From an uncultured Candidatus Saccharibacteria bacterium (GTDB lineage: Bacteria > Patescibacteriota > Minisyncoccia > UBA6257 > UBA9933): DNA of 32,701 bases. Below are positions 1-32,701 of the stretch, piece by piece. Location: contig CAYZYY010000001.1 in assembly GCA_964482855.1 (NCBI GenBank), positions 2,194 through 34,894 on the forward strand, given 5' to 3'. The position numbers and the translations under genes are program-made. How positions within the stretch are numbered: the first letter of the stretch is position 1; each line of letters opens with the position of its first letter. The notes under the pieces are model-generated. The model ran no database searches. It worked only from the letters and a program-made list of their open reading frames with translations, and was not told where the DNA came from.

Positions 1-72
1 TGTTGTAATTGTTGTAGTTGATTTCATTATAACAAACGGAGTGATAAAACAATTAGAACAGTTAGAACTGCT

Positions 73-1383
73 TTACCCGTTTTCTTCTATGGGTAATCCT
101 GCCGGCGGACCGCCCTTTTTGGCTTCCAGCTTGCGCAAATGCGGAGCCTCCACCATCATCGTCGGGAAATGAAAAATTGTAGCCAGTTCTTCCGTATTTA
201 ACACTATAAACTTTTCCGGCCTGGTTTTATTGTAAAAACCAAATCTTCTCGTCCGGTAGTTCCTGAAAAGTCTTCTTTTACGGGAGAATTCCACGAATTT
301 CTTGTATTTTGGGAAAAAAGTAGCCAACCAACCGCCTTTAAAAGTAAACGTTCTTTTGTCGGGCCTGAAAGCGTTAAGGTCCTGAGTTCGAAACTGGTTA
401 AAAGCGCCTATTATCGCTGAAACATTGGACGTGGTAAAGCTGTCCCTCCTGTCAATGTAAACGAAACGGATAATGGTTTCAAATCCGAATTTCGAAATTT
501 TATTGCTGATTGCTTTTACCGTTTCCTGTTCAGCCGGATTAAGAATTTTATAATTTTTCACGCCCTCTTCTTTCTTGTCTTCCCGCCAGACAGGGTGCTC
601 AACCGGCGCCCAAAAAACGTTTTTCGTCCAATCCGCCAAATTGGAGCCAAATCCCGCTTTTGTTTCGGAAACTTTTACTCCGGATATTTCTTCTATTTTT
701 TCCTCTCCTTCTTTTCGCCAATAATTGCCGGTGGGCTCATCCGACGGAGTAATAATTATTTGAACCCAAGCCATTTCACCTTCTTTTAAGCCGGACATTA
801 CTTCTGTAATGGCGGCTATTGGGTCCAGGCGTTTTTCTTCCTGGGATTCTTCAAAAAAAGGATATGTCCGAATGGGATAATAACTTTCTTTGGCAAATGT
901 GAAATCGGTCCCGAAAACGTCATAAGCTTTATTGGGCAAAACCGGAGCCAAAATCTGGGTATAATCCTCGGCTTTGGTAATTTCAATACCCGGATATTGG
1001 GCATAAATTGCCGATTCCAGCAAGTTGCGATATTTGGAAGGTATATAAACGTAAAAATGGACTTCACCGTTATATCCGGCCATTTCCAACGATATCCACG
1101 GTTCCACTTCGCCCTTCAAATATATTTGCGGTTTAGGCAGGCCGAACGAATACGTGGCGATTAAAGCGTGAAATATCGGTTCCATTGCTTTGGGGGTTTT
1201 AAGAATATCATTAGGAACTTTTATCTCAAACATTGACCATTGAATTTTATTGACGTAACGAGTCCTGATAAAAATCATCCAAAGCTTACAGAAAAGATAA
1301 AAAAGAAAAAGTGGCAAAATCAGCCACCAGAAAAATATAAATAACCGAACAACGCTGTCAATTATACCAAGAATAATTTCCAT
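73..1383 (-). CDS. Conserved hypothetical membrane-anchored protein (N-terminal TM hairpin plus ~370-aa soluble domain), function unknown
   Basis: Long uninterrupted ORF (track 73..1401). The track start at 1401 is TTG; the first ATG is at 1383 (MEIILGII...) and is used here. Two hydrophobic stretches lie in the first ~45 aa. No Walker A or other catalytic signature is visible. TAA stop at 73-75. Confidence 0.75.
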   Translation of the reverse strand: MEIILGIIDSVVRLFIFFWWLILPLFLFYLFCKLWMIFIRTRYVNKIQWSMFEIKVPNDILKTPKAMEPIFHALIATYSFGLPKPQIYLKGEVEPWISLEMAGYNGEVHFYVYIPSKYRNLLESAIYAQYPGIEITKAEDYTQILAPVLPNKAYDVFGTDFTFAKESYYPIRTYPFFEESQEEKRLDPIAAITEVMSGLKEGEMAWVQIIITPSDEPTGNYWRKEGEEKIEEISGVKVSETKAGFGSNLADWTKNVFWAPVEHPVWREDKKEEGVKNYKILNPAEQETVKAISNKISKFGFETIIRFVYIDRRDSFTTSNVSAIIGAFNQFRTQDLNAFRPDKRTFTFKGGWLATFFPKYKKFVEFSRKRRLFRNYRTRRFGFYNKTRPEKFIVLNTEELATIFHFPTMMVEAPHLRKLEAKKGGPPAGLPIEENG

Positions 1384-1401
1384 GAAAAATTCAAAATTCA
1401 A

Positions 1402-1530
1402 AAGGCAAAATTCAAAAGTTCAAATCAAAAGCGTAAAGGTTTATTTAAATACTTTTGAATTTTACTTTTACCTCCGGCAAATCACCGGAAGGTTTATTTA
1501 ATTTTGACTTTTGATTTTTGACTTTTGATT
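1402..1530. repeat. AT-rich intergenic repeat block: AAAATTCAAAA motifs, a ~53-nt tandem duplication and long imperfect inverted repeats
   Basis: AAAATTCAAAA(T/G) at 1386-1397, 1393-1404 and 1407-1418, with an inverted copy at 1453-1463. AAGGTTTATTTAA occurs at 1436-1448 and again at 1489-1501. TTGACTTTTGATTT repeats at 1503-1530 are complementary to the left-hand TCAAAAG-type repeats. Confidence 0.65.
1471..1505 (+). terminator. GC hairpin followed by a T-rich tract on the plus strand (antisense to the flanking genes)
   Basis: CCTCCGG (1471-1477), loop CAAATCA, CCGGAAGG (1485-1492), then TTTATTTAATTTT. The T-tract lies on the plus-strand side only; on the minus strand the hairpin is followed by TAAAAGTAAAA. 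Confidence 0.3.
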
Positions 1531-2556
1531 TTACTTTACGGCATATCTTCCGTCCGCCAGTTTTTTAAAATACTTTTTATTCTGGAGATTAAGAATAATT
1601 GTGTTTTTTTTCAAAAACCGCTGTTTTTTTATTGAATCAACTATTTCTTCCGGAAAAAGAGGTCCTTCTTCTTTTAAGATTTGCCTGATAAGCTCCCTGG
1701 TAATTCCCGGCTTAAAACCGAACTCCGAAAGACCGTACATTCCCCTGCCAACCAGAATGAATCTCGGGTCTTTAATCAATTCATTGTGGACCGTCTGGGG
1801 ATGAGCCGGCCGCCCGTCAAAACCGGTTTTATTAATTGTTTCCGCAATTTCCCGAAAATGAAGAGGTTTTTTTTGTTTTTTAAGAATCAAATAGGACTTT
1901 CCCCTGACTGTTTTGGGATTAATTTCTTCCCATTCATTTAATCCCCAATCGCCAAAAGGATTAAGATTGAATTTTTTGGAAACAGAAACGTAATTCAAGC
2001 CGATAAAATCGGGGATTTTATGCATCTTTGCGGTTTTAATGAAATAATCGTGGAATTTCTGGTTTGCCACCAAATCCTCTTTTTTGTCGGCAATCATTTT
2101 TTCCAGTTTTGAAATGAACTGATTGACTGTTCCGATATTTTTTTCATCCAGATACCAAAAATTATGAAGTTCGGAGTCTCCGGGATAATACAGGGGCCGG
2201 CCGGAAATTTCGGAAAAAAACCTTAAATGCCAATGATGAAGATTATTATCTTTGAAAATTACCTTTATTTCCGGAATAAGCAAGTTATCCCTCCGCAAGC
2301 CGCCAAAACTGTTCAAATGGAGGTCAATTAACCCTAAAACCTCTTTTGACGTTTTTTCCCGACCTAAGCGCTCCTGGGCCATTTCCAGACTTTCTTCTTC
2401 AATCTGCCTCACTCTTTCCCGGGTAATATTGTATTTATTCCCCAGGCTTGCCAAGGTTTTCTTTTTGCCGTCATCCAAGCCAAAACGGCCAACCAAAACT
2501 TCGCGCTGACGCGGTTTTAAATCAGAGATTAAATTATTGATTGCCGTACTTAACAT
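1531..2556 (-). CDS. Sigma-70 region-4-like HTH protein with a C-terminal HARE-HTH-like domain; not a complete sigma factor
   Basis: The N-terminus LKPRQREVLVGRFGL...TLASLGNKYNITRERVRQIEEESL matches the sigma-70 region 4.2 pattern. Residues ~228-290 (KKPLHFREIAETINKTGF...PQTVHNELIKDPRFILVGRGMYGL) resemble the HARE-HTH / RpoE-delta N-terminal domain. No region 2 (-10 recognition) is recognisable. ATG 2556, TAA 1531. Confidence 0.8.
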   Translation of the reverse strand: MLSTAINNLISDLKPRQREVLVGRFGLDDGKKKTLASLGNKYNITRERVRQIEEESLEMAQERLGREKTSKEVLGLIDLHLNSFGGLRRDNLLIPEIKVIFKDNNLHHWHLRFFSEISGRPLYYPGDSELHNFWYLDEKNIGTVNQFISKLEKMIADKKEDLVANQKFHDYFIKTAKMHKIPDFIGLNYVSVSKKFNLNPFGDWGLNEWEEINPKTVRGKSYLILKKQKKPLHFREIAETINKTGFDGRPAHPQTVHNELIKDPRFILVGRGMYGLSEFGFKPGITRELIRQILKEEGPLFPEEIVDSIKKQRFLKKNTIILNLQNKKYFKKLADGRYAVK

Positions 2557-2564
2557 TTTTATAA

Positions 2565-2593
2565 AGAATACAAAGATTAACCAAAATTGTCAA
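2565..2593 (-). promoter_or_regulatory. Sigma-70-type promoter abutting the start codon of the 1531-2556 gene
   Basis: On the minus strand: TTGACA (2593-2588), a 17-nt spacer, TATTCT (2570-2565), then 8 nt to the ATG at 2556. There is no Shine-Dalgarno sequence. Confidence 0.4.
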
Positions 2594-2611
2594 CCTCTTG
2601 AAAAACCCTGG

Positions 2612-3505
2612 TTATTTCGGGGATTTCCCAAAAAGCAAAAGGGGGCTGGCGACGAAAATCGAAGAGTAAGTTCCAAGAGCGGTACCGACCAAAATGGTCA
2701 AGATGAAATATTTTAAAGTAATCGGACCGAAAAAGAACAATGCCAAGAGTACCACGATTAAGGTGAAGGAAGTATTGATTGAGCGGGCGATGGTCTGATT
2801 AATGCTGGAATTGATAACGCCGGCCAGTTCAAGGCCGCCTCTTTGGGACAAAAGATTTTCGCGAATCCTGTCAAAAACCACGATCGTGTCATGGACTGAA
2901 AATCCCATAATTACCAATAAAGCCACGATAAAATTAGTGTCAATTTCAATCCCCGTTTTCCATCCCAAAACCGCAAATAAACCGGCGGGAATGGCAATGT
3001 CATGAAGAAGGGTCACCAATGTTATGATTCCGTATTTCCAGGATTTAATGTGATAAGAAACTTTCCTGAAAGCAAAAGCGATATATAAAGAAATACCCGC
3101 CAAAACCAAAATAACCGCCCAAAAAGCCCTGTTTTTCAATTCTTTTCCTATGGCCGGACCGATAACTTCAAAACGCAATTCTTCAACTTTACCGATTTTT
3201 TCCTCCAAAGAATTAAGATAATTTTGATGTTCTTCTTCGGAAATATGTCCGAACCGAATCAGAAAACTGCCGTTGTCGGCGGGAAAGATAACCGCATTAT
3301 TAATTCCCAACTCATCTTCAAAAAAGCTCGCAAGGCCGTCTGTCGTAAGTTGTTGGCCGTTAGTCGTTAGTTTTATTTGCCACAACGTGCCACCGGCAAA
3401 ATCAATCCCGGGCCTGAAACCGAAGACGAAAACGACAACAATGCCGGTTAAAACCAGTAAGCCGGAAATTGAAAGGAAAATTTTACGATGGTGGATTATA
3501 TTCAT
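2612..3505 (-). CDS. secF: Protein-export membrane protein SecF
   Basis: GIDFAGGT motif after an N-terminal TM segment, a C-terminal multi-TM block, and a position downstream of secD. ATG 3505, TAA 2612. Confidence 0.95.
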   Translation of the reverse strand: MNIIHHRKIFLSISGLLVLTGIVVVFVFGFRPGIDFAGGTLWQIKLTTNGQQLTTDGLASFFEDELGINNAVIFPADNGSFLIRFGHISEEEHQNYLNSLEEKIGKVEELRFEVIGPAIGKELKNRAFWAVILVLAGISLYIAFAFRKVSYHIKSWKYGIITLVTLLHDIAIPAGLFAVLGWKTGIEIDTNFIVALLVIMGFSVHDTIVVFDRIRENLLSQRGGLELAGVINSSINQTIARSINTSFTLIVVLLALFFFGPITLKYFILTILVGTALGTYSSIFVASPLLLFGKSPK

Positions 3506-3644
3506 GGTAGAAAATTCAAAATGTAAATATCAAAGTGAAAAATGACAGTGTAAAATTCAAAATTGGCAAATGTTAAAATCGGATTTTTAAATTTAATCAT
3601 TTTATAACTTTAATTTGTCATTTTGATTTTTGATTTTTTAACTT
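3506..3644. repeat. AT-rich structured spacer between secD and secF (same motif family as 1402-1530)
   Basis: AAAATTCAAAAT occurs as a direct repeat at 3511-3522 and 3552-3563. AAAATGACA (3539-3547) is inverted against TGTCATTTT (3616-3624). TTTTGATTTTTGATTTT runs span 3621-3637. Confidence 0.55.
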
Positions 3645-4874
3645 TTAATTTTTAACGAATACTCTTAACATCGTTCTCGTTACCGTGATTGCCGAAAACA
3701 TTGAAATTAAAACTCCTACCAAAAGCGCCAGGGCAAAACCCTTAATAAAGCTGCTGGTAAAATAATAAAGGATAATTGAGGTTATGAGCGTGGAAATGTT
3801 GGAATCCCGGATCGACGGCCAGGCCCGCTTAAATCCTTCTTCAATGGCCGAAACTTTGCTTAACCCCTTTTTTATTTCTTCTTTTGTTCTTTCAAAAATC
3901 AGGATGTTGGCGTCCACGGCCATACCGATGGAAAGAATAAATCCGGCAATTCCGGCAAGCGTCATGGTAATACCAAGTTTAAAAACCGCAGCCGTTAAAA
4001 TAACGTAAATAAGCAAAGCCAAAGAGGCAAAAATGCCGAATTTCCTGTAATAAATAAGCATAAAGATAATAATGGCCAAAGTTCCCAATAAGCCGCTGTA
4101 AATCGCTTTTTGCAACGATTCCTGCCCCAGGCTGGCGCCAATGGTTTGCTGACTGATAAGATTTATCGGCGCGGGCAGGGCGCCGGCATTAAACCTTTGG
4201 ACTATTTCCTTTGCCTCATCAACCGAAAAATCGCCTGTTATTTGAGCCCGACCGCCGGATATTCTTTCCTGAACTATTGGCATTTCAATCAAGCTGTTGT
4301 CCAGAAAAATCGCCAGAGGCCTGCCTACGTTCCTATCAGTAAGGTCTTCAAAAATTTTCGCGCCTTCATCGTTAAACTGAATGTTAATTTGGGGAAGGTT
4401 CGTGGTCCGATCAAACTCAAGTTGGGCGCCCTTAACAAAGCGGCCGGTAAGCTCGGTCGGGATAAACTGAACTTGCCGTTCGTCCCCGGTTTCTAATTTT
4501 TCCACTTCCCGAAAATCCAAAAGAGGAGTTTCTCCTATCATTTTAATGGCCTCGCTCACATCCCTGACGCCTGCCAGTTCAACAATGAGCCGCTGAGAAT
4601 CGCCTTCTTTGGCGGAAACAATCTGAGGTTCGCTGACTCCGTATAAATTAACCCGACGCTCAATCAAATCCCTTAGGCCGGAAACCACAGAATCGCGGTC
4701 CGCGGAATCAATCTTAGAAAGGTCGATTTCGTAAATCAGATGGGTTCCGCCGATTAAATCCAAACCCAGCCGCCAAGGACGAATTTTCGCCCCGAGCCAT
4801 CCGGGGTAAATGAAAATCGCGGCCGATACCGTTAAAATAACTATTGAAACTAATATAAGTTTTGAATTTTTCAT
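3645..4874 (-). CDS. secD: Protein-export membrane protein SecD
   Basis: N-terminal signal anchor, GLDLIGGTHL motif, a periplasmic-type domain and a C-terminal multi-TM block. The ATG at 4874 overlaps the nrdG TGA (ATGA). Confidence 0.95.
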   Translation of the reverse strand: MKNSKLILVSIVILTVSAAIFIYPGWLGAKIRPWRLGLDLIGGTHLIYEIDLSKIDSADRDSVVSGLRDLIERRVNLYGVSEPQIVSAKEGDSQRLIVELAGVRDVSEAIKMIGETPLLDFREVEKLETGDERQVQFIPTELTGRFVKGAQLEFDRTTNLPQINIQFNDEGAKIFEDLTDRNVGRPLAIFLDNSLIEMPIVQERISGGRAQITGDFSVDEAKEIVQRFNAGALPAPINLISQQTIGASLGQESLQKAIYSGLLGTLAIIIFMLIYYRKFGIFASLALLIYVILTAAVFKLGITMTLAGIAGFILSIGMAVDANILIFERTKEEIKKGLSKVSAIEEGFKRAWPSIRDSNISTLITSIILYYFTSSFIKGFALALLVGVLISMFSAITVTRTMLRVFVKN

Positions 4875-5563
4875 CTAAAAATGCAGTTTAAATTGTATGT
4901 TTTTTTAATTTCGTCTTTTATTTCTTCCATTTCTTCGTCTGAATACGAATCTTCGTTTAGAAAATCAGGATTCAGGGTTTTGGAAGCAATGAATTTCTGT
5001 AAAACATAAAGTGATTTCGGTTTAATCAATTCCCCTATTTTAAGAAGATCTTCTTTTTTGAGCTGGGATTTTACGACCGTGGTCCGAAATTCATAATTCA
5101 GGCCGGAATTCGTTACCAAATCAATGCTTTTTTTTATTTTTTCAACGTCAATCTCGGAATTGACAGTGTTTTTGTATTTTCCCAGGGGAGCCTTGACGTC
5201 CATTGCCAAATAATCAACCAGTTTTTCCTCAATGATTTTCTTTAATTCTTTCGGAAAAGTCCCGTTAGTGTCAATCTTTATCAAATAACCCATCTTCTTG
5301 ACTTTCTTTAAAAATCCTCTCAGGTTTTTCTGGAGAAACGGTTCGCCGCCGGTAATGACAACGGCGTCCAATTGGCCGCGGCGCTTTTTCAAAAAAGATA
5401 AAATCTCTTTTTCGGAAATCGGCTTGATGAATAAATCCGGATTTACCAGTTCGGGATTATGGCAATAACCGCATCTGAAATTACATCCCTGGGTAAAAAC
5501 AATTGCCGCGATTTTCCCCGGATAATCCGCTAAAGTAATTTTTTGCAAACCGCCAATTTTCAT
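4871..5563 (-). CDS. nrdG: Anaerobic ribonucleoside-triphosphate reductase activating protein (radical SAM)
   Basis: CNFRCGYCHNP (CxxxCxxC cluster motif) near the N-terminus, a GGEP motif, ~230 aa, and a position immediately downstream of nrdD. Confidence 0.9.
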   Translation of the reverse strand: MKIGGLQKITLADYPGKIAAIVFTQGCNFRCGYCHNPELVNPDLFIKPISEKEILSFLKKRRGQLDAVVITGGEPFLQKNLRGFLKKVKKMGYLIKIDTNGTFPKELKKIIEEKLVDYLAMDVKAPLGKYKNTVNSEIDVEKIKKSIDLVTNSGLNYEFRTTVVKSQLKKEDLLKIGELIKPKSLYVLQKFIASKTLNPDFLNEDSYSDEEMEEIKDEIKKTYNLNCIFR

Positions 5564-5585
5564 TTTTTATTAAAATCTTCATTGG

Positions 5586-7694
5586 TTAAATTTTTCTTTT
5601 GGATATTTTAAACGCCTTTCTCTCGTTAAATTCCTGGGCTTTTCCGACATTAAACTGATTTACGGGCCTGAGATATCCGACGATTCTCGTATAAACTTCA
5701 CAAGGCTGTTCTATGGTGCACTTCGGACATTTAAAATGTTCTCCTTTCAAATAACCATGAGTGGGACAAATTGAAAAAGTGGGAGTTAGAGTAAGATAAG
5801 GCAATCTGAAATTCTTAAAAACTTTCTTAATTAAGGCCTTGGCCGTTTCAATATCGGAAATTCTTTCTCCCAAAAAAATGTGCATTACCACTCCACCGGT
5901 ATATTTGCATTGAATTTCATCCTGAAGACTGAGAGCTTCAAAAACATCGTCCGTATAATTTACCGGCAGCATCGTTGAGTTCGTATAATAAGGGGTTCTT
6001 TTCGTTCCGGCTGAAATGATTTCCGGATACTTTTTCTTGTCTTTCAGGGCCAAACGGTAAGCGGTGCCTTCCGCCGGAGTAGCTTCCAGATTATAAAGAT
6101 TATCCGTTTCTTTCTGATATTGTACCAGTTTCTCCCTCATAAAATCCATAATTTCAAGACTGAATTTTTTGCCTTTATTCGAGCCAATATCTTCTCCTAA
6201 AAAATTAAGCACAGCCTCATTCATCCCAACCAAACCAATCGTAGAAAAATGGTTTCCAAAATAACTTCCCCTGATTTTTTTTACTCCTTCCAGATAAAAC
6301 TTAGAATAAGGAAAGAGACCTTTTTCAATTAAATTTTCCAGGGCTTTTCTTTTGATTTCTAAACTTTCTTTGGCCAAATCCATCACTTTTTCCAGTCTTT
6401 CAAAAAATTCCTTTTTCGTTTTTGAAAGATAGCCTATTCGAGGCATATTTATCGTAACTACCCCCACGCTTCCGGTAAGAGGATTTGAGCCGAACAAACC
6501 GCCGCCTCTTTTCATTAATTCGCTATTGTCCAATCTAAGACGGCAACACATACTTCTGACATCCTCCGGGTTCATATCCGACTGAATAAAGTTGGAAAAA
6601 TAATTTACGCCATATTTTATCGTTGCTTCCCACATCGGCTGAAGAGCCGGCTCATCCCAAGGAAAATCATTGGTAATACTTATCGTCGGAATAGGAAAAG
6701 TGAAAACGCGCTGTTTGGCATCCCCCTCTAGAATCGCCTCAAAAAAGGCGCGGTTAAATGTTTTCATCTCTTCCTCAAATTCTCCATAGTTCTCCTTTTG
6801 GGGCTGTCCGCCAATGACAACCGATTGGTTGGCCAGCGTTGAAGGAGGAGTAATATCAAGAGAAATATTGGTAAAAGGAGTCTGAAATCCCACCCGGGTG
6901 GGTATGGCCATGTTAAATAAAAATTCCTGAATTGCCTGCTTAACCTGACGAAAATCCAAGTTGTCGTAACGGATAAAAGGAGCCAGAAGGGTGTCGAAAT
7001 TCGAAAACGCCTGGGCGCCGGCGCTTTCTCCCTGAAGAGTATAAAAGAAATTAACTATCTGTCCCAAGGCGGTCCGAAAATGCTTAGGCGGAGTTGATTC
7101 CACTTTTCCGGCAACACCTCTGAACCCCCTCATTAAAAGGTCTTGTAAATCCCAACCGCAGCAATACGTAGCTAAACTGTCTAAATCGTGAATATGAAAA
7201 TCACCGCTTTCAACCGCCTCTCTGACTTCAGGAGAATAAACCCCGTTTAACCAATATTTTTTGGTTACCAGCGAGGTAACGTAATGGTTAAGACCCTGAA
7301 GAGAATAAGCCATATTGGCGTTTTCCTTAACCTGCCAGTCCAATTCTTCAATGTACTGGTCAACCATCTCCACGGCTTCATCAATGGCAGTGACCGATTC
7401 TCTGATTCTTCTGTGCTGTTCCCGATATAAAATATAGGCCTTGGCAGTTTCAGTGTAGCCGTCCAATATTAAAACTTCTTCCACGATGTCCTGAAGCTGT
7501 TCAACCGTAGGAATTTCTTCGGGATGGTTTTTAAAACGGAGAAGCGCCAGCTTTATTACCTTGTCGGAAATTTTCTTCGCTTTTTTGCCGTCACCCTGAT
7601 GAGTGGCGGTTAGCGCCTTGGAGATGGCGTTGGTGATTTTCGTCTGGTCAAAAACGGCTATTTGACCGTCGCGTTTGCGAATGGATTTGAACAT
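5586..7694 (-). CDS. nrdD: Anaerobic (class III) ribonucleoside-triphosphate reductase
   Basis: N-terminal ATP-cone-like segment (IRKRDGQIAVFDQTKI...), a C-terminal Cys-rich Zn-ribbon (CPTHG...CPKC) and the glycyl-radical motif RIVGYLRP. 702 aa. Confidence 0.95.
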   Translation of the reverse strand: MFKSIRKRDGQIAVFDQTKITNAISKALTATHQGDGKKAKKISDKVIKLALLRFKNHPEEIPTVEQLQDIVEEVLILDGYTETAKAYILYREQHRRIRESVTAIDEAVEMVDQYIEELDWQVKENANMAYSLQGLNHYVTSLVTKKYWLNGVYSPEVREAVESGDFHIHDLDSLATYCCGWDLQDLLMRGFRGVAGKVESTPPKHFRTALGQIVNFFYTLQGESAGAQAFSNFDTLLAPFIRYDNLDFRQVKQAIQEFLFNMAIPTRVGFQTPFTNISLDITPPSTLANQSVVIGGQPQKENYGEFEEEMKTFNRAFFEAILEGDAKQRVFTFPIPTISITNDFPWDEPALQPMWEATIKYGVNYFSNFIQSDMNPEDVRSMCCRLRLDNSELMKRGGGLFGSNPLTGSVGVVTINMPRIGYLSKTKKEFFERLEKVMDLAKESLEIKRKALENLIEKGLFPYSKFYLEGVKKIRGSYFGNHFSTIGLVGMNEAVLNFLGEDIGSNKGKKFSLEIMDFMREKLVQYQKETDNLYNLEATPAEGTAYRLALKDKKKYPEIISAGTKRTPYYTNSTMLPVNYTDDVFEALSLQDEIQCKYTGGVVMHIFLGERISDIETAKALIKKVFKNFRLPYLTLTPTFSICPTHGYLKGEHFKCPKCTIEQPCEVYTRIVGYLRPVNQFNVGKAQEFNERKAFKISKRKI

Positions 7695-7722
7695 AAAAAA
7701 ACCGATGTTAATATACGAATGA

Positions 7723-7776
7723 ATACTAATTATACTAATTTATCGGTATCATTAGCATGAATTGGTATATTAGTAT
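7723..7776 (-). promoter_or_regulatory. Candidate nrdD promoter/operator region with a repeated ATACTAAT octamer
   Basis: ATACTAAT at 7723-7730 and 7732-7739 (direct), and an inverted copy ATTAGTAT at 7769-7776. A minus-strand TATAAT lies at 7734-7729, 34 nt upstream of the nrdD ATG. Confidence 0.25.
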
Positions 7777-7781
7777 CGTAA

Positions 7782-8963
7782 TTACTTTCTTCTTTTCCTT
7801 AAAAACGTCGGCGTATCCAACGTTTCTTCCGATTGTTTTTTATCCGCTTTTCCTTTTTTTTTCGTTTCTTCGGAGAAAAGCTTCGGATTTAACGGTTCCT
7901 CGTCGGATTTTTCTTTCATCATTTCTTCCAATTCGGTCTCATTTTCCAAAATAGACCCGGGACTGAAAAACTCGGGCAATAAAACGTTATCTTTACCGTT
8001 CAATCCTCCGTTAAAACCGGTGGCAATCAGGGTTACTTTCAACTGGCCCTTGTTAATTCTTCTATCCTGGTAAGTACCGAAGATGATTTTCGCCGACTGG
8101 TCCGCGTTCTCCGAAATCAATCTTGCTATTTCATTAACCTCGTTCATTTTTAAATCCCGGTTGCCGGAAATGCTGAATAATATTCCTTTGGCGCAATCAA
8201 TTGTCGTTTCCAACAGAGGCGAGTTAATTGCCAAATTAGCCGCCTTAAGAGCCCTGTCCTGGCCGCCGGCAATGCCAATACCAATAATAGCGGAGCCGGC
8301 CTCGTTCATGATCGCTTTTACGTCGGCAAAATCAACATTAACAATTCCCGGAGAAGTAATCAACTCGGTAATTCCCAAAACCGAGTTTTTAAGCACCTCG
8401 TCTATTTCTTTGAATGCTTTAACCAAAGGGGTATCTTTATTAATAATGGAAAAGATTCTGTCATTGGGAATTGTTATTAAAGTATCCACTCTGTCTCTCA
8501 TCTTAGCCAGCCCCTCGTAAGCAATTTGGGAACGCCTGGACCCTTCAAACCCGAAAGGCTTGGTAATTACCGCCACAGTTAAAATTCCGAGTTCTTTGGC
8601 TATTTCCGCCACAATCGGGCCCGCTCCGGTTCCGGTTCCGCCGCCGAATCCGGCGGTAATGAAAATTATATCCGCTCCCTTCAGGGCGTCGGCAATTTCC
8701 GGACGATTTTCTTCGGCTGCCTGACGTCCCAAATCCGGATTCATTCCCGTACCCAATCCTTTGGTTAAATTCCTTCCGATATGAATTTTCTTTTTTGCCT
8801 TGGCGTATTTAAGATCCTGGATGTCGGTGTTAATGACGATTAAATCAACGCTTCTTGGAAAATTATCATACATCCGCGACACCGCGTTTCCACCGGCTCC
8901 CCCAACTCCCACAACTTTGATTTTTGCCGGAGAATATTCTTTTTTACGCTTAACCTTTTTCAT
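7782..8963 (-). CDS. ftsZ: Cell division GTPase FtsZ
   Basis: VGVGGAGGNAV and the GGGTGTGAGP tubulin signature, an E/K-rich linker, and the conserved C-terminal peptide DTPTFLRKRRK. Confidence 0.97.
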   Translation of the reverse strand: MKKVKRKKEYSPAKIKVVGVGGAGGNAVSRMYDNFPRSVDLIVINTDIQDLKYAKAKKKIHIGRNLTKGLGTGMNPDLGRQAAEENRPEIADALKGADIIFITAGFGGGTGTGAGPIVAEIAKELGILTVAVITKPFGFEGSRRSQIAYEGLAKMRDRVDTLITIPNDRIFSIINKDTPLVKAFKEIDEVLKNSVLGITELITSPGIVNVDFADVKAIMNEAGSAIIGIGIAGGQDRALKAANLAINSPLLETTIDCAKGILFSISGNRDLKMNEVNEIARLISENADQSAKIIFGTYQDRRINKGQLKVTLIATGFNGGLNGKDNVLLPEFFSPGSILENETELEEMMKEKSDEEPLNPKLFSEETKKKGKADKKQSEETLDTPTFLRKRRK

Positions 8964-8974
8964 TTATTTTATAA

Positions 8975-10234
8975 CTATGGCAGGAAATGTTTAAAAATCT
9001 TTGAAAATAATCCTTTCGATTTATCCGATGACCACCCGTTTTCCTTCAGAGTCCGCTCCATATTCCAAAGCAATAAACCAACTCCTCCGCTGAATTCCAA
9101 TCCCTCAATTTGAGAAGAGGAACCATCGTTAGTTTCATCTGAAATTTCCTTTCCAACGGGGTTTACGAATTCCATGCCGGCAAGCTCGGGAATACCGATT
9201 TGAACGGGCAGTTTTAATTCCTTTTTTGCCAGTTCCAAAATGCCAGCCATTTTTACCCCCCCTCCGGTCAAGACCGCGCCGGCCGGCAGCTGTCCGTATT
9301 TTCCGATTAGTTTCAATTCATTATTAACGAGTTCAAAAATTTCAGCAACCCTAATTTCAATAATTTCCGAAATAAAACGCCTGTTAACCGTTGAATTTAA
9401 TGATTCGTCCACCTGATTAAGCTCAACTTTTTCTTTGGAAGAAACTTCCTTCGCCATGGCTGAACCAAAAGAAAGTTTTATTTTTTCGGCGGTTTCAATC
9501 GAACATCTCAGCCCGATGGCCAAATCATTGGTAATGTTTCCCGAACCAATCGGGAAGACATTGGCCGAAATAAGCTTGCCTTCTTCATAAACACTCATGC
9601 CGGTCGTCCCGAAACCGATATCAATCATTATTACCCCCAATTCTTTTTGGGATTTCGTTAAAACCGCCCGCGAAGAAGCCAAAGGGCCGTAAATCAATCC
9701 CCCCACTTTACCGCCGCTTATTTCAATCGCCTTAATCAAATTGTTAACAGCGGGTTTGAAAGCATCAATTATCAGACTGTTCACCTCCAGCCGATTGCCG
9801 GCCATTCCCAATGGTTCATAAATATCTCCTATTCCGTCAACAACGAACTCTTTGGTAATGGTGTGGATAATTATTCTGTTGGGACCAAGATTAATTGCTT
9901 GAGAGGCCTTTATAACCCTTTCAACGTCCTCGGGGTAAATCTCGCTGTCCGCCCTGGAAACGGCTACTATGCCCCGGGAATTTTGGAGTCTGACGTTGCT
10001 GCCGCCGACATTCACGAAAACATTCCTGGCCGCCGATTTACTGACTTTTTTAATTCCATCAATTGTCAGTTTTAAAGGTTGAATTATTTCTTCAGGAGAC
10101 ACTATTTCCCCTTTTCGAATACCCGCCGAAGGAACCCTGAAAACGTTTGACAAGGACAGTTTGCCGTCTTTTTTGGCTTCCGCCACCAAAACCTTAATTT
10201 GAGATGTTCCCAAGTCTAAAGCAGCAATGTGCAT
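8975..10234 (-). CDS. ftsA: Cell division protein FtsA
   Basis: Actin-fold N-terminus ALDLGTSQIKVLVAE, a C-terminal amphipathic tail GLFSKIFKHFLP, and a position directly upstream of ftsZ. TAG stop at 8975. Confidence 0.95.
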   Translation of the reverse strand: MHIAALDLGTSQIKVLVAEAKKDGKLSLSNVFRVPSAGIRKGEIVSPEEIIQPLKLTIDGIKKVSKSAARNVFVNVGGSNVRLQNSRGIVAVSRADSEIYPEDVERVIKASQAINLGPNRIIIHTITKEFVVDGIGDIYEPLGMAGNRLEVNSLIIDAFKPAVNNLIKAIEISGGKVGGLIYGPLASSRAVLTKSQKELGVIMIDIGFGTTGMSVYEEGKLISANVFPIGSGNITNDLAIGLRCSIETAEKIKLSFGSAMAKEVSSKEKVELNQVDESLNSTVNRRFISEIIEIRVAEIFELVNNELKLIGKYGQLPAGAVLTGGGVKMAGILELAKKELKLPVQIGIPELAGMEFVNPVGKEISDETNDGSSSQIEGLEFSGGVGLLLWNMERTLKENGWSSDKSKGLFSKIFKHFLP

Positions 10235-10260
10235 ATAATATTATATGGTTACCCAATCGT

Positions 10261-10680
10261 TTAATTAATTAATTTCTTAATTACCGACTTTTCCTTTCGT
10301 TCCATTCTCATTCTATCACTTTTTTCCCGATGATTGTAGCCCAGAAGATGAAGAGTCCCGTGAACCAGCAAACGAAGGATGTTTTCCGGTTTCCGGCTTT
10401 CAGCTTTTGACGTATTGAGGTAAATCTCGCCAAGGGTTTTTAAGCTGGATGGCGGTAAAATAAAATTCCGCGGTTCTTTAAAGCTTAAAACAGTGGTTAT
10501 TTTGTCCCGGCCGCGAAATTTTTTGTTCAATAACTTCATTCTCCCGTCGCTAATCAGATAAATATCAACCAAAACATTGTCTTTTTTTAAAATTTTCAAT
10601 ATTTCCAAAACCGGAAGCTTAATTTCTTTTTCAATTTTTCCGTCTTTCCCGTTTAAATTTATAACCGAAACCTTATTCAT
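10261..10680 (-). CDS. ybeY: rRNA maturation endoribonuclease YbeY
   Basis: HGTLHLLGYNH (HxxxHxxxxxH zinc motif), 139 aa. It overlaps the yqeY stop by 8 nt. Confidence 0.9.
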   Translation of the reverse strand: MNKVSVINLNGKDGKIEKEIKLPVLEILKILKKDNVLVDIYLISDGRMKLLNKKFRGRDKITTVLSFKEPRNFILPPSSLKTLGEIYLNTSKAESRKPENILRLLVHGTLHLLGYNHREKSDRMRMERKEKSVIKKLIN

Positions 10681-11143
10681 GCCGAAGAATTTCCTTGATA
10701 ACTTCGCTTACGGTTGAGGCGTCGGCTTTGCTTTTTAATTCTTTCATTGCTTCGCCCATTACTTTACCGAAATCCTTAATTTCTTTGGCTCCGGTTTTCT
10801 CAATCGCGGCTTTGACAACTTTCTCTATTTCCTCAACGGGCATTTCCTCGGGTAAATATTTTTTGATTATTTCCAGTTCCTTGGCTTCTTTTTCCGCCAA
10901 ATCATTCCGGCCGCCTTTTTTATACGCCTCTATCGCCTCCTTTCTTTTTTTCGCCTCTTTTGACAAAACCTCAATGATTTCTTCATCTGACAAGCCCGGT
11001 TCCGCATCCTTATTCTTGCTCTTTTTTTCAATTTCCCTGTTATGTATACTCGCCAAAACCATTCTAAAAATGCCGACCTCGAATTCCCGGCCGGCTTTCA
11101 TGGCTTGCTTCAAATTTTCGGTTATTGTTACGTGAATGGCCAT
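10673..11143 (-). CDS. yqeY: GatB/YqeY domain protein
   Basis: K/E-rich helical protein of ~156 aa with a YqeY-like N-terminus (LKQAMKAGREFEV...). The rpsU-yqeY neighbourhood matches the one known from Firmicutes. Confidence 0.85.
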   Translation of the reverse strand: MAIHVTITENLKQAMKAGREFEVGIFRMVLASIHNREIEKKSKNKDAEPGLSDEEIIEVLSKEAKKRKEAIEAYKKGGRNDLAEKEAKELEIIKKYLPEEMPVEEIEKVVKAAIEKTGAKEIKDFGKVMGEAMKELKSKADASTVSEVIKEILRHE

Positions 11144-11152
11144 AGTAATTTC

Positions 11153-11243
11153 AAATCTAAAATCTCAAATCTCAAAAATACATCTTAAAAATAAAATTTG
11201 AAAAGATTTAAAATTTGATTTGTAGATTTGAGATTTTAGATTT
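11153..11243 (-). repeat. Perfect 20-bp inverted repeat (long AU-rich hairpin) between rpsU and yqeY
   Basis: AAATCTAAAATCTCAAATCT (11153-11172) is the exact reverse complement of AGATTTGAGATTTTAGATTT (11224-11243). The right arm includes two bases of the rpsU stop codon, and the hairpin ends 9 nt before the yqeY ATG. Confidence 0.75.
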
Positions 11244-11451
11244 ACATTGTTCCCATTTTTTTCGCCTTTTCCACTTCTTTTCTCCTTTTTTCACGATGAA
11301 GGGCTGACCGGCGTTTTTTTAATTTGGAAGCCGGGCGGTCCCGGTATTTTCTCTTTTTTGCCTCGCGCAAAATTCCGCTTTGCTGAATTTTTTTGGAAAA
11401 GCGGTATAGAAAGGCGCTTATTGATTCTCCTTCTCTTCTTTTTACTTCCAT
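11242..11451 (-). CDS. rpsU: 30S ribosomal protein S21
   Basis: Small, highly basic protein (MEVKRREGESISAFLYRFSKK...KRRSALHREKRRK). The track start at 11466 is TTG, so the ATG at 11451 is preferred. Confidence 0.85.
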   Translation of the reverse strand: MEVKRREGESISAFLYRFSKKIQQSGILREAKKRKYRDRPASKLKKRRSALHREKRRKEVEKAKKMGTM

Positions 11452-11492
11452 GCCGTTTTTACCCAAGAACGATAGTGATTGGCTGTAAAACC

Positions 11493-11604
11493 GAGCACCC
11501 CGCCCTCTGGGCGTGTTAAATCATAAAAATTATTTTATCGAAATTAATTCTTAAATTGCAAATTACTCCTTATCCAACCCACATAGAAGGCGGGGTAAAG
11601 GTTT
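11493..11604 (-). repeat. Copy 1 of a ~112-nt intergenic element with GC-rich terminal inverted repeats
   Basis: GAGCACCCCGCCCTCTG (11493-11509), an AT-rich core, then AGAAGGCGGGGTAAAGGTTT (11585-11604). It aligns along its whole length with 12095-12207. Confidence 0.7.
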
Positions 11605-11619
11605 GATGTGTGAAAAATA

Positions 11620-12042
11620 CTACGCCTTTGGCTTGAATTTTTCAATCAAACTCTTTATCTCATCCAAACTTTCTTTCGGCGGGTTGTTTACCACGTCGTG
11701 AACCGAACCGCCGCCGTCATTGAACCATCTGGGTATTACGTGAATATGAAGATGCCCAACGGTCTGGCCACTAACCTTACCATGATTTATGCCTATTGTA
11801 AAACCATCGGGAGCCAGTGATTTATTCAATAATTCGGTGGTCTTTTTCACCGCCCTGAAAACCCCCTCTATTTCTCCGTCCGGCAATTCAAGGATGGTTT
11901 CCGCGTGAACTTTCGGCAAAACCATTACATGACCCGGAGACTTAGGATGGATATCGAGAATGACAAGGGCGCTCTCGTCCTCATAAATGTCCCATAAAGG
12001 GACTTCTTTATTAATAACTTTGCAAAAAAAGCAATCTGCCAT
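11620..12042 (-). CDS. HIT-family nucleotide hydrolase/transferase
   Basis: Histidine triad GHLHIHVIPR, 140 aa. ATG 12042. Confidence 0.9.
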   Translation of the reverse strand: MADCFFCKVINKEVPLWDIYEDESALVILDIHPKSPGHVMVLPKVHAETILELPDGEIEGVFRAVKKTTELLNKSLAPDGFTIGINHGKVSGQTVGHLHIHVIPRWFNDGGGSVHDVVNNPPKESLDEIKSLIEKFKPKA

Positions 12043-12094
12043 AATATTTTATAAATTTACGAACCGAAGGTGAAGAAAATTTATCTAAAATTTT

Positions 12095-12207
12095 GAGCAC
12101 CCCGCCCTCTGTATCTATCAAATAATAACTGAATCATAAATTTTATCATTAATTTTCTAAAAGCGTTTACTTTTATTCAACAAACATGGAAGGCGGGGCT
12201 AAAGTTT
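12095..12207 (-). repeat. Copy 2 of the ~112-nt intergenic element
   Basis: GAGCACCCCGCCCTCTG (12095-12111), an AT-rich core sharing AATCATAAA, TTTTATC and ATTAATT blocks with copy 1, then GGAAGGCGGGGCTAAAGTTT (12188-12207). Confidence 0.7.
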
Positions 12208-12255
12208 AATAAATAAATTTCGTTCTCCTGGTGGCTCCGAAATTTATATTAAGCC

Positions 12256-13605
12256 TTAAGTTTTTTTCCTTAATTTCCTCTTTACCACGTCAACCGCTTT
12301 AATCAACGGCACTGTTTCCTGAGTCCCGCTCTTCATATCCCTGATGATAATATTTTCTTCAAAAAATTCCTTTTGTCCCAAAATTAAAGCCAGTTCCACT
12401 TCTTCCTTGTTGGCTATTTTGAGCTGGGATTTAAGCGATTCCTTACCCAAAGATTCAATTACCTTAATGTCGGCCCGGCGAAATTCTTCAACCAGACTAA
12501 AAGCTCTTTTCTTTGCCGGTTTTCCAATCTGAATCAGAAAAACTTTCGATTTGGCCGCGGAAAGACCGCGAATTTCCAGGGTTTTCATTAATTCAATAAT
12601 CCGTTCAACCCCTAAACTGTTTCCCACCGCGGGAAGGGCGCTTTTCTTTCCCCCGATAATTTCTCCCAGATAATCATAACGGCCTCCTCCGCCCAGGGCA
12701 AGATTATAATCTTCGGTCATTATTTCAAAAACCGTCCGGTTATAATAATCCAATCCCCTGACCAAATGAGAATTTAAAACATAGGGCAATTCCAATTCAT
12801 CCAAATATTCCAAAACCCCGCGAAAATGGCCGCGACAATTTGAACAAAGATAATCAATCGTTGCCGGGGCTTTGATTTTTATCCCTTCGCAGTTCTCGTT
12901 CTTACAATCAAGAAGGCGGAGAGGATTCAACGACAGGCGCCGACGGCAATCTTTGCAGATTCTGGAAGAAAATCTTCGGTAATAATCCTGCAGCTTTTTG
13001 CGATAAATCAATCTGCAACTTTTACACCCGAGACTGTTAATCTGAATGGTTAAATTTTTTATTTTTAATTCCTCAATCAGACGGAAAAGAACTAAAATTG
13101 CCTGGGCGTCATAAATGGGATTGTCTTCTCCTCCCAGAATTTCGAAACCAACCTGATAAAACTGCCTGTAGCGGCCGAATTGGGGCTGTTCATAGCGGAA
13201 AAAGGGGCCGAAATAATAAAGTTTCAGCGGCTGGGAAAGACGGGATAAACCGTGTTCGAAATAAGCCCTGACTATTCCCGGGGTATTTTCCGGACGAAGA
13301 GCCATATAGTCTCTTCCCCTGGTTTTGATAGTAAACATTTGTTTTTCAACGATGTCCGTATAAATACCCGTGCCTCTTTCAAAAATTTCCGCGTCTTCCA
13401 AAATCGGCGTGTCAATTCTTGAAAAATTGTAAAAATTAGCCACTTCCTGGCTGGTTTTTCTCAATTTCTCCCACCAGGGCTGTTCTGACGGCAAAATATC
13501 GCGCATACCCTTGGGAGATTGCAATATCTTTTTTTCCTTTTTCTCCTTTTTATCTTTTTTTCCTTTTGTGACTTTTTTGCTTTTACGCTTTGAAGATTTA
13601 GGCAT
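12256..13605 (-). CDS. hisS: Histidine--tRNA ligase with a lysine-rich N-terminal extension
   Basis: GMRDILP, FRYEQPQFGRYRQFYQ (motif 2-like) and GGGGRYD (motif 3-like), plus a Cys-rich insertion containing NPLRLLDCKN. The first ~27 aa (PKSSKRKSKKVTKGKKDKKEKKEKK) precede the usual start of the family. Confidence 0.95.
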   Translation of the reverse strand: MPKSSKRKSKKVTKGKKDKKEKKEKKILQSPKGMRDILPSEQPWWEKLRKTSQEVANFYNFSRIDTPILEDAEIFERGTGIYTDIVEKQMFTIKTRGRDYMALRPENTPGIVRAYFEHGLSRLSQPLKLYYFGPFFRYEQPQFGRYRQFYQVGFEILGGEDNPIYDAQAILVLFRLIEELKIKNLTIQINSLGCKSCRLIYRKKLQDYYRRFSSRICKDCRRRLSLNPLRLLDCKNENCEGIKIKAPATIDYLCSNCRGHFRGVLEYLDELELPYVLNSHLVRGLDYYNRTVFEIMTEDYNLALGGGGRYDYLGEIIGGKKSALPAVGNSLGVERIIELMKTLEIRGLSAAKSKVFLIQIGKPAKKRAFSLVEEFRRADIKVIESLGKESLKSQLKIANKEEVELALILGQKEFFEENIIIRDMKSGTQETVPLIKAVDVVKRKLRKKT

Positions 13606-13628
13606 AACAGGATTGGCTTTTAGCTTTT

Positions 13629-14177
13629 CTAATAGGCCGGTTTTTCAACCGCCATTACCCTATTAAACGGCCAGAGGCGCAGACGCACCAAGCCGACGAT
13701 TTCGGCTTTCTGTAAATTCCCCCAGCTTCTGGAATCGAAACTGTAATTCCTGTTATCGCCCATGACGAAATATTCGTTGTTTTTCAAAACAACCTCTTTT
13801 GCCCCGGAAGTCTTGATGTCCGCCGGCAAATAATTTTCGTCAACCGCAAAACCATCGGGATATTCCCGGTTAAAAACGACAACCTCGCCTTTATTAATAC
13901 TTAACCTTTCATTCGGCAAGCCGATAATTCTTTTTATGTAATAAACGCTTTCGTCGCCGGGATAATGAAAAACCACCACCTCTCCGCGCTGGGGCTCCCG
14001 AAAACGATAACTGACTTCGTCAATTAGAAGGTAATCCCCCGAAGAAAAGTTCGGTTCCATTGACGCGCCACTGACCAAAAACGGCTGTATCAAAAAATTG
14101 CGGACGACGATTACGGTAATGACCGCTATCAAAACAACTTCGAATATTTCCCAGAGCGAATAAAGAAAAGATTTCAT
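13629..14177 (-). CDS. lepB: Signal peptidase I
   Basis: N-terminal TM segment, the catalytic Ser box SGASMEPN, and GDNRNYSFDSR (box E). Confidence 0.92.
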   Translation of the reverse strand: MKSFLYSLWEIFEVVLIAVITVIVVRNFLIQPFLVSGASMEPNFSSGDYLLIDEVSYRFREPQRGEVVVFHYPGDESVYYIKRIIGLPNERLSINKGEVVVFNREYPDGFAVDENYLPADIKTSGAKEVVLKNNEYFVMGDNRNYSFDSRSWGNLQKAEIVGLVRLRLWPFNRVMAVEKPAY

Positions 14178-14181
14178 TTTA

Positions 14182-14210
14182 TTGAAAAATTATCAATTTA
14201 AGTTTAAGAT
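14182..14210 (+). promoter_or_regulatory. Candidate pth promoter giving a leaderless transcript
   Basis: TTGAAA (14182-14187), a 17-nt spacer, TAAGAT (14205-14210). The A of the pth ATG (14217) lies 7 nt downstream of the -10 element. Confidence 0.35.
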
Positions 14211-14216
14211 AAAAAG

Positions 14217-14762
14217 ATGGCAAAAGTCAATATAGAAGGAGTAAAAATTGTTATCGGGCTGGGAAACCCAGGTAAAAAATACGAAAAAACTTACCATAAT
14301 ACGGGGTTTTTGGCCGTTGATTTTTTAATTAAAAACATCTCAGTTTCTTCCGGCCTTTCAAAATTCCGGATTCCGAGCTCCAAAAATTTCGGCTATGTTA
14401 AAATCGGGAAGTTGGTCCTTATTAAACCCCTAACCTTTATGAATAATTCCGGCAAAGCCGTAAAAGAGGCCATAAGATATTTCTCGGCAAAACCGGAGGA
14501 AGTTTTAATTATTCACGACGATTCCGATATTAATTTGGGAAAATGCAAAGTTTCTTTTGGCCGCGGTTCAGCCGGGCACCAAGGAGTGGAATCAATTGTA
14601 AAATTTTTACATACCAAAAACTTCCAGAGACTGAGAGTTGGCGTCAAACAGACGGGGAAAAAGGCCGAGGAAATCGTTTTGAAAAAAATCGGCAAAAATG
14701 ACTTAAAAATCATTGAAAAAGTTTTTAAAACAATCAATATAAAAGACCATGACAAATGCTAA
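14217..14762 (+). CDS. pth: Peptidyl-tRNA hydrolase
   Basis: GLGNPGKKYEKTYHNTGF N-terminal signature, 181 aa. Its 3' end overlaps the next ORF by 14 nt. Confidence 0.92.
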   Translation: MAKVNIEGVKIVIGLGNPGKKYEKTYHNTGFLAVDFLIKNISVSSGLSKFRIPSSKNFGYVKIGKLVLIKPLTFMNNSGKAVKEAIRYFSAKPEEVLIIHDDSDINLGKCKVSFGRGSAGHQGVESIVKFLHTKNFQRLRVGVKQTGKKAEEIVLKKIGKNDLKIIEKVFKTINIKDHDKC

Positions 14763-16071
14763 AAAAATAATAATTTTCTTCGGAGACATCCTGATTTTAT
14801 ACGGCGCCTTGGTTATTACTTTAATTTTCCGCTACGGACCGGATTATTTTCAGGAATCATTTCATGCCCACATTAAACCATTTTCACTGATTTTTATAAT
14901 TTGGGCGCTGATTTTTTATCTGGCCGATTTGTATAAAGACAAATATTTAAGAATCGGTTTGGCAACGATTCAGGTTTTTGCCATAGCAATTGTCGTCAGC
15001 GCGGTTAATTCAATAATTCTTTTCTACCTTTTCCCTTCGTTTTTCAATTTGACGCCAAAAACTAATCTGGTAATTTTTGCCCTGATTTTCGGAATCCTGG
15101 ACCTTGGCTGGCGGTTTGTTTTGGTTAAAATTTTCATTTCCGGCGGCTGGAGAAACCGCCTGCTTTTTATCGGCCAATCGCCGATTATTGACGAAGTCAT
15201 CAATTATCTTAAAAACAATCCCCAAACCGGATACGACGTTGTTTTTCGAACTGAAAAATATTCGGGACAAAAAGCGGAAAATGACATTAATCAAATCATT
15301 GATAGAGAAAAAATCAATACCATTGTCATTCAGCCCCATCTTAAAAAAGACCAAAAAATCACCAAGTTTTTTTATCAGTTAATTTCTTCAAAAATCGCCA
15401 TTGTGGATTTGGTAACCTTTTACGAAACGATTTTTCAAAAACTACCCGTAAACGAGCTTGAAGAAAGCTGGTTTATTGAAAAAATAACCGGCTACCGGCG
15501 ACTATATGACATAACAAAAAGAACCATTGATTTTGGATTGGCTTTGTTTTGGGGTATTATTTTATCGCCTTTTATCGTAATTATCGCCGTTTTAACGAAA
15601 CTAAGCTCCAGGAAAGGACCCGTTATTTACAAACAAGAAAGAATCGGGGCTAATAATAAAATTTTTACCCTTTATAAATTCGGAACAATGCAGTTGGATA
15701 AAGGAAAACTTTGGACTGTGAAAAACGACAAAAGATTGACTTCTGTGGGCAAGTTTCTTAATTATACCCATTTAAACGAGATTCCCCAACTTTATAATAT
15801 TATAAAAGGCGATATTTCTTTTATCGGACCAAGAGCCGAACGCCGGGAACTGGCTGAGCTTTACCAACAACTCCCCTATTATGAAATCCGCCACATTATA
15901 AAACCCGGGCTGACCGGCTGGGCCCAGGTTAATTACAAGCCGAGCGCCTCGCTTGAAGAAGCCAGGGAAAAACTGCAATATGACATTTATTACATTAAAA
16001 ACCGTTCTTTGATTCTGGACTTGATGATTTTATTGAAAACAATCAGATATTTATTCTTATCCAATCATTGA
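14749..16071 (+). CDS. Polyprenyl-phosphate sugar-phosphotransferase (bacterial sugar transferase, WbaP/EpsL-like priming enzyme)
   Basis: N-terminal multi-TM region. The C-terminal Bac_transf pattern is KRTIDFGLALFWGIILSPF...GPVIYKQERIGANNKIFTLYKFGTM ... LNEIPQLYNIIKGDISFIGPRAE. Confidence 0.9.
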   Translation: MTNAKKIIIFFGDILILYGALVITLIFRYGPDYFQESFHAHIKPFSLIFIIWALIFYLADLYKDKYLRIGLATIQVFAIAIVVSAVNSIILFYLFPSFFNLTPKTNLVIFALIFGILDLGWRFVLVKIFISGGWRNRLLFIGQSPIIDEVINYLKNNPQTGYDVVFRTEKYSGQKAENDINQIIDREKINTIVIQPHLKKDQKITKFFYQLISSKIAIVDLVTFYETIFQKLPVNELEESWFIEKITGYRRLYDITKRTIDFGLALFWGIILSPFIVIIAVLTKLSSRKGPVIYKQERIGANNKIFTLYKFGTMQLDKGKLWTVKNDKRLTSVGKFLNYTHLNEIPQLYNIIKGDISFIGPRAERRELAELYQQLPYYEIRHIIKPGLTGWAQVNYKPSASLEEAREKLQYDIYYIKNRSLILDLMILLKTIRYLFLSNH

Positions 16072-16083
16072 ACAAGTTTTAAA

Positions 16084-17541
16084 ATGAGCAAACTTAGGGA
16101 TTTTTTTTTCCGAAACACGAACTCCCGGCAAACCATTGCCAAAAACGTTTTCTGGCTCGGTTCGGGACAGATATTCGGCCGTTTGACGAGGGCTCTTTTT
16201 ATCATTTACGCGGCCCGTCTTTTAGGGGCGGCCGAATATGGCGTATTTTCTTACGCCCTCGGCCTGGCCGGTTTTTTCACTATCTTTGCCGATATTGGAA
16301 TCAGCCAGATACTTACCAGAGAAGCCAGCCGAAAACCGGACAAGGCGTCTTTTTATTTTGCCACTTCGTTTTGGATTAAAACCGTTCTTCTCTTGGGAAC
16401 CACCGCTTTAGTTATTTTTATAGCCCCGCATTTTTCTAAAATCGAATCCGCGAAAATAATTATTCCTTTCGTCAGTTTGCTCGTTATTTTCGATAATCTA
16501 CGGGAATTTTCAAACGCGTTTTTCAGAGCCAAAGAAAAAATGGAGCTTGAGGCCTTCGTAAATATTCTTATGAACGTTTCCATTGCTTTAATCGGTTTTA
16601 TCGTTATTTATTTTTCGCAAACCGCCAGAGCAGTCACTTTTTCCTATATAGGAAGCGCCGGCGCCGGCTTACTTGCCGCGGTTTTCATTCTTCGGGAAGA
16701 ATTTCTAAAAGTTATTAAAGACTTTGACCGGAAGCTTATCCGTCCATTATTGAAATCCTCCTGGCCCATTGCTTTAAGCGGACTACTAGGCGCTTTTATG
16801 TTGAATATCGACATTATTATGCTCGGCTGGCTCCGCTCGGCCCAGGAAATCGGATTTTACTCAGCCGGACAAAAGATAATCCAGCTCCTCTATGTTTTAC
16901 CTTCAATCGTCGCCAGCGCCATTTTTCCGGCCCTTTCCAGAGCAGTCGGAAAAAAAGAACACCCAAAAGCGACTCTCATTATGGAAAGAGGGATGGCATC
17001 TATTTTTTTTCTTGCCATTCCTTTGGTTGTCGGCGGAATCGTTCTCGGCGAACCCATTATTGATTTCCTATACGGGAACGGGTATCTTCCCGGCGTGTTA
17101 AACTTTCAAATCCTGCTTTCCACCGTCCTTATAATTTTCCCGCAAGCGCTTCTGGTAAATCTGGCGCTGGTCTACAACAAACAAAAAAAATTAGCCGCTT
17201 ACGCGGCTTTTGCCTCATTGGGCAATATAGGATTTAACGCTCTTCTTATTCCCAAATTCGGGATTGTTGGAGCGGCAATAAGCACGGTAATCGTCCAAAC
17301 TCTTTATATCAGCCTTACGTGGAATATGATTAAGAGAATAAATACATTCAAAACCATCGCAAGCCTTAAGAAAATATTCACCGCTTCGGTCCTGATGGGA
17401 ATTTCAAGTTTCTTCTTCAATAAAATGGGAATGAACCTCATTATTAATATCGTCGTCTCGGTCGGAATTTACCTGGGAATACTCGTTGTTTTGAAAGAGA
17501 AAATTTTAGAGGAATTAAAATCAATCAAAAACTCTTACTGA
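16084..17541 (+). CDS. MOP-superfamily polysaccharide flippase (Wzx-like)
   Basis: 485 aa with about 12 or more hydrophobic segments and a typical N-terminus (IAKNVFWLGSGQIFGRLTRALFIIYAARLLG). It follows the priming transferase. Confidence 0.8.
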   Translation: MSKLRDFFFRNTNSRQTIAKNVFWLGSGQIFGRLTRALFIIYAARLLGAAEYGVFSYALGLAGFFTIFADIGISQILTREASRKPDKASFYFATSFWIKTVLLLGTTALVIFIAPHFSKIESAKIIIPFVSLLVIFDNLREFSNAFFRAKEKMELEAFVNILMNVSIALIGFIVIYFSQTARAVTFSYIGSAGAGLLAAVFILREEFLKVIKDFDRKLIRPLLKSSWPIALSGLLGAFMLNIDIIMLGWLRSAQEIGFYSAGQKIIQLLYVLPSIVASAIFPALSRAVGKKEHPKATLIMERGMASIFFLAIPLVVGGIVLGEPIIDFLYGNGYLPGVLNFQILLSTVLIIFPQALLVNLALVYNKQKKLAAYAAFASLGNIGFNALLIPKFGIVGAAISTVIVQTLYISLTWNMIKRINTFKTIASLKKIFTASVLMGISSFFFNKMGMNLIINIVVSVGIYLGILVVLKEKILEELKSIKNSY

Positions 17542-18968
17542 AAAAGTTTCTTTAGGCTAGCCCTAATGGCCTCGGCGATATAAATAGGATTTTTCAACCT
17601 CATTACGTTTTTGAAGATGAATCTCGGAGAAAAGAAAAATCTCAGATTGGCCCGATGAACGACCTTCTTAAGCTCTTTATCTGAAAGATGAGGATAACTG
17701 ATATGAGCCGAACGAGCCACGTCTATCGGCTTGTATTCGCCGCCAACAATCCAATTTTCCTTTTTGGCGATGTCGTAAAACTCAGTCCCGGGAAACGGAC
17801 TACAAACGTCAAACATCACCTGGTCGGGCTTGATTTCCCTAATTTTTTTCAGAGTCGCCGCGATTGTTTCTTTTGTTTCCAAGGGACTGGCTCCGAATAA
17901 GATATTTAACTTGACGAAAATTTTGTGTTTTTTCAAGAGTTTAATACCCTCAACCAATTTTTCAACGGTCACGTCTTTTTTGGTATAATCCAGTATTTTC
18001 TGAACAAACGACTCAACCCCGATATCCACATATCTGCAGCCAGCCTCGCTTAATACTTTGACAATTTCTTCATCCAAGTGGTCTACCCTGGATAAACATC
18101 CCCAGGCAAAATTCAGGTCCTTAATTCCGGCGCAAATTTCCAAAATCCTTTCTTTGCCCAAAACAAATTGGTCGTCAATAATACTGATTGACCTATACCC
18201 CTGACTCTTTAAAATTTTGAATTCTTCAATCACGTTAGCGGCGCTCCTTACTCGAATCGGGGGCTTAAGGCAACCGCTCTTTTTCTTAAATTCCAATTCT
18301 CGGGCAAAACTCAAAGCGCAGGGCACGCAATAAATACACCGATGAGGACACCCCCTTGCGGCAAGCATTGCCGTAAAAGGCTTAAGCCCGAGTTTGGGAT
18401 TATAAAACGCGTTCTTTTTTATCAGATGCCTGGCCGGAAAAGGAAGCTTGTCTAAATTCTCAATTATCGGCCTGCTCTCGTTGCGAATTATTTCTCCCTT
18501 TTTAAGCCAGGAAAGTCCTTTAATTCTTTCCGGCGATTTGCCTCCAGCTATCGCTTCCACTAATTCAGGAACAGTAAGGTCCGGCTCTCCCATAACGGCG
18601 TAAAAATTTTCTTTGACTAAAAACTTCTCCGGAAAAAAAGTCGGCGCCGGACCCAAAAAAATAAATTTTTTATTATCATCAAACCTTGACGCCTTCTTGG
18701 CAAAATCAATATCTTTTTCCATTGAAAGATTAACTGAGAAAATCAAATAAACGTCGCTTTTATCCTTGGCGACGAATTTCTTGAATTGGTCTTCCTTTTT
18801 AAAATCCAAAAAATCCTGATTGTAAACAACCTCGTGTTTTTTCTCCAAAAGAGCGAGGATAATCAAGACATAAACGTTTGGAAAAGGATAGTTTGTGTAA
18901 CTACAGCCGAAAATCCGCTCAAATCTTTTTTTATTTTCGCCAACTGGCTCAATGTAAGAAATTTTCAT
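17535..18968 (-). CDS. B12-binding-domain radical SAM enzyme (class B rSAM-like)
   Basis: The N-terminal ~150 aa is Rossmann-like, as in cobalamin-binding rSAMs, followed by ARGCPHRCIYCV (CxxxCxxC). 477 aa. The ATG at 18968 overlaps the upstream TGA (ATGA). Confidence 0.8.
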   Translation of the reverse strand: MKISYIEPVGENKKRFERIFGCSYTNYPFPNVYVLIILALLEKKHEVVYNQDFLDFKKEDQFKKFVAKDKSDVYLIFSVNLSMEKDIDFAKKASRFDDNKKFIFLGPAPTFFPEKFLVKENFYAVMGEPDLTVPELVEAIAGGKSPERIKGLSWLKKGEIIRNESRPIIENLDKLPFPARHLIKKNAFYNPKLGLKPFTAMLAARGCPHRCIYCVPCALSFARELEFKKKSGCLKPPIRVRSAANVIEEFKILKSQGYRSISIIDDQFVLGKERILEICAGIKDLNFAWGCLSRVDHLDEEIVKVLSEAGCRYVDIGVESFVQKILDYTKKDVTVEKLVEGIKLLKKHKIFVKLNILFGASPLETKETIAATLKKIREIKPDQVMFDVCSPFPGTEFYDIAKKENWIVGGEYKPIDVARSAHISYPHLSDKELKKVVHRANLRFFFSPRFIFKNVMRLKNPIYIAEAIRASLKKLFQ

Positions 18969-19951
18969 TTTTTTGATGCGTAAAATTTAATTATGCCGCT
19001 CATCCATGCTATTGCCCTTAAGGCGACGAAGGCCGGCATAAAAACCCCGATGAACATCTTTTTATTTTTAATAAAAAATTTGATTTCGTCAAACTGGAAA
19101 ACGTAAATCAGAGCCGCAAAAAATACCGCAAAAATTAGAAAATCAGGATTAGACAAAAAAGCAAGAAGTAAGGACGCAAAGAAAATCAAACCCAAAGGCA
19201 ATTCCAGAAAATAACGCATGCTGGAAACCTGATCGCCCGACCAGCGCTTCGGGTGTTTTTTAATCAGCATCATTCTGGCCAAAGCGCCGTGTGTCCGTTG
19301 CTTCATAAACCCCATAAAGCTTTCCGGCCAGAAATGAAGACAAAAAGTCTTTTGGGAAAGCGCCAGTTTATAGCCGGAAGCAATCATCCGATAACTCAAT
19401 TCGTTGTCCTGGCCGTACCTGAATTTCGGGTCAAACAAGCCGACCTCGTCCAAAACCGACTTTCGATAAATCGTGTTGGTGGTGCTTAAATGGTCGACGA
19501 ATTCGGATTTTATCTTCGACTGCCGGTATTCCACGTTGTAACCGGCCAAAGCAGCCCAGATATTTCCAGGGTTCAATGTCTTCGTCAATCCCGCGACGGC
19601 CGCTATTTTTTTTCCACCAGAGGCGGATTCAAAATAAGGCAACAGCTCAAAGAGCCAGTTTTCATCAAGCACCACGTCTCCATCAAGTACGGTTATGAAT
19701 TCCTCCTCTATCATTGCCAGCCCGGTATTCAAAGATTTCGCCACGCCCTGATTTTTCTGAGAAACGTATTTGACGTTTTTATGCCGGCTTGCAAATTCTT
19801 TTATGATTTTGGCCGAATCGTCCGTACTTTCGTCGTCAACCACGATTATTTCTTTGAATTCCACCTGTTGGGACAACAACGATTCCAGGGTTTTGGCGAT
19901 GGTCTTCTGTTTGTTGTAAACCGTTATTACGGCACTGATACTTTTATTCAT
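18965..19951 (-). CDS. Family 2 glycosyltransferase with C-terminal TM segments (synthase-like)
   Basis: ISAVITVYN...VVDDESTDDS, a DxD-like motif LDGDVV, GQDNEL, and a QxxRW-position motif reading KQRTHG. The last ~90 aa are hydrophobic. Confidence 0.85.
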   Translation of the reverse strand: MNKSISAVITVYNKQKTIAKTLESLLSQQVEFKEIIVVDDESTDDSAKIIKEFASRHKNVKYVSQKNQGVAKSLNTGLAMIEEEFITVLDGDVVLDENWLFELLPYFESASGGKKIAAVAGLTKTLNPGNIWAALAGYNVEYRQSKIKSEFVDHLSTTNTIYRKSVLDEVGLFDPKFRYGQDNELSYRMIASGYKLALSQKTFCLHFWPESFMGFMKQRTHGALARMMLIKKHPKRWSGDQVSSMRYFLELPLGLIFFASLLLAFLSNPDFLIFAVFFAALIYVFQFDEIKFFIKNKKMFIGVFMPAFVALRAIAWMSGIIKFYASKK

Positions 19952-19961
19952 AATTACTTGT

Positions 19962-19996
19962 AACGGCTCAACGCGTTGAGCCGTTGAATTTTTATA
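19962..19996 (+). terminator. 24-bp perfect palindrome followed by a T-run on the plus strand
   Basis: AACGGCTCAACG|CGTTGAGCCGTT (19962-19985), then GAATTTTTAT. On the minus (operon) strand it is followed by ACAAGTAATT and then the ATG, with no U-tract. Confidence 0.35.
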
Positions 19997-20962
19997 TTAG
20001 CATTCCGGCAACCGCAGCATCTCGCAGCCATCGCAGACTAAATTTGAATTTTTCCTGAATTTTCTGAATTTCTCGCCGTTCCAAACCTCTTCAAGCGATT
20101 GCGAAAGCAAATCACCCAGCTCGTACGTAGGCAAAGAACAGCAAGGCGTGGCTTTACCGGAATGAGTGATGTAAACATAATCGTACAGTTTCGGACAGGG
20201 CCTGTTTTTACGAAACAGCCGCCGGCCGAAAAGAATAAAAAGTCTTCTCTTAATGCCGGTAAAAGCGGAAAAGGGTAAGAAATCAACCCTGATTTTAAGC
20301 TTATCGGAAAACGTCATTATTTTTTCAGCTAATTCGAACTCTTCCTCCGCGCGAAAAGAGGGTAAATTTTTGTTGAATCTCCGGTCCAATCTGGCGATGT
20401 TTATCCTGTCCACGCCCAGTTCTTTGCCTTTCTTGATAAGTTCCAGTAATTCGCCTTCTTTGCCCTTATGCAAAGTAGGCTGAAGTATTACCAGCGGCTT
20501 TTTGTTTTGTCTTGAAGAAATAAGGTTTTGGACGACGCTTTTTATTGAATGACTATGATGACGGGGATCCTGGCTAGCTAATTCTTCAAAAGAGTCTACT
20601 GATAAACTAATGGAATCCAGTTCGTCATTCACTAATTTTTCAATCATTTCCTGGTTAAGCAGCGTCGCATTGGTCGTCAATTCCACGAGACATTTTTTTC
20701 GCTTAAAAATCCTGATAGCCTCGTGTATCCGCGAGTACAAAAGCGGCTCGCCCCAGCCAGTCAGGGTAATTTCAGAACCGGCCGGAATCTTTTCCGCTAT
20801 TCTTTTCAGGGTCGCAAAATCCATGTCCTCATATTCCAAATTAAAATCCTTTCTCGGACACATAAAACAATCCAGATTGCATTTGTTGGTTATCTCAATC
20901 TGGATTTTTGACGGCCTCTTCGGCACGCTAAAAAATAACCTTTTGAAGAATTTAAAAATCAT
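19997..20962 (-). CDS. Radical SAM enzyme with a C-terminal SPASM-type Cys-rich domain
   Basis: ITNKCNLDCFMCP (CxxxCxxC). The C-terminal auxiliary-cluster pattern is RPCPKLYDYVYITHSGKATPCCSLP ... CDGCEM. 321 aa. Confidence 0.85.
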   Translation of the reverse strand: MIFKFFKRLFFSVPKRPSKIQIEITNKCNLDCFMCPRKDFNLEYEDMDFATLKRIAEKIPAGSEITLTGWGEPLLYSRIHEAIRIFKRKKCLVELTTNATLLNQEMIEKLVNDELDSISLSVDSFEELASQDPRHHSHSIKSVVQNLISSRQNKKPLVILQPTLHKGKEGELLELIKKGKELGVDRINIARLDRRFNKNLPSFRAEEEFELAEKIMTFSDKLKIRVDFLPFSAFTGIKRRLFILFGRRLFRKNRPCPKLYDYVYITHSGKATPCCSLPTYELGDLLSQSLEEVWNGEKFRKFRKNSNLVCDGCEMLRLPEC

Positions 20963-21016
20963 ATTGTTTAATGTAATTAGGACGCCTTAGTAAAAAGGCA
21001 GATTTTATTAAGCTTA

Positions 21017-21844
21017 TCAATTTTGGACCTTTAATTTCTCATAAATCTTGGCGTCAACCAAAAATCTGTACCAAAATCCCTGCAAAAAATGGAATATTAA
21101 TCCTTCTTTGCCATCGAGAAAACCAAGGCGGAAAATATATCTGTACGTAAAATACGCGCAGGCTCTAAAAAACAACGGCGCTTTAAAGTATAAATTTCTT
21201 AGGAAGCGGCGCCGGCGCCTCTTATCCTTAAACTCTTTTTCATCGCCTTTGTTTTTTAATTGGCTTTCGGCTTCCAAAGTGGACCATTTATTATGCCTCT
21301 CTGTAAATCTGGCCAAAGAATCGGATATGATGTCTATGATGTCGGATTTTAGAATTTGAATCTTTCCGTCTACGATGAAATGTTGGTCGTAGGGCTTGTG
21401 TTCGCAATACCCCTTATTTTTGCGAAACAGAGGCGCGTGATAAGTGGGATAATGACCGCCATGCTTTATCCACTTGCCCATAAAAATAGTTTTACGGCTC
21501 ATTAGAAATCCATTAAAATTTTCATCAGCGCCCGTGGAAAATTTTCCGATTAACTCCTTTTTTAATTCCGGTGCGACCCTGTGATCGGCATCGAGATTGA
21601 AGACCCAATCGGTTTTTATAGGAAGATTTTCCAATGCCCAATTTCTTTGTTCAGAATAATTATCAAATTCGTGACATACCAACTCTACCTTGAATTTTTT
21701 GGCGATATCAACGGTTTTATCGCTGGAATAAGAATCAACCACGAAAATTTTCTCTACCCAACCGAAAACGCTTTCAATACAATCCTTAATGTTATTCTCT
21801 TCATTATATGTAAGAATTATTACGCTAATTGGAAGTTTATCCAT
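21017..21844 (-). CDS. Family 2 glycosyltransferase (soluble, WaaE/KdtX-like architecture)
   Basis: ISVIILTYNEENNI...VVDSYSSDKT, LDADH as the DxD equivalent, and a C-terminal GFLDGKEGLIFHFLQGFW helix region. Confidence 0.85.
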   Translation of the reverse strand: MDKLPISVIILTYNEENNIKDCIESVFGWVEKIFVVDSYSSDKTVDIAKKFKVELVCHEFDNYSEQRNWALENLPIKTDWVFNLDADHRVAPELKKELIGKFSTGADENFNGFLMSRKTIFMGKWIKHGGHYPTYHAPLFRKNKGYCEHKPYDQHFIVDGKIQILKSDIIDIISDSLARFTERHNKWSTLEAESQLKNKGDEKEFKDKRRRRRFLRNLYFKAPLFFRACAYFTYRYIFRLGFLDGKEGLIFHFLQGFWYRFLVDAKIYEKLKVQN

Positions 21845-21889
21845 AATCTTATAACATGAAACTTAATTAGACTGACCGCCTTTTGATTC

Positions 21890-23074
21890 TTATAAGAATC
21901 CGCATAAACCTATTATTTTTTTATATTGCCCGATAAATTCTTCGGCTAAAATGTCCGGAGAAAAGCTGTTTTTTACTAATTTCCAGCCGTTTTCCCTTAT
22001 TTTGCGGGAAAACTGCTTATTTTTCAATACCTTTAAAATGGCGGCCGCAAATTCCTTATTTTCTTTTTTTACCACGATTCCTGCATTATTTTCGCTGATT
22101 TCTCCGCTAATTCCGACCCCGTCGCTTACCACGACGGGTAAACCGCAATGCATCGCTTCTACGACAGACATTCCGAAGTTTTCCGAATATGTCGGAAGAA
22201 CGAAAACATCGCTTTCTTTAAAAGCCCCCGCCTTATCCTCATTTAAAAGCATGCCCGTAAATAAAGTTTTCTCGCCGACTCCAAATTCCTCAATTAATCT
22301 ATCTACCTCTTTTTTATAATCCTGGTCGCTTTCGCCGGCGATGACCAAAAAACAATCGGGGTCATTCTTCAAAACTTCGGCGAAAGCCGGAATAAGGGTG
22401 TCAAATCCTTTTTTCCAGTTAATCCTGCCCAAAGATAAAATTGTTTTTTTGTCTTCGGGGATACTGAATTTTTTTCTGAATTCGGTTTCTTTATATTTAT
22501 CCAAATCAGTCGAGTCCAATGCGTTGGGTACGATGAAAAAAGACTTGAAATTCAGGCCCGCTTCCAAATATTCCTTTTTTTCTTTTTCAACGGTGAAATG
22601 AATCGCCGAAGCGCCTAAGAGATTCCTTTTTTCAATAAGCGCCAAATATATTTTTTTAACCAACGGCCTCCTCATCCGGAGAGGTTCTTTCATCAGGCTT
22701 CCCCTCGGAGAAATTATGTAGGGCTTGTCCCATTTTTTCGCGTAATGCGCCCCGAGCGCCGAAGCCGAAAGAAAGACCGAAGTGATATGAATTAAATCAA
22801 AGTCCTTTGTCCTTCTTTTTAATTCCCGGTGAAGATTTTTAGAATATTCCCATTTTCTAAAAGAAACCGGGAAATACCAGACCTTGACTCCGTCAATGAG
22901 CGTTTCTTGGCAAAGAGGAACATCGGTCGTACCCTTGCAGTCTATATTGGTCGTGAACACGGTGATATCCGCGCCTTTTTTAACCAACCACTTATTGAGT
23001 GAGTGGACGCTTAAAATAGGGCCGCCATACCGGTAAGCGGGCAAATAGCTTGGAACTATATGGAGTATTTTCAT
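21890..23074 (-). CDS. GT4-family (group 1) glycosyltransferase
   Basis: N-terminus MKILHIVPSYLPAYRYGGP and C-terminal E-x7-E region PTYSENFGMSVVEAMHCGLPVV. Confidence 0.88.
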   Translation of the reverse strand: MKILHIVPSYLPAYRYGGPILSVHSLNKWLVKKGADITVFTTNIDCKGTTDVPLCQETLIDGVKVWYFPVSFRKWEYSKNLHRELKRRTKDFDLIHITSVFLSASALGAHYAKKWDKPYIISPRGSLMKEPLRMRRPLVKKIYLALIEKRNLLGASAIHFTVEKEKKEYLEAGLNFKSFFIVPNALDSTDLDKYKETEFRKKFSIPEDKKTILSLGRINWKKGFDTLIPAFAEVLKNDPDCFLVIAGESDQDYKKEVDRLIEEFGVGEKTLFTGMLLNEDKAGAFKESDVFVLPTYSENFGMSVVEAMHCGLPVVVSDGVGISGEISENNAGIVVKKENKEFAAAILKVLKNKQFSRKIRENGWKLVKNSFSPDILAEEFIGQYKKIIGLCGFL

Positions 23075-23081
23075 ATTTGCG

Positions 23082-24650
23082 TTAATTGGTTCTTTTTTTG
23101 ATTTTAGACATCGTTTTATTTATAAAATTATCTACAATTTTTCTCTCTTGCGGTTTTAGCCATAAAAAGTAAGTAAACGCCATACCCACTGCCGCCATCA
23201 CAATGCCTAAAACAAACAGCTTTGTCCATGAAACGAAAACCATGCTCAAGAGCCAGCCAAAAGTTAAAAGAATGACGGCTAAAATTCCACCAACCCAGAA
23301 TATATAAAAATAATCCTTAAATCTCCCTTTAATTATATGAGTGGTTCTCCTTGGTATCCACCAAAGATTAATGAGTATCTCGGGAATCATAAAGCCCGCT
23401 ACGACGCCAATAATTCCCCAATAATGGACAAAAATCAACGCCAATCCCAAACCAATCAAAGATGAAATTATACTGACCACGGAATAACCAGTATATTTGT
23501 TCGTCGCTATTTGGAATACAGCGCTAAAATGCCAGATAGCGTACAATGGCACGCTAAGCAAAAGTATGTTCCAAAGGCCGCCATTGAAAATTATCTTTCC
23601 ACTTGTCCAAATATTAATTATTCCCTCGCCGGTAAAAAACAAAAACACGACCGAGATAACTGAAAGCATTATGGCTATTTTTAAAAACATATTATGAATA
23701 ACACGGAGTTTCGTATAATCGTCCCTCGCTTCACCGGCAGTTAACTCCGGTGAGAGAGCCGGCACCATAATATTCACCGCTCTTTTTACAAGATTAGCTA
23801 ACGTTCTATGAACCGCAAATGCGGCGACTGCAACCGACCCCAAAACCGAACCTATTATAAGTACGCTTCCTTGAATCTGAATCGCATAGGAAAGCGTAAT
23901 TAACATAAAAACCAACCCCGGAATGATAAAGCTTTTCACCAAAAGCCAGTCAATTTTTTCTTTAAAAAGTTCCAACTCCTTATGTCTCCTTGTGACATCC
24001 CAAAAAACAAAACAAAGAAATAAAAAGAGCAGGATTAAATACAAAAATGCTACGCTTACAAACTTGCCCCCAAAAACAAGGGTAAGGGCGATAAAACCAA
24101 TAAGGATAAAGTTTTTAATGTTGCCTACCAATTTTCCTCGTACAAATTCTCCAATACTAATATACAATCCCGCTATTGGAGAAGACATGACGCCGAGTAA
24201 AATATAACTACCCAAGATAAGAACCGTTACCTGGATCGTACTCTTTTTAGTAATTTCAATATTAAACCAATCATTGAGGGGCAAAACAAAAGCCGTGACT
24301 AAAATCAATCCCAAACCGACAGTAATTAAAATTAAGTAAAGAAAAAAAGCGCTTTTAAAAATTTTTCCATATTCTTTTAAATCTCCGCGCGAGTAGACTT
24401 GAATCATCTTGTTGGTGATATAACCCTCCATTCCCAATTCCGATAAAGCAAAATAACTTATCAAAGAAAAAAGAGTTATCCATTCCCCGTATATAACGCT
24501 CCCCCACGCCCAAAGAAATAAGGGGATAAGAATAACGTGCTCCAGCGTCCTTATCGCATCACCCATAAAAGTCATTGCGCTCCCCAAGGCGGTCCGTTTG
24601 GCCGTACCCACTAAAGGATACCCCTTATTAGAAACTATTTTGTTATTCAT
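23082..24650 (-). CDS. Polytopic membrane protein, MOP flippase-like (polymerase role not excluded)
   Basis: 522 aa with at least ten hydrophobic segments by eye. The glycan-operon context supports the call. The start overlaps the carbamoyltransferase stop (TAATG). No diagnostic motif was recognised. Confidence 0.55.
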   Translation of the reverse strand: MNNKIVSNKGYPLVGTAKRTALGSAMTFMGDAIRTLEHVILIPLFLWAWGSVIYGEWITLFSLISYFALSELGMEGYITNKMIQVYSRGDLKEYGKIFKSAFFLYLILITVGLGLILVTAFVLPLNDWFNIEITKKSTIQVTVLILGSYILLGVMSSPIAGLYISIGEFVRGKLVGNIKNFILIGFIALTLVFGGKFVSVAFLYLILLFLFLCFVFWDVTRRHKELELFKEKIDWLLVKSFIIPGLVFMLITLSYAIQIQGSVLIIGSVLGSVAVAAFAVHRTLANLVKRAVNIMVPALSPELTAGEARDDYTKLRVIHNMFLKIAIMLSVISVVFLFFTGEGIINIWTSGKIIFNGGLWNILLLSVPLYAIWHFSAVFQIATNKYTGYSVVSIISSLIGLGLALIFVHYWGIIGVVAGFMIPEILINLWWIPRRTTHIIKGRFKDYFYIFWVGGILAVILLTFGWLLSMVFVSWTKLFVLGIVMAAVGMAFTYFLWLKPQERKIVDNFINKTMSKIKKRTN

Positions 24651-26431
24651 TATTTATAAATAATATAATTATTTAAAACCAAAATATCTATTCCACTCCT
24701 TTCAAAAGTGGAATAGGCGTCCTTTGGCGTACTAACTATCGGCTCTCCCTTCAGATTAAAAGAAGTGTTAAGAATTAAAGGAACGCCGGTCATCTCAAAA
24801 AATTTACTTATAAGCTTATAATACCTTGGAGACTCCTCTTTAAAAACCAATTGAGGCCTGGCGCTTCCGTCCACATGGGTTATCGCCGGAACGTTTTTCT
24901 TTTTTTCTTCCCTGACCGGAACGACGTAAAGCATAAATCTCGCAGGATAATGCCTTTTGGCATCCGGCATTTCAAATATCTCTTCCGCGCGTTCGGCCAA
25001 AACCGATGGAGCAAAAGGCCTGTATGGCTCACGAAATTTTATTTTTGTATTCACAATATCTTTCATATCCTCTCGACGGGGGTCAGCTAAAATGGAACGA
25101 TTCCCTAACGCCCTTGGCCCCCACTCGAATTTCCCATGGAACCATCCTATTACCTTTCCGTTTGCAATCTCCCTGGCAATTTTCCCGACAAGCTCGTTTT
25201 CGCTTTCGATATATTCGTATCCTATTCCGTTTTCTTCCAAAAAATTTTTTATTTCATCGCTTGAATATTCTTTTCCGTAATAAGCGTGCTTCATTTCAAA
25301 CTTTCTCTCTCCGTCAAACGCCAAATGATTTATTGCCATTGCGGCGCCAAAAGCTCCACCCGCGTCCCCGGCCGCTGGGTGGATAAAAAGCTCTTCAAAC
25401 GGAGTATTTTGAAGAATCTTCCAATTTGCCACTGAATTAAGGGCTACTCCTCCGCCAAAACAAAGCTTATCCAAGCCGGTTATTTTATGAATGTGATTCG
25501 CCAGACGAATTACCGCTTCTTCATGAACCGCCTGAAGCGAAGCGGCTATATCCGCATAATACTCTTGTTCTTCTGCCGTTTTTTCATATTTTTTTCCCTC
25601 TGGTTTTTTACCGAAATAGGACGGCCAGCCAGTATCACGGGTAAAAAATTTGGATTTCGGGTCCCTTGGTTTTCCGAAAACATCGATGAACCGCGAAGAA
25701 TAAGTTTTTTCAAGCGAACGGTAAAAAGAAAAATATTCCAAATTAAGAGAATAAGAACCGTCTTCAAGAAAATTAATCATTTTTTTGACTTTATCCGCGT
25801 ATTTCGGCTTGCCGTAAGGCGCCATTCCCATTACTTTATATTCTCCCTCATTCACTTCGAATCCCAAAAAGGCGGTAAAGGCCGAATAAAGCAGTCCTAA
25901 TGAATGCGGGAATTTAATCTCTTTTAAAATTCTTATTTTATTTCCTTCACCGATTCCAACCGTCGTAACGGCCCATTCGCCTACCCCGTCAACCGTGAGT
26001 ATCGCCGATTTCTCAAACGGCGAAGAAAAAAAAGATGATGCCGCGTGAGATAAATGGTGTTCGGAAAAAAGTATCTTGTCCGAAGCAATACCGAGCTCTT
26101 TAGCGATAATCGCCCGTATCCAAATTTTTTTCAGAAAAAGATTTTTGACCGATTTTATGAAAACCCGGGGAGCCAAGGGAAAAACCGCCATATCGGTTTT
26201 AAGTATTCTCTCCATTTTCAAAAATGGCTTCTCGTAAAAAACGACCCAGTCCAAATCGGTCGCTTTTATTCCCGTCTCTTTCAAAACGAAATCTATTGCG
26301 CCTTTGGGAAATTCGGCGTCGTTTTTTTTCCCGGAAAATCTTTCTTCCTGCGCCATTGAAACGGGAATGCCGTCTATCACCAACGCAGCCGCTGAATCAT
26401 GATAAAAAAACGATAAACCAAGAATGCGCAT
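24650..26431 (-). CDS. NodU/CmcH-family carbamoyltransferase
   Basis: N-terminus MRILGLSFFYHDSAAALVIDG, HHLSHAASSFF, and C-terminal ILNTSFNLKGEPIVSTPKDAYSTF. 593 aa. Confidence 0.92.
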   Translation of the reverse strand: MRILGLSFFYHDSAAALVIDGIPVSMAQEERFSGKKNDAEFPKGAIDFVLKETGIKATDLDWVVFYEKPFLKMERILKTDMAVFPLAPRVFIKSVKNLFLKKIWIRAIIAKELGIASDKILFSEHHLSHAASSFFSSPFEKSAILTVDGVGEWAVTTVGIGEGNKIRILKEIKFPHSLGLLYSAFTAFLGFEVNEGEYKVMGMAPYGKPKYADKVKKMINFLEDGSYSLNLEYFSFYRSLEKTYSSRFIDVFGKPRDPKSKFFTRDTGWPSYFGKKPEGKKYEKTAEEQEYYADIAASLQAVHEEAVIRLANHIHKITGLDKLCFGGGVALNSVANWKILQNTPFEELFIHPAAGDAGGAFGAAMAINHLAFDGERKFEMKHAYYGKEYSSDEIKNFLEENGIGYEYIESENELVGKIAREIANGKVIGWFHGKFEWGPRALGNRSILADPRREDMKDIVNTKIKFREPYRPFAPSVLAERAEEIFEMPDAKRHYPARFMLYVVPVREEKKKNVPAITHVDGSARPQLVFKEESPRYYKLISKFFEMTGVPLILNTSFNLKGEPIVSTPKDAYSTFERSGIDILVLNNYIIYK

Positions 26432-26436
26432 AATCG

Positions 26437-26661
26437 TTATTCTGCCTTAAAATATTCCAAGGAATCCGGACTTGATTCTTTTTTCACCCAACTTGATTTT
26501 TCCGGTTTTAAATTTACGTCTTTGGAAAAAAATCTAAACGGAATCGCGAATATTGCGAAAACCGTGAAATAAAAAATTATCATCACTATGGTGGTAATGA
26601 AATTTCCTATGAAAAATCCTATTTTCTCTAAATAAAGCCGGAGTGTTTTAAATGTCTTCAT
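26437..26661 (-). CDS. Small membrane protein resembling the C-terminal half of SxtJ-family proteins
   Basis: Start taken at the ATG at 26661 (MKTFKTL...), which avoids overlap with the upstream gene. One or two TM segments. IIFYFTVFAIFAIPFRFFSKDVNLKPE resembles, from memory, the SxtJ-type segment found next to carbamoyltransferases. Confidence 0.5.
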   Translation of the reverse strand: MKTFKTLRLYLEKIGFFIGNFITTIVMIIFYFTVFAIFAIPFRFFSKDVNLKPEKSSWVKKESSPDSLEYFKAE

Positions 26662-26662
26662 T

Positions 26663-26854
26663 TCAAAATAAAGCGTAAATAAACGGGCCGAGCGGCGAAC
26701 TTTGGGCAAAAATCATCAATAAGAAAAATACGACTAATACAAAAATCATTGGTATCAACCACCACATTTTATTTTTCCATAAAAAAGAAATGAGGCTTTT
26801 GATTGTTGAAAATCTTATTTTAACGCCGTTTAAAAAAGAAATGAAGAAATTCAT
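26663..26854 (-). CDS. DUF5989 / SxtK-like mini membrane protein
   Basis: 63 aa containing WKNKMWWLIPMIFVLVVFFLLMIFAQSSPLGPFIYALF. A single TM segment and a C-terminal PFIYxLF end are what I recall for DUF5989 proteins that accompany carbamoyltransferases. Confidence 0.65.
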   Translation of the reverse strand: MNFFISFLNGVKIRFSTIKSLISFLWKNKMWWLIPMIFVLVVFFLLMIFAQSSPLGPFIYALF

Positions 26855-26889
26855 AAATCTTTCATCGATTAAATGTTTTATTCTTACGA

Positions 26890-27684
26890 CTAAATGGCAA
26901 AAACCGGTATTCCTGAAAATTTGACGCGTTTATAACCGCAGCCGGTCAGAAAATCTGATATCATTTTTTCTGAAAAACCGCGTTTTGTCAAAGCCGCCTT
27001 ATGAAATTCCAGACAAATTGCTTTGACCCGGTGATTCTTAAAAAAATTTTCACTTCCCATTATAACGTCGTATTCCCAACCCTCAACGTCTATTTTTACC
27101 GCTTCGCACCCGTTGATGCCTTCTTTTTGCAATGCATCTTCCAGAGTTAAAACGGAAACCCTTTGTTTTGGCAAAGGATAAACGGTAGATTTTATAAAAG
27201 AGGAAGAACCGCTGTTTATTCCCGGTGAAATATAAAGATTGGCTTCTCCGGCTTCCCTGCCCAGGGCTATCGGCAAAACGGTTACGTTTTTGCAGTCGTT
27301 CAATTCAATGTTTCTGGATATTACCTTTTGCAAACGCTCTTGGGGTTCAATTGCGATTACTCTTCCGGCACCTCCCACCAATTTTGAAGCTACGATGGAA
27401 AAGTACCCTTCATTTGCCCCGATATCAACGAAAATATCGCCCTTAGATAAATATTTAAACAAAAAATTGATTGTTTCCGGTTCGTAAACTCCATTTAAAA
27501 TCAGGTCTTGGCCAAATAAAGAAACGGGGTCTATGAAAAATTTTCCAAATTTGGTTTTTTCCGTAACGCGTTTCAAAAAAATAATTTTTTTTAAAACTGA
27601 AGCCGCAAACGCGGGACGGACGGCCATGATAAATCTTGTCATTTTAGTTAATATTTTTTTACGGCTGTTTTTTTCGTTTTTCAT
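26890..27684 (-). CDS. FkbM-family SAM-dependent methyltransferase
   Basis: FVDIGANEGYFS motif, IAIEPQ, KIDVEGWEY. 264 aa. Confidence 0.85.
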   Translation of the reverse strand: MKNEKNSRKKILTKMTRFIMAVRPAFAASVLKKIIFLKRVTEKTKFGKFFIDPVSLFGQDLILNGVYEPETINFLFKYLSKGDIFVDIGANEGYFSIVASKLVGGAGRVIAIEPQERLQKVISRNIELNDCKNVTVLPIALGREAGEANLYISPGINSGSSSFIKSTVYPLPKQRVSVLTLEDALQKEGINGCEAVKIDVEGWEYDVIMGSENFFKNHRVKAICLEFHKAALTKRGFSEKMISDFLTGCGYKRVKFSGIPVFAI

Positions 27685-27686
27685 AA

Positions 27687-28757
27687 TTAAAAGTCATCAC
27701 TTAACAGATTATAGAGGGCGGTAGCGGCCAAATTATATCCTTTTTCGTTGAAATGCCCTTCCCTGGGATAATGACAATCGCCTTCTTTAATGATTAAGGG
27801 AACTAAATTAACATAATCTATGTCCTGTCTTATGGCTATCTCTTCTATCTTCTCGCCGAATTTCCTCTCCAGGTAATTATACTTTATATTTTTGGAAGGA
27901 ATTATCATTATCGCTATTTTTTTGCCCTCCATTAAGGATTTAGTTTGTTCGAGGAGTTTCTCAATAATAAAAAAGTTCTCCTCGTAATCGCCGATTGATT
28001 TAACCAGACCGAATTTTTCCAGGGTTGGGTAAAGGTTTTGCTTCAAGATGTTTTTCCCCAAAAGAACCGTTTTGAAATTAAAAAGCCACTTTATCTTACT
28101 GTAGAAACTTAAGTTTTTCACCCTGTAATCGGCGGCCCGGACATATTCCTTTTCGCCATCCTGCGGAACCGGAGAATTTTTCAAAACGATTTGTCCGTCT
28201 TCTTCTTTGAAATACGGCTTTAACCTGGGCCATTGGTATGGATGAGGAAGATTGACGTCTTCAATGTCATTACCGAGATAAATGTCGAAAACAACCGCAT
28301 CAGGATTATATTTCATGCCCATCTCCTTGAGAATTAAGAAATATTGCACGACATCGTATCCGGACGAACCAAAATTAAGAACTTCATAATCTCCCATTTT
28401 TTCAAGAAGCTTCGGTATCGTTTTTGCATTTTCCACCCCTATACCGAACGTAAAAGAATCCCCCAGAACAATGACCCTTTTCTTCCCGCTTTCGTTTTCA
28501 AAAGAATAATCTTTGTCGTCGCGAAAACCTTGAGCGTTTATTTTATAAACGGATTCAAATTCCGTCCTTTTTTCTACCCCCGAAGAGCCCGGTACCAACC
28601 TCCATCCTAAAAGAGGGTCGTATTGGTGAATTTTATCCGATTCGTTTATGAAAATTTCATTTTTATTTCCCTGGAGAACTTCTCCCAAGCGAAGCAAGCC
28701 CTCAAAAAGAACGAGGCCCAGTATCAAGCCGAAAAATATCAGAAGAATTTTTTTCAT
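27687..28757 (-). CDS. Membrane-anchored SGNH/GDSL-family hydrolase or acyltransferase
   Basis: N-terminal TM segment (ILLIFFGLILGLVLF), block I VIVLGDSFTFG, and a C-terminal D..H-type block (DCHYPREGHFNEKG). Confidence 0.75.
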   Translation of the reverse strand: MKKILLIFFGLILGLVLFEGLLRLGEVLQGNKNEIFINESDKIHQYDPLLGWRLVPGSSGVEKRTEFESVYKINAQGFRDDKDYSFENESGKKRVIVLGDSFTFGIGVENAKTIPKLLEKMGDYEVLNFGSSGYDVVQYFLILKEMGMKYNPDAVVFDIYLGNDIEDVNLPHPYQWPRLKPYFKEEDGQIVLKNSPVPQDGEKEYVRAADYRVKNLSFYSKIKWLFNFKTVLLGKNILKQNLYPTLEKFGLVKSIGDYEENFFIIEKLLEQTKSLMEGKKIAIMIIPSKNIKYNYLERKFGEKIEEIAIRQDIDYVNLVPLIIKEGDCHYPREGHFNEKGYNLAATALYNLLSDDF

Positions 28758-29938
28758 TTGTTTTTAGATAAAATACCTTCGTAAGCTTTTATTATTCTAT
28801 CCCCATAATCGTCCCATGTAAAACCGGATGAAACTTTTTTCTTCGCTAATTGCCCCATTTCCCGGCAAATGTCTCTGTTTTCGTAAAGATACGAAATTTT
28901 TCCTTTCAAAGATTCTGTGTCTCTTATTGGAATTATGAATCCCTGTTTTCCGTTCTCGATTATATCCGGCCCGCCCGTGTTTTCCGTCGCTATTACCGGC
29001 AAACCGCTGGCCATGGCTTGAGTCATTACCATTCCAAAACCGTCATGAATGGAAGGTAAAATAAAAACCGACCCCTGCGAATAATATTCATAAAGACTAT
29101 CTTGTTTTTTGTGGCCTAAAAATCTGATTCTTCCATCCCCCTTCCCGGGCTCTAACGCCGATATGACGCCGTATTTTTTAAAAAATGGTTCAATTTCCGG
29201 AGTTTCGGAACCTAAAAGTATTAGCTCTGAATTTGGCAAACCAAGCTCCGTAAACGCCCGGAGTAAATAATGGACGCCTTTTTGCAATGTCATTCCTCCG
29301 ACAAAAACAACGCGGAATACATCGTCTTTTTTTGAAATTTGCTTAAACTGAGACAGGTCAACGCCATAGGGAATGTGAATAAGTTTATCTTCCGGGATAC
29401 CCATTTCCAAAAACGTTCTTTTGGCGAATAAAGAAGGTATTGAAATGTAATCCGCTTCTTCAAATTCCAGCTCGGCCTTATCCACGTTTTTAGGATGATT
29501 TTTTTTCTTATTGATTCCATACTTGGCATATTCTTCCTCCACAATTTCCTTCTGAAACCTTGAATGGGCGCTGCCGTGCTCTATGACGCCGGCGGCTCCC
29601 AGCGATTTCGCTTTTCTCAGCGAATAAAGGGATTTTGTTGTCCAGCCTACGAATATATCCGTTTTATCGATTTTCCGACGGGCAAGTTTATCGAAGATAT
29701 CGTTTATTATCGGACTGGGGTCATATAAGCTCTTTAAAAATCCTGGAATTTTTTTCCACCCTCTTTGTAAAATTTCTTTTACGAGTATTGATTCAATCTT
29801 GCCCCTTGGAATTCCGTATTTAACCGTTTCGAATTTCGGATATGAAGTTATTAATTTATGCAAAAATCCTCTTTTTTCCAGCTGAAAAGCCAAATCAAAA
29901 GCGTGAAACCTGCCACCTACTTGTATTGTCACTTTCAT
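28754..29938 (-). CDS. GT4-family (group 1) glycosyltransferase
   Basis: C-terminal PSIHDGFGMVMTQAMASGLPVIATENTGGPDII (E-x7-E-type region). ATGA overlaps occur at both ends. Confidence 0.88.
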   Translation of the reverse strand: MKVTIQVGGRFHAFDLAFQLEKRGFLHKLITSYPKFETVKYGIPRGKIESILVKEILQRGWKKIPGFLKSLYDPSPIINDIFDKLARRKIDKTDIFVGWTTKSLYSLRKAKSLGAAGVIEHGSAHSRFQKEIVEEEYAKYGINKKKNHPKNVDKAELEFEEADYISIPSLFAKRTFLEMGIPEDKLIHIPYGVDLSQFKQISKKDDVFRVVFVGGMTLQKGVHYLLRAFTELGLPNSELILLGSETPEIEPFFKKYGVISALEPGKGDGRIRFLGHKKQDSLYEYYSQGSVFILPSIHDGFGMVMTQAMASGLPVIATENTGGPDIIENGKQGFIIPIRDTESLKGKISYLYENRDICREMGQLAKKKVSSGFTWDDYGDRIIKAYEGILSKNK

Positions 29939-30681
29939 AAATTTGGCGTTTTTTCGTATTTTTCTGTTTGCGCTTTTATGGAATCAATTTTCCCGTCCGA
30001 TTTTTTGGCGTAAATCATAATGGAAAAGGGCCCTCCGAAATTTACCAATTTATTGAATGAAACCGATTTTGACAAAATTTTATGCAACCCATAAACCAGT
30101 TCGTTCACCCTCTTAAGGGATCCTTTTTTAAAGAACGGGTATAAAACAATCGCCAAGATGGCAGTTATGCCATAAGGCAAAGAAGTCATTGTTCCCGCAA
30201 ATTGCCTTTCTTTTATTTCGTATCCCGCGTGGTCAAAAATAACCTTGACGGTATTGGGAGAATAAATATGATAATGCCTGTCATGAGAATCACTATATAA
30301 AGGAACGCAAAAAAGAAGCCCGCCGGCGGGAGAAAGAATTCTTCGAACTTCTTCCAGGACGTATTTATCTTCCCATACATGCTCCAAAACGTTGCTTATA
30401 ACGACGTACTTAAAATAATCGTCCGGGAACGGCGTTTTTTCCGTAATGGACCGCTGGACGAAATATCTTTCGCTTGCCAAGTTATTATTCGAAACGTCCA
30501 ACAGATAAGTTTCTTCGAATTTCTCATTCAAGGGATTAAAATCCCTGCCGTTGGAATCGCCGATAACCAATACCGGTCCGTCGTCAATACGCTCCATAAT
30601 AAACCTGTTTGGAATATAGCCCCCGGGAAAATCAGTGTTTGTTTTTTGGGGAAAAAGTTTTCTAAATAATTTTTTGAACAT
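29935..30681 (-). CDS. Class I methyltransferase-fold protein, paralogue A, with an atypical motif I
   Basis: Methyltransf_11-like core (YVVISNVLEHVWED...EVRRILSPAGGLLF). Motif I reads VLVIGDSNGRD instead of the usual xLDxGCGxG. A hydrophobic helix follows the core. Tandem paralogue of 30662-31405. Confidence 0.7.
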   Translation of the reverse strand: MFKKLFRKLFPQKTNTDFPGGYIPNRFIMERIDDGPVLVIGDSNGRDFNPLNEKFEETYLLDVSNNNLASERYFVQRSITEKTPFPDDYFKYVVISNVLEHVWEDKYVLEEVRRILSPAGGLLFCVPLYSDSHDRHYHIYSPNTVKVIFDHAGYEIKERQFAGTMTSLPYGITAILAIVLYPFFKKGSLKRVNELVYGLHKILSKSVSFNKLVNFGGPFSIMIYAKKSDGKIDSIKAQTEKYEKTPNL

Positions 30682-31405
30682 GGTTCTTCTTGTAATACTT
30701 TATTTGTCCGGATATCCAATCCTCCGGCTCGGATTTCTTCGCAACCACATAACAATAAGGATGAGGGACAAGTAAATTCAATTTCTCGAACTTGCCGACA
30801 CGGTTCTGCAATCTTAAAATCAATTGATTCACCTTTCTTAATGATTCATTTCCCCAAAAAGGGAGCATAAGAACTGCGCACAGGGCCACCGCCGTATTGG
30901 GTATTGCCGCACACAATCCATTTATTGTGAATGACTTTGGTTCGAACCCGACATACGACAGCAATCTCTTTAGAGACCCCGGAGTGTACATATGGCAATG
31001 AAGCCCGTTATCTATTGATTTTTTACTCAAATGAACGGCCAAAAACAGTTCGCCGTCATCGCTTAATATCCTTCTTATTTCCCTTAGCGCTTTAACGTCC
31101 TCCCAAATGTATTCCAAAACCGCAATCACGGCTACGTGTTTGAAAAAACCGTCCGGGTAAGGAGTTTTATCCGTTATGGATTGTTGAATAAAATTCTCCG
31201 ACACGTATCCATTATCGACTATGTCCAATACGTGCACGTCTTTGAATTTTTCTTTGTATAACGGGTAATCCCGATTATGGAATTCTCCAATCAATAAAAT
31301 AGGCGCTCCCTTTACTTTGTCCATAAAAAACCTGTTCGGCATAAAACCGCTTGGAAAATCTATTTTTGACTTCGGAAATAATTTTCTAAAGATTTTCTTG
31401 AACAT
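30662..31405 (-). CDS. Class I methyltransferase-fold protein, paralogue B, with a degenerate motif I
   Basis: Aligns along its full length with paralogue A (MFKKIFRKLFP, DFPSGFMPNRF, SITDKTPYPD, VLEYIWED, EIRRILS). Motif I reads ILLIGEFHNRD. TAG stop at 30662. The 3' end overlaps paralogue A by 20 nt. Confidence 0.7.
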   Translation of the reverse strand: MFKKIFRKLFPKSKIDFPSGFMPNRFFMDKVKGAPILLIGEFHNRDYPLYKEKFKDVHVLDIVDNGYVSENFIQQSITDKTPYPDGFFKHVAVIAVLEYIWEDVKALREIRRILSDDGELFLAVHLSKKSIDNGLHCHMYTPGSLKRLLSYVGFEPKSFTINGLCAAIPNTAVALCAVLMLPFWGNESLRKVNQLILRLQNRVGKFEKLNLLVPHPYCYVVAKKSEPEDWISGQIKYYKKNHVQKII

Positions 31406-31419
31406 TCTATTGAGAAAAA

Positions 31420-31986
31420 TTATTTGCGATTCATTTCATTAAAAACTCCCAGCATTTTTTCGGCCCGGGAAACAAACCCGCAATCGTATTCCTGAACCTT
31501 TTTATGCCCCGCTTCGGCGATTTTTTTCCTCTCGTCTTTATGTTCAAGATAATAATCGATTTTCTTTCGCAACTCATCAAATGAACCGAAAAACTCCGCT
31601 TCTTTTTCTTCTTCGAAAAACCCCATCGCTTCCTTTGTCCGCCAATGAAGCATAAAGGCCTTGCAGGCGGGCAATTCAAAAGTTCTTGAATCCAAAACGT
31701 CTTTGTCGTGCTCCCTTAAAAAACTCACTATAATTTTACCTGAATTTACGACCCTTGAAAAATCTTTCCCATAATATGCCTTATACGCCAGACTGCCGGT
31801 CTTTTTTAAACACTTGCATTCGCGACATTTACGCCATTGAGTTCCGAAGACTTTTACGTCGTATCCATTTTCGCACAGTTTTTCCAAATATTCGACACGC
31901 TTTTCCCCTTTCGCATAAGTGCCTATAAAAATAATGTCTGCTCCGAATCTCTCTATCTCGTCAGTGGTCGGTTTTATGGGGCGCAT
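31420..31986 (-). CDS. CgeB-like / Glyco_trans_1_2-type glycosyltransferase, C-terminal part of a gene split by an in-frame TAG
   Basis: DIIFIGTY...RTFELPACKAFMLH...FEEEKEAEFFGSFDELRKKIDYYLEHKDERKKIAEAGHKKV is typical of CgeB-family C-terminal domains. The ATG at 31986 directly follows the TAG at 31987-31989 in the same frame. Confidence 0.7.
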   Translation of the reverse strand: MRPIKPTTDEIERFGADIIFIGTYAKGEKRVEYLEKLCENGYDVKVFGTQWRKCRECKCLKKTGSLAYKAYYGKDFSRVVNSGKIIVSFLREHDKDVLDSRTFELPACKAFMLHWRTKEAMGFFEEEKEAEFFGSFDELRKKIDYYLEHKDERKKIAEAGHKKVQEYDCGFVSRAEKMLGVFNEMNRK

Positions 31987-32475
31987 CTAATCAATATCAA
32001 CGGCAGGCGGAAGAAAAACCGCTTTCTTGCCGCCCAACCTCATCAATTCGCCTATTTCTTCCGGCGTAGGAGTAAAAAAACAATCATAATACGGAACGGC
32101 TCTCAAAAAGTCTCGGCTTATATTCCTTGGAAAAAACACCGAGTCGCCGCTCCATGAAAATACCAATGCGCCTTGTTTTTTTATGGCGATTATCGTTTCC
32201 CTACTTATGTAAATCGGCTTGAAAAATAACACCATGTTCGGCTTGCCCGTTTTAACTTTTTCCAATACCGCGCCGTTTAACCCATTAGTATTATAATAAC
32301 GATGAGGCCTGAAAAACCAGTTTAAAATACGATTTACGGGATTAAGAGAATAATATTTTAAAATATCCAAAATCTCGGCCTTGTGGCCCATTTTTTCAAA
32401 ACCCTCCATATAAGAATTTGCCCTGTTCCGCGCCAGAGGAGCGTTTCCAACCGAGCTAATAATAAGAATCTTCAT
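31987..32475 (-). CDS. CgeB-like glycosyltransferase, N-terminal part (ends at the in-frame TAG)
   Basis: MKILIISS... Rossmann-like N-terminal domain ending VFLPPAVDID*. The track start at 32496 is TTG, so the ATG at 32475 is preferred. Confidence 0.65.
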   Translation of the reverse strand: MKILIISSVGNAPLARNRANSYMEGFEKMGHKAEILDILKYYSLNPVNRILNWFFRPHRYYNTNGLNGAVLEKVKTGKPNMVLFFKPIYISRETIIAIKKQGALVFSWSGDSVFFPRNISRDFLRAVPYYDCFFTPTPEEIGELMRLGGKKAVFLPPAVDID

Positions 32476-32484
32476 TTTATTAGC

Positions 32485-32563
32485 ATTATAAAACAAATTT
32501 TGGGGTTGTAAAATACGGCTAAACCGGCAAGTTATTGAAAAAAAACGGGACGCGTATTAGAAT
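32485..32563. promoter_or_regulatory. Divergent promoter region between the minus-strand glycan operon and the Gfo/Idh/MocA gene
   Basis: Minus strand: TTTACA (32512-32507), 16-nt spacer, TATAAT (32490-32485), then 9 nt to the ATG at 32475. Plus strand: TTGAAA (32535-32540), 17-nt spacer, TAGAAT (32558-32563), with ATGs at 32566 and 32572. Confidence 0.35.
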
Positions 32564-32565
32564 AA

Positions 32566-32701
32566 ATGAAAATGAAAAAAATCAAATTTACCATTATCGG
32601 ATGCGGGAAAATAGGCAATCGGCACGCCTCCAAACTTCAAGCCATTGAAGACGCCGAGCTTATCGGCGTTTGCGACATAATTCCGGAACGCGCCCAAAAA
32701 C
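32566..32701 (+). CDS. Gfo/Idh/MocA-family NAD(P)-dependent (sugar) oxidoreductase, 5' fragment cut by the window edge
   Basis: My translation is MKMKKIKFTIIGCGKIGNRHASKLQAIEDAELIGVCDIIPERAQK, a Rossmann GxGxxG segment with the family-typical N-terminus. It is not in the ORF track because it is truncated. The start could instead be 32572. Confidence 0.65.
   Translation, partial: MKMKKIKFTIIGCGKIGNRHASKLQAIEDAELIGVCDIIPERAQK

Follow-up and report, generated by a model that had tools for sequence, protein, structure and literature searches.

Several families of short non-coding elements lie between bacterial genes and offer points of comparison for the locus studied here. Correia elements of Neisseria (CREE/NEMIS) are ∼100–150 bp long, bounded by inverted repeats, co-transcribed as hairpins and variable in presence between strains, and in all these respects they resemble the intercistronic cassettes that we describe; the likeness is functional only, and no sequence relationship is evident. 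Either orientation is found among Correia elements, which number in the hundreds, whereas the cassettes are all co-oriented, with few per locus; on reading the cassette ends, no TA or other target duplication was seen. Unlike Correia elements, the cassettes carry a conserved leader outside the inverted repeat that adjoins the start codon, and their host has a streamlined CPR genome. ERIC (IRU) and REP/BIME/REPIN elements of Proteobacteria are likewise imperfect palindromes, lying between genes in transcribed parts of operons, and hairpins of this type can affect mRNA stability. However, REP units are 20–40 nt long and depend on a RAYT transposase, no gene for which was seen with the cassettes, ERIC elements (∼127 bp) are restricted to enterobacteria and vibrios, and neither type is tied to start codons or ribosomal-protein operons. 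Both are cited as mobile and able to carry promoters in PMC3575422, which also summarizes the putative mobile promoters of Matus-Garcia, Nijveen and van Passel (2012). These are highly similar upstream regions that recur before genes unrelated to one another, both in a single genome and in distant taxa; most of them fall outside any Rfam family, and their mode of movement is unknown. They are a purely statistical class with no defined structure, whereas the cassette has a three-hairpin anatomy that includes a leader running to the ATG.

Autoregulatory ribosomal-protein leaders (for example L10, L20 and S15 in Rfam) are structured 5′ regions of ribosomal-protein genes and in this resemble the cassette, but each serves one operon and mimics one rRNA site, whereas the cassette precedes six translation genes and HIT; no Rfam leader matched it, and it is missing at the orthologous sites of relatives. 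In phage T7, related hairpins with internal loops lie in sense orientation in polycistronic mRNAs as intercistronic RNase III sites, and the stabilizing 3′ hairpin stays on the upstream RNA. These sites differ from the cassette in being phage-encoded, ∼60 nt long and free of polymorphic insertion and of an internal promoter, and cleavage of the cassette is a prediction.

Genomes of CPR bacteria (Patescibacteria) are ∼1 Mb in size, tightly packed and poor in repeats, and their promoters, leaders and mRNA processing are, to our knowledge, almost entirely uncharacterized. Here we analyse two repeats in a 32.7-kb stretch of DNA (the window) from an organism close to Candidatus Wolfebacteria. We give an even chance to the reading that both are copies of a family of non-coding palindromic intercistronic cassettes, found so far in Parcubacteria only and analogous to Correia, ERIC and MITE elements. 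We read it as a new, undescribed family of MITE/Correia/ERIC-like elements that probably carry a promoter and a leader, and literature searches turned up no account of one in CPR.

Two cassettes fill neighbouring spacers

A sequence-only reading of the window had noted two co-oriented homologous copies of a ∼112-nt element flanking the HIT gene. Homology and orientation are confirmed for copy 1, in the HIT–rpsU spacer, and copy 2, in the hisS–HIT spacer: GAGCACCCCGCCCTCTG occurs exactly twice in the window, on the plus strand at 11493 and 12095, and with up to three mismatches 0.03 matches are expected, two being reached in none of 100 shuffles. The common start, end and core blocks that had been reported are likewise found in both copies, with GAAGGCGGGG at 11586 and 12189 and the blocks AATCATAAA, TTTTATC and ATTAATT in each core. 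Neither a third copy nor isolated arms were found in the 32.7 kb. Homology between the two interiors is confined to blocks, and hence the copies are not recent twins.

The earlier boundaries missed the leader and the 5′ hairpin. The repeated unit begins after the stop codon of one gene and continues to the ATG of the next, its 3′ part being a conserved 40–55 nt tail that reaches the ATG of rpsU or HIT, and copy 2 also extends 5′ via another hairpin to the hisS stop codon; with the tail (both copies) and the hairpin (copy 2) included, the units become complete spacers (Table 1). Their position around HIT has no special meaning, the two being independent fillings of neighbouring intercistronic gaps. 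In order, a cassette consists of an optional 5′ hairpin, a long hairpin with an invariant GC clamp of 12–13 bp (ACCCCGCCUUCU/AGAGGGCGGGGU, one U·G) at its base around a ∼75-nt AT-rich interior, and a conserved leader made up of GCUC-GGUUUUA, a small hairpin and UAAAA-N4–5-AUG.

Table 1. Features of the two cassettes (window coordinates; sequences in the sense of the genes)
Feature	Position	Strand	Sequence or detail	Basis
Shell pattern of cassette			ACAAAACCUUUA-YCCCGCC ... GGCGGGR-UGCUC
Copy 1, whole cassette	11452–11619	−	complete HIT–rpsU spacer, 168 nt	gene identities by Pfam
Copy 1, limits	11620–11622; 11449–11451	−	HIT stop codon; rpsU ATG
Copy 1, outer helix 5′ strand	11600–11604	−	AAACC; partner GGUUU at 11488–11492 across internal loop UU/CUC
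Copy 1, clamp 5′ arm	11585–11597	−	UACCCCGCCUUCU	fold and arm search
Copy 1, inner stem 5′ strand	11572–11582	−	GUGGGUUGGAU; partner AUUUAACACGC at 11511–11521	fold
Copy 1, promoter-like core in loop	11532–11561	−	TTGCAA (11561–11556), 18 nt, TAAAAT (11537–11532)	conserved in L046 orthologous spacer
Copy 1, clamp 3′ arm	11496–11508	−	AGAGGGCGGGGUG, then conserved CUC	motif search and fold
Copy 1, leader hairpin	11463–11482	−	CCAA-UCACUAUCGUUC-UUGG	three of four pairs covary among copies
Copy 1, A-rich pre-start region	11449–11462	−	GUAAAAACGGC and rpsU ATG; no Shine-Dalgarno
Copy 2, whole cassette	12043–12255	−	complete hisS–HIT spacer, 213 nt
Copy 2, 5′ hairpin	12215–12245	−	AAAUUUCG-GAGCCACCAGGAGAA-CGAAAUUU	homologous to 5′ module of L024b and L036
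Copy 2, clamp 5′ arm	12189–12199	−	GCCCCGCCUUC	motif search and fold
Copy 2, inner stem 5′ strand	12176–12186	−	UGUUUGUUGAA; partner UUUGAUAGAUA at 12112–12122	fold
Copy 2, extended −10-like motif in loop	12140–12148	−	TGATAAAAT
Copy 2, clamp 3′ arm	12099–12109	−	GAGGGCGGGGU, then conserved GCUC	motif search and fold
Copy 2, leader hairpin	12053–12082	−	AAAUUU-UCUUCACCUUCGGUUCGU-AAAUUU, includes C-UUCG-G
HIT start	12037–12042	−	ATG-GCA

Folding of the clamp and the leader

In the minus (gene) sense the clamp arms form 13 base pairs in copy 1 and 11 in copy 2, including one U·G wobble; the sequence-only reading had described a stem of 10–12 bp with such a wobble. In some copies the arms reach ∼18 bp (ACCCCGCCTTCTAAGCTT/AAGCTTAGAGGGCGGGGT), with outer blocks AAAACC/GGTTTT. 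A second inner stem of ∼11 bp keeps the same register in copies 1 and 2 despite different 3′ strands (CCCGCAC versus CAUAGAU), and the predicted sense helix extends to ∼28–30 bp with two internal loops in these two copies and in L024a and L024b, the two copies of Ca. Yanofskybacteria; in the predicted folds of the metagenome copies L032 and L036, only the 11–12 bp clamp forms. In the minus sense copy 1 folds at −39.6 kcal/mol (z −4.62) and copy 2 at −34.6 kcal/mol (z −4.87), with none of 200 shuffles as good; in the plus sense the values are −27.2 kcal/mol (z −1.57) and −21.4 kcal/mol (z −1.76). The sense strand is more stable than the antisense strand in seven of the eight copies and contains many G·U pairs, an excess that could reflect a C-to-T bias on the non-template strand, not selection on RNA. 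Strand-specific folding and the G·U excess are compatible with the co-transcribed structured RNA that had been suggested, and fall short of proving it.

Covariation, which had been proposed as a check of the terminal stem, is absent from the clamp among the copies, and this is evidence neither for nor against clamp pairing; moreover, the invariance of the clamp arises partly because the search pattern demanded exact arms. It is present in the leader hairpin, which is 100% paired among copies with both sides changed in three of the four pairs. Terminal inverted repeats, by which MITEs are recognized, are present, with the conserved leader lying outside the repeat; such a tail together with strict co-orientation is atypical for MITEs. 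A special exposure of the start codon was also considered and rejected, the mean unpaired probability near the AUG (0.33–0.63) being no different from that of the rest of the cassette (0.37–0.48).

Promoter-like core and leader sequences

The AT-rich loop probably contains a promoter, to judge from its resemblance to the consensus and from one conserved orthologue. The internal promoter that had been suggested from the motif (T/C)GATAAAAT gained support in that the nearest relative (L046) retains TTGCAA-N18-TAAAAT with TG in its orthologous HIT–rpsU spacer, where the GC arms are gone. The copies other than 1 and 2 have just generic TAnnnT hexamers 11–15 nt upstream of the 3′ arm, and their AT-rich loop offers no single convincing −35/−10 pair. 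The L046 spacer is colinear with copy 1 and retains TTGCAATTTAAGAGTTAATTTTGATAAAAT and the leader; an AT-rich sequence of equal length stands for the 3′ arm, and the 5′ arm is missing. A promoter in the tail (TTTACA ... TAAAAA) was rejected, its 21–22 nt spacing being too long.

The tails of copy 1, before rpsU, and of L032, before rpsK, differ solely by one 1-nt indel. In the metagenome copy L033 the leader ends at an orphan ATG, 200 nt upstream of rplK. The GCA codon at the start of HIT in the window is missing in four relatives, and hence may have arrived with the cassette.

Further copies in other Parcubacteria

The further copies that a dispersed element should have were found. Exact-arm pattern scans of genomes and metagenome contigs, blind to gene context, located the identical clamp at seven more sites, which belong to five or more other genomes or populations of Parcubacteria. 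In the genome scan Ca. Nealsonbacteria (L014) yielded one site and Ca. Yanofskybacteria (L024) two, the remaining 29 matches being chance hits in GC-rich genomes, and among metagenome contigs it occurs in L032, L033 and L036. Copy numbers are two in the window, two in 8 kb of L024 and one elsewhere, with 8–33 kb examined per genome. All nine sites are intergenic, co-oriented with both neighbouring genes and end at an ATG, and the downstream genes are rpsU, HIT, rplK (two sites), rpsL, fusA, rpsK and rpsH; the cassettes sit overwhelmingly before translation genes and always point with the genes. Nealsonbacteria, Yanofskybacteria and the Wolfebacteria-like window genome share one and the same clamp and flanks around unrelated interiors.

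A covariance model (R1) run over ∼475 kb of Parcubacteria loci returned no diverged large copies beyond those known, just a mini-family at 19–32 bits. This related family of mini-hairpins has the same flanks and a loop of ∼19 nt, which is flipped in one copy, an instance of palindrome dynamics in DNA. Neither cassette matched a plasmid or a phage in BLASTN searches, a scan of viral contigs gave no hits, and no transposase lies near any copy. In scans limited to spans shorter than a transposase gene, no autonomous element with the same ends turned up.

Comparison with known RNA families was negative within the sequences covered: at the gathering threshold, the Rfam scan that had been envisaged gave no match in the window or in eight related loci, and with E up to 10 the region 11100–12400 matched plant miRNA-precursor hairpins only (17–24 bits against thresholds of 83–140); ARAGORN found neither tRNA nor tmRNA. 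Several other assignments were rejected. The geometry is wrong for an intrinsic terminator, with a loop of ∼75 nt and a U run that begins 6–9 nt past the stem. As an integron attC site the cassette fails at its ends (ACAAAACC ... GGTTTTAC), GTTTTAC departing from GTTRRRY at position 4, and its context is ribosomal-protein operons, not cassette arrays. It is not an operon-specific ribosomal-protein leader either, one element preceding six different genes whose orthologues lack it.

Presence and absence in relatives

The hisS–HIT spacer is filled in the window only, with 213 nt, whereas the four relatives compared have 2 nt (82% HisRS identity), an overlap (74%), 2 nt (73%) and 4 nt (77%). HIT and rpsU overlap in L048, and in other relatives the HIT–rpsU junction holds unrelated hairpins. 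At the rpsM–rpsK junction the element is present in L032, L037 and L038, whereas L039, with an identical S11 protein, has 53 unrelated nt, and genomes with 84–85% identical S11 have a gap of 1–9 nt. The difference between filled and empty rpsM–rpsK alleles extends exactly to the ATG; between L037 (filled) and L039 (empty) the 53 nt are replaced and the change is not a clean insertion. No consistent direct repeat was found at the ends of eight copies as a target-site duplication, nor was a clean empty site. As far as alignment of orthologous junctions can establish it, these comparisons show that cassettes were inserted into an ancestrally compact hisS–HIT–rpsU operon and have been gained, lost and replaced between strains and lineages. 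Because the orthologous junctions of relatives lack the element, two of the earlier candidates, a conserved cis-regulatory element of hisS, HIT and rpsU and a free-standing small RNA, are not supported.

DISCUSSION

Among the candidates raised by the sequence-only reading, a dispersed MITE/REP-like repeat fits best, given the other copies, the presence and absence between strains and the insertion relative to four relatives. On this reading, insertion would break the tight spacing or overlap of cistrons, and the cassette would be tolerated or selected because of its own expression signals. The AT-rich loop would supply a putative sigma-70-type promoter (TTGCAA-N18-TAAAAT, in copy 2 with a TG extension), and a leader lacking an SD sequence, perhaps together with an ATG-GCA start, would follow. 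On read-through operon transcripts the arms would pair into an interrupted helix of ∼30 bp that is probably an RNase III site or a 3′-end stabilizer uncoupling the neighbouring cistrons, an RNA-processing role that we infer from the predicted folds. Copying or recombination of the cassette may proceed through its GC arms, which would decay after a copy is fixed, as in L046.

The identity of the clamp across classes, with unrelated interiors, could instead indicate a sequence-specific function rather than mobility. One form of this idea is a shared cis-regulatory RNA leader, in which a common factor reads the clamp and the internal loop CUUUA/UGCUC and so governs a post-transcriptional regulon of translation-apparatus genes. 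Ribosomal-protein or EF-G genes lie downstream of most independent sites, every site has the same orientation, the clamp and flanks are the same in three lineages around different interiors, folding is specific to the sense strand and the leader hairpin covaries, all of which favour it; but close relatives do without the element at orthologous junctions, its presence varies among strains with identical S11, L046 has lost both arms and kept the rest, the clamp of L038 has one uncompensated mismatch, HIT is also among the downstream genes, the L033 leader stops short of rplK, and the clamp, without covariation, is neutral on pairing. We regard such a leader as unlikely. Somewhat more doubtful to us is a reading in which Parcubacteria, here without Shine-Dalgarno sequences, use interchangeable hairpin-bounded expression cassettes, with promoter, leader and even an ATG-GCA start, that are swapped between translation-operon junctions, the invariant CCCCGCC/GGCGGGG clamp and the CUUUA/UGCUC loop being the site of a dedicated factor. 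Candidates for such a factor would be a nuclease, a recombinase, or a regulator with joint control of ribosomal-protein synthesis. If this reading were true, the element would be a regulon-wide RNA or DNA signal, not a selfish repeat.

That the two window copies are plain intercistronic stabilizer hairpins or terminator–promoter junctions, duplicated locally between neighbouring spacers without mobility, agrees with their adjacency, their place after a stop codon, a short U run past GCUC and 2–4 more bases, and one terminator-like site flagged within the copy 1 3′ arm; however, the same element lies at six other junction types in other genomes, loop and U run lack the geometry of an intrinsic terminator, and the six terminator-like sites of the region are not above the 4.7 expected from shuffles, so that we consider this origin improbable. 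A device acting on DNA, with two inverted CCCCGCCYTC boxes as operators of a DNA-binding protein whose looping would repress or insulate the promoter between them, or with a supercoil-dependent cruciform, seems to us quite improbable. It would account for arms conserved in sequence beyond mere pairing, and for the T/C difference between them, which is kept in seven copies, swapped in L024b and never resolved to a perfect pair; the arm spacing is constrained (computed from coordinates, 85–90 bp in seven copies and 77 bp in L032), a promoter-like core lies between the arms, and the flipped loop of the mini-hairpin shows that arms interact as DNA. Nevertheless, the further G·U-rich inner stems pair in sense RNA only, the ∼19 nt loop of the mini-family is too short for a promoter, the spacing does not come to a whole number of helical turns, and no candidate regulator is known. 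Hardly credible, finally, is the idea that the element itself encodes a small RNA or a tiny peptide. Both window copies do contain a four-codon mini-ORF, ATG-xxx-GTT-GxA-TAA, and a discrete stable structure is formed, yet the mini-ORF (MWVG*/MFVE*) is not conserved in L024, L032 or L036, there is neither a terminator nor an independent upstream promoter, the plus-strand fold is no better than shuffles, and Rfam gives no match.

If the reading as a mobile cassette family holds, a ‘mobile promoter/leader’ that colonizes the essential operons of ribosomal proteins would have been described for the first time in CPR. Transcription starts and RNase processing in CPR could be traced by mapping its sequence in metatranscriptomes, it would mark recent recombination between strains, and it would be a candidate new RNA family. 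Gene spacing in these operons is being remodelled repeatedly, by several unrelated hairpin families.

Two cassettes fill the spacers around HIT

The sequence-only reading had described two copies of a unit of about 112 nt, and this description held except for the size. The 17-mer GAGCACCCCGCCCTCTG occurs exactly twice in the window compared with 0.03 expected, its partner arm GAAGGCGGGG follows 88–89 nt later in both copies, the shared core blocks were all found in both, and the window contains no third copy and no solitary arm. The proposed structure in the minus-sense RNA was also favoured by predicted folding, with z-scores of −4.62 and −4.87 against shuffles, compared with −1.57 and −1.76 for the plus sense. 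Beyond the clamp, the 11–13 bp GC stem formed by the 5′ and 3′ arms, both copies fold an inner stem of ∼11 bp in the same register, whose 3′ strands differ between copy 1 (HIT–rpsU spacer) and copy 2 (hisS–HIT spacer) mostly by G-C to G·U changes, with one double change. Alignment with copies from elsewhere revealed a leader and a 5′ module, and the cassettes are therefore longer than first described and occupy both spacers entirely (see table). By Pfam, the genes around them run hisS, HIT, rpsU, yqeY, ybeY, ftsA and ftsZ, all on the minus strand.

The best named relative of the window HisRS is a Candidatus Wolfebacteria protein with 82% identity, and the organism is therefore a Parcubacterium (CPR/Patescibacteria). 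G+C content is 40% in the window and 29% in L046, a related contig. No GGAGG-type Shine-Dalgarno sequence is visible upstream of any of the ∼34 window genes (for example at 1383, 8963, 10234 and 14217), positions −1 to −15 of the gene starts are A/T-rich (ataaaaATG), and initiation in this organism seems to be Shine-Dalgarno-independent. The window NrdD has 702 aa and no intein; the anaerobic ribonucleotide reductase NrdD of the relative L048 has 1108 aa and carries one (PF14890).

Coordinates of genes, cassettes and related features
Feature	Locus	Positions	Strand or site
hisS	window	13605..12256	minus
HIT	window	12042..11620	minus
rpsU	window	11451..11242	minus
Cassette, copy 1	window	11452–11619	minus, HIT–rpsU
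Cassette, copy 2	window	12043–12255	minus, hisS–HIT
ATG-GCA-GAT of HIT	window	12037–12042	
Long AT-rich hairpins	window	11146–11243, 1372–1537, 3511–3651	
NrdD	window	5586–7694	
NrdD with intein	L048	15442–18768	
Orphan-ATGGCA region	L052 = L033	6250–6456 = 9055–9250	minus in L033
Mini version	L032	2631–2697, 3326–3392	
Mini version	L037	2970–3036, 3665–3731, 5272–5339	
Mini version	L039	3485–3551, 4152–4218	
Mini copy, inverted loop	L037	5285–5320	
ACGAC-type hairpin	L064	4285–4343	HIT–rpsU
Hairpin cassettes, some TACGAAA-rich	L037	2361–2560, 5237–5888	
Clamp variant ACCCCGCACCTTTTGTC ... ACAAAAGGTG and related TCCCGCACCTTTTGTCGGC	L039, L037	4719–4872, 1966–2150	
ATGCCAATATGCGAATGG repeat	L056	8786–9039, 9886–10000	gyrB–secE, nusG–rplK
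GIY-YIG ORF	L038	1738–2016	
GIY-YIG ORF	L043	7767–8024	
GIY-YIG ORF	L056	4451–4711	

Copies in other genomes

We scanned one representative genome for each of 185,579 species with the pattern CACCCCGCCCTC-N65-95-GAAGGCGGGG, which, like the metagenome scan, is blind to gene context. Twenty-nine of the 31 matches were chance matches in GC-rich genomes, and the other two were Parcubacteria: Ca. Nealsonbacteria RIFOXYB1_FULL_40_15 (L014, nusG–rplK) and Ca. Yanofskybacteria RIFCSPLOWO2_02_FULL_41_13 (L024, with one copy upstream of rpsL and one in rpsG–fusA). The metagenome scan added L033 (nusG–rplK), L032 (rpsM–rpsK) and L036 (rpsN–rpsH), together with duplicates of L014 and L024. At every site, including the two in the window, the element is intergenic, points the same way as both neighbours and ends at an ATG. 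Six of the seven distinct downstream gene types belong to translation; if translation-apparatus genes are estimated at about one gene in ten, the chance probability of this is of the order of 1e-5, a rough figure that depends on that estimate and on sites with some dependence among them.

Copy 1, copy 2 and L033 have homologous interiors, whereas those of L014, L024 and L036 are unrelated. Seven of eight copies fold better in the sense than in the antisense strand, and pairing in L032 and L036 is limited to the clamp. The uniformity of the clamp is in part an artefact of a search pattern that accepted only exact arms; no clamp covariation was found among these copies, the L038 clamp has one uncompensated mismatch, and the second L024 copy has its U·G position swapped to C·A.

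Insertion, gain and loss

The order lepB-hisS-HIT-rpsU-yqeY-ybeY-ftsA-ftsZ is kept in four relatives. The hisS–HIT spacer is 213 nt in the window, compared with 2 nt in L046 (82% HisRS identity), an overlap in L048 (74%), 2 nt in L050 (73%) and 4 nt in L064 (77%). A search with R1, the covariance model of the element, found none in L046, L048 or L050, and the L064 junctions were read directly. Between HIT and rpsU, the genes overlap in L048, L064 has an unrelated 59-nt hairpin rich in ACGAC/GTCGT, and L050 has an AT-rich hairpin of ∼75 nt. The L046 spacer is colinear with copy 1; TAATTTGCAATTTAAGAGTTAATTTTGATAAAATAGTTTTTAATTTAA of the loop core is still there, as is ...TTGGTTTTATAACCAA...TTCTTGGGTAAAAATGAT-ATG of the leader, its 5′ arm is missing and an AT-rich stretch of equal length stands at the 3′ arm position. 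At rpsM–rpsK, among contigs that encode an identical S11 protein, the element is present in L032, L037 and L038 and replaced by 53 unrelated nt in L039, and this difference extends exactly up to the ATG; in genomes with 84–85% identical S11 the gap is 1–9 nt. These comparisons indicate that the element is an insertion and not a conserved leader of the genes.

Leader and start codon

In the aligned copies the 3′ arm is followed by GCUC, GGUUUUA, a 4–6 bp hairpin, UAAAA, 4–5 nt and the ATG. The leader hairpin has a conserved loop, UCACU(A)UCGUUC, and was paired in all five tails compared, with three of four pairs changing on both sides (CCAA/UUGG, UCAA/UUGA, UUAC/GUAA), which was matched by 2 of 500 shuffles. 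The leader of copy 1, before rpsU, is a single 1-nt indel apart from that of L032, before rpsK. At the other end, in several copies, copy 2 included, the stop codon is directly followed by (A)GGGCUUUGU and then by a 5′ hairpin with the 3′ strand ACAAAACCUUUA.

The window HIT protein starts MADCFF and those of the four relatives MDCFF or MCFF, and the extra GCA codon adjoins the cassette ATG. In L033 the leader ends at an orphan ATGGCA, which opens a 10-codon ORF (MASRSISREM) ∼200 nt before the real rplK ATGGCA; L052 shares this region. Because of the extra GCA and the orphan ATGGCA, the cassette may reach into the gene and carry, or have supplied, the start codon. The ∼200 nt between the orphan ATGGCA and rplK hold several GC hairpins (AUGGGCGAUGCGCUUCGCCCAU, GUGCCUAUUCGGCAC) and no Rfam match, and are possibly another inserted cassette or the rplK leader.

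Promoter-like core

The earlier suggestion of an internal promoter became more plausible for some copies. The copy 1 loop contains TTGCAA-18-TAAAAT, which L046 keeps with an added TG (TGATAAAAT); TGATAAAAT is also found in the copy 2 loop, and L032 and L033 have in common ...AAT(T/C)AATAAA(A)TAATTTT, 11–12 nt before the 3′ arm. The promoter in the loop is putative, because the AT-rich loops of other copies offer many weak hexamers and none that is decisive. If transcription began ∼7 nt past the −10, the transcript would hold only the 3′ arm and leader, and the long hairpin would form only in read-through operon transcripts.

Nature of the element

Of the candidates first proposed, a MITE/REP-like repeat fits best. 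The element is bounded by inverted repeats around an AT-rich non-coding interior, occurs in several copies spread over several lineages, is an insertion when compared with relatives, is present or absent between strains and has decayed ends in a fixed copy, a combination that matches the small palindromic intergenic repeats, which are co-transcribed and can carry promoters. Unusual for those repeats, however, are its unvarying orientation along the genes, the conserved leader that lies beyond the inverted repeat and abuts the ATG, replacement instead of clean insertion, the strong association with translation operons and a clamp identical across Parcubacteria classes; we therefore keep it apart from the named families, filed as a variant within this kind of repeat. 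In function, Correia elements come closest: they are reported to generate promoters and to bind RNase III or be cut by it (PMC2649163), and a second source counts Correia, ERIC and REPIN among the mobile elements that carry promoters (PMC3575422). A role as RNase III site or stabiliser is inferred here, and spread could occur by transposition in trans or by recombination that the conserved neighbouring ribosomal-protein genes would assist.

A regulatory RNA shared by translation genes is the main rival explanation and a less probable one, weakened by the gain and loss pattern and by the L046 copy without arms. An operon-specific ribosomal-protein leader was rejected, as were an intrinsic terminator (with ∼75 nt in the loop and a U run set off from the stem), an attC site (its core motifs do not match) and a four-codon mini-ORF, which is not conserved. 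There was no Rfam match in the window or eight related loci, no tRNA and no plasmid or phage similarity of the cassettes, and the open-access literature searched contained no CPR description of such elements.

Mini version and other hairpins

The genome of L032 and L037–L039 contains a mini version, CTACAAAAYMTTTA-TCCCGCC-(19–20 nt)-GGCGGGA-TGCTGAGAATTT..., which fills infA–rpmJ, rpsM–rpsK, rpsK–rpsD and rpoA–rplQ from stop to start. It has the flanks of the big element, U-A replaces the first C-G of the clamp (UCCCGCC/GGCGGGA), and a UNCG tetraloop hairpin follows (GACCC-UACG-GGGAUC). One L037 copy has its loop as the reverse complement of the others within unchanged flanks, and the arms therefore recombine as DNA.

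Unrelated hairpin families, TACGAAA-type, ACGAC-type and long AT-rich AAATCTAAAATCT-type, occupy equivalent junctions. The AT-rich hairpins of the window are built from the units AAATCTMAAATCT / AAAATTCAAAATTC, with arms that reach 37 nt at 84% complementarity, and each covers its spacer completely as far as the next ATG, one of the three spacers being rpsU–yqeY; similar ones lie in rpsU–yqeY and lepB–hisS (L064), HIT–rpsU (L050) and tuf–rpsJ (L037). TACGAAA/ACGAC cassettes of L037 and L064 stand where sister strains have other cassettes, as at infA–rpmJ, which differs between L037 and L039; the TACGAAA-rich ones end in TTCGTAGAGAAAAWC-ATG. The clamp variant ACCCCGCACCTTTTGTC ... ACAAAAGGTG, located after rpsK, encloses a GC-rich structured stretch of >100 nt, and the related TCCCGCACCTTTTGTCGGC opens the spacer before infA. 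Ca. Wolfebacteria GW2011-type contigs (L056) have a repeat of their own, ATGCCAATATGCGAATGG, as well as TTGACA-16-TAGCAT, which is close to a consensus promoter and precedes a GCCGCC hairpin and T run. Free-standing small GIY-YIG nuclease ORFs of 85–92 aa lie near ribosomal-protein/infA regions in several genomes.

Follow-up and report, generated by a model that had tools for sequence, protein, structure and literature searches.

Positions 14749-32701 of the window (i.e. the whole 32,701-nucleotide stretch of DNA analyzed) most likely constitute a locus, variable between strains, whose genes build a lipid-linked surface heteroglycan by a Wzx-type route, in a Patescibacteria host (Paceibacteria, Ca. 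Wolfebacteria-like) of the groundwater CPR type (estimated probability about 0.7). An ORF map showed this locus to be gene-dense. Genes were assigned from Pfam and NCBIfam profiles as follows.

14217-14762, plus strand: pth (peptidyl-tRNA hydrolase), left anchor of the glycan site (Pept_tRNA_hydro, E 2.6e-46)
14749-16071, plus strand: priming polyprenyl-phosphate glycosyl-phosphotransferase (PGT), large polytopic WbaP/WcaJ type (Bac_transf, 195.8 bits; 5 predicted TM segments)
16084-17541, plus strand: Wzx-type MOP flippase, flippase 1 (Polysacc_synt, 133.5 bits; Polysacc_synt_3, 110.3 bits; MurJ, 44.9 bits; at least 11 TM segments)
17535-18968, minus strand: AprD4/HpnJ-like radical SAM enzyme, class-B-type (B12-domain-like), last gene of the operon (Radical_SAM, 64.8 bits)
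18965-19951, minus strand: GT2a, GT2 glycosyltransferase anchored in the membrane by two C-terminal helices (Glycos_transf_2, 108.6 bits)
19997-20962, minus strand: radical SAM/SPASM enzyme (Radical_SAM, 68.8 bits; SPASM, 51.2 bits)
21017-21844, minus strand: GT2b, soluble GT2 glycosyltransferase (Glycos_transf_2, 67.7 bits)
21890-23074, minus strand: GT4a, GT4 glycosyltransferase, HpsP/XYAG1-like (Glycos_transf_1, 146.7 bits)
23082-24650, minus strand: flippase 2, divergent MOP-superfamily flippase-like membrane protein of 522 aa with 14 helices (profile and structure evidence)
24650-26431, minus strand: NodU/CmcH-family O-carbamoyltransferase (Carbam_trans_N, 261.7 bits; Carbam_trans_C, 238.7 bits)
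26437-26661, minus strand: 74-aa mini-protein encoded just upstream of the carbamoyltransferase gene, start codon ATG at 26661 (one TM segment)
26663-26854, minus strand: DUF5989 mini membrane protein (PF19451, 56.8 bits, cutoff 27; one TM segment)
26890-27684, minus strand: FkbM-family methyltransferase (Methyltransf_21, 87 bits; TIGR01444, 106.3 bits, cutoff 37.7)
27687-28757, minus strand: membrane-anchored SGNH/GDSL-like protein, probably outward-facing (Lipase_GDSL_2, 29.2 bits, cutoff 32.9 not reached)
28754-29938, minus strand: GT4b, GT4 glycosyltransferase (Glycos_transf_1, 104.1 bits)
29935-30681, minus strand: class I SAM methyltransferase, Methyltransf_11 copy a (PF08241, 40.3 bits)
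30662-31405, minus strand: class I SAM methyltransferase, Methyltransf_11 copy b (PF08241, 31.7 bits; 20-nt overlap with copy a)
31420-32475, minus strand: Glyco_trans_1_2-type glycosyltransferase, with an in-frame TAG (31987-31989) dividing it in two (C-terminal half, Glyco_trans_1_2, 88.7 bits)
32485-32512, minus strand: best sigma-70-like promoter match, TTTACA-16-TATAAT (11/12 matches, top-ranked)
32572-32701, plus strand: divergent Gfo/Idh/MocA sugar oxidoreductase, start only (GFO_IDH_MocA, 28 bits over 43 aa)

The PGT also clears the TIGR03025 cutoff (309 bits against 295.55), while the best NCBIfam match of GT4a, HpsP, stays below it (269.6 bits, cutoff 550). Altogether, the minus-strand operon encodes two GT2, two GT4, and one Glyco_trans_1_2 enzyme.

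The ORF map and the junction sequences reproduced the layout described in the original prediction: 16 minus-strand ORFs, running from 32475 down to 17535, are met head-on by the plus-strand PGT and Wzx genes. The 3′ ends of the two operons share 7 nt (17535-17541), and the plus-strand operon, as a correction to that prediction, opens with pth, whose end shares 14 nt with the PGT start. Counted upstream from the last gene, the minus-strand intergenic distances are -4, 45, 54, 45, 7, -1, 5, 1, 35, 2, -4, -4, -20, 14, and 0 nt; the three ATGA overlaps, the single TAATG overlap, the 20-nt overlap, and the widest gap of 54 nt all came out exactly as predicted. The count of 16 ORFs also stands, although they correspond to 15 genes, since 31987-32475 and 31420-31986 are parts of one. 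A scan of the region placed its best sigma-70-like match just upstream of the first minus-strand ORF; as the total number of sites did not exceed the shuffled expectation, only the position of this match is suggestive. The divergent Gfo/Idh/MocA gene starting at 32572 leaves the window, so the locus extends past 32701.

Comparison with other loci (designated by L numbers) places this region among replaceable islands. The HisRS of the host is 82% identical to that of its closest genome, a Ca. Wolfebacteria MAG, and the reduced genome expected from the original prediction is supported as a CPR genome. The housekeeping half is colinear in relatives (pth-LepB-HisRS-HIT-S21-YqeY-YbeY-FtsA-FtsZ-NrdD-NrdG-SecD-SecF). 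The glycan site is found in the closest relatives only, with differing content behind a conserved pth-PGT-Wzx anchor, an order that is also present in L001 and L069. Identity of the PGT amounts to 70% in L001, 65% in L069, and 54% in L066, and Wzx is 78% identical at the same site in L001. There, the convergent operon is a different one, with FnlA/B/C-like genes, a GT4, a GT2, and a cytidylyltransferase; L069 has kept both the site and the radical SAM cassette. In the DNA available for 22 more distant Patescibacteria loci, several of them short or truncated, PGT and Wzx were not found upstream of pth. A different operon behind the same anchor in the closest relative is the pattern of a replaceable glycan island, and judged by gene content and order the locus appears to be a strain-variable island of this familiar type, real but ordinary in kind. 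The proposed synteny check thus agreed with a variable island, with gene order kept in the housekeeping half and glycan content swapped in the closest relatives. The proposed k-mer and GC check did not separate the two halves (GC 0.397 vs 0.404; tetranucleotide correlation r 0.969 vs 0.97-0.98 for within-half controls); the composition of the glycan locus is native.

The minus-strand operon is a mosaic, each module of which is present on other contigs. Module B comprises the AprD4/HpnJ-like radical SAM enzyme, the membrane-anchored GT2, the SPASM radical SAM enzyme, and the soluble GT2. It recurs in L066 and L067 with 46-73% identity, in the same convergent layout with PGT (54%) and Wzx (49%), and is found in L068 as well. 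Module C consists of flippase 2 with a GT4 and a GT2, and returns in this order in L077 (72%, 54%, and 49% identity). Homologues of GT2b (46-50% identity) adjoin either the radical SAM cassette (L066, L069) or the flippase-GT4 pair (L077, L001). Module D extends over the carbamoyltransferase, the two mini membrane proteins, FkbM, the anchored SGNH protein, GT4b, two methyltransferases, and the GT-B enzyme; beyond it come the divergent gene for a sugar oxidoreductase and, judging from synteny, one for an aminotransferase. L079 contains this module almost gene for gene, with identities of 86% for the carbamoyltransferase, 78% for DUF5989, 76% for GT4a, 75% for SGNH, 71% for FkbM, 61% for GT4b, and 51% between its methyltransferase and copy a; at the nucleotide level, about 6 kb are 71-79% identical. 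In L079, a 349-aa gene begins with a stretch 91% identical to the Gfo/Idh/MocA start of the window and is followed by a DegT-type aminotransferase gene. The 74-aa mini-protein matched no Pfam or NCBIfam family, and its single detected homologue (62% identity, 74 aa) likewise lies directly upstream of the carbamoyltransferase in L079. As its modules each recur elsewhere (L066-L069, L077, L079), some of them nearly gene for gene, the locus is neither unique nor exceptional.

The predicted lipid-linked product agrees with the gene set, which is of the polyprenyl-phosphate-primed, MOP-flipped type. In the proposed route, PGT would transfer a hexose-1-phosphate onto polyprenyl phosphate, cytoplasmic GT2 and GT4 enzymes would extend the chain, and hydroxyls would be O-methylated and O-carbamoylated. 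The membrane-anchored GT2 would supply a lipid-bound sugar, which the translationally coupled radical SAM enzyme may remodel, either by AprD4-like dehydration/deoxygenation or by an HpnJ/Cds-like rearrangement. Lipid-linked intermediates would be moved outward by MOP flippases, the anchored SGNH protein could act on the outer face, and polymerization and/or ligation to an acceptor would depend on genes outside the window.

Profile and TM searches detected no Wzy, Wzz, WaaL, LCP, or oligosaccharyltransferase genes inside the window, in line with the polymerase, chain-length regulator, and ligase reported missing before. The accompanying view that the route is undefined stands less well: the locus continues past 32701, the related locus L077 has a Wzy_C gene some 10 kb upstream of its homologue of flippase 2, and an LCP gene adjoins the PGT in another relative (L002), so that this view largely reflects truncation and the missing polymerase and ligase are probably a window-edge effect. 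A real though clearly minor possibility is that the product is a short, unpolymerized lipid-linked oligosaccharide, transferred en bloc to protein (S-layer protein or pilin) by an oligosaccharyltransferase encoded elsewhere, and not a Wzy-polymerized capsule, EPS, or wall polymer. The absence of Wzy, Wzz, and ligase from the window and from within 10 kb in L066, L069, and L079 would fit, though the truncation makes this weak evidence. Terminal methylation and carbamoylation would be in keeping with a capped oligosaccharide, and in an Aenigmarchaeota locus (L076) STT3/AglB and a PMT_2 GT-C enzyme are neighbors of the radical SAM-GT2 pair. Against an oligosaccharide speak, however, the Wzy_C gene of the related locus L077, the Wzz and Wzy_C genes of a Methanoperedens locus (L071), and the LCP gene of L002, which points to a wall-linked polymer.

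As to decoration of the heteroglycan favored here, the methylation and carbamoylation foreseen in the original prediction are backed by the FkbM, the two Methyltransf_11, and the two-domain carbamoyltransferase genes. The suggestion of acylation is not sustained, being based on a below-threshold match of the SGNH protein (29.2 vs 32.9 bits), which contains a GDS motif (residues 99-101) and starts with a TM segment (4-22). As to radical modification, two radical SAM enzymes are present, and sugar is a plausible target for them, given the AprD4 structure match and the glycan-locus context.

The AprD4/HpnJ-like enzyme carries CxxxCxxC at residues 207-214 and has more than 2000 homologues. Homologues of the radical SAM enzymes lie in glycan loci in six independent contexts, in bacteria and archaea. 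Its top NCBIfam match is HpnJ (197 bits, cutoff 577.6), and it scores 98.6 bits against the AprD4 family (cutoff 500). The best PDB sequence match is AprD4 (6fd2, E 3.8e-22), as is the top Foldseek match of the AF2 model (pLDDT 92.4; E 2.5e-25, TM 0.75/0.79), so that the closest solved structure is a sugar 1,2-diol dehydratase. GT2a has TM segments at 248-266 and 299-317 and a PgaC/IcaA-like match of 106 bits, below cutoff; according to the junction sequences, its stop and the radical SAM start form a 4-nt ATGA overlap. Both the pairing and the C-terminal TM hairpin are kept in L066, L068, L069, L070, and L076, and the 4-nt overlap is conserved as well. The SPASM enzyme combines CxxxCxxC at residues 28-35 with six C-terminal cysteines, matches BtrN and BlsE weakly in the PDB, and has homologues of 65-75% identity in L066 and L069. 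Both radical SAM enzymes fall far under all curated family cutoffs, and reaction and substrate are read from nearest relatives and gene context only, which plausibly point to carbohydrate.

The 522-aa protein had no direct Pfam family match, but 6 of 49 sampled homologues (out of 5005) matched Polysacc_synt. Alignment with the Wzx of the window by hhalign gave a probability of 94.4% (E 8.5e-8, 383 columns), and the AF2 model (pLDDT 93.7) resembled MurJ (6nc6; Foldseek E 5.7e-8, TM 0.66/0.73) and WzxE (TMt 0.79). The protein is therefore predicted to have a MOP-flippase fold; the earlier call as flippase-like was right, and profile and structure evidence was needed to show it. One PGT with two flippases is unusual and could mean two separate products instead of one.

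Rather doubtful is the reading in which the radical SAM cassette has a product of its own, a polyprenyl-phosphate-linked or glycolipid head group (a remodeled or carbocyclic sugar, cf. HpnI/HpnJ and calditol synthase), which has its own MOP flippase and is used outside the cell, independently of the PGT-primed chain. Such a product would explain the two MOP proteins in the window. HpnJ is the best curated family match, and HpnJ and Cds are proposed to contract the hexose ring of a lipid-bound substrate (PMC13459092); yet the HpnJ score lies far under the cutoff, and hopanoid or GDGT genes are absent. The partner GT2 always has the C-terminal TM hairpin, and in an anammox bacterium (L070) the trio of SPASM, rSAM, and GT2 lies outside any polysaccharide locus, beside a CDP-alcohol phosphatidyltransferase gene. 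In L071, L075, and L076 the family occurs with PMT_2 GT-C enzymes, whose donors are polyprenyl-phosphate sugars, but the window contains no GT-C or PMT_2 gene. Moreover, flippase 2 travels with GT4a and GT2b (L077) and not with the cassette. In L066, L067, and L069, the cassette is linked to PGT and Wzx and arranged convergently as in the window, which would suit a part in the PGT-primed chain.

The in-frame TAG in the first gene of the operon could imply that one transferase is inactive or made as two pieces. Its halves (N-terminal, 162 aa; C-terminal, 188 aa; junction GAT TAG ATG) are colinear with one 347-aa protein of L068, which has Ile opposite the TAG, and the homologue in L079 is unbroken (355 aa). 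With intact homologues in both loci, and with TAG serving as an ordinary stop in five other genes of the window, decay of an operon that no longer produces its original glycan could be considered. We regard this as unlikely: the remaining 17 genes are all intact and tightly coupled, the TAG, at the GT-B interdomain boundary, has an ATG right behind it and might therefore leave two functional halves, and loss of a single transferase typically alters a glycan instead of abolishing its synthesis. A sequencing or assembly error may also account for the TAG.

It is highly improbable that the cassette serves to modify a peptide, as a RiPP-type cluster (glycocin-like or sactipeptide-like) merely neighboring the glycan locus. 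In favor of this, GT2b matches the peptide S-glycosyltransferase SunS best among curated families (weakly, 45 bits, cutoff 350), and RiPP pathways often include SPASM and B12-type radical SAM enzymes. However, the cassette gaps (45-54 nt or overlaps) leave no room for a precursor gene, no precursor was called in L066-L069, and there is neither a protease nor an ABC exporter. Linkage of the cassette to PGT, Wzx, GT4, PMT_2, and STT3 genes is consistent, and the nearest solved structure is that of a sugar dehydratase.

Within what is most probably a surface-heteroglycan island, we found no literature description of the pair formed by the AprD4/HpnJ-like radical SAM enzyme and the membrane-anchored GT2. 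The pair, which is the standout of the locus, turns up again in the sugar-chain loci of numerous anaerobic bacteria and archaea; its conservation in glycan loci spans phyla, often with the SPASM enzyme alongside.

The ORF list and the junction sequences of the glycan locus (14749-32701) matched the ORF map, gaps, and overlaps of the original prediction almost exactly. Sixteen minus-strand ORFs run from an ATG at 32475 down to 17535, with spacings (listed from the 17535 end) of −4, 45, 54, 45, 7, −1, 5, 1, 35, 2, −4, −4, −20, 14, and 0 nt, i.e. with three ATGA overlaps, one TAATG overlap, one 20-nt overlap, and a maximum gap of 54 nt. This operon converges with one on the plus strand, and the 3′ ends of the two share 7 nt. 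The previously described layout stood, apart from the start of the plus-strand operon, which is headed by the housekeeping gene pth. The gene inventory was likewise correct according to Pfam and NCBIfam, with four corrections. The features on which the following paragraphs draw are:

14217-14762, plus strand: pth, first gene of the plus-strand operon (14-nt overlap with the next gene)
14749-16071, plus strand: priming phosphoglycosyltransferase (PGT), 440 aa, polytopic with five TM segments (Bac_transf 195.8 bits; TIGR03025 309 bits, cutoff 295.55)
16084-17541, plus strand: Wzx-type MOP flippase, 485 aa (Polysacc_synt 133.5 bits)
17535-18968, minus strand: radical SAM enzyme
18965-19951, minus strand: GT2 glycosyltransferase with two C-terminal TM helices (GT2a)
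19997-20962, minus strand: radical SAM/SPASM enzyme
21017-21844, minus strand: soluble GT2 glycosyltransferase (GT2b)
21890-23074, minus strand: GT4 glycosyltransferase (GT4a)
23082-24650, minus strand: 522-aa protein (flippase 2)
24650-26431, minus strand: NodU/CmcH-type carbamoyltransferase (Carbam_trans_N 261.7 bits, Carbam_trans_C 238.7 bits)
28754-29938, minus strand: second GT4 glycosyltransferase (GT4b)
further genes, minus strand: a Glyco_trans_1_2 glycosyltransferase and three methyltransferases, one FkbM and two Methyltransf_11 (Pfam, NCBIfam)

The top sigma-70-like match of the region (11/12) was located at 32512-32485, shortly before the first ORF of the minus strand. Promoter and terminator scans of the window gave totals not above shuffled expectation, and only the position of this best promoter-like site is suggestive. 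An Rfam search of the window returned no RNA family.

A genome scan with HisRS placed the window within Patescibacteria/Paceibacteria, with the best match in a Ca. Wolfebacteria MAG (L001, 82% identity). The left half of the window is colinear with this MAG from pth to SecF (protein identity 58-91%, for most genes 72-87%), and its gene order is largely kept in about 20 more distant Patescibacteria loci. Directly after pth, L001 also encodes PGT (70%) and Wzx (78%). The convergent operon of L001 comprises genes for a GT4, a UDP-GlcNAc 2-epimerase, an FnlA/CapE-like protein, epimerase/cupin proteins, a GT2, and a cytidylyltransferase. The idea of a variable island, for which a synteny check had been proposed, was thereby supported: the pth-PGT-Wzx anchor is the same and the operon is a different one. 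The anchor site is also kept in a groundwater CPR contig (L069, HisRS 75%), in which the radical SAM cassette is present. For another locus (L002), PGT and Wzx were found about 7 kb from pth, with an LCP gene between, next to PGT. The other 22 Patescibacteria loci, several of them short or truncated, showed no PGT or Wzx in as much DNA upstream of pth as was available.

Conserved position with differing content in close relatives, which marks a flexible island, was found for the left flank; the right flank lies beyond the window. Base composition, whose comparison between the two halves had also been proposed, was not atypical. The halves are alike in GC (0.397 vs 0.404) and in tetranucleotide usage (r = 0.969 vs 0.97-0.98 for within-half controls), and per-gene GC3 likewise did not separate glycan from housekeeping genes. 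Atypical base composition is common in flexible islands, but it is not obligatory. A recent foreign origin of the glycan half was rejected, as its composition is indistinguishable from that of the housekeeping half. Judged from gene order and content, the site has the pattern of a replaceable island for surface glycans whose anchor is conserved, where exchange would be among relatives of similar composition. On the groundwater contig, an rve-family transposase/integrase gene (7400-8188, opposite strand) lies between the SPASM and GT2a genes, together with small ORFs lacking assignment. This insertion at the cassette is direct evidence of rearrangement of the glycan site by mobile DNA.

The housekeeping half yielded several observations of its own. 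Between FtsZ and SecD, NrdD and its radical SAM activase NrdG are encoded (4871-7694, minus strand), an arrangement kept in L001. The pair is consistent with strict anaerobiosis, a condition under which oxygen-sensitive radical SAM tailoring would also have to operate. A 341-aa protein (1531-2556, minus strand) combines an N-terminal Sigma70 region 4 with HARE-HTH (the RNA polymerase delta subunit fold); such a pairing is unusual in transcription factors. Its homologue in one comparison locus (L023), 61% identical, comes after SecF. The 442-aa protein encoded at the border of the housekeeping block (73-1401, minus strand) contains a single N-terminal TM segment and had no Pfam or NCBIfam match even at an E-value of 10. 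Finally, a 90-aa ORF without family match (11247-11519, plus strand) lies antisense to the gene for ribosomal protein S21 (11242-11466) and is most likely a chance ORF.

Compared with Wzx/Wzy-dependent O-antigen, capsule, and EPS clusters in flexible islands, the locus shares (i) a polytopic PGT that passes its family cutoff, (ii) Wzx, (iii) several GT2 and GT4 enzymes, (iv) methyl and carbamoyl tailoring, and (v) a tight operon at a conserved chromosomal position, with content differing in the nearest relative. It differs from them in that the window has two MOP flippases and two radical SAM enzymes and no Wzy, Wzz, ligase, or export gene, and in that the anchor genes would be co-transcribed with pth. 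The host, moreover, is a CPR bacterium.

The original prediction had regarded the combination of tailoring enzymes as the best candidate for new biology in the window. The locus proved unexceptional, as each part of the operon was found on other contigs. L066 and L067 contain the cassette GT2b-SPASM-GT2a-radical SAM (radical SAM 73%, GT2a 63%, SPASM 65%, and GT2b 46% identity) and, arranged convergently as in the window, PGT and Wzx. Their contig also encodes an OMP beta-barrel protein and is therefore probably not CPR. The cassette was further detected in L068 (66%, 55%, 51%, and 39% identity) as well as in L069. The trio of flippase 2, GT4a, and GT2b recurs on another contig (L077; 72%, 54%, and 49%), followed by an OTCase-like gene and then by FnlABC-type genes as in L001. 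The same contig encodes Wzy_C, about 10 kb upstream of its flippase-2 homologue. Yet another contig (L079) repeats the tailoring block almost gene for gene, including divergent Gfo and DegT genes and an intact glycosyltransferase (carbamoyltransferase 86%, DUF5989 78%, GT4a 76%, SGNH 75%, FkbM 71%, 74-aa protein 62%, and GT4b 61% identity). Its nucleotide identity to the window is 71-79% across about 6 kb, and it has no flippase 2. On this sequence evidence, the combination in the window is one of several reshufflings of modules from a common pool and does not stand alone as a system. The whole locus is a Wzx-type strain-variable surface-glycan locus, i.e. one of a well-known kind.

Wzy_C had no match in the window, where PGT, the two MOP proteins, and GT2a are the only polytopic proteins (the locus continues past the edge), and no Wzz/PCP, WaaL, LCP, or Wza gene was found in 14749-32701. 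The absence of polymerase and ligase, as given in the original prediction, holds for the window; among related loci, Wzy_C is present in L077 and LCP in L002. We attribute the combination of heavy tailoring with a missing polymerase to the window edge and to the module shuffling seen on other contigs. Gene content, order, coupling, and conservation are demonstrated, folds as predictions, and from these we infer the following steps. PGT would prime polyprenyl phosphate with hexose-1-phosphate, and cytoplasmic GT2, GT4, and GT-B enzymes would extend the chain. Hydroxyl groups would be decorated by the FkbM and class I methyltransferases and by the carbamoyltransferase, while the anchored GT2 and the radical SAM enzymes may attach one sugar to a lipid-bound intermediate and alter this sugar. 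The MOP proteins would flip lipid-linked intermediates, an anchored SGNH protein would act outside the cell, and polymerization and/or ligation would be encoded beyond the window. Two less likely alternatives concern the product. The locus could make two products, one of them a remodelled polyprenyl-phosphate sugar or glycolipid; the two MOP proteins described next speak for this, and the occurrence of the cassette alongside PGT and Wzx in other convergent loci (L066, L067, and L069) speaks against it. Alternatively, it could produce an unpolymerized oligosaccharide for protein glycosylation, with which the missing polymerase in the window agrees and against which the Wzy_C gene of L077 speaks.

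The proposed flipping of lipid-linked intermediates would involve flippase 2, which gave no direct Pfam or PDB sequence match. It belongs to a large, separate family (5005 representatives), and Polysacc_synt (PF01943) was matched by 6 of 49 sampled homologues. The family profile aligned with Wzx of the window (hhalign: 94.4% probability, E = 8.5 × 10−8, 383 columns). Its AlphaFold model (pLDDT 93.7) matched MurJ (Foldseek E = 5.7 × 10−8, TM 0.66/0.73) and WzxE (TMt 0.79). Flippase 2 thus resembles MurJ and WzxE in its predicted 14-helix fold (TM 0.66-0.79) and in the profile match to Wzx, but differs from them by its separate family and missing direct matches. Profile and predicted structure place it in the MOP superfamily as a probable second flippase, in agreement with the flippase-like protein of the original prediction. 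Its identification as the missing Wzy polymerase was rejected, since profile and predicted fold are those of MOP proteins. A metagenome scan with this protein as single query returned no match.

The carbamoyltransferase scored 141 bits against the NodU equivalog (cutoff 1000). Before it sit a DUF5989 mini-protein (56.8 bits, a clear match) and a 74-aa protein with one TM segment, for which no family match and one database homologue were found in the homologue search. All three are kept in one block in L079, where an extra methyltransferase parts DUF5989 from the 74-aa protein. In saxitoxin biosynthesis, the two small proteins SxtJ and SxtK, whose role is unassigned, are stated to act with SxtI (PMC2679770). 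Both systems pair a carbamoyltransferase (about 600 aa) with two very small proteins encoded next to it; they differ in gene order, which is reversed in the window (small genes first), and in the predicted substrate, a glycan instead of an alkaloid. The DUF5989 protein may be the counterpart of SxtK, and the 74-aa protein that of SxtJ. On the L077 contig, an OTCace_N/OTCace gene (13477-14403; aspartate/ornithine-carbamoyltransferase fold) occupies the place of the NodU/CmcH module and may provide an alternative route to a carbamoylated sugar. The membrane-anchored SGNH-like protein scored 29.2 bits in Pfam, below the cutoff of 32.9, with only block I matched. GDS is located at 99-101, and a possible block V (EGH) at about 333-335.

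At the upstream end of the minus-strand operon, the ORFs 31987-32475 and 31420-31986 lie in one frame and are parted only by a TAG at 31987-31989 (GAT TAG ATG), with the ATG as the very next codon. One 347-aa protein of L068, in which an Ile stands opposite the TAG, covers both halves in an end-to-end alignment, and the TAG falls at the GT-B interdomain boundary. The homologue in L079 is intact (355 aa). The 16 predicted ORFs were reproduced, but the last two are not separate genes; they represent one glycosyltransferase. Recoding of TAG or TGA was rejected, as TAG ends five other genes and TGA eight, at positions matching homologues. The in-frame TAG could be a nonsense mutation, the boundary of a two-piece enzyme, or an assembly error. 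Less likely, the locus as a whole could be decaying; the interrupted frame would agree with this, and the other 17 genes, intact and tightly coupled, speak against it. The locus extends past the window edge, with a divergent Gfo/Idh/MocA gene that begins at 32572. Over its first 43 residues, the product matches the start of a 349-aa protein encoded in L079 at 91% identity; there, a DegT/PseC-like aminotransferase gene follows. From this order and match, an amino-sugar oxidoreductase-aminotransferase pair very probably lies directly beyond the window edge.

The radical SAM enzyme (477 aa) is of the class-B type and carries a CxxxCxxC motif (C207/C211/C214; Radical_SAM 64.8 bits). The SPASM enzyme (C28/C32/C35; Radical_SAM 68.8 bits, SPASM 51.2 bits) showed weak similarity to BtrN, BlsE, and GDGT-MAS in the PDB. 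The best curated matches of the radical SAM enzyme were HpnJ (TIGR03471; 197.4 bits, cutoff 577.6), BchE, PhpK, and AprD4 (NF033070; 98.6 bits, cutoff 500); given these scores, it is a member of none of these families. Its nearest solved structure is AprD4 (6FD2, sequence E = 3.8 × 10−22), with which its predicted fold (pLDDT 92.4) also agrees (Foldseek E = 2.5 × 10−25, TM 0.75/0.79). Both have a class-B-type architecture, and the substrate of AprD4, the apramycin 1,2-diol dehydratase, is a sugar (aminoglycoside). The two differ in sequence (about 20% identity) and in context, a lipid-linked glycan locus vs an aminoglycoside cluster. No AprD3-type partner reductive enzyme was identified for the radical SAM enzyme. 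From its modelled fold, the enzyme may work like AprD4 without belonging to that family.

A cobalamin-binding domain (PF02310) was undetected in the radical SAM enzyme and its 20 closest homologues, and detected in most homologues at ≤55% identity; an N-terminal Rossmann-like domain was predicted with high confidence. AprD4 reportedly does not bind cobalamin. In L066 (6606-8054), L068 (12177-13595), and L069 (4821-6269), the cassette is joined by another radical SAM enzyme, about 480 aa long, whose B12-binding domain is clear. This extra enzyme, about 28-30% identical to that of the window, is usual in cassette loci; it is absent from the window and has left no remnant there (54-nt gap only). 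A possible reason for the absence of both the enzyme and PF02310 is that a lineage not expected to synthesize B12 has lost its dependence on cobalamin.

Another parallel is offered by HpnJ and the related calditol synthase Cds, for which ring contraction of a lipid-bound hexose has been proposed (PMC13459092). As in the HpnI/HpnJ pair and Cds, a GT2 that transfers a hexose to a lipid would work beside a class-B radical SAM enzyme, for which remodelling of that hexose is proposed; the difference is that the partner in the window is a PGT/Wzx glycan pathway. No hopanoid genes (shc/squalene-hopene cyclase, hpnH, hpnG, hpnI, or hpnK) were found in the window or related loci, which contain glycan genes instead, and no GDGT genes were found alongside the window cassette.

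More than 2000 homologues of the radical SAM enzyme were detected. The metagenome scan with this protein gave three loci only. The more distant homologues (48-52% identity) are again found amid glycan genes. Examples comprise (i) a SPASM-radical SAM-GT2 trio in an anammox planctomycete (L070); (ii) a Wzz/Wzy_C/PMT_2/Wzx locus in Methanoperedens (L071); (iii) a PMT_2/GT9/carbamoyltransferase/GT4/PGT locus in Omnitrophota (L075); and (iv) a gene beside GT2, PMT_2, and STT3/AglB in an Aenigmarchaeote (L076). The C-terminal TM hairpin of the partner GT2 is kept in five of six contexts, and in L066 and L068, as in the window, its stop codon and the radical SAM start overlap. The anammox trio (7492-13682, Ca. 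Loosdrechtia) lies outside a polysaccharide locus, flanked by class-II glutamine amidotransferase-like and AIR-synthase-fold (PurM/HypE/SelD-like) genes and with a CDP-alcohol phosphatidyltransferase nearby. These neighbors hint at a lipid head-group role of the trio in anammox bacteria.

Context and nearest relatives give good support for a carbohydrate as the probable substrate of the radical SAM enzymes, and it is reasonable to suppose that this substrate is membrane-bound (lipid-linked). Tentatively, with a probability of about 0.3, we propose that the GT2-radical SAM pair, usually accompanied by SPASM and a second GT2, might be an undescribed module for oxygen-independent remodelling of a lipid-bound sugar (deoxygenation or ring contraction to a carbasugar). 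Its product would enter surface glycans or glycolipids, and the module would have spread horizontally among anaerobes (Patescibacteria, Omnitrophota, anammox Planctomycetota, Methanoperedens, and Aenigmarchaeota). In the literature that we covered, which is incomplete, we came across no description that links a radical SAM/GT2 cassette to CPR, polysaccharides, or AprD4. The radical SAM cassette might also be read as a RiPP/glycocin cluster; this is very unlikely and was rejected, as neither a precursor gene nor a protease or exporter was found and there is no space for a precursor (gaps ≤54 nt; no small ORF was called here or in L066-L069).

CPR bacteria live attached to host cells, and their surface glycans are therefore likely to shape host recognition and phage attack; to our knowledge, these glycans are chemically almost uncharted. 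The present locus shows a Paceibacteria lineage in which the glycan island next to pth is replaceable: PGT and Wzx remain as a constant anchor, and the tailoring modules can be swapped. This logic is the same as that of O-antigen and capsule serotype loci and is expected rather than surprising. The part worth pursuing is the radical SAM/membrane-GT2 cassette, which is widespread in anaerobes and, in bacteria as in archaea, consistently associated with glycan genes, and whose nearest characterized relatives perform chemically unusual reactions on sugars. If its product were identified, it would represent a new class of sugar modification for envelope biology and might serve as a lipid or glycan biomarker of anoxic settings.

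Follow-up and report, generated by a model that had tools for sequence, protein, structure and literature searches.

Organization of the locus

The window analyzed here, namely the whole 32.7-kb stretch of DNA, contains two radical-SAM (rSAM) genes with a family-2 glycosyltransferase (GT2) gene between them, as an earlier note made from the sequence alone had proposed. All three genes are on the minus strand and, together with a second GT2 gene, are transcribed in the order GT2a, rSAM2, GT2b, rSAM1. The features of this cassette are as follows.

17535..18968, minus: rSAM1, class-B-type rSAM, 477 aa; N-terminal Rossmann fold, CX3CX2C core, C-terminal helical cap
18965..19951, minus: GT2b, family-2 glycosyltransferase, 328 aa; PF00535 at 4e-31
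19961..19986, no strand: stem-loop (perfect 11-bp stem, 4-nt loop) in the 45 nt that separate the end of rSAM2 from the start of GT2b
19997..20962, minus: rSAM2, 321 aa; BtrN-like twitch (abridged SPASM) C-terminal domain
21017..21844, minus: GT2a, soluble family-2 glycosyltransferase, 275 aa; PF00535 at 1.5e-18

Intergenic gaps in the cassette are 45-54 nt, and the GT2b stop overlaps the rSAM1 start in the ATGA coupling already noticed. In the relative L001 the spacer measures 8 nt and the stem-loop is not kept. The membrane anchor proposed for GT2b was found as hydrophobic stretches spanning residues 245-290 and 299-321 (2-3 transmembrane segments at the C-terminus); a search of GT2a for such a segment found none. 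Further Pfam matches of GT2b were Glyco_tranf_2_3 and, weakly, Glyco_transf_21 (ceramide-glucosyltransferase-type), and its top NCBIfam match was PgaC/IcaA (2e-30, under cutoff). The surrounding genes are listed below.

14749-16071, plus: priming phosphoglycosyl transferase (Bac_transf), PF02397 at 6e-58
16084-17541, plus: Wzx-type flippase, Polysacc_synt at 1.3e-38
21890-23074, minus: GT4, HpsP-like
23082-24650, minus: multi-TM protein, 522 aa, without family match
24650-26431, minus: NodU-like carbamoyltransferase
26437-26854, minus: two small membrane ORFs, one of them DUF5989
26890-27684, minus: FkbM methyltransferase
27687-28757, minus: SGNH/GDSL-like protein
28754-29938, minus: GT4
29935-31405, minus: two class I methyltransferases
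31420-31986, minus: Glyco_trans_1_2 protein
31987-32496, minus: ORF of 169 aa

The genes at 21890..32496 form the upstream part of the cassette operon, with gaps or overlaps of at most 54 nt throughout. The Bac_transf and flippase genes (14749..17541, plus strand) converge with the cassette, the flippase and rSAM1 stops overlapping by 7 bp, and the same convergent arrangement occurs in L001, L002, L008, and L092. No Wzy or ligase gene was recognized in the window. The reduced-genome host suspected earlier proved to be of the CPR type (FtsZ 82% identical to that of Candidatus Wolfebacteria). The presence of NrdD and NrdG genes in the window points to an anaerobic lifestyle, in keeping with the oxygen lability of rSAM enzymes.

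Domain content of rSAM1

The CPHRCIYC motif of rSAM1 was confirmed as C207-x3-C211-x2-C214 (Pfam Radical_SAM, 1.4e-17). The B12-binding N-terminal domain proposed for this protein fared less uniformly. Pfam PF02310 gave no score even at E<=10 and, taken by itself, speaks against B12 binding, but evidence at the profile, motif, and structure levels rescued the call. PF02310 was likewise absent from the whole clade at >=55% identity, and most family members at 45-51% identity score it. The rSAM1 family profile aligned the N-terminal domain to the cobalamin domains of OxsB, CysS, and TokK; the alignment with OxsB, the second-best PDB profile match, spanned residues 21-378 (3.5e-15). When the cobalamin motif definitions of PMC9204698 were used, the family-invariant residues G106 (beta-4) and G127-E128 (start of alpha-5), together with an OxsB-like SVN(L) motif, lined up with their counterparts in OxsB and CysS. 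Moreover, the domain, a Rossmann, cobalamin-domain-like fold over about residues 1-165, has 13 invariant positions in residues 21-128 and is clearly under purifying selection. When the AF2 model of rSAM1 (pLDDT 93) was compared with solved structures by Foldseek, AprD4 ranked first (TM 0.75-0.79, full length), followed by CysS, TsrM, MgmA, OxsB, and TokK. Cobalamin dependence of rSAM1 is plausible from these motifs. In the 32.7 kb of the window, Pfam annotation of the large ORFs yielded no domain for cobalamin uptake or salvage, and no cobalamin riboswitch was found.

Domain content of rSAM2

The CNLDCFMC motif of rSAM2 was confirmed as C28-x3-C32-x2-C35 (Pfam Radical_SAM, 8.6e-19). The earlier assignment of its C-terminus to the SPASM type held at the level of Pfam (SPASM PF13186, 1.5e-13, above the gathering score), but the full seven-cysteine SPASM motif is missing and the domain is of the twitch type. 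In the family alignment the C-terminal region has five conserved cysteines, and the chain ends 8 residues past the CxxC; the domain is therefore twitch-size, with room for one auxiliary cluster. The predicted 4Fe-4S site comprises C256, C274 or C275, C310, and C313. rSAM2 has no RiPP- or peptide-recognition domain (RRE), since its rSAM core begins as early as residue 22.

The C-terminus of the rSAM2 family profile aligned to the twitch domain of BtrN (PDB 4M7T), a 2-deoxy-scyllo-inosamine dehydrogenase with a carbohydrate-type substrate. The four auxiliary-cluster cysteines align, both proteins end just past the CxxC, and both are small (~250-320 aa) and without a peptide-recognition domain; however, overall similarity is weak (profile E ~1e-15), and rSAM2 has the extra conserved C275 and a longer core. 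Foldseek with the AF2 model (pLDDT 92) returned SuiB, BlsE, SkfB, anSME, DesII, and BtrN, of which BtrN, BlsE, and DesII ranked near the top by sequence or by fold, and the peptide maturase SkfB and the lipid enzyme Tes were also near the top of the profile search. The best NCBIfam match was TIGR04317, a tungsten-cofactor oxidoreductase rSAM maturase (129 bits over residues 18-305; cutoff 380), and no aldehyde-ferredoxin oxidoreductase gene lies next to rSAM2. Although rSAM2 has its overall fold in common with TIGR04317 and the SPASM maturases (PqqE, SkfB, SuiB, anSME), it differs from them in having no seven-cysteine motif, second auxiliary cluster site, RRE, or precursor gene. The absence of a nearby precursor-like ORF, noted previously, was upheld: the intergenic gaps are the short ones given above, and the only small ORFs of the operon are the single-pass membrane proteins that adjoin the carbamoyltransferase. 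An evident precursor peptide was never found beside rSAM2 relatives either.

Conservation of the cassette

The order rSAM2-GT2b-rSAM1 was found in all close relatives with sequence (L001, L002, L003, L008, L010, L092-L095). GT2a lies upstream wherever the contig extends that far (syntenic in L001, L003, L008, L092, L094, and L095), with an extra gene inserted in some.

Members of the rSAM1 family were found in at least 517 GTDB species, spread over Brocadiales, Bacteroidales, Omnitrophota, WOR-3, Spirochaetota, and archaea. When co-occurrence with GT2 genes was examined, a directly adjacent same-strand GT2 gene was present in 57 of 80 rSAM1-family loci, and GT2 genes made up 53 of 148 flanking genes (36%) versus 8 of the 855 remaining genes up to 10 kb away (0.9%; odds ratio 59), counts drawn from loci that are not phylogenetically independent. 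The GT2 partners are 17-26% identical across phyla and mostly without TM segments (33 of 48), and the partner is thus not one orthologous GT2. A rSAM2-family gene lies within 10 kb in only 12 of the 80 loci. The set of rSAM2, rSAM1-family, and GT2 genes recurs, in other orders, both in Brocadiaceae (L006, L013-L035) and in metagenome loci L091, L097, L101, L104, L110, L131, L154, and L155.

Across many phyla, homologues of both enzymes lie with glycosyltransferase or sugar-nucleotide genes. Relatives of rSAM2 often adjoin glycosyltransferase or rSAM1-family genes; a marine subgroup (34-35% identity) is solitary, beside ORFs whose layout resembles that of the aconitase-type genes in L090, and no glycan genes were recognized there. 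When six Pfam-annotated contexts were looked up, five were glycan-linked and none had a small cysteine-rich or leader-type gene.

A proposed pathway of sugar modification after transfer

Given the gene order, the ATGA coupling, the domain content, and the retention of the cassette among close relatives, together with the direct adjacency of rSAM1-family and GT2 genes across phyla and the recurrent three-gene set, the four-gene block most likely rewrites sugars after their attachment. We somewhat favor the fuller reading that GT2a-rSAM2-GT2b-rSAM1 is a conserved cassette for sugar addition followed by radical modification, within a Wzx-type surface-glycan operon of an anaerobic member of the Patescibacteria (CPR). 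The earlier proposal that both enzymes act on a sugar or lipid-linked intermediate agrees with the gene context and with the nearest curated or solved relatives, most of which (HpnJ, AprD4, OxsB, BtrN, BlsE) have sugars or lipid-linked sugars as substrates. HpnJ, AprD4, and OxsB, the nearest relatives of rSAM1, all act on sugar rings. Neither the rSAM1 nor the rSAM2 family has a characterized member, and HpnJ is known only from knockouts (PMC13459092, PMC9092360), so that the chemistry proposed is an analogy at 26-28% identity.

In the proposed pathway, membrane-anchored GT2b would transfer a hexose or hexosamine onto a membrane-bound acceptor, which would be either a lipid or the undecaprenyl-PP-linked repeat unit that Bac_transf initiates. 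rSAM1, which its coupling to GT2b probably keeps at the membrane, would then change the sugar just added at an unactivated carbon, by means of the 5'-deoxyadenosyl radical and a cobalamin bound to the N-terminal domain of the enzyme. Cobalamin-dependent C-methylation is our single best guess for this reaction, and a tentative one. rSAM2, with its BtrN-like twitch domain and one auxiliary cluster, may carry out two-electron chemistry at a sugar carbinol carbon, yielding a ketone by oxidation, an epimer, or the product of a decarboxylation- or dehydration-type step; this step may prepare for that of rSAM1 or come after it. The tailored unit would then be O- or N-methylated and carbamoylated by enzymes of the upstream genes and flipped by Wzx. 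The post-glycosylation radical chemistry of such a cassette has so far been studied in no organism.

Tailoring after glycosyl transfer is also the mode of cobalamin-dependent class B enzymes that act on sugars or lipid-linked sugars, such as the ring contractase OxsB and the C-methylases GenK, GenD1, and MoeK5 (PMC9204698). Those enzymes serve antibiotic synthesis, whereas rSAM1 would serve primary surface-glycan synthesis; in addition, OxsB, TokK, and CysS have further domains at the N- or C-terminus that are absent from rSAM1.

Alternative explanations

Close behind C-methylation, and somewhat less probable, we place a ring rearrangement of the HpnJ/OxsB type. rSAM1 would act like HpnJ, Cds, or PtmC and contract the hexose or hexosamine added by GT2b to a five-membered carbocycle (cyclitol), yielding a glycan or glycolipid with a carbasugar. 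HpnJ was the top curated family for every rSAM1-family member tested, and for rSAM1 itself it led the NCBIfam ranking by 80 bits (197 bits, followed by BchE at 115, PhpK, and AprD4). In the HpnI-HpnJ-HpnK system (TIGR03472, TIGR03471, TIGR03473), which converts bacteriohopanetetrol glucosamine to the cyclitol ether, a GT2 gene is likewise followed directly by the gene for a class-B-type rSAM of ~475 aa, and the sugar is attached before it is radically modified, although HpnJ chemistry rests on genetics only. Reviews describe the same sequence, glycosyl transfer first and rSAM chemistry second, for calditol and pactamycin (PMC13459092, PMC9092360), and OxsB, which ranks high among the matches, is a cobalamin-dependent sugar ring contractase. 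However, the HpnJ score is far under the equivalog cutoff of 577.6 and identity to true HpnJ is 28% (residues 72-458, E 3e-36); rSAM1 was therefore rejected as HpnJ itself and placed in a sister family. GT2b was rejected as HpnI (no significant similarity, E 5.4), the window holds no HpnK-type deacetylase, the cassette has a twitch rSAM partner, and rSAM1 sits in a Wzx/Bac_transf glycan operon rather than in a hopanoid context. Moreover, HpnJ groups with the methylases Fom3 and MoeK5 in a similarity network (PMC9204698), so that similarity to HpnJ cannot tell rearrangement from methylation, and methylases are the majority of characterized class B enzymes.

It is unlikely, though worth weighing, that GT2b and rSAM1, with or without rSAM2, build or modify a membrane glycolipid head group and that their position in the operon is organizational only. 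In Bacteroidota the pair stands alone, and its neighbors encode a lipid kinase (DAGK_cat), a GlpD-like dehydrogenase, and an FAD-linked oxidase (L088); in Brocadiaceae it is found outside glycan loci and close to genes for CDP-alcohol phosphatidyltransferase and inositol phosphatase (L006). Lipid-linked sugars are substrates of HpnJ and Cds, and the weak Glyco_transf_21 match of GT2b points the same way. In the window and in all close relatives, however, the cassette is kept tightly spaced among glycosyltransferase, Wzx, and Bac_transf genes, and many other rSAM1-family members are surrounded by abundant GT4, Wzx, Bac_transf, or PMT_2 genes (L005, L026, L036, L043, L053, L091).

Less likely still, the N-terminal domain of rSAM1 might hold no cobalamin, and the enzyme might act on a sugar diol in an AprD4-like manner, by dehydration, deoxygenation, or some other redox-neutral reaction. 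AprD4 (PDB 6FD2; NF033070), the rSAM 1,2-diol dehydratase of apramycin biosynthesis, acts on the sugar ring of a glycoside and has the same two-domain architecture with an N-terminal Rossmann domain; it was the best PDB match by sequence (4e-22; profile 1.7e-34) as well as by fold. To our knowledge, AprD4 is cobalamin-independent and its N-terminal domain binds no cobalamin, and CPR genomes generally lack cobalamin synthesis. The failure of PF02310 to detect the domain in rSAM1 and its closest clade fits this alternative, under which the cofactor scavenging that had been suggested would be unnecessary in a reduced genome. On the other hand, the AprD4 sequence alignment is limited to the core and C-terminus of rSAM1 (residues 169-438) and rSAM1 scores 98.6 with the AprD4 NCBIfam model (cutoff 500), whereas the N-terminal domain, under purifying selection, aligns to the cobalamin binders with matching Gly and Gly-Glu motifs.

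Finally, that one or both enzymes are peptide or protein maturases, of the RiPP type or anSME-like on a secreted or glycosylated protein, is very improbable: SPASM enzymes usually have such roles, rSAM2 passes the Pfam SPASM model, and its leading fold and NCBIfam matches include peptide and metalloenzyme maturases, but its cysteine set is only twitch-size, recognition domain and precursor are both lacking, TIGR04317 scores far under cutoff, and the contexts looked up were nearly all glycan-linked.

Organization of the cassette and its operon

The two radical SAM enzymes lie at the 3′ end of an approximately 15-kb minus-strand operon, in a cassette transcribed in the order GT2a-rSAM2-GT2b-rSAM1.

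Genes of the cassette
21017-21844, minus strand: GT2a, a soluble family-2 glycosyltransferase, a tightly spaced gene of the cassette
19997-20962, minus strand: rSAM2, 321 aa, with the motif CNLDCFMC (C28/C32/C35)
18965-19951, minus strand: GT2b, a membrane-anchored family-2 glycosyltransferase (PF00535, 4e-31) with hydrophobic stretches (residues 245-290 and 299-321)
17535-18968, minus strand: rSAM1, 477 aa, with the motif CPHRCIYC (C207/C211/C214)

Both rSAM1 and rSAM2 carry the CX3CX2C motif and exceed the Pfam gathering threshold for Radical_SAM (PF04055, cutoff 29.5), with 64.8 bits (1.4e-17) and 68.8 bits (8.6e-19), respectively, which places them in the radical SAM superfamily. The stop codon of GT2b overlaps the start codon of rSAM1 as ATGA. 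An earlier note had described two radical SAM genes bracketing a membrane-anchored GT2, with this ATGA coupling; the motifs and Pfam scores confirm that description, to which the minus strand, omitted there, is now added. Two further details of gene spacing were observed. The stop of the convergent, plus-strand Wzx flippase gene and that of minus-strand rSAM1 share 7 bp (17535-17541). Also, rSAM2 and GT2b are separated by 45 nt, and a stem-loop (19961-19986; 11 bp without mismatch, 4-nt loop) takes up most of this spacer; it stops 9 nt short of the GT2b ATG and is missing in the related locus L001, whose corresponding spacer has 8 nt.

The operon was defined by tight gene spacing; promoter and terminator predictions were set aside because their counts were no higher than in shuffled sequence.

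Genes of the operon upstream of the cassette
minus strand: two GT4 glycosyltransferases and a Glyco_trans_1_2 protein
minus strand: NodU-like carbamoyltransferase and its small DUF5989 membrane partner
minus strand: FkbM methyltransferase and two class I methyltransferases
minus strand: SGNH/GDSL-like protein
23082-24650, minus strand: protein of 522 aa, predicted to cross the membrane many times, without a Pfam or NCBIfam match
26437-26854, minus strand: overlapping pair of small single-TM ORFs, which immediately precede the NodU-like carbamoyltransferase gene

The operon converges on genes for a Bac_transf priming enzyme (6e-58) and a Wzx-type flippase (Polysacc_synt, 1.3e-38). With these two proteins and its glycosyltransferases (two GT2, two GT4 and Glyco_trans_1_2), the region has the priming enzyme, MOP-family flippase and glycosyltransferases of a Wzx/Wzy-type locus. 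No Wzy polymerase or O-antigen-ligase-type gene was recognized in the window by Pfam or NCBIfam; the 522-aa multi-TM protein is possibly a flippase or polymerase that has diverged strongly. Window GC content was uniform throughout, and the search of the window for RNA families, the cobalamin riboswitch among them, gave no match. The remainder of the window is housekeeping in character: it encodes HisRS, FtsA/FtsZ, SecDF, YbeY and an anaerobic ribonucleotide reductase of class III, whose activase is the third radical SAM enzyme in the window.

Other genes of the window
73-1401, minus strand: 442-aa ORF with a TTG start and one N-terminal TM segment, without a Pfam or NCBIfam family match
1531-2556, minus strand: 341-aa protein joining Sigma70 region 4 and HARE-HTH, an unusual combination
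4871-7694, minus strand: NrdD (702 aa) and its radical SAM activase (230 aa), class III anaerobic ribonucleotide reductase
31987-32496, minus strand: 169-aa ORF without a Pfam or NCBIfam family match

The NrdD-activase pair is a marker of a strictly anaerobic lifestyle, and the FtsZ of the window was 82% identical to that of Candidatus Wolfebacteria, with its next matches in Parcubacteria/Patescibacteria. Given the class III reductase and the FtsZ matches, the source organism is an anaerobic CPR bacterium.

The N-terminal domain of rSAM1

The earlier note had assigned rSAM1 a B12-type N-terminal domain and had taken the Pfam B12-binding model as its own yardstick. By that yardstick the assignment fell, as PF02310 gave no match to rSAM1 even at E≤10, but it is supported by NCBIfam, homologue, structure and profile evidence. 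All strong NCBIfam matches were class-B families (HpnJ, 197.4 bits; BchE, 115; PhpK, 102; AprD4, 98.6; then a ladderane-type B12 radical SAM), and several alignments began at about residues 36-67. Among homologues, those at ≥55% identity to rSAM1 had no precomputed PF02310 annotation, whereas at 45-51% identity most had one (Brocadiaceae, Omnitrophota, Methanoperedens and Aenigmarchaeota). In Foldseek, the AF2 model of rSAM1 (pLDDT 93) superposed along the entire chain on AprD4 (TM 0.75-0.79), followed by CysS, TsrM, MgmA, OxsB and TokK at probability 1.0. When the rSAM1-family profile was compared with PDB sequences, it aligned with OxsB (21-378, 3.5e-15), CysS (58-225, 1.2e-12) and TokK (87-223). 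Profile and Foldseek results thus both indicate that rSAM1 opens with a Rossmann domain that is a homologue of the cobalamin domains in class B enzymes of known structure. Mean column conservation in the family was 0.57 in the N-domain vs 0.70 in the core, by which measure the N-domain is clearly constrained.

Base-off cobalamin binding is associated with a Gly(-Gly) on β4, a Gly-Glu opening α5 and a downstream GxSxL-type motif (PMC9204698). In rSAM1, invariant G106 at the end of β4 occupies the Gly-Gly position of CysS, but the next residue is Pro, not Gly; invariant G127-E128 at the start of α5 aligns with the Gly-Glu of OxsB and CysS; and S78-V-N-L aligns with LSVNF of OxsB. These motifs appear compatible with cobalamin binding, short of proof. 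On the four lines of evidence, the N-terminal 165 residues read as a cobalamin-type domain, and, with the motifs and conservation added, cobalamin binding by rSAM1 is a plausible, still unproven prediction. The rival reading, a cobalamin-independent AprD4-like reaction, draws on AprD4, the closest solved structure, which is not known to depend on cobalamin. Set against this reading, AprD4 aligned with the rSAM1-family profile only from residue 169 on. In the AprD4 family test (NF033070, cutoff 500), rSAM1 scored 98.6 bits. C291 and C311 of rSAM1 were considered as ligands of an auxiliary cluster and dropped, because both also occur in AprD4. For annotation, the absence of a PF02310 match does not exclude a cobalamin domain.

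rSAM2 as a predicted twitch enzyme

The "SPASM" label that rSAM2 had received stands as a Pfam match, with PF13186 reaching 51.2 bits at residues 256-313 (1.5e-13; cutoff 21.5), but not as a full SPASM domain. In a 43-member alignment of the rSAM2 family, only C256, C274, C275, C310 and C313 were conserved after the core. The chain ends at residue 321, 8 residues past the CxxC, and C321 is not conserved, so the seven-cysteine motif of a full SPASM domain with two auxiliary clusters (CX9-15GX4C...CX2CX5CX3C...C) is not present in rSAM2. Residues 255-324 of the rSAM2-family profile aligned with residues 184-262 of BtrN (4m7t_A), its C-terminal twitch-domain region, cysteines coincided at all four auxiliary-cluster positions of BtrN, and the BtrN chain likewise terminates right after its CxxC. 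Because of this cysteine set, chain end and alignment, rSAM2 is predicted to be a twitch (half-SPASM) enzyme of the BtrN type, with room for one putative auxiliary cluster. Its AF2 model (pLDDT 92) matched the SPASM/twitch group in general in Foldseek (SuiB, BlsE, SkfB, anSME, DesII, BtrN and PqqE).

Maturation of a peptide by one or both radical SAM enzymes fared worst among the rival readings: it can cite the SPASM match and the best curated family of rSAM2, the W-cofactor oxidoreductase maturase TIGR04317 (129 bits, below the cutoff of 380), and it is opposed by a window without an adjacent precursor gene or an RRE/PqqD-like domain, by two radical SAM proteins with no Pfam domain beyond Radical_SAM and SPASM, by the opening of the rSAM2 core at residue 22, which indicates that rSAM2 has no peptide-recognition domain, and by rSAM2-family contexts in none of which a precursor-type gene was seen. 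The earlier note had likewise found no precursor-like ORF nearby; the cassette spacers measure 45-54 nt. The small ORFs at 26437-26854 were rejected as precursor peptides, being single-TM proteins that adjoin the carbamoyltransferase; the 63-aa ORF is a DUF5989 protein (Pfam, 2.3e-15) and the 90-aa ORF has no family match. Small membrane proteins of this kind accompany carbamoyltransferases in other clusters. The main inference of that note was that the substrate is a sugar or a lipid-linked intermediate and not a peptide, and the genomic context supports it. A Pfam SPASM match does not imply a peptide maturase.

Comparison of rSAM1 with HpnJ

The best NCBIfam match of rSAM1, HpnJ (TIGR03471), fell far below the equivalog cutoff (197.4 bits vs 577.6), as did the rSAM1-family proteins P0108 and P0026 (174 and 214 bits). 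rSAM1 was 28% identical to true HpnJ over residues 72-458. In a true hpnI-hpnJ-hpnK locus (L172) the genes are contiguous and, as in GT2b-rSAM1, the GT2 precedes the radical SAM gene; GT2b and true HpnI are unrelated, however (BLASTP E 5.4). GT2b was therefore rejected as an HpnI orthologue, and the HpnI model weakly touched only 5 of the 48 GT2 partners of rSAM1-family genes. The window annotation held no YdjC/HpnK-type gene, and no squalene-hopene cyclase, HpnH or HpnG was found within its 32.7 kb. By sequence, rSAM1 is best placed as a class-B enzyme sister to HpnJ among the NCBIfam families and PDB proteins compared. The radical SAM family of the cassette lies under every curated equivalog threshold and is uncharacterized.

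HpnJ is known from knockouts only, as needed to convert hopanoid-linked glucosamine to the cyclitol ether, and calditol synthase and PtmC are proposed to carry out equivalent chemistry on other glycosides (PMC13459092, PMC9092360). Because HpnJ groups with the C-methylases Fom3 and MoeK5 in a published similarity network (PMC9204698), likeness to HpnJ cannot separate rearrangement from methylation.

Conservation of the cassette and linkage to GT2 genes

Among the candidates scored, 2132 matched the rSAM1 family at E≤1e-10, and the family occurs in at least 517 GTDB species. The order rSAM2-GT2b-rSAM1 was kept in all close relatives with enough sequence (loci L001, L002, L003, L008, L010 and L092-L095), with GT2a upstream wherever the contig extends that far. 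In L008, FtsZ is on the same 22-kb contig as the cassette, indicating a chromosomal position common to L008 and the window. An extra class-B radical SAM gene is often inserted in the cassettes of close relatives, of which the window has the minimal version; PF02310-positive paralogues, one or two per locus, were seen at 4606-6054 of L001, 10177-11595 of L003 and 4495-5943 of L092. More distant loci (L101, L097) hold three or four class-B radical SAM genes with one GT2 and one twitch radical SAM.

In 57 of the 80 top-ranked GTDB loci, the rSAM1-family gene directly adjoined a GT2 gene on its own strand. Of 148 flanking genes, 53 were GT2, vs 8 of the 855 remaining genes up to 10 kb away (odds ratio 59); these counts are without phylogenetic correction, but they cover Brocadiales, Bacteroidales, WOR-3, Fermentibacteria and archaea. 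A Bac_transf enzyme took the place of the GT2 in two loci (L036, L053). Partner GT2s were only 17-26% identical outside the close clade, and of 48 partners 33 lacked TM segments and 15 had them, so a single orthologous membrane-anchored partner in all phyla was rejected. The closest rSAM1 matches carry the GTDB labels "Saccharibacteria", "Methanosarcinales" and "Omnitrophota"; horizontal transfer is suggested, not demonstrated, because these are MAG labels that may reflect binning.

Twelve of the 80 rSAM1-family loci, most of them in Brocadiales, had a rSAM2-family gene at a distance of up to 10 kb. A metagenome scan seeded with rSAM2 gave 70 evaluable loci: glycan genes were present within 3 kb in 31, a rSAM1-family gene in 21 and a directly adjacent glycosyltransferase in 17. 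Recurring layouts were GT2-rSAM2 with dTDP-sugar genes, GT4-rSAM2-GT4, and a multi-class-B cluster with one GT2 and one rSAM2. In a marine subgroup (L090, L106, L128; 34-35% identity), the rSAM2 relative is solitary and divergent from a pair of 432-434-aa and 188-190-aa ORFs, and no glycan genes were recognized nearby; the pair is aconitase large and small subunit (LeuCD-like) by Pfam in L090, and L106 and L128 are known by ORF layout only.

A glycolipid, not a polysaccharide, as the target is a rival reading on which the relatives bear in both directions. Convergent Wzx and Bac_transf genes follow the cassette in L001, L002, L008 and L092, as in the window. In the anammox loci examined (L006 and L013-L039, Brocadiaceae; Brocadia, Kuenenia, Jettenia and Loosdrechtia MAGs and unclassified Planctomycetota), the rSAM1-GT2 pair is directly upstream of purM, a rSAM2 homologue lies ∼0.03 to ∼3.6 kb upstream, and the whole set is outside any polysaccharide locus. 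The AIRS-domain gene after rSAM1-GT2 in Brocadiales was dropped as a fourth module member, as it is purM (445 bits, above the cutoff). In a Bacteroidota MAG (L088, 10001-12325), rSAM1-GT2 is a stand-alone two-gene unit; its opposite-strand neighbors encode a DAGK_cat lipid kinase, a GlpD-like dehydrogenase and a FAD-linked oxidase, and there are hints of a lipid target of the pair in that lineage.

Proposed pathway and significance

The pathway that we propose starts from four observations: the cassette architecture, the translational coupling, the conservation in close relatives and the association, across phyla, of the rSAM1 family with GT2. GT2b would attach a sugar to a membrane-bound acceptor, and rSAM1, aided by cobalamin, would next alter an unactivated carbon of that sugar. 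rSAM2 would perform BtrN-like two-electron chemistry on a sugar carbinol, and the sugar unit would then be methylated and carbamoylated, and afterwards flipped. For rSAM1, we favor C-methylation tentatively, at somewhat less than an even chance; a HpnJ/OxsB-like rearrangement is somewhat less likely, and so, to a like degree, is a chemistry other than these two. Rather improbable is the reading in which the cassette yields a carbocyclic or carbon-skeleton-rearranged sugar in a CPR surface glycan, with rSAM1 a cobalamin-dependent, HpnJ/OxsB-like ring contractase and rSAM2 its BtrN-like oxidizing partner. If true, ring contraction on a GT2b-installed hexose would take HpnJ/Cds-type chemistry for the first time beyond hopanoids and the lipids of archaea; it would define a widespread module of at least 517 species, gut Bacteroidales and anammox bacteria among them; and a host-dependent, ultra-small bacterium would need scavenged vitamin B12 for its surface coat.

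A glycosyltransferase with a sugar-tailoring radical SAM enzyme is an already known kind of system. To our knowledge, such tailoring otherwise belongs almost entirely to antibiotic pathways (gentamicin, apramycin, butirosin, blasticidin and moenomycin); we also know of two lipid head groups so tailored, the hopanoid cyclitol ether and calditol, the enzymes of both of which have never been reconstituted. Literature searches on the cassette family, on radical SAM enzymes in Patescibacteria glycan loci and on those of anammox S-layer glycans turned up nothing specific. New here are a putative HpnJ-sister class-B enzyme tied to a neighboring GT2 in hundreds of species and at least 10 phyla, and one lineage that joins rSAM1-GT2 with a predicted twitch radical SAM inside an ordinary surface-polysaccharide operon. 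Once worked out, the chemistry would give bacterial glycans a new kind of modified sugar, offer a tractable soluble-plus-membrane pair for HpnJ-type studies, and bear on what CPR symbionts take from their partners (cobalamin, reducing power) for their surface.

A glycan-type cluster was also seen on the 27-kb plasmid 1 of Lawsonia intracellularis (L173, NC_008012.1). It extends over 2402-15185 and holds three GT2s, GalE, DUF2304, five class I methyltransferases, a 487-aa class-B-like radical SAM protein 26% identical to rSAM1, and a second radical SAM protein of 376 aa.
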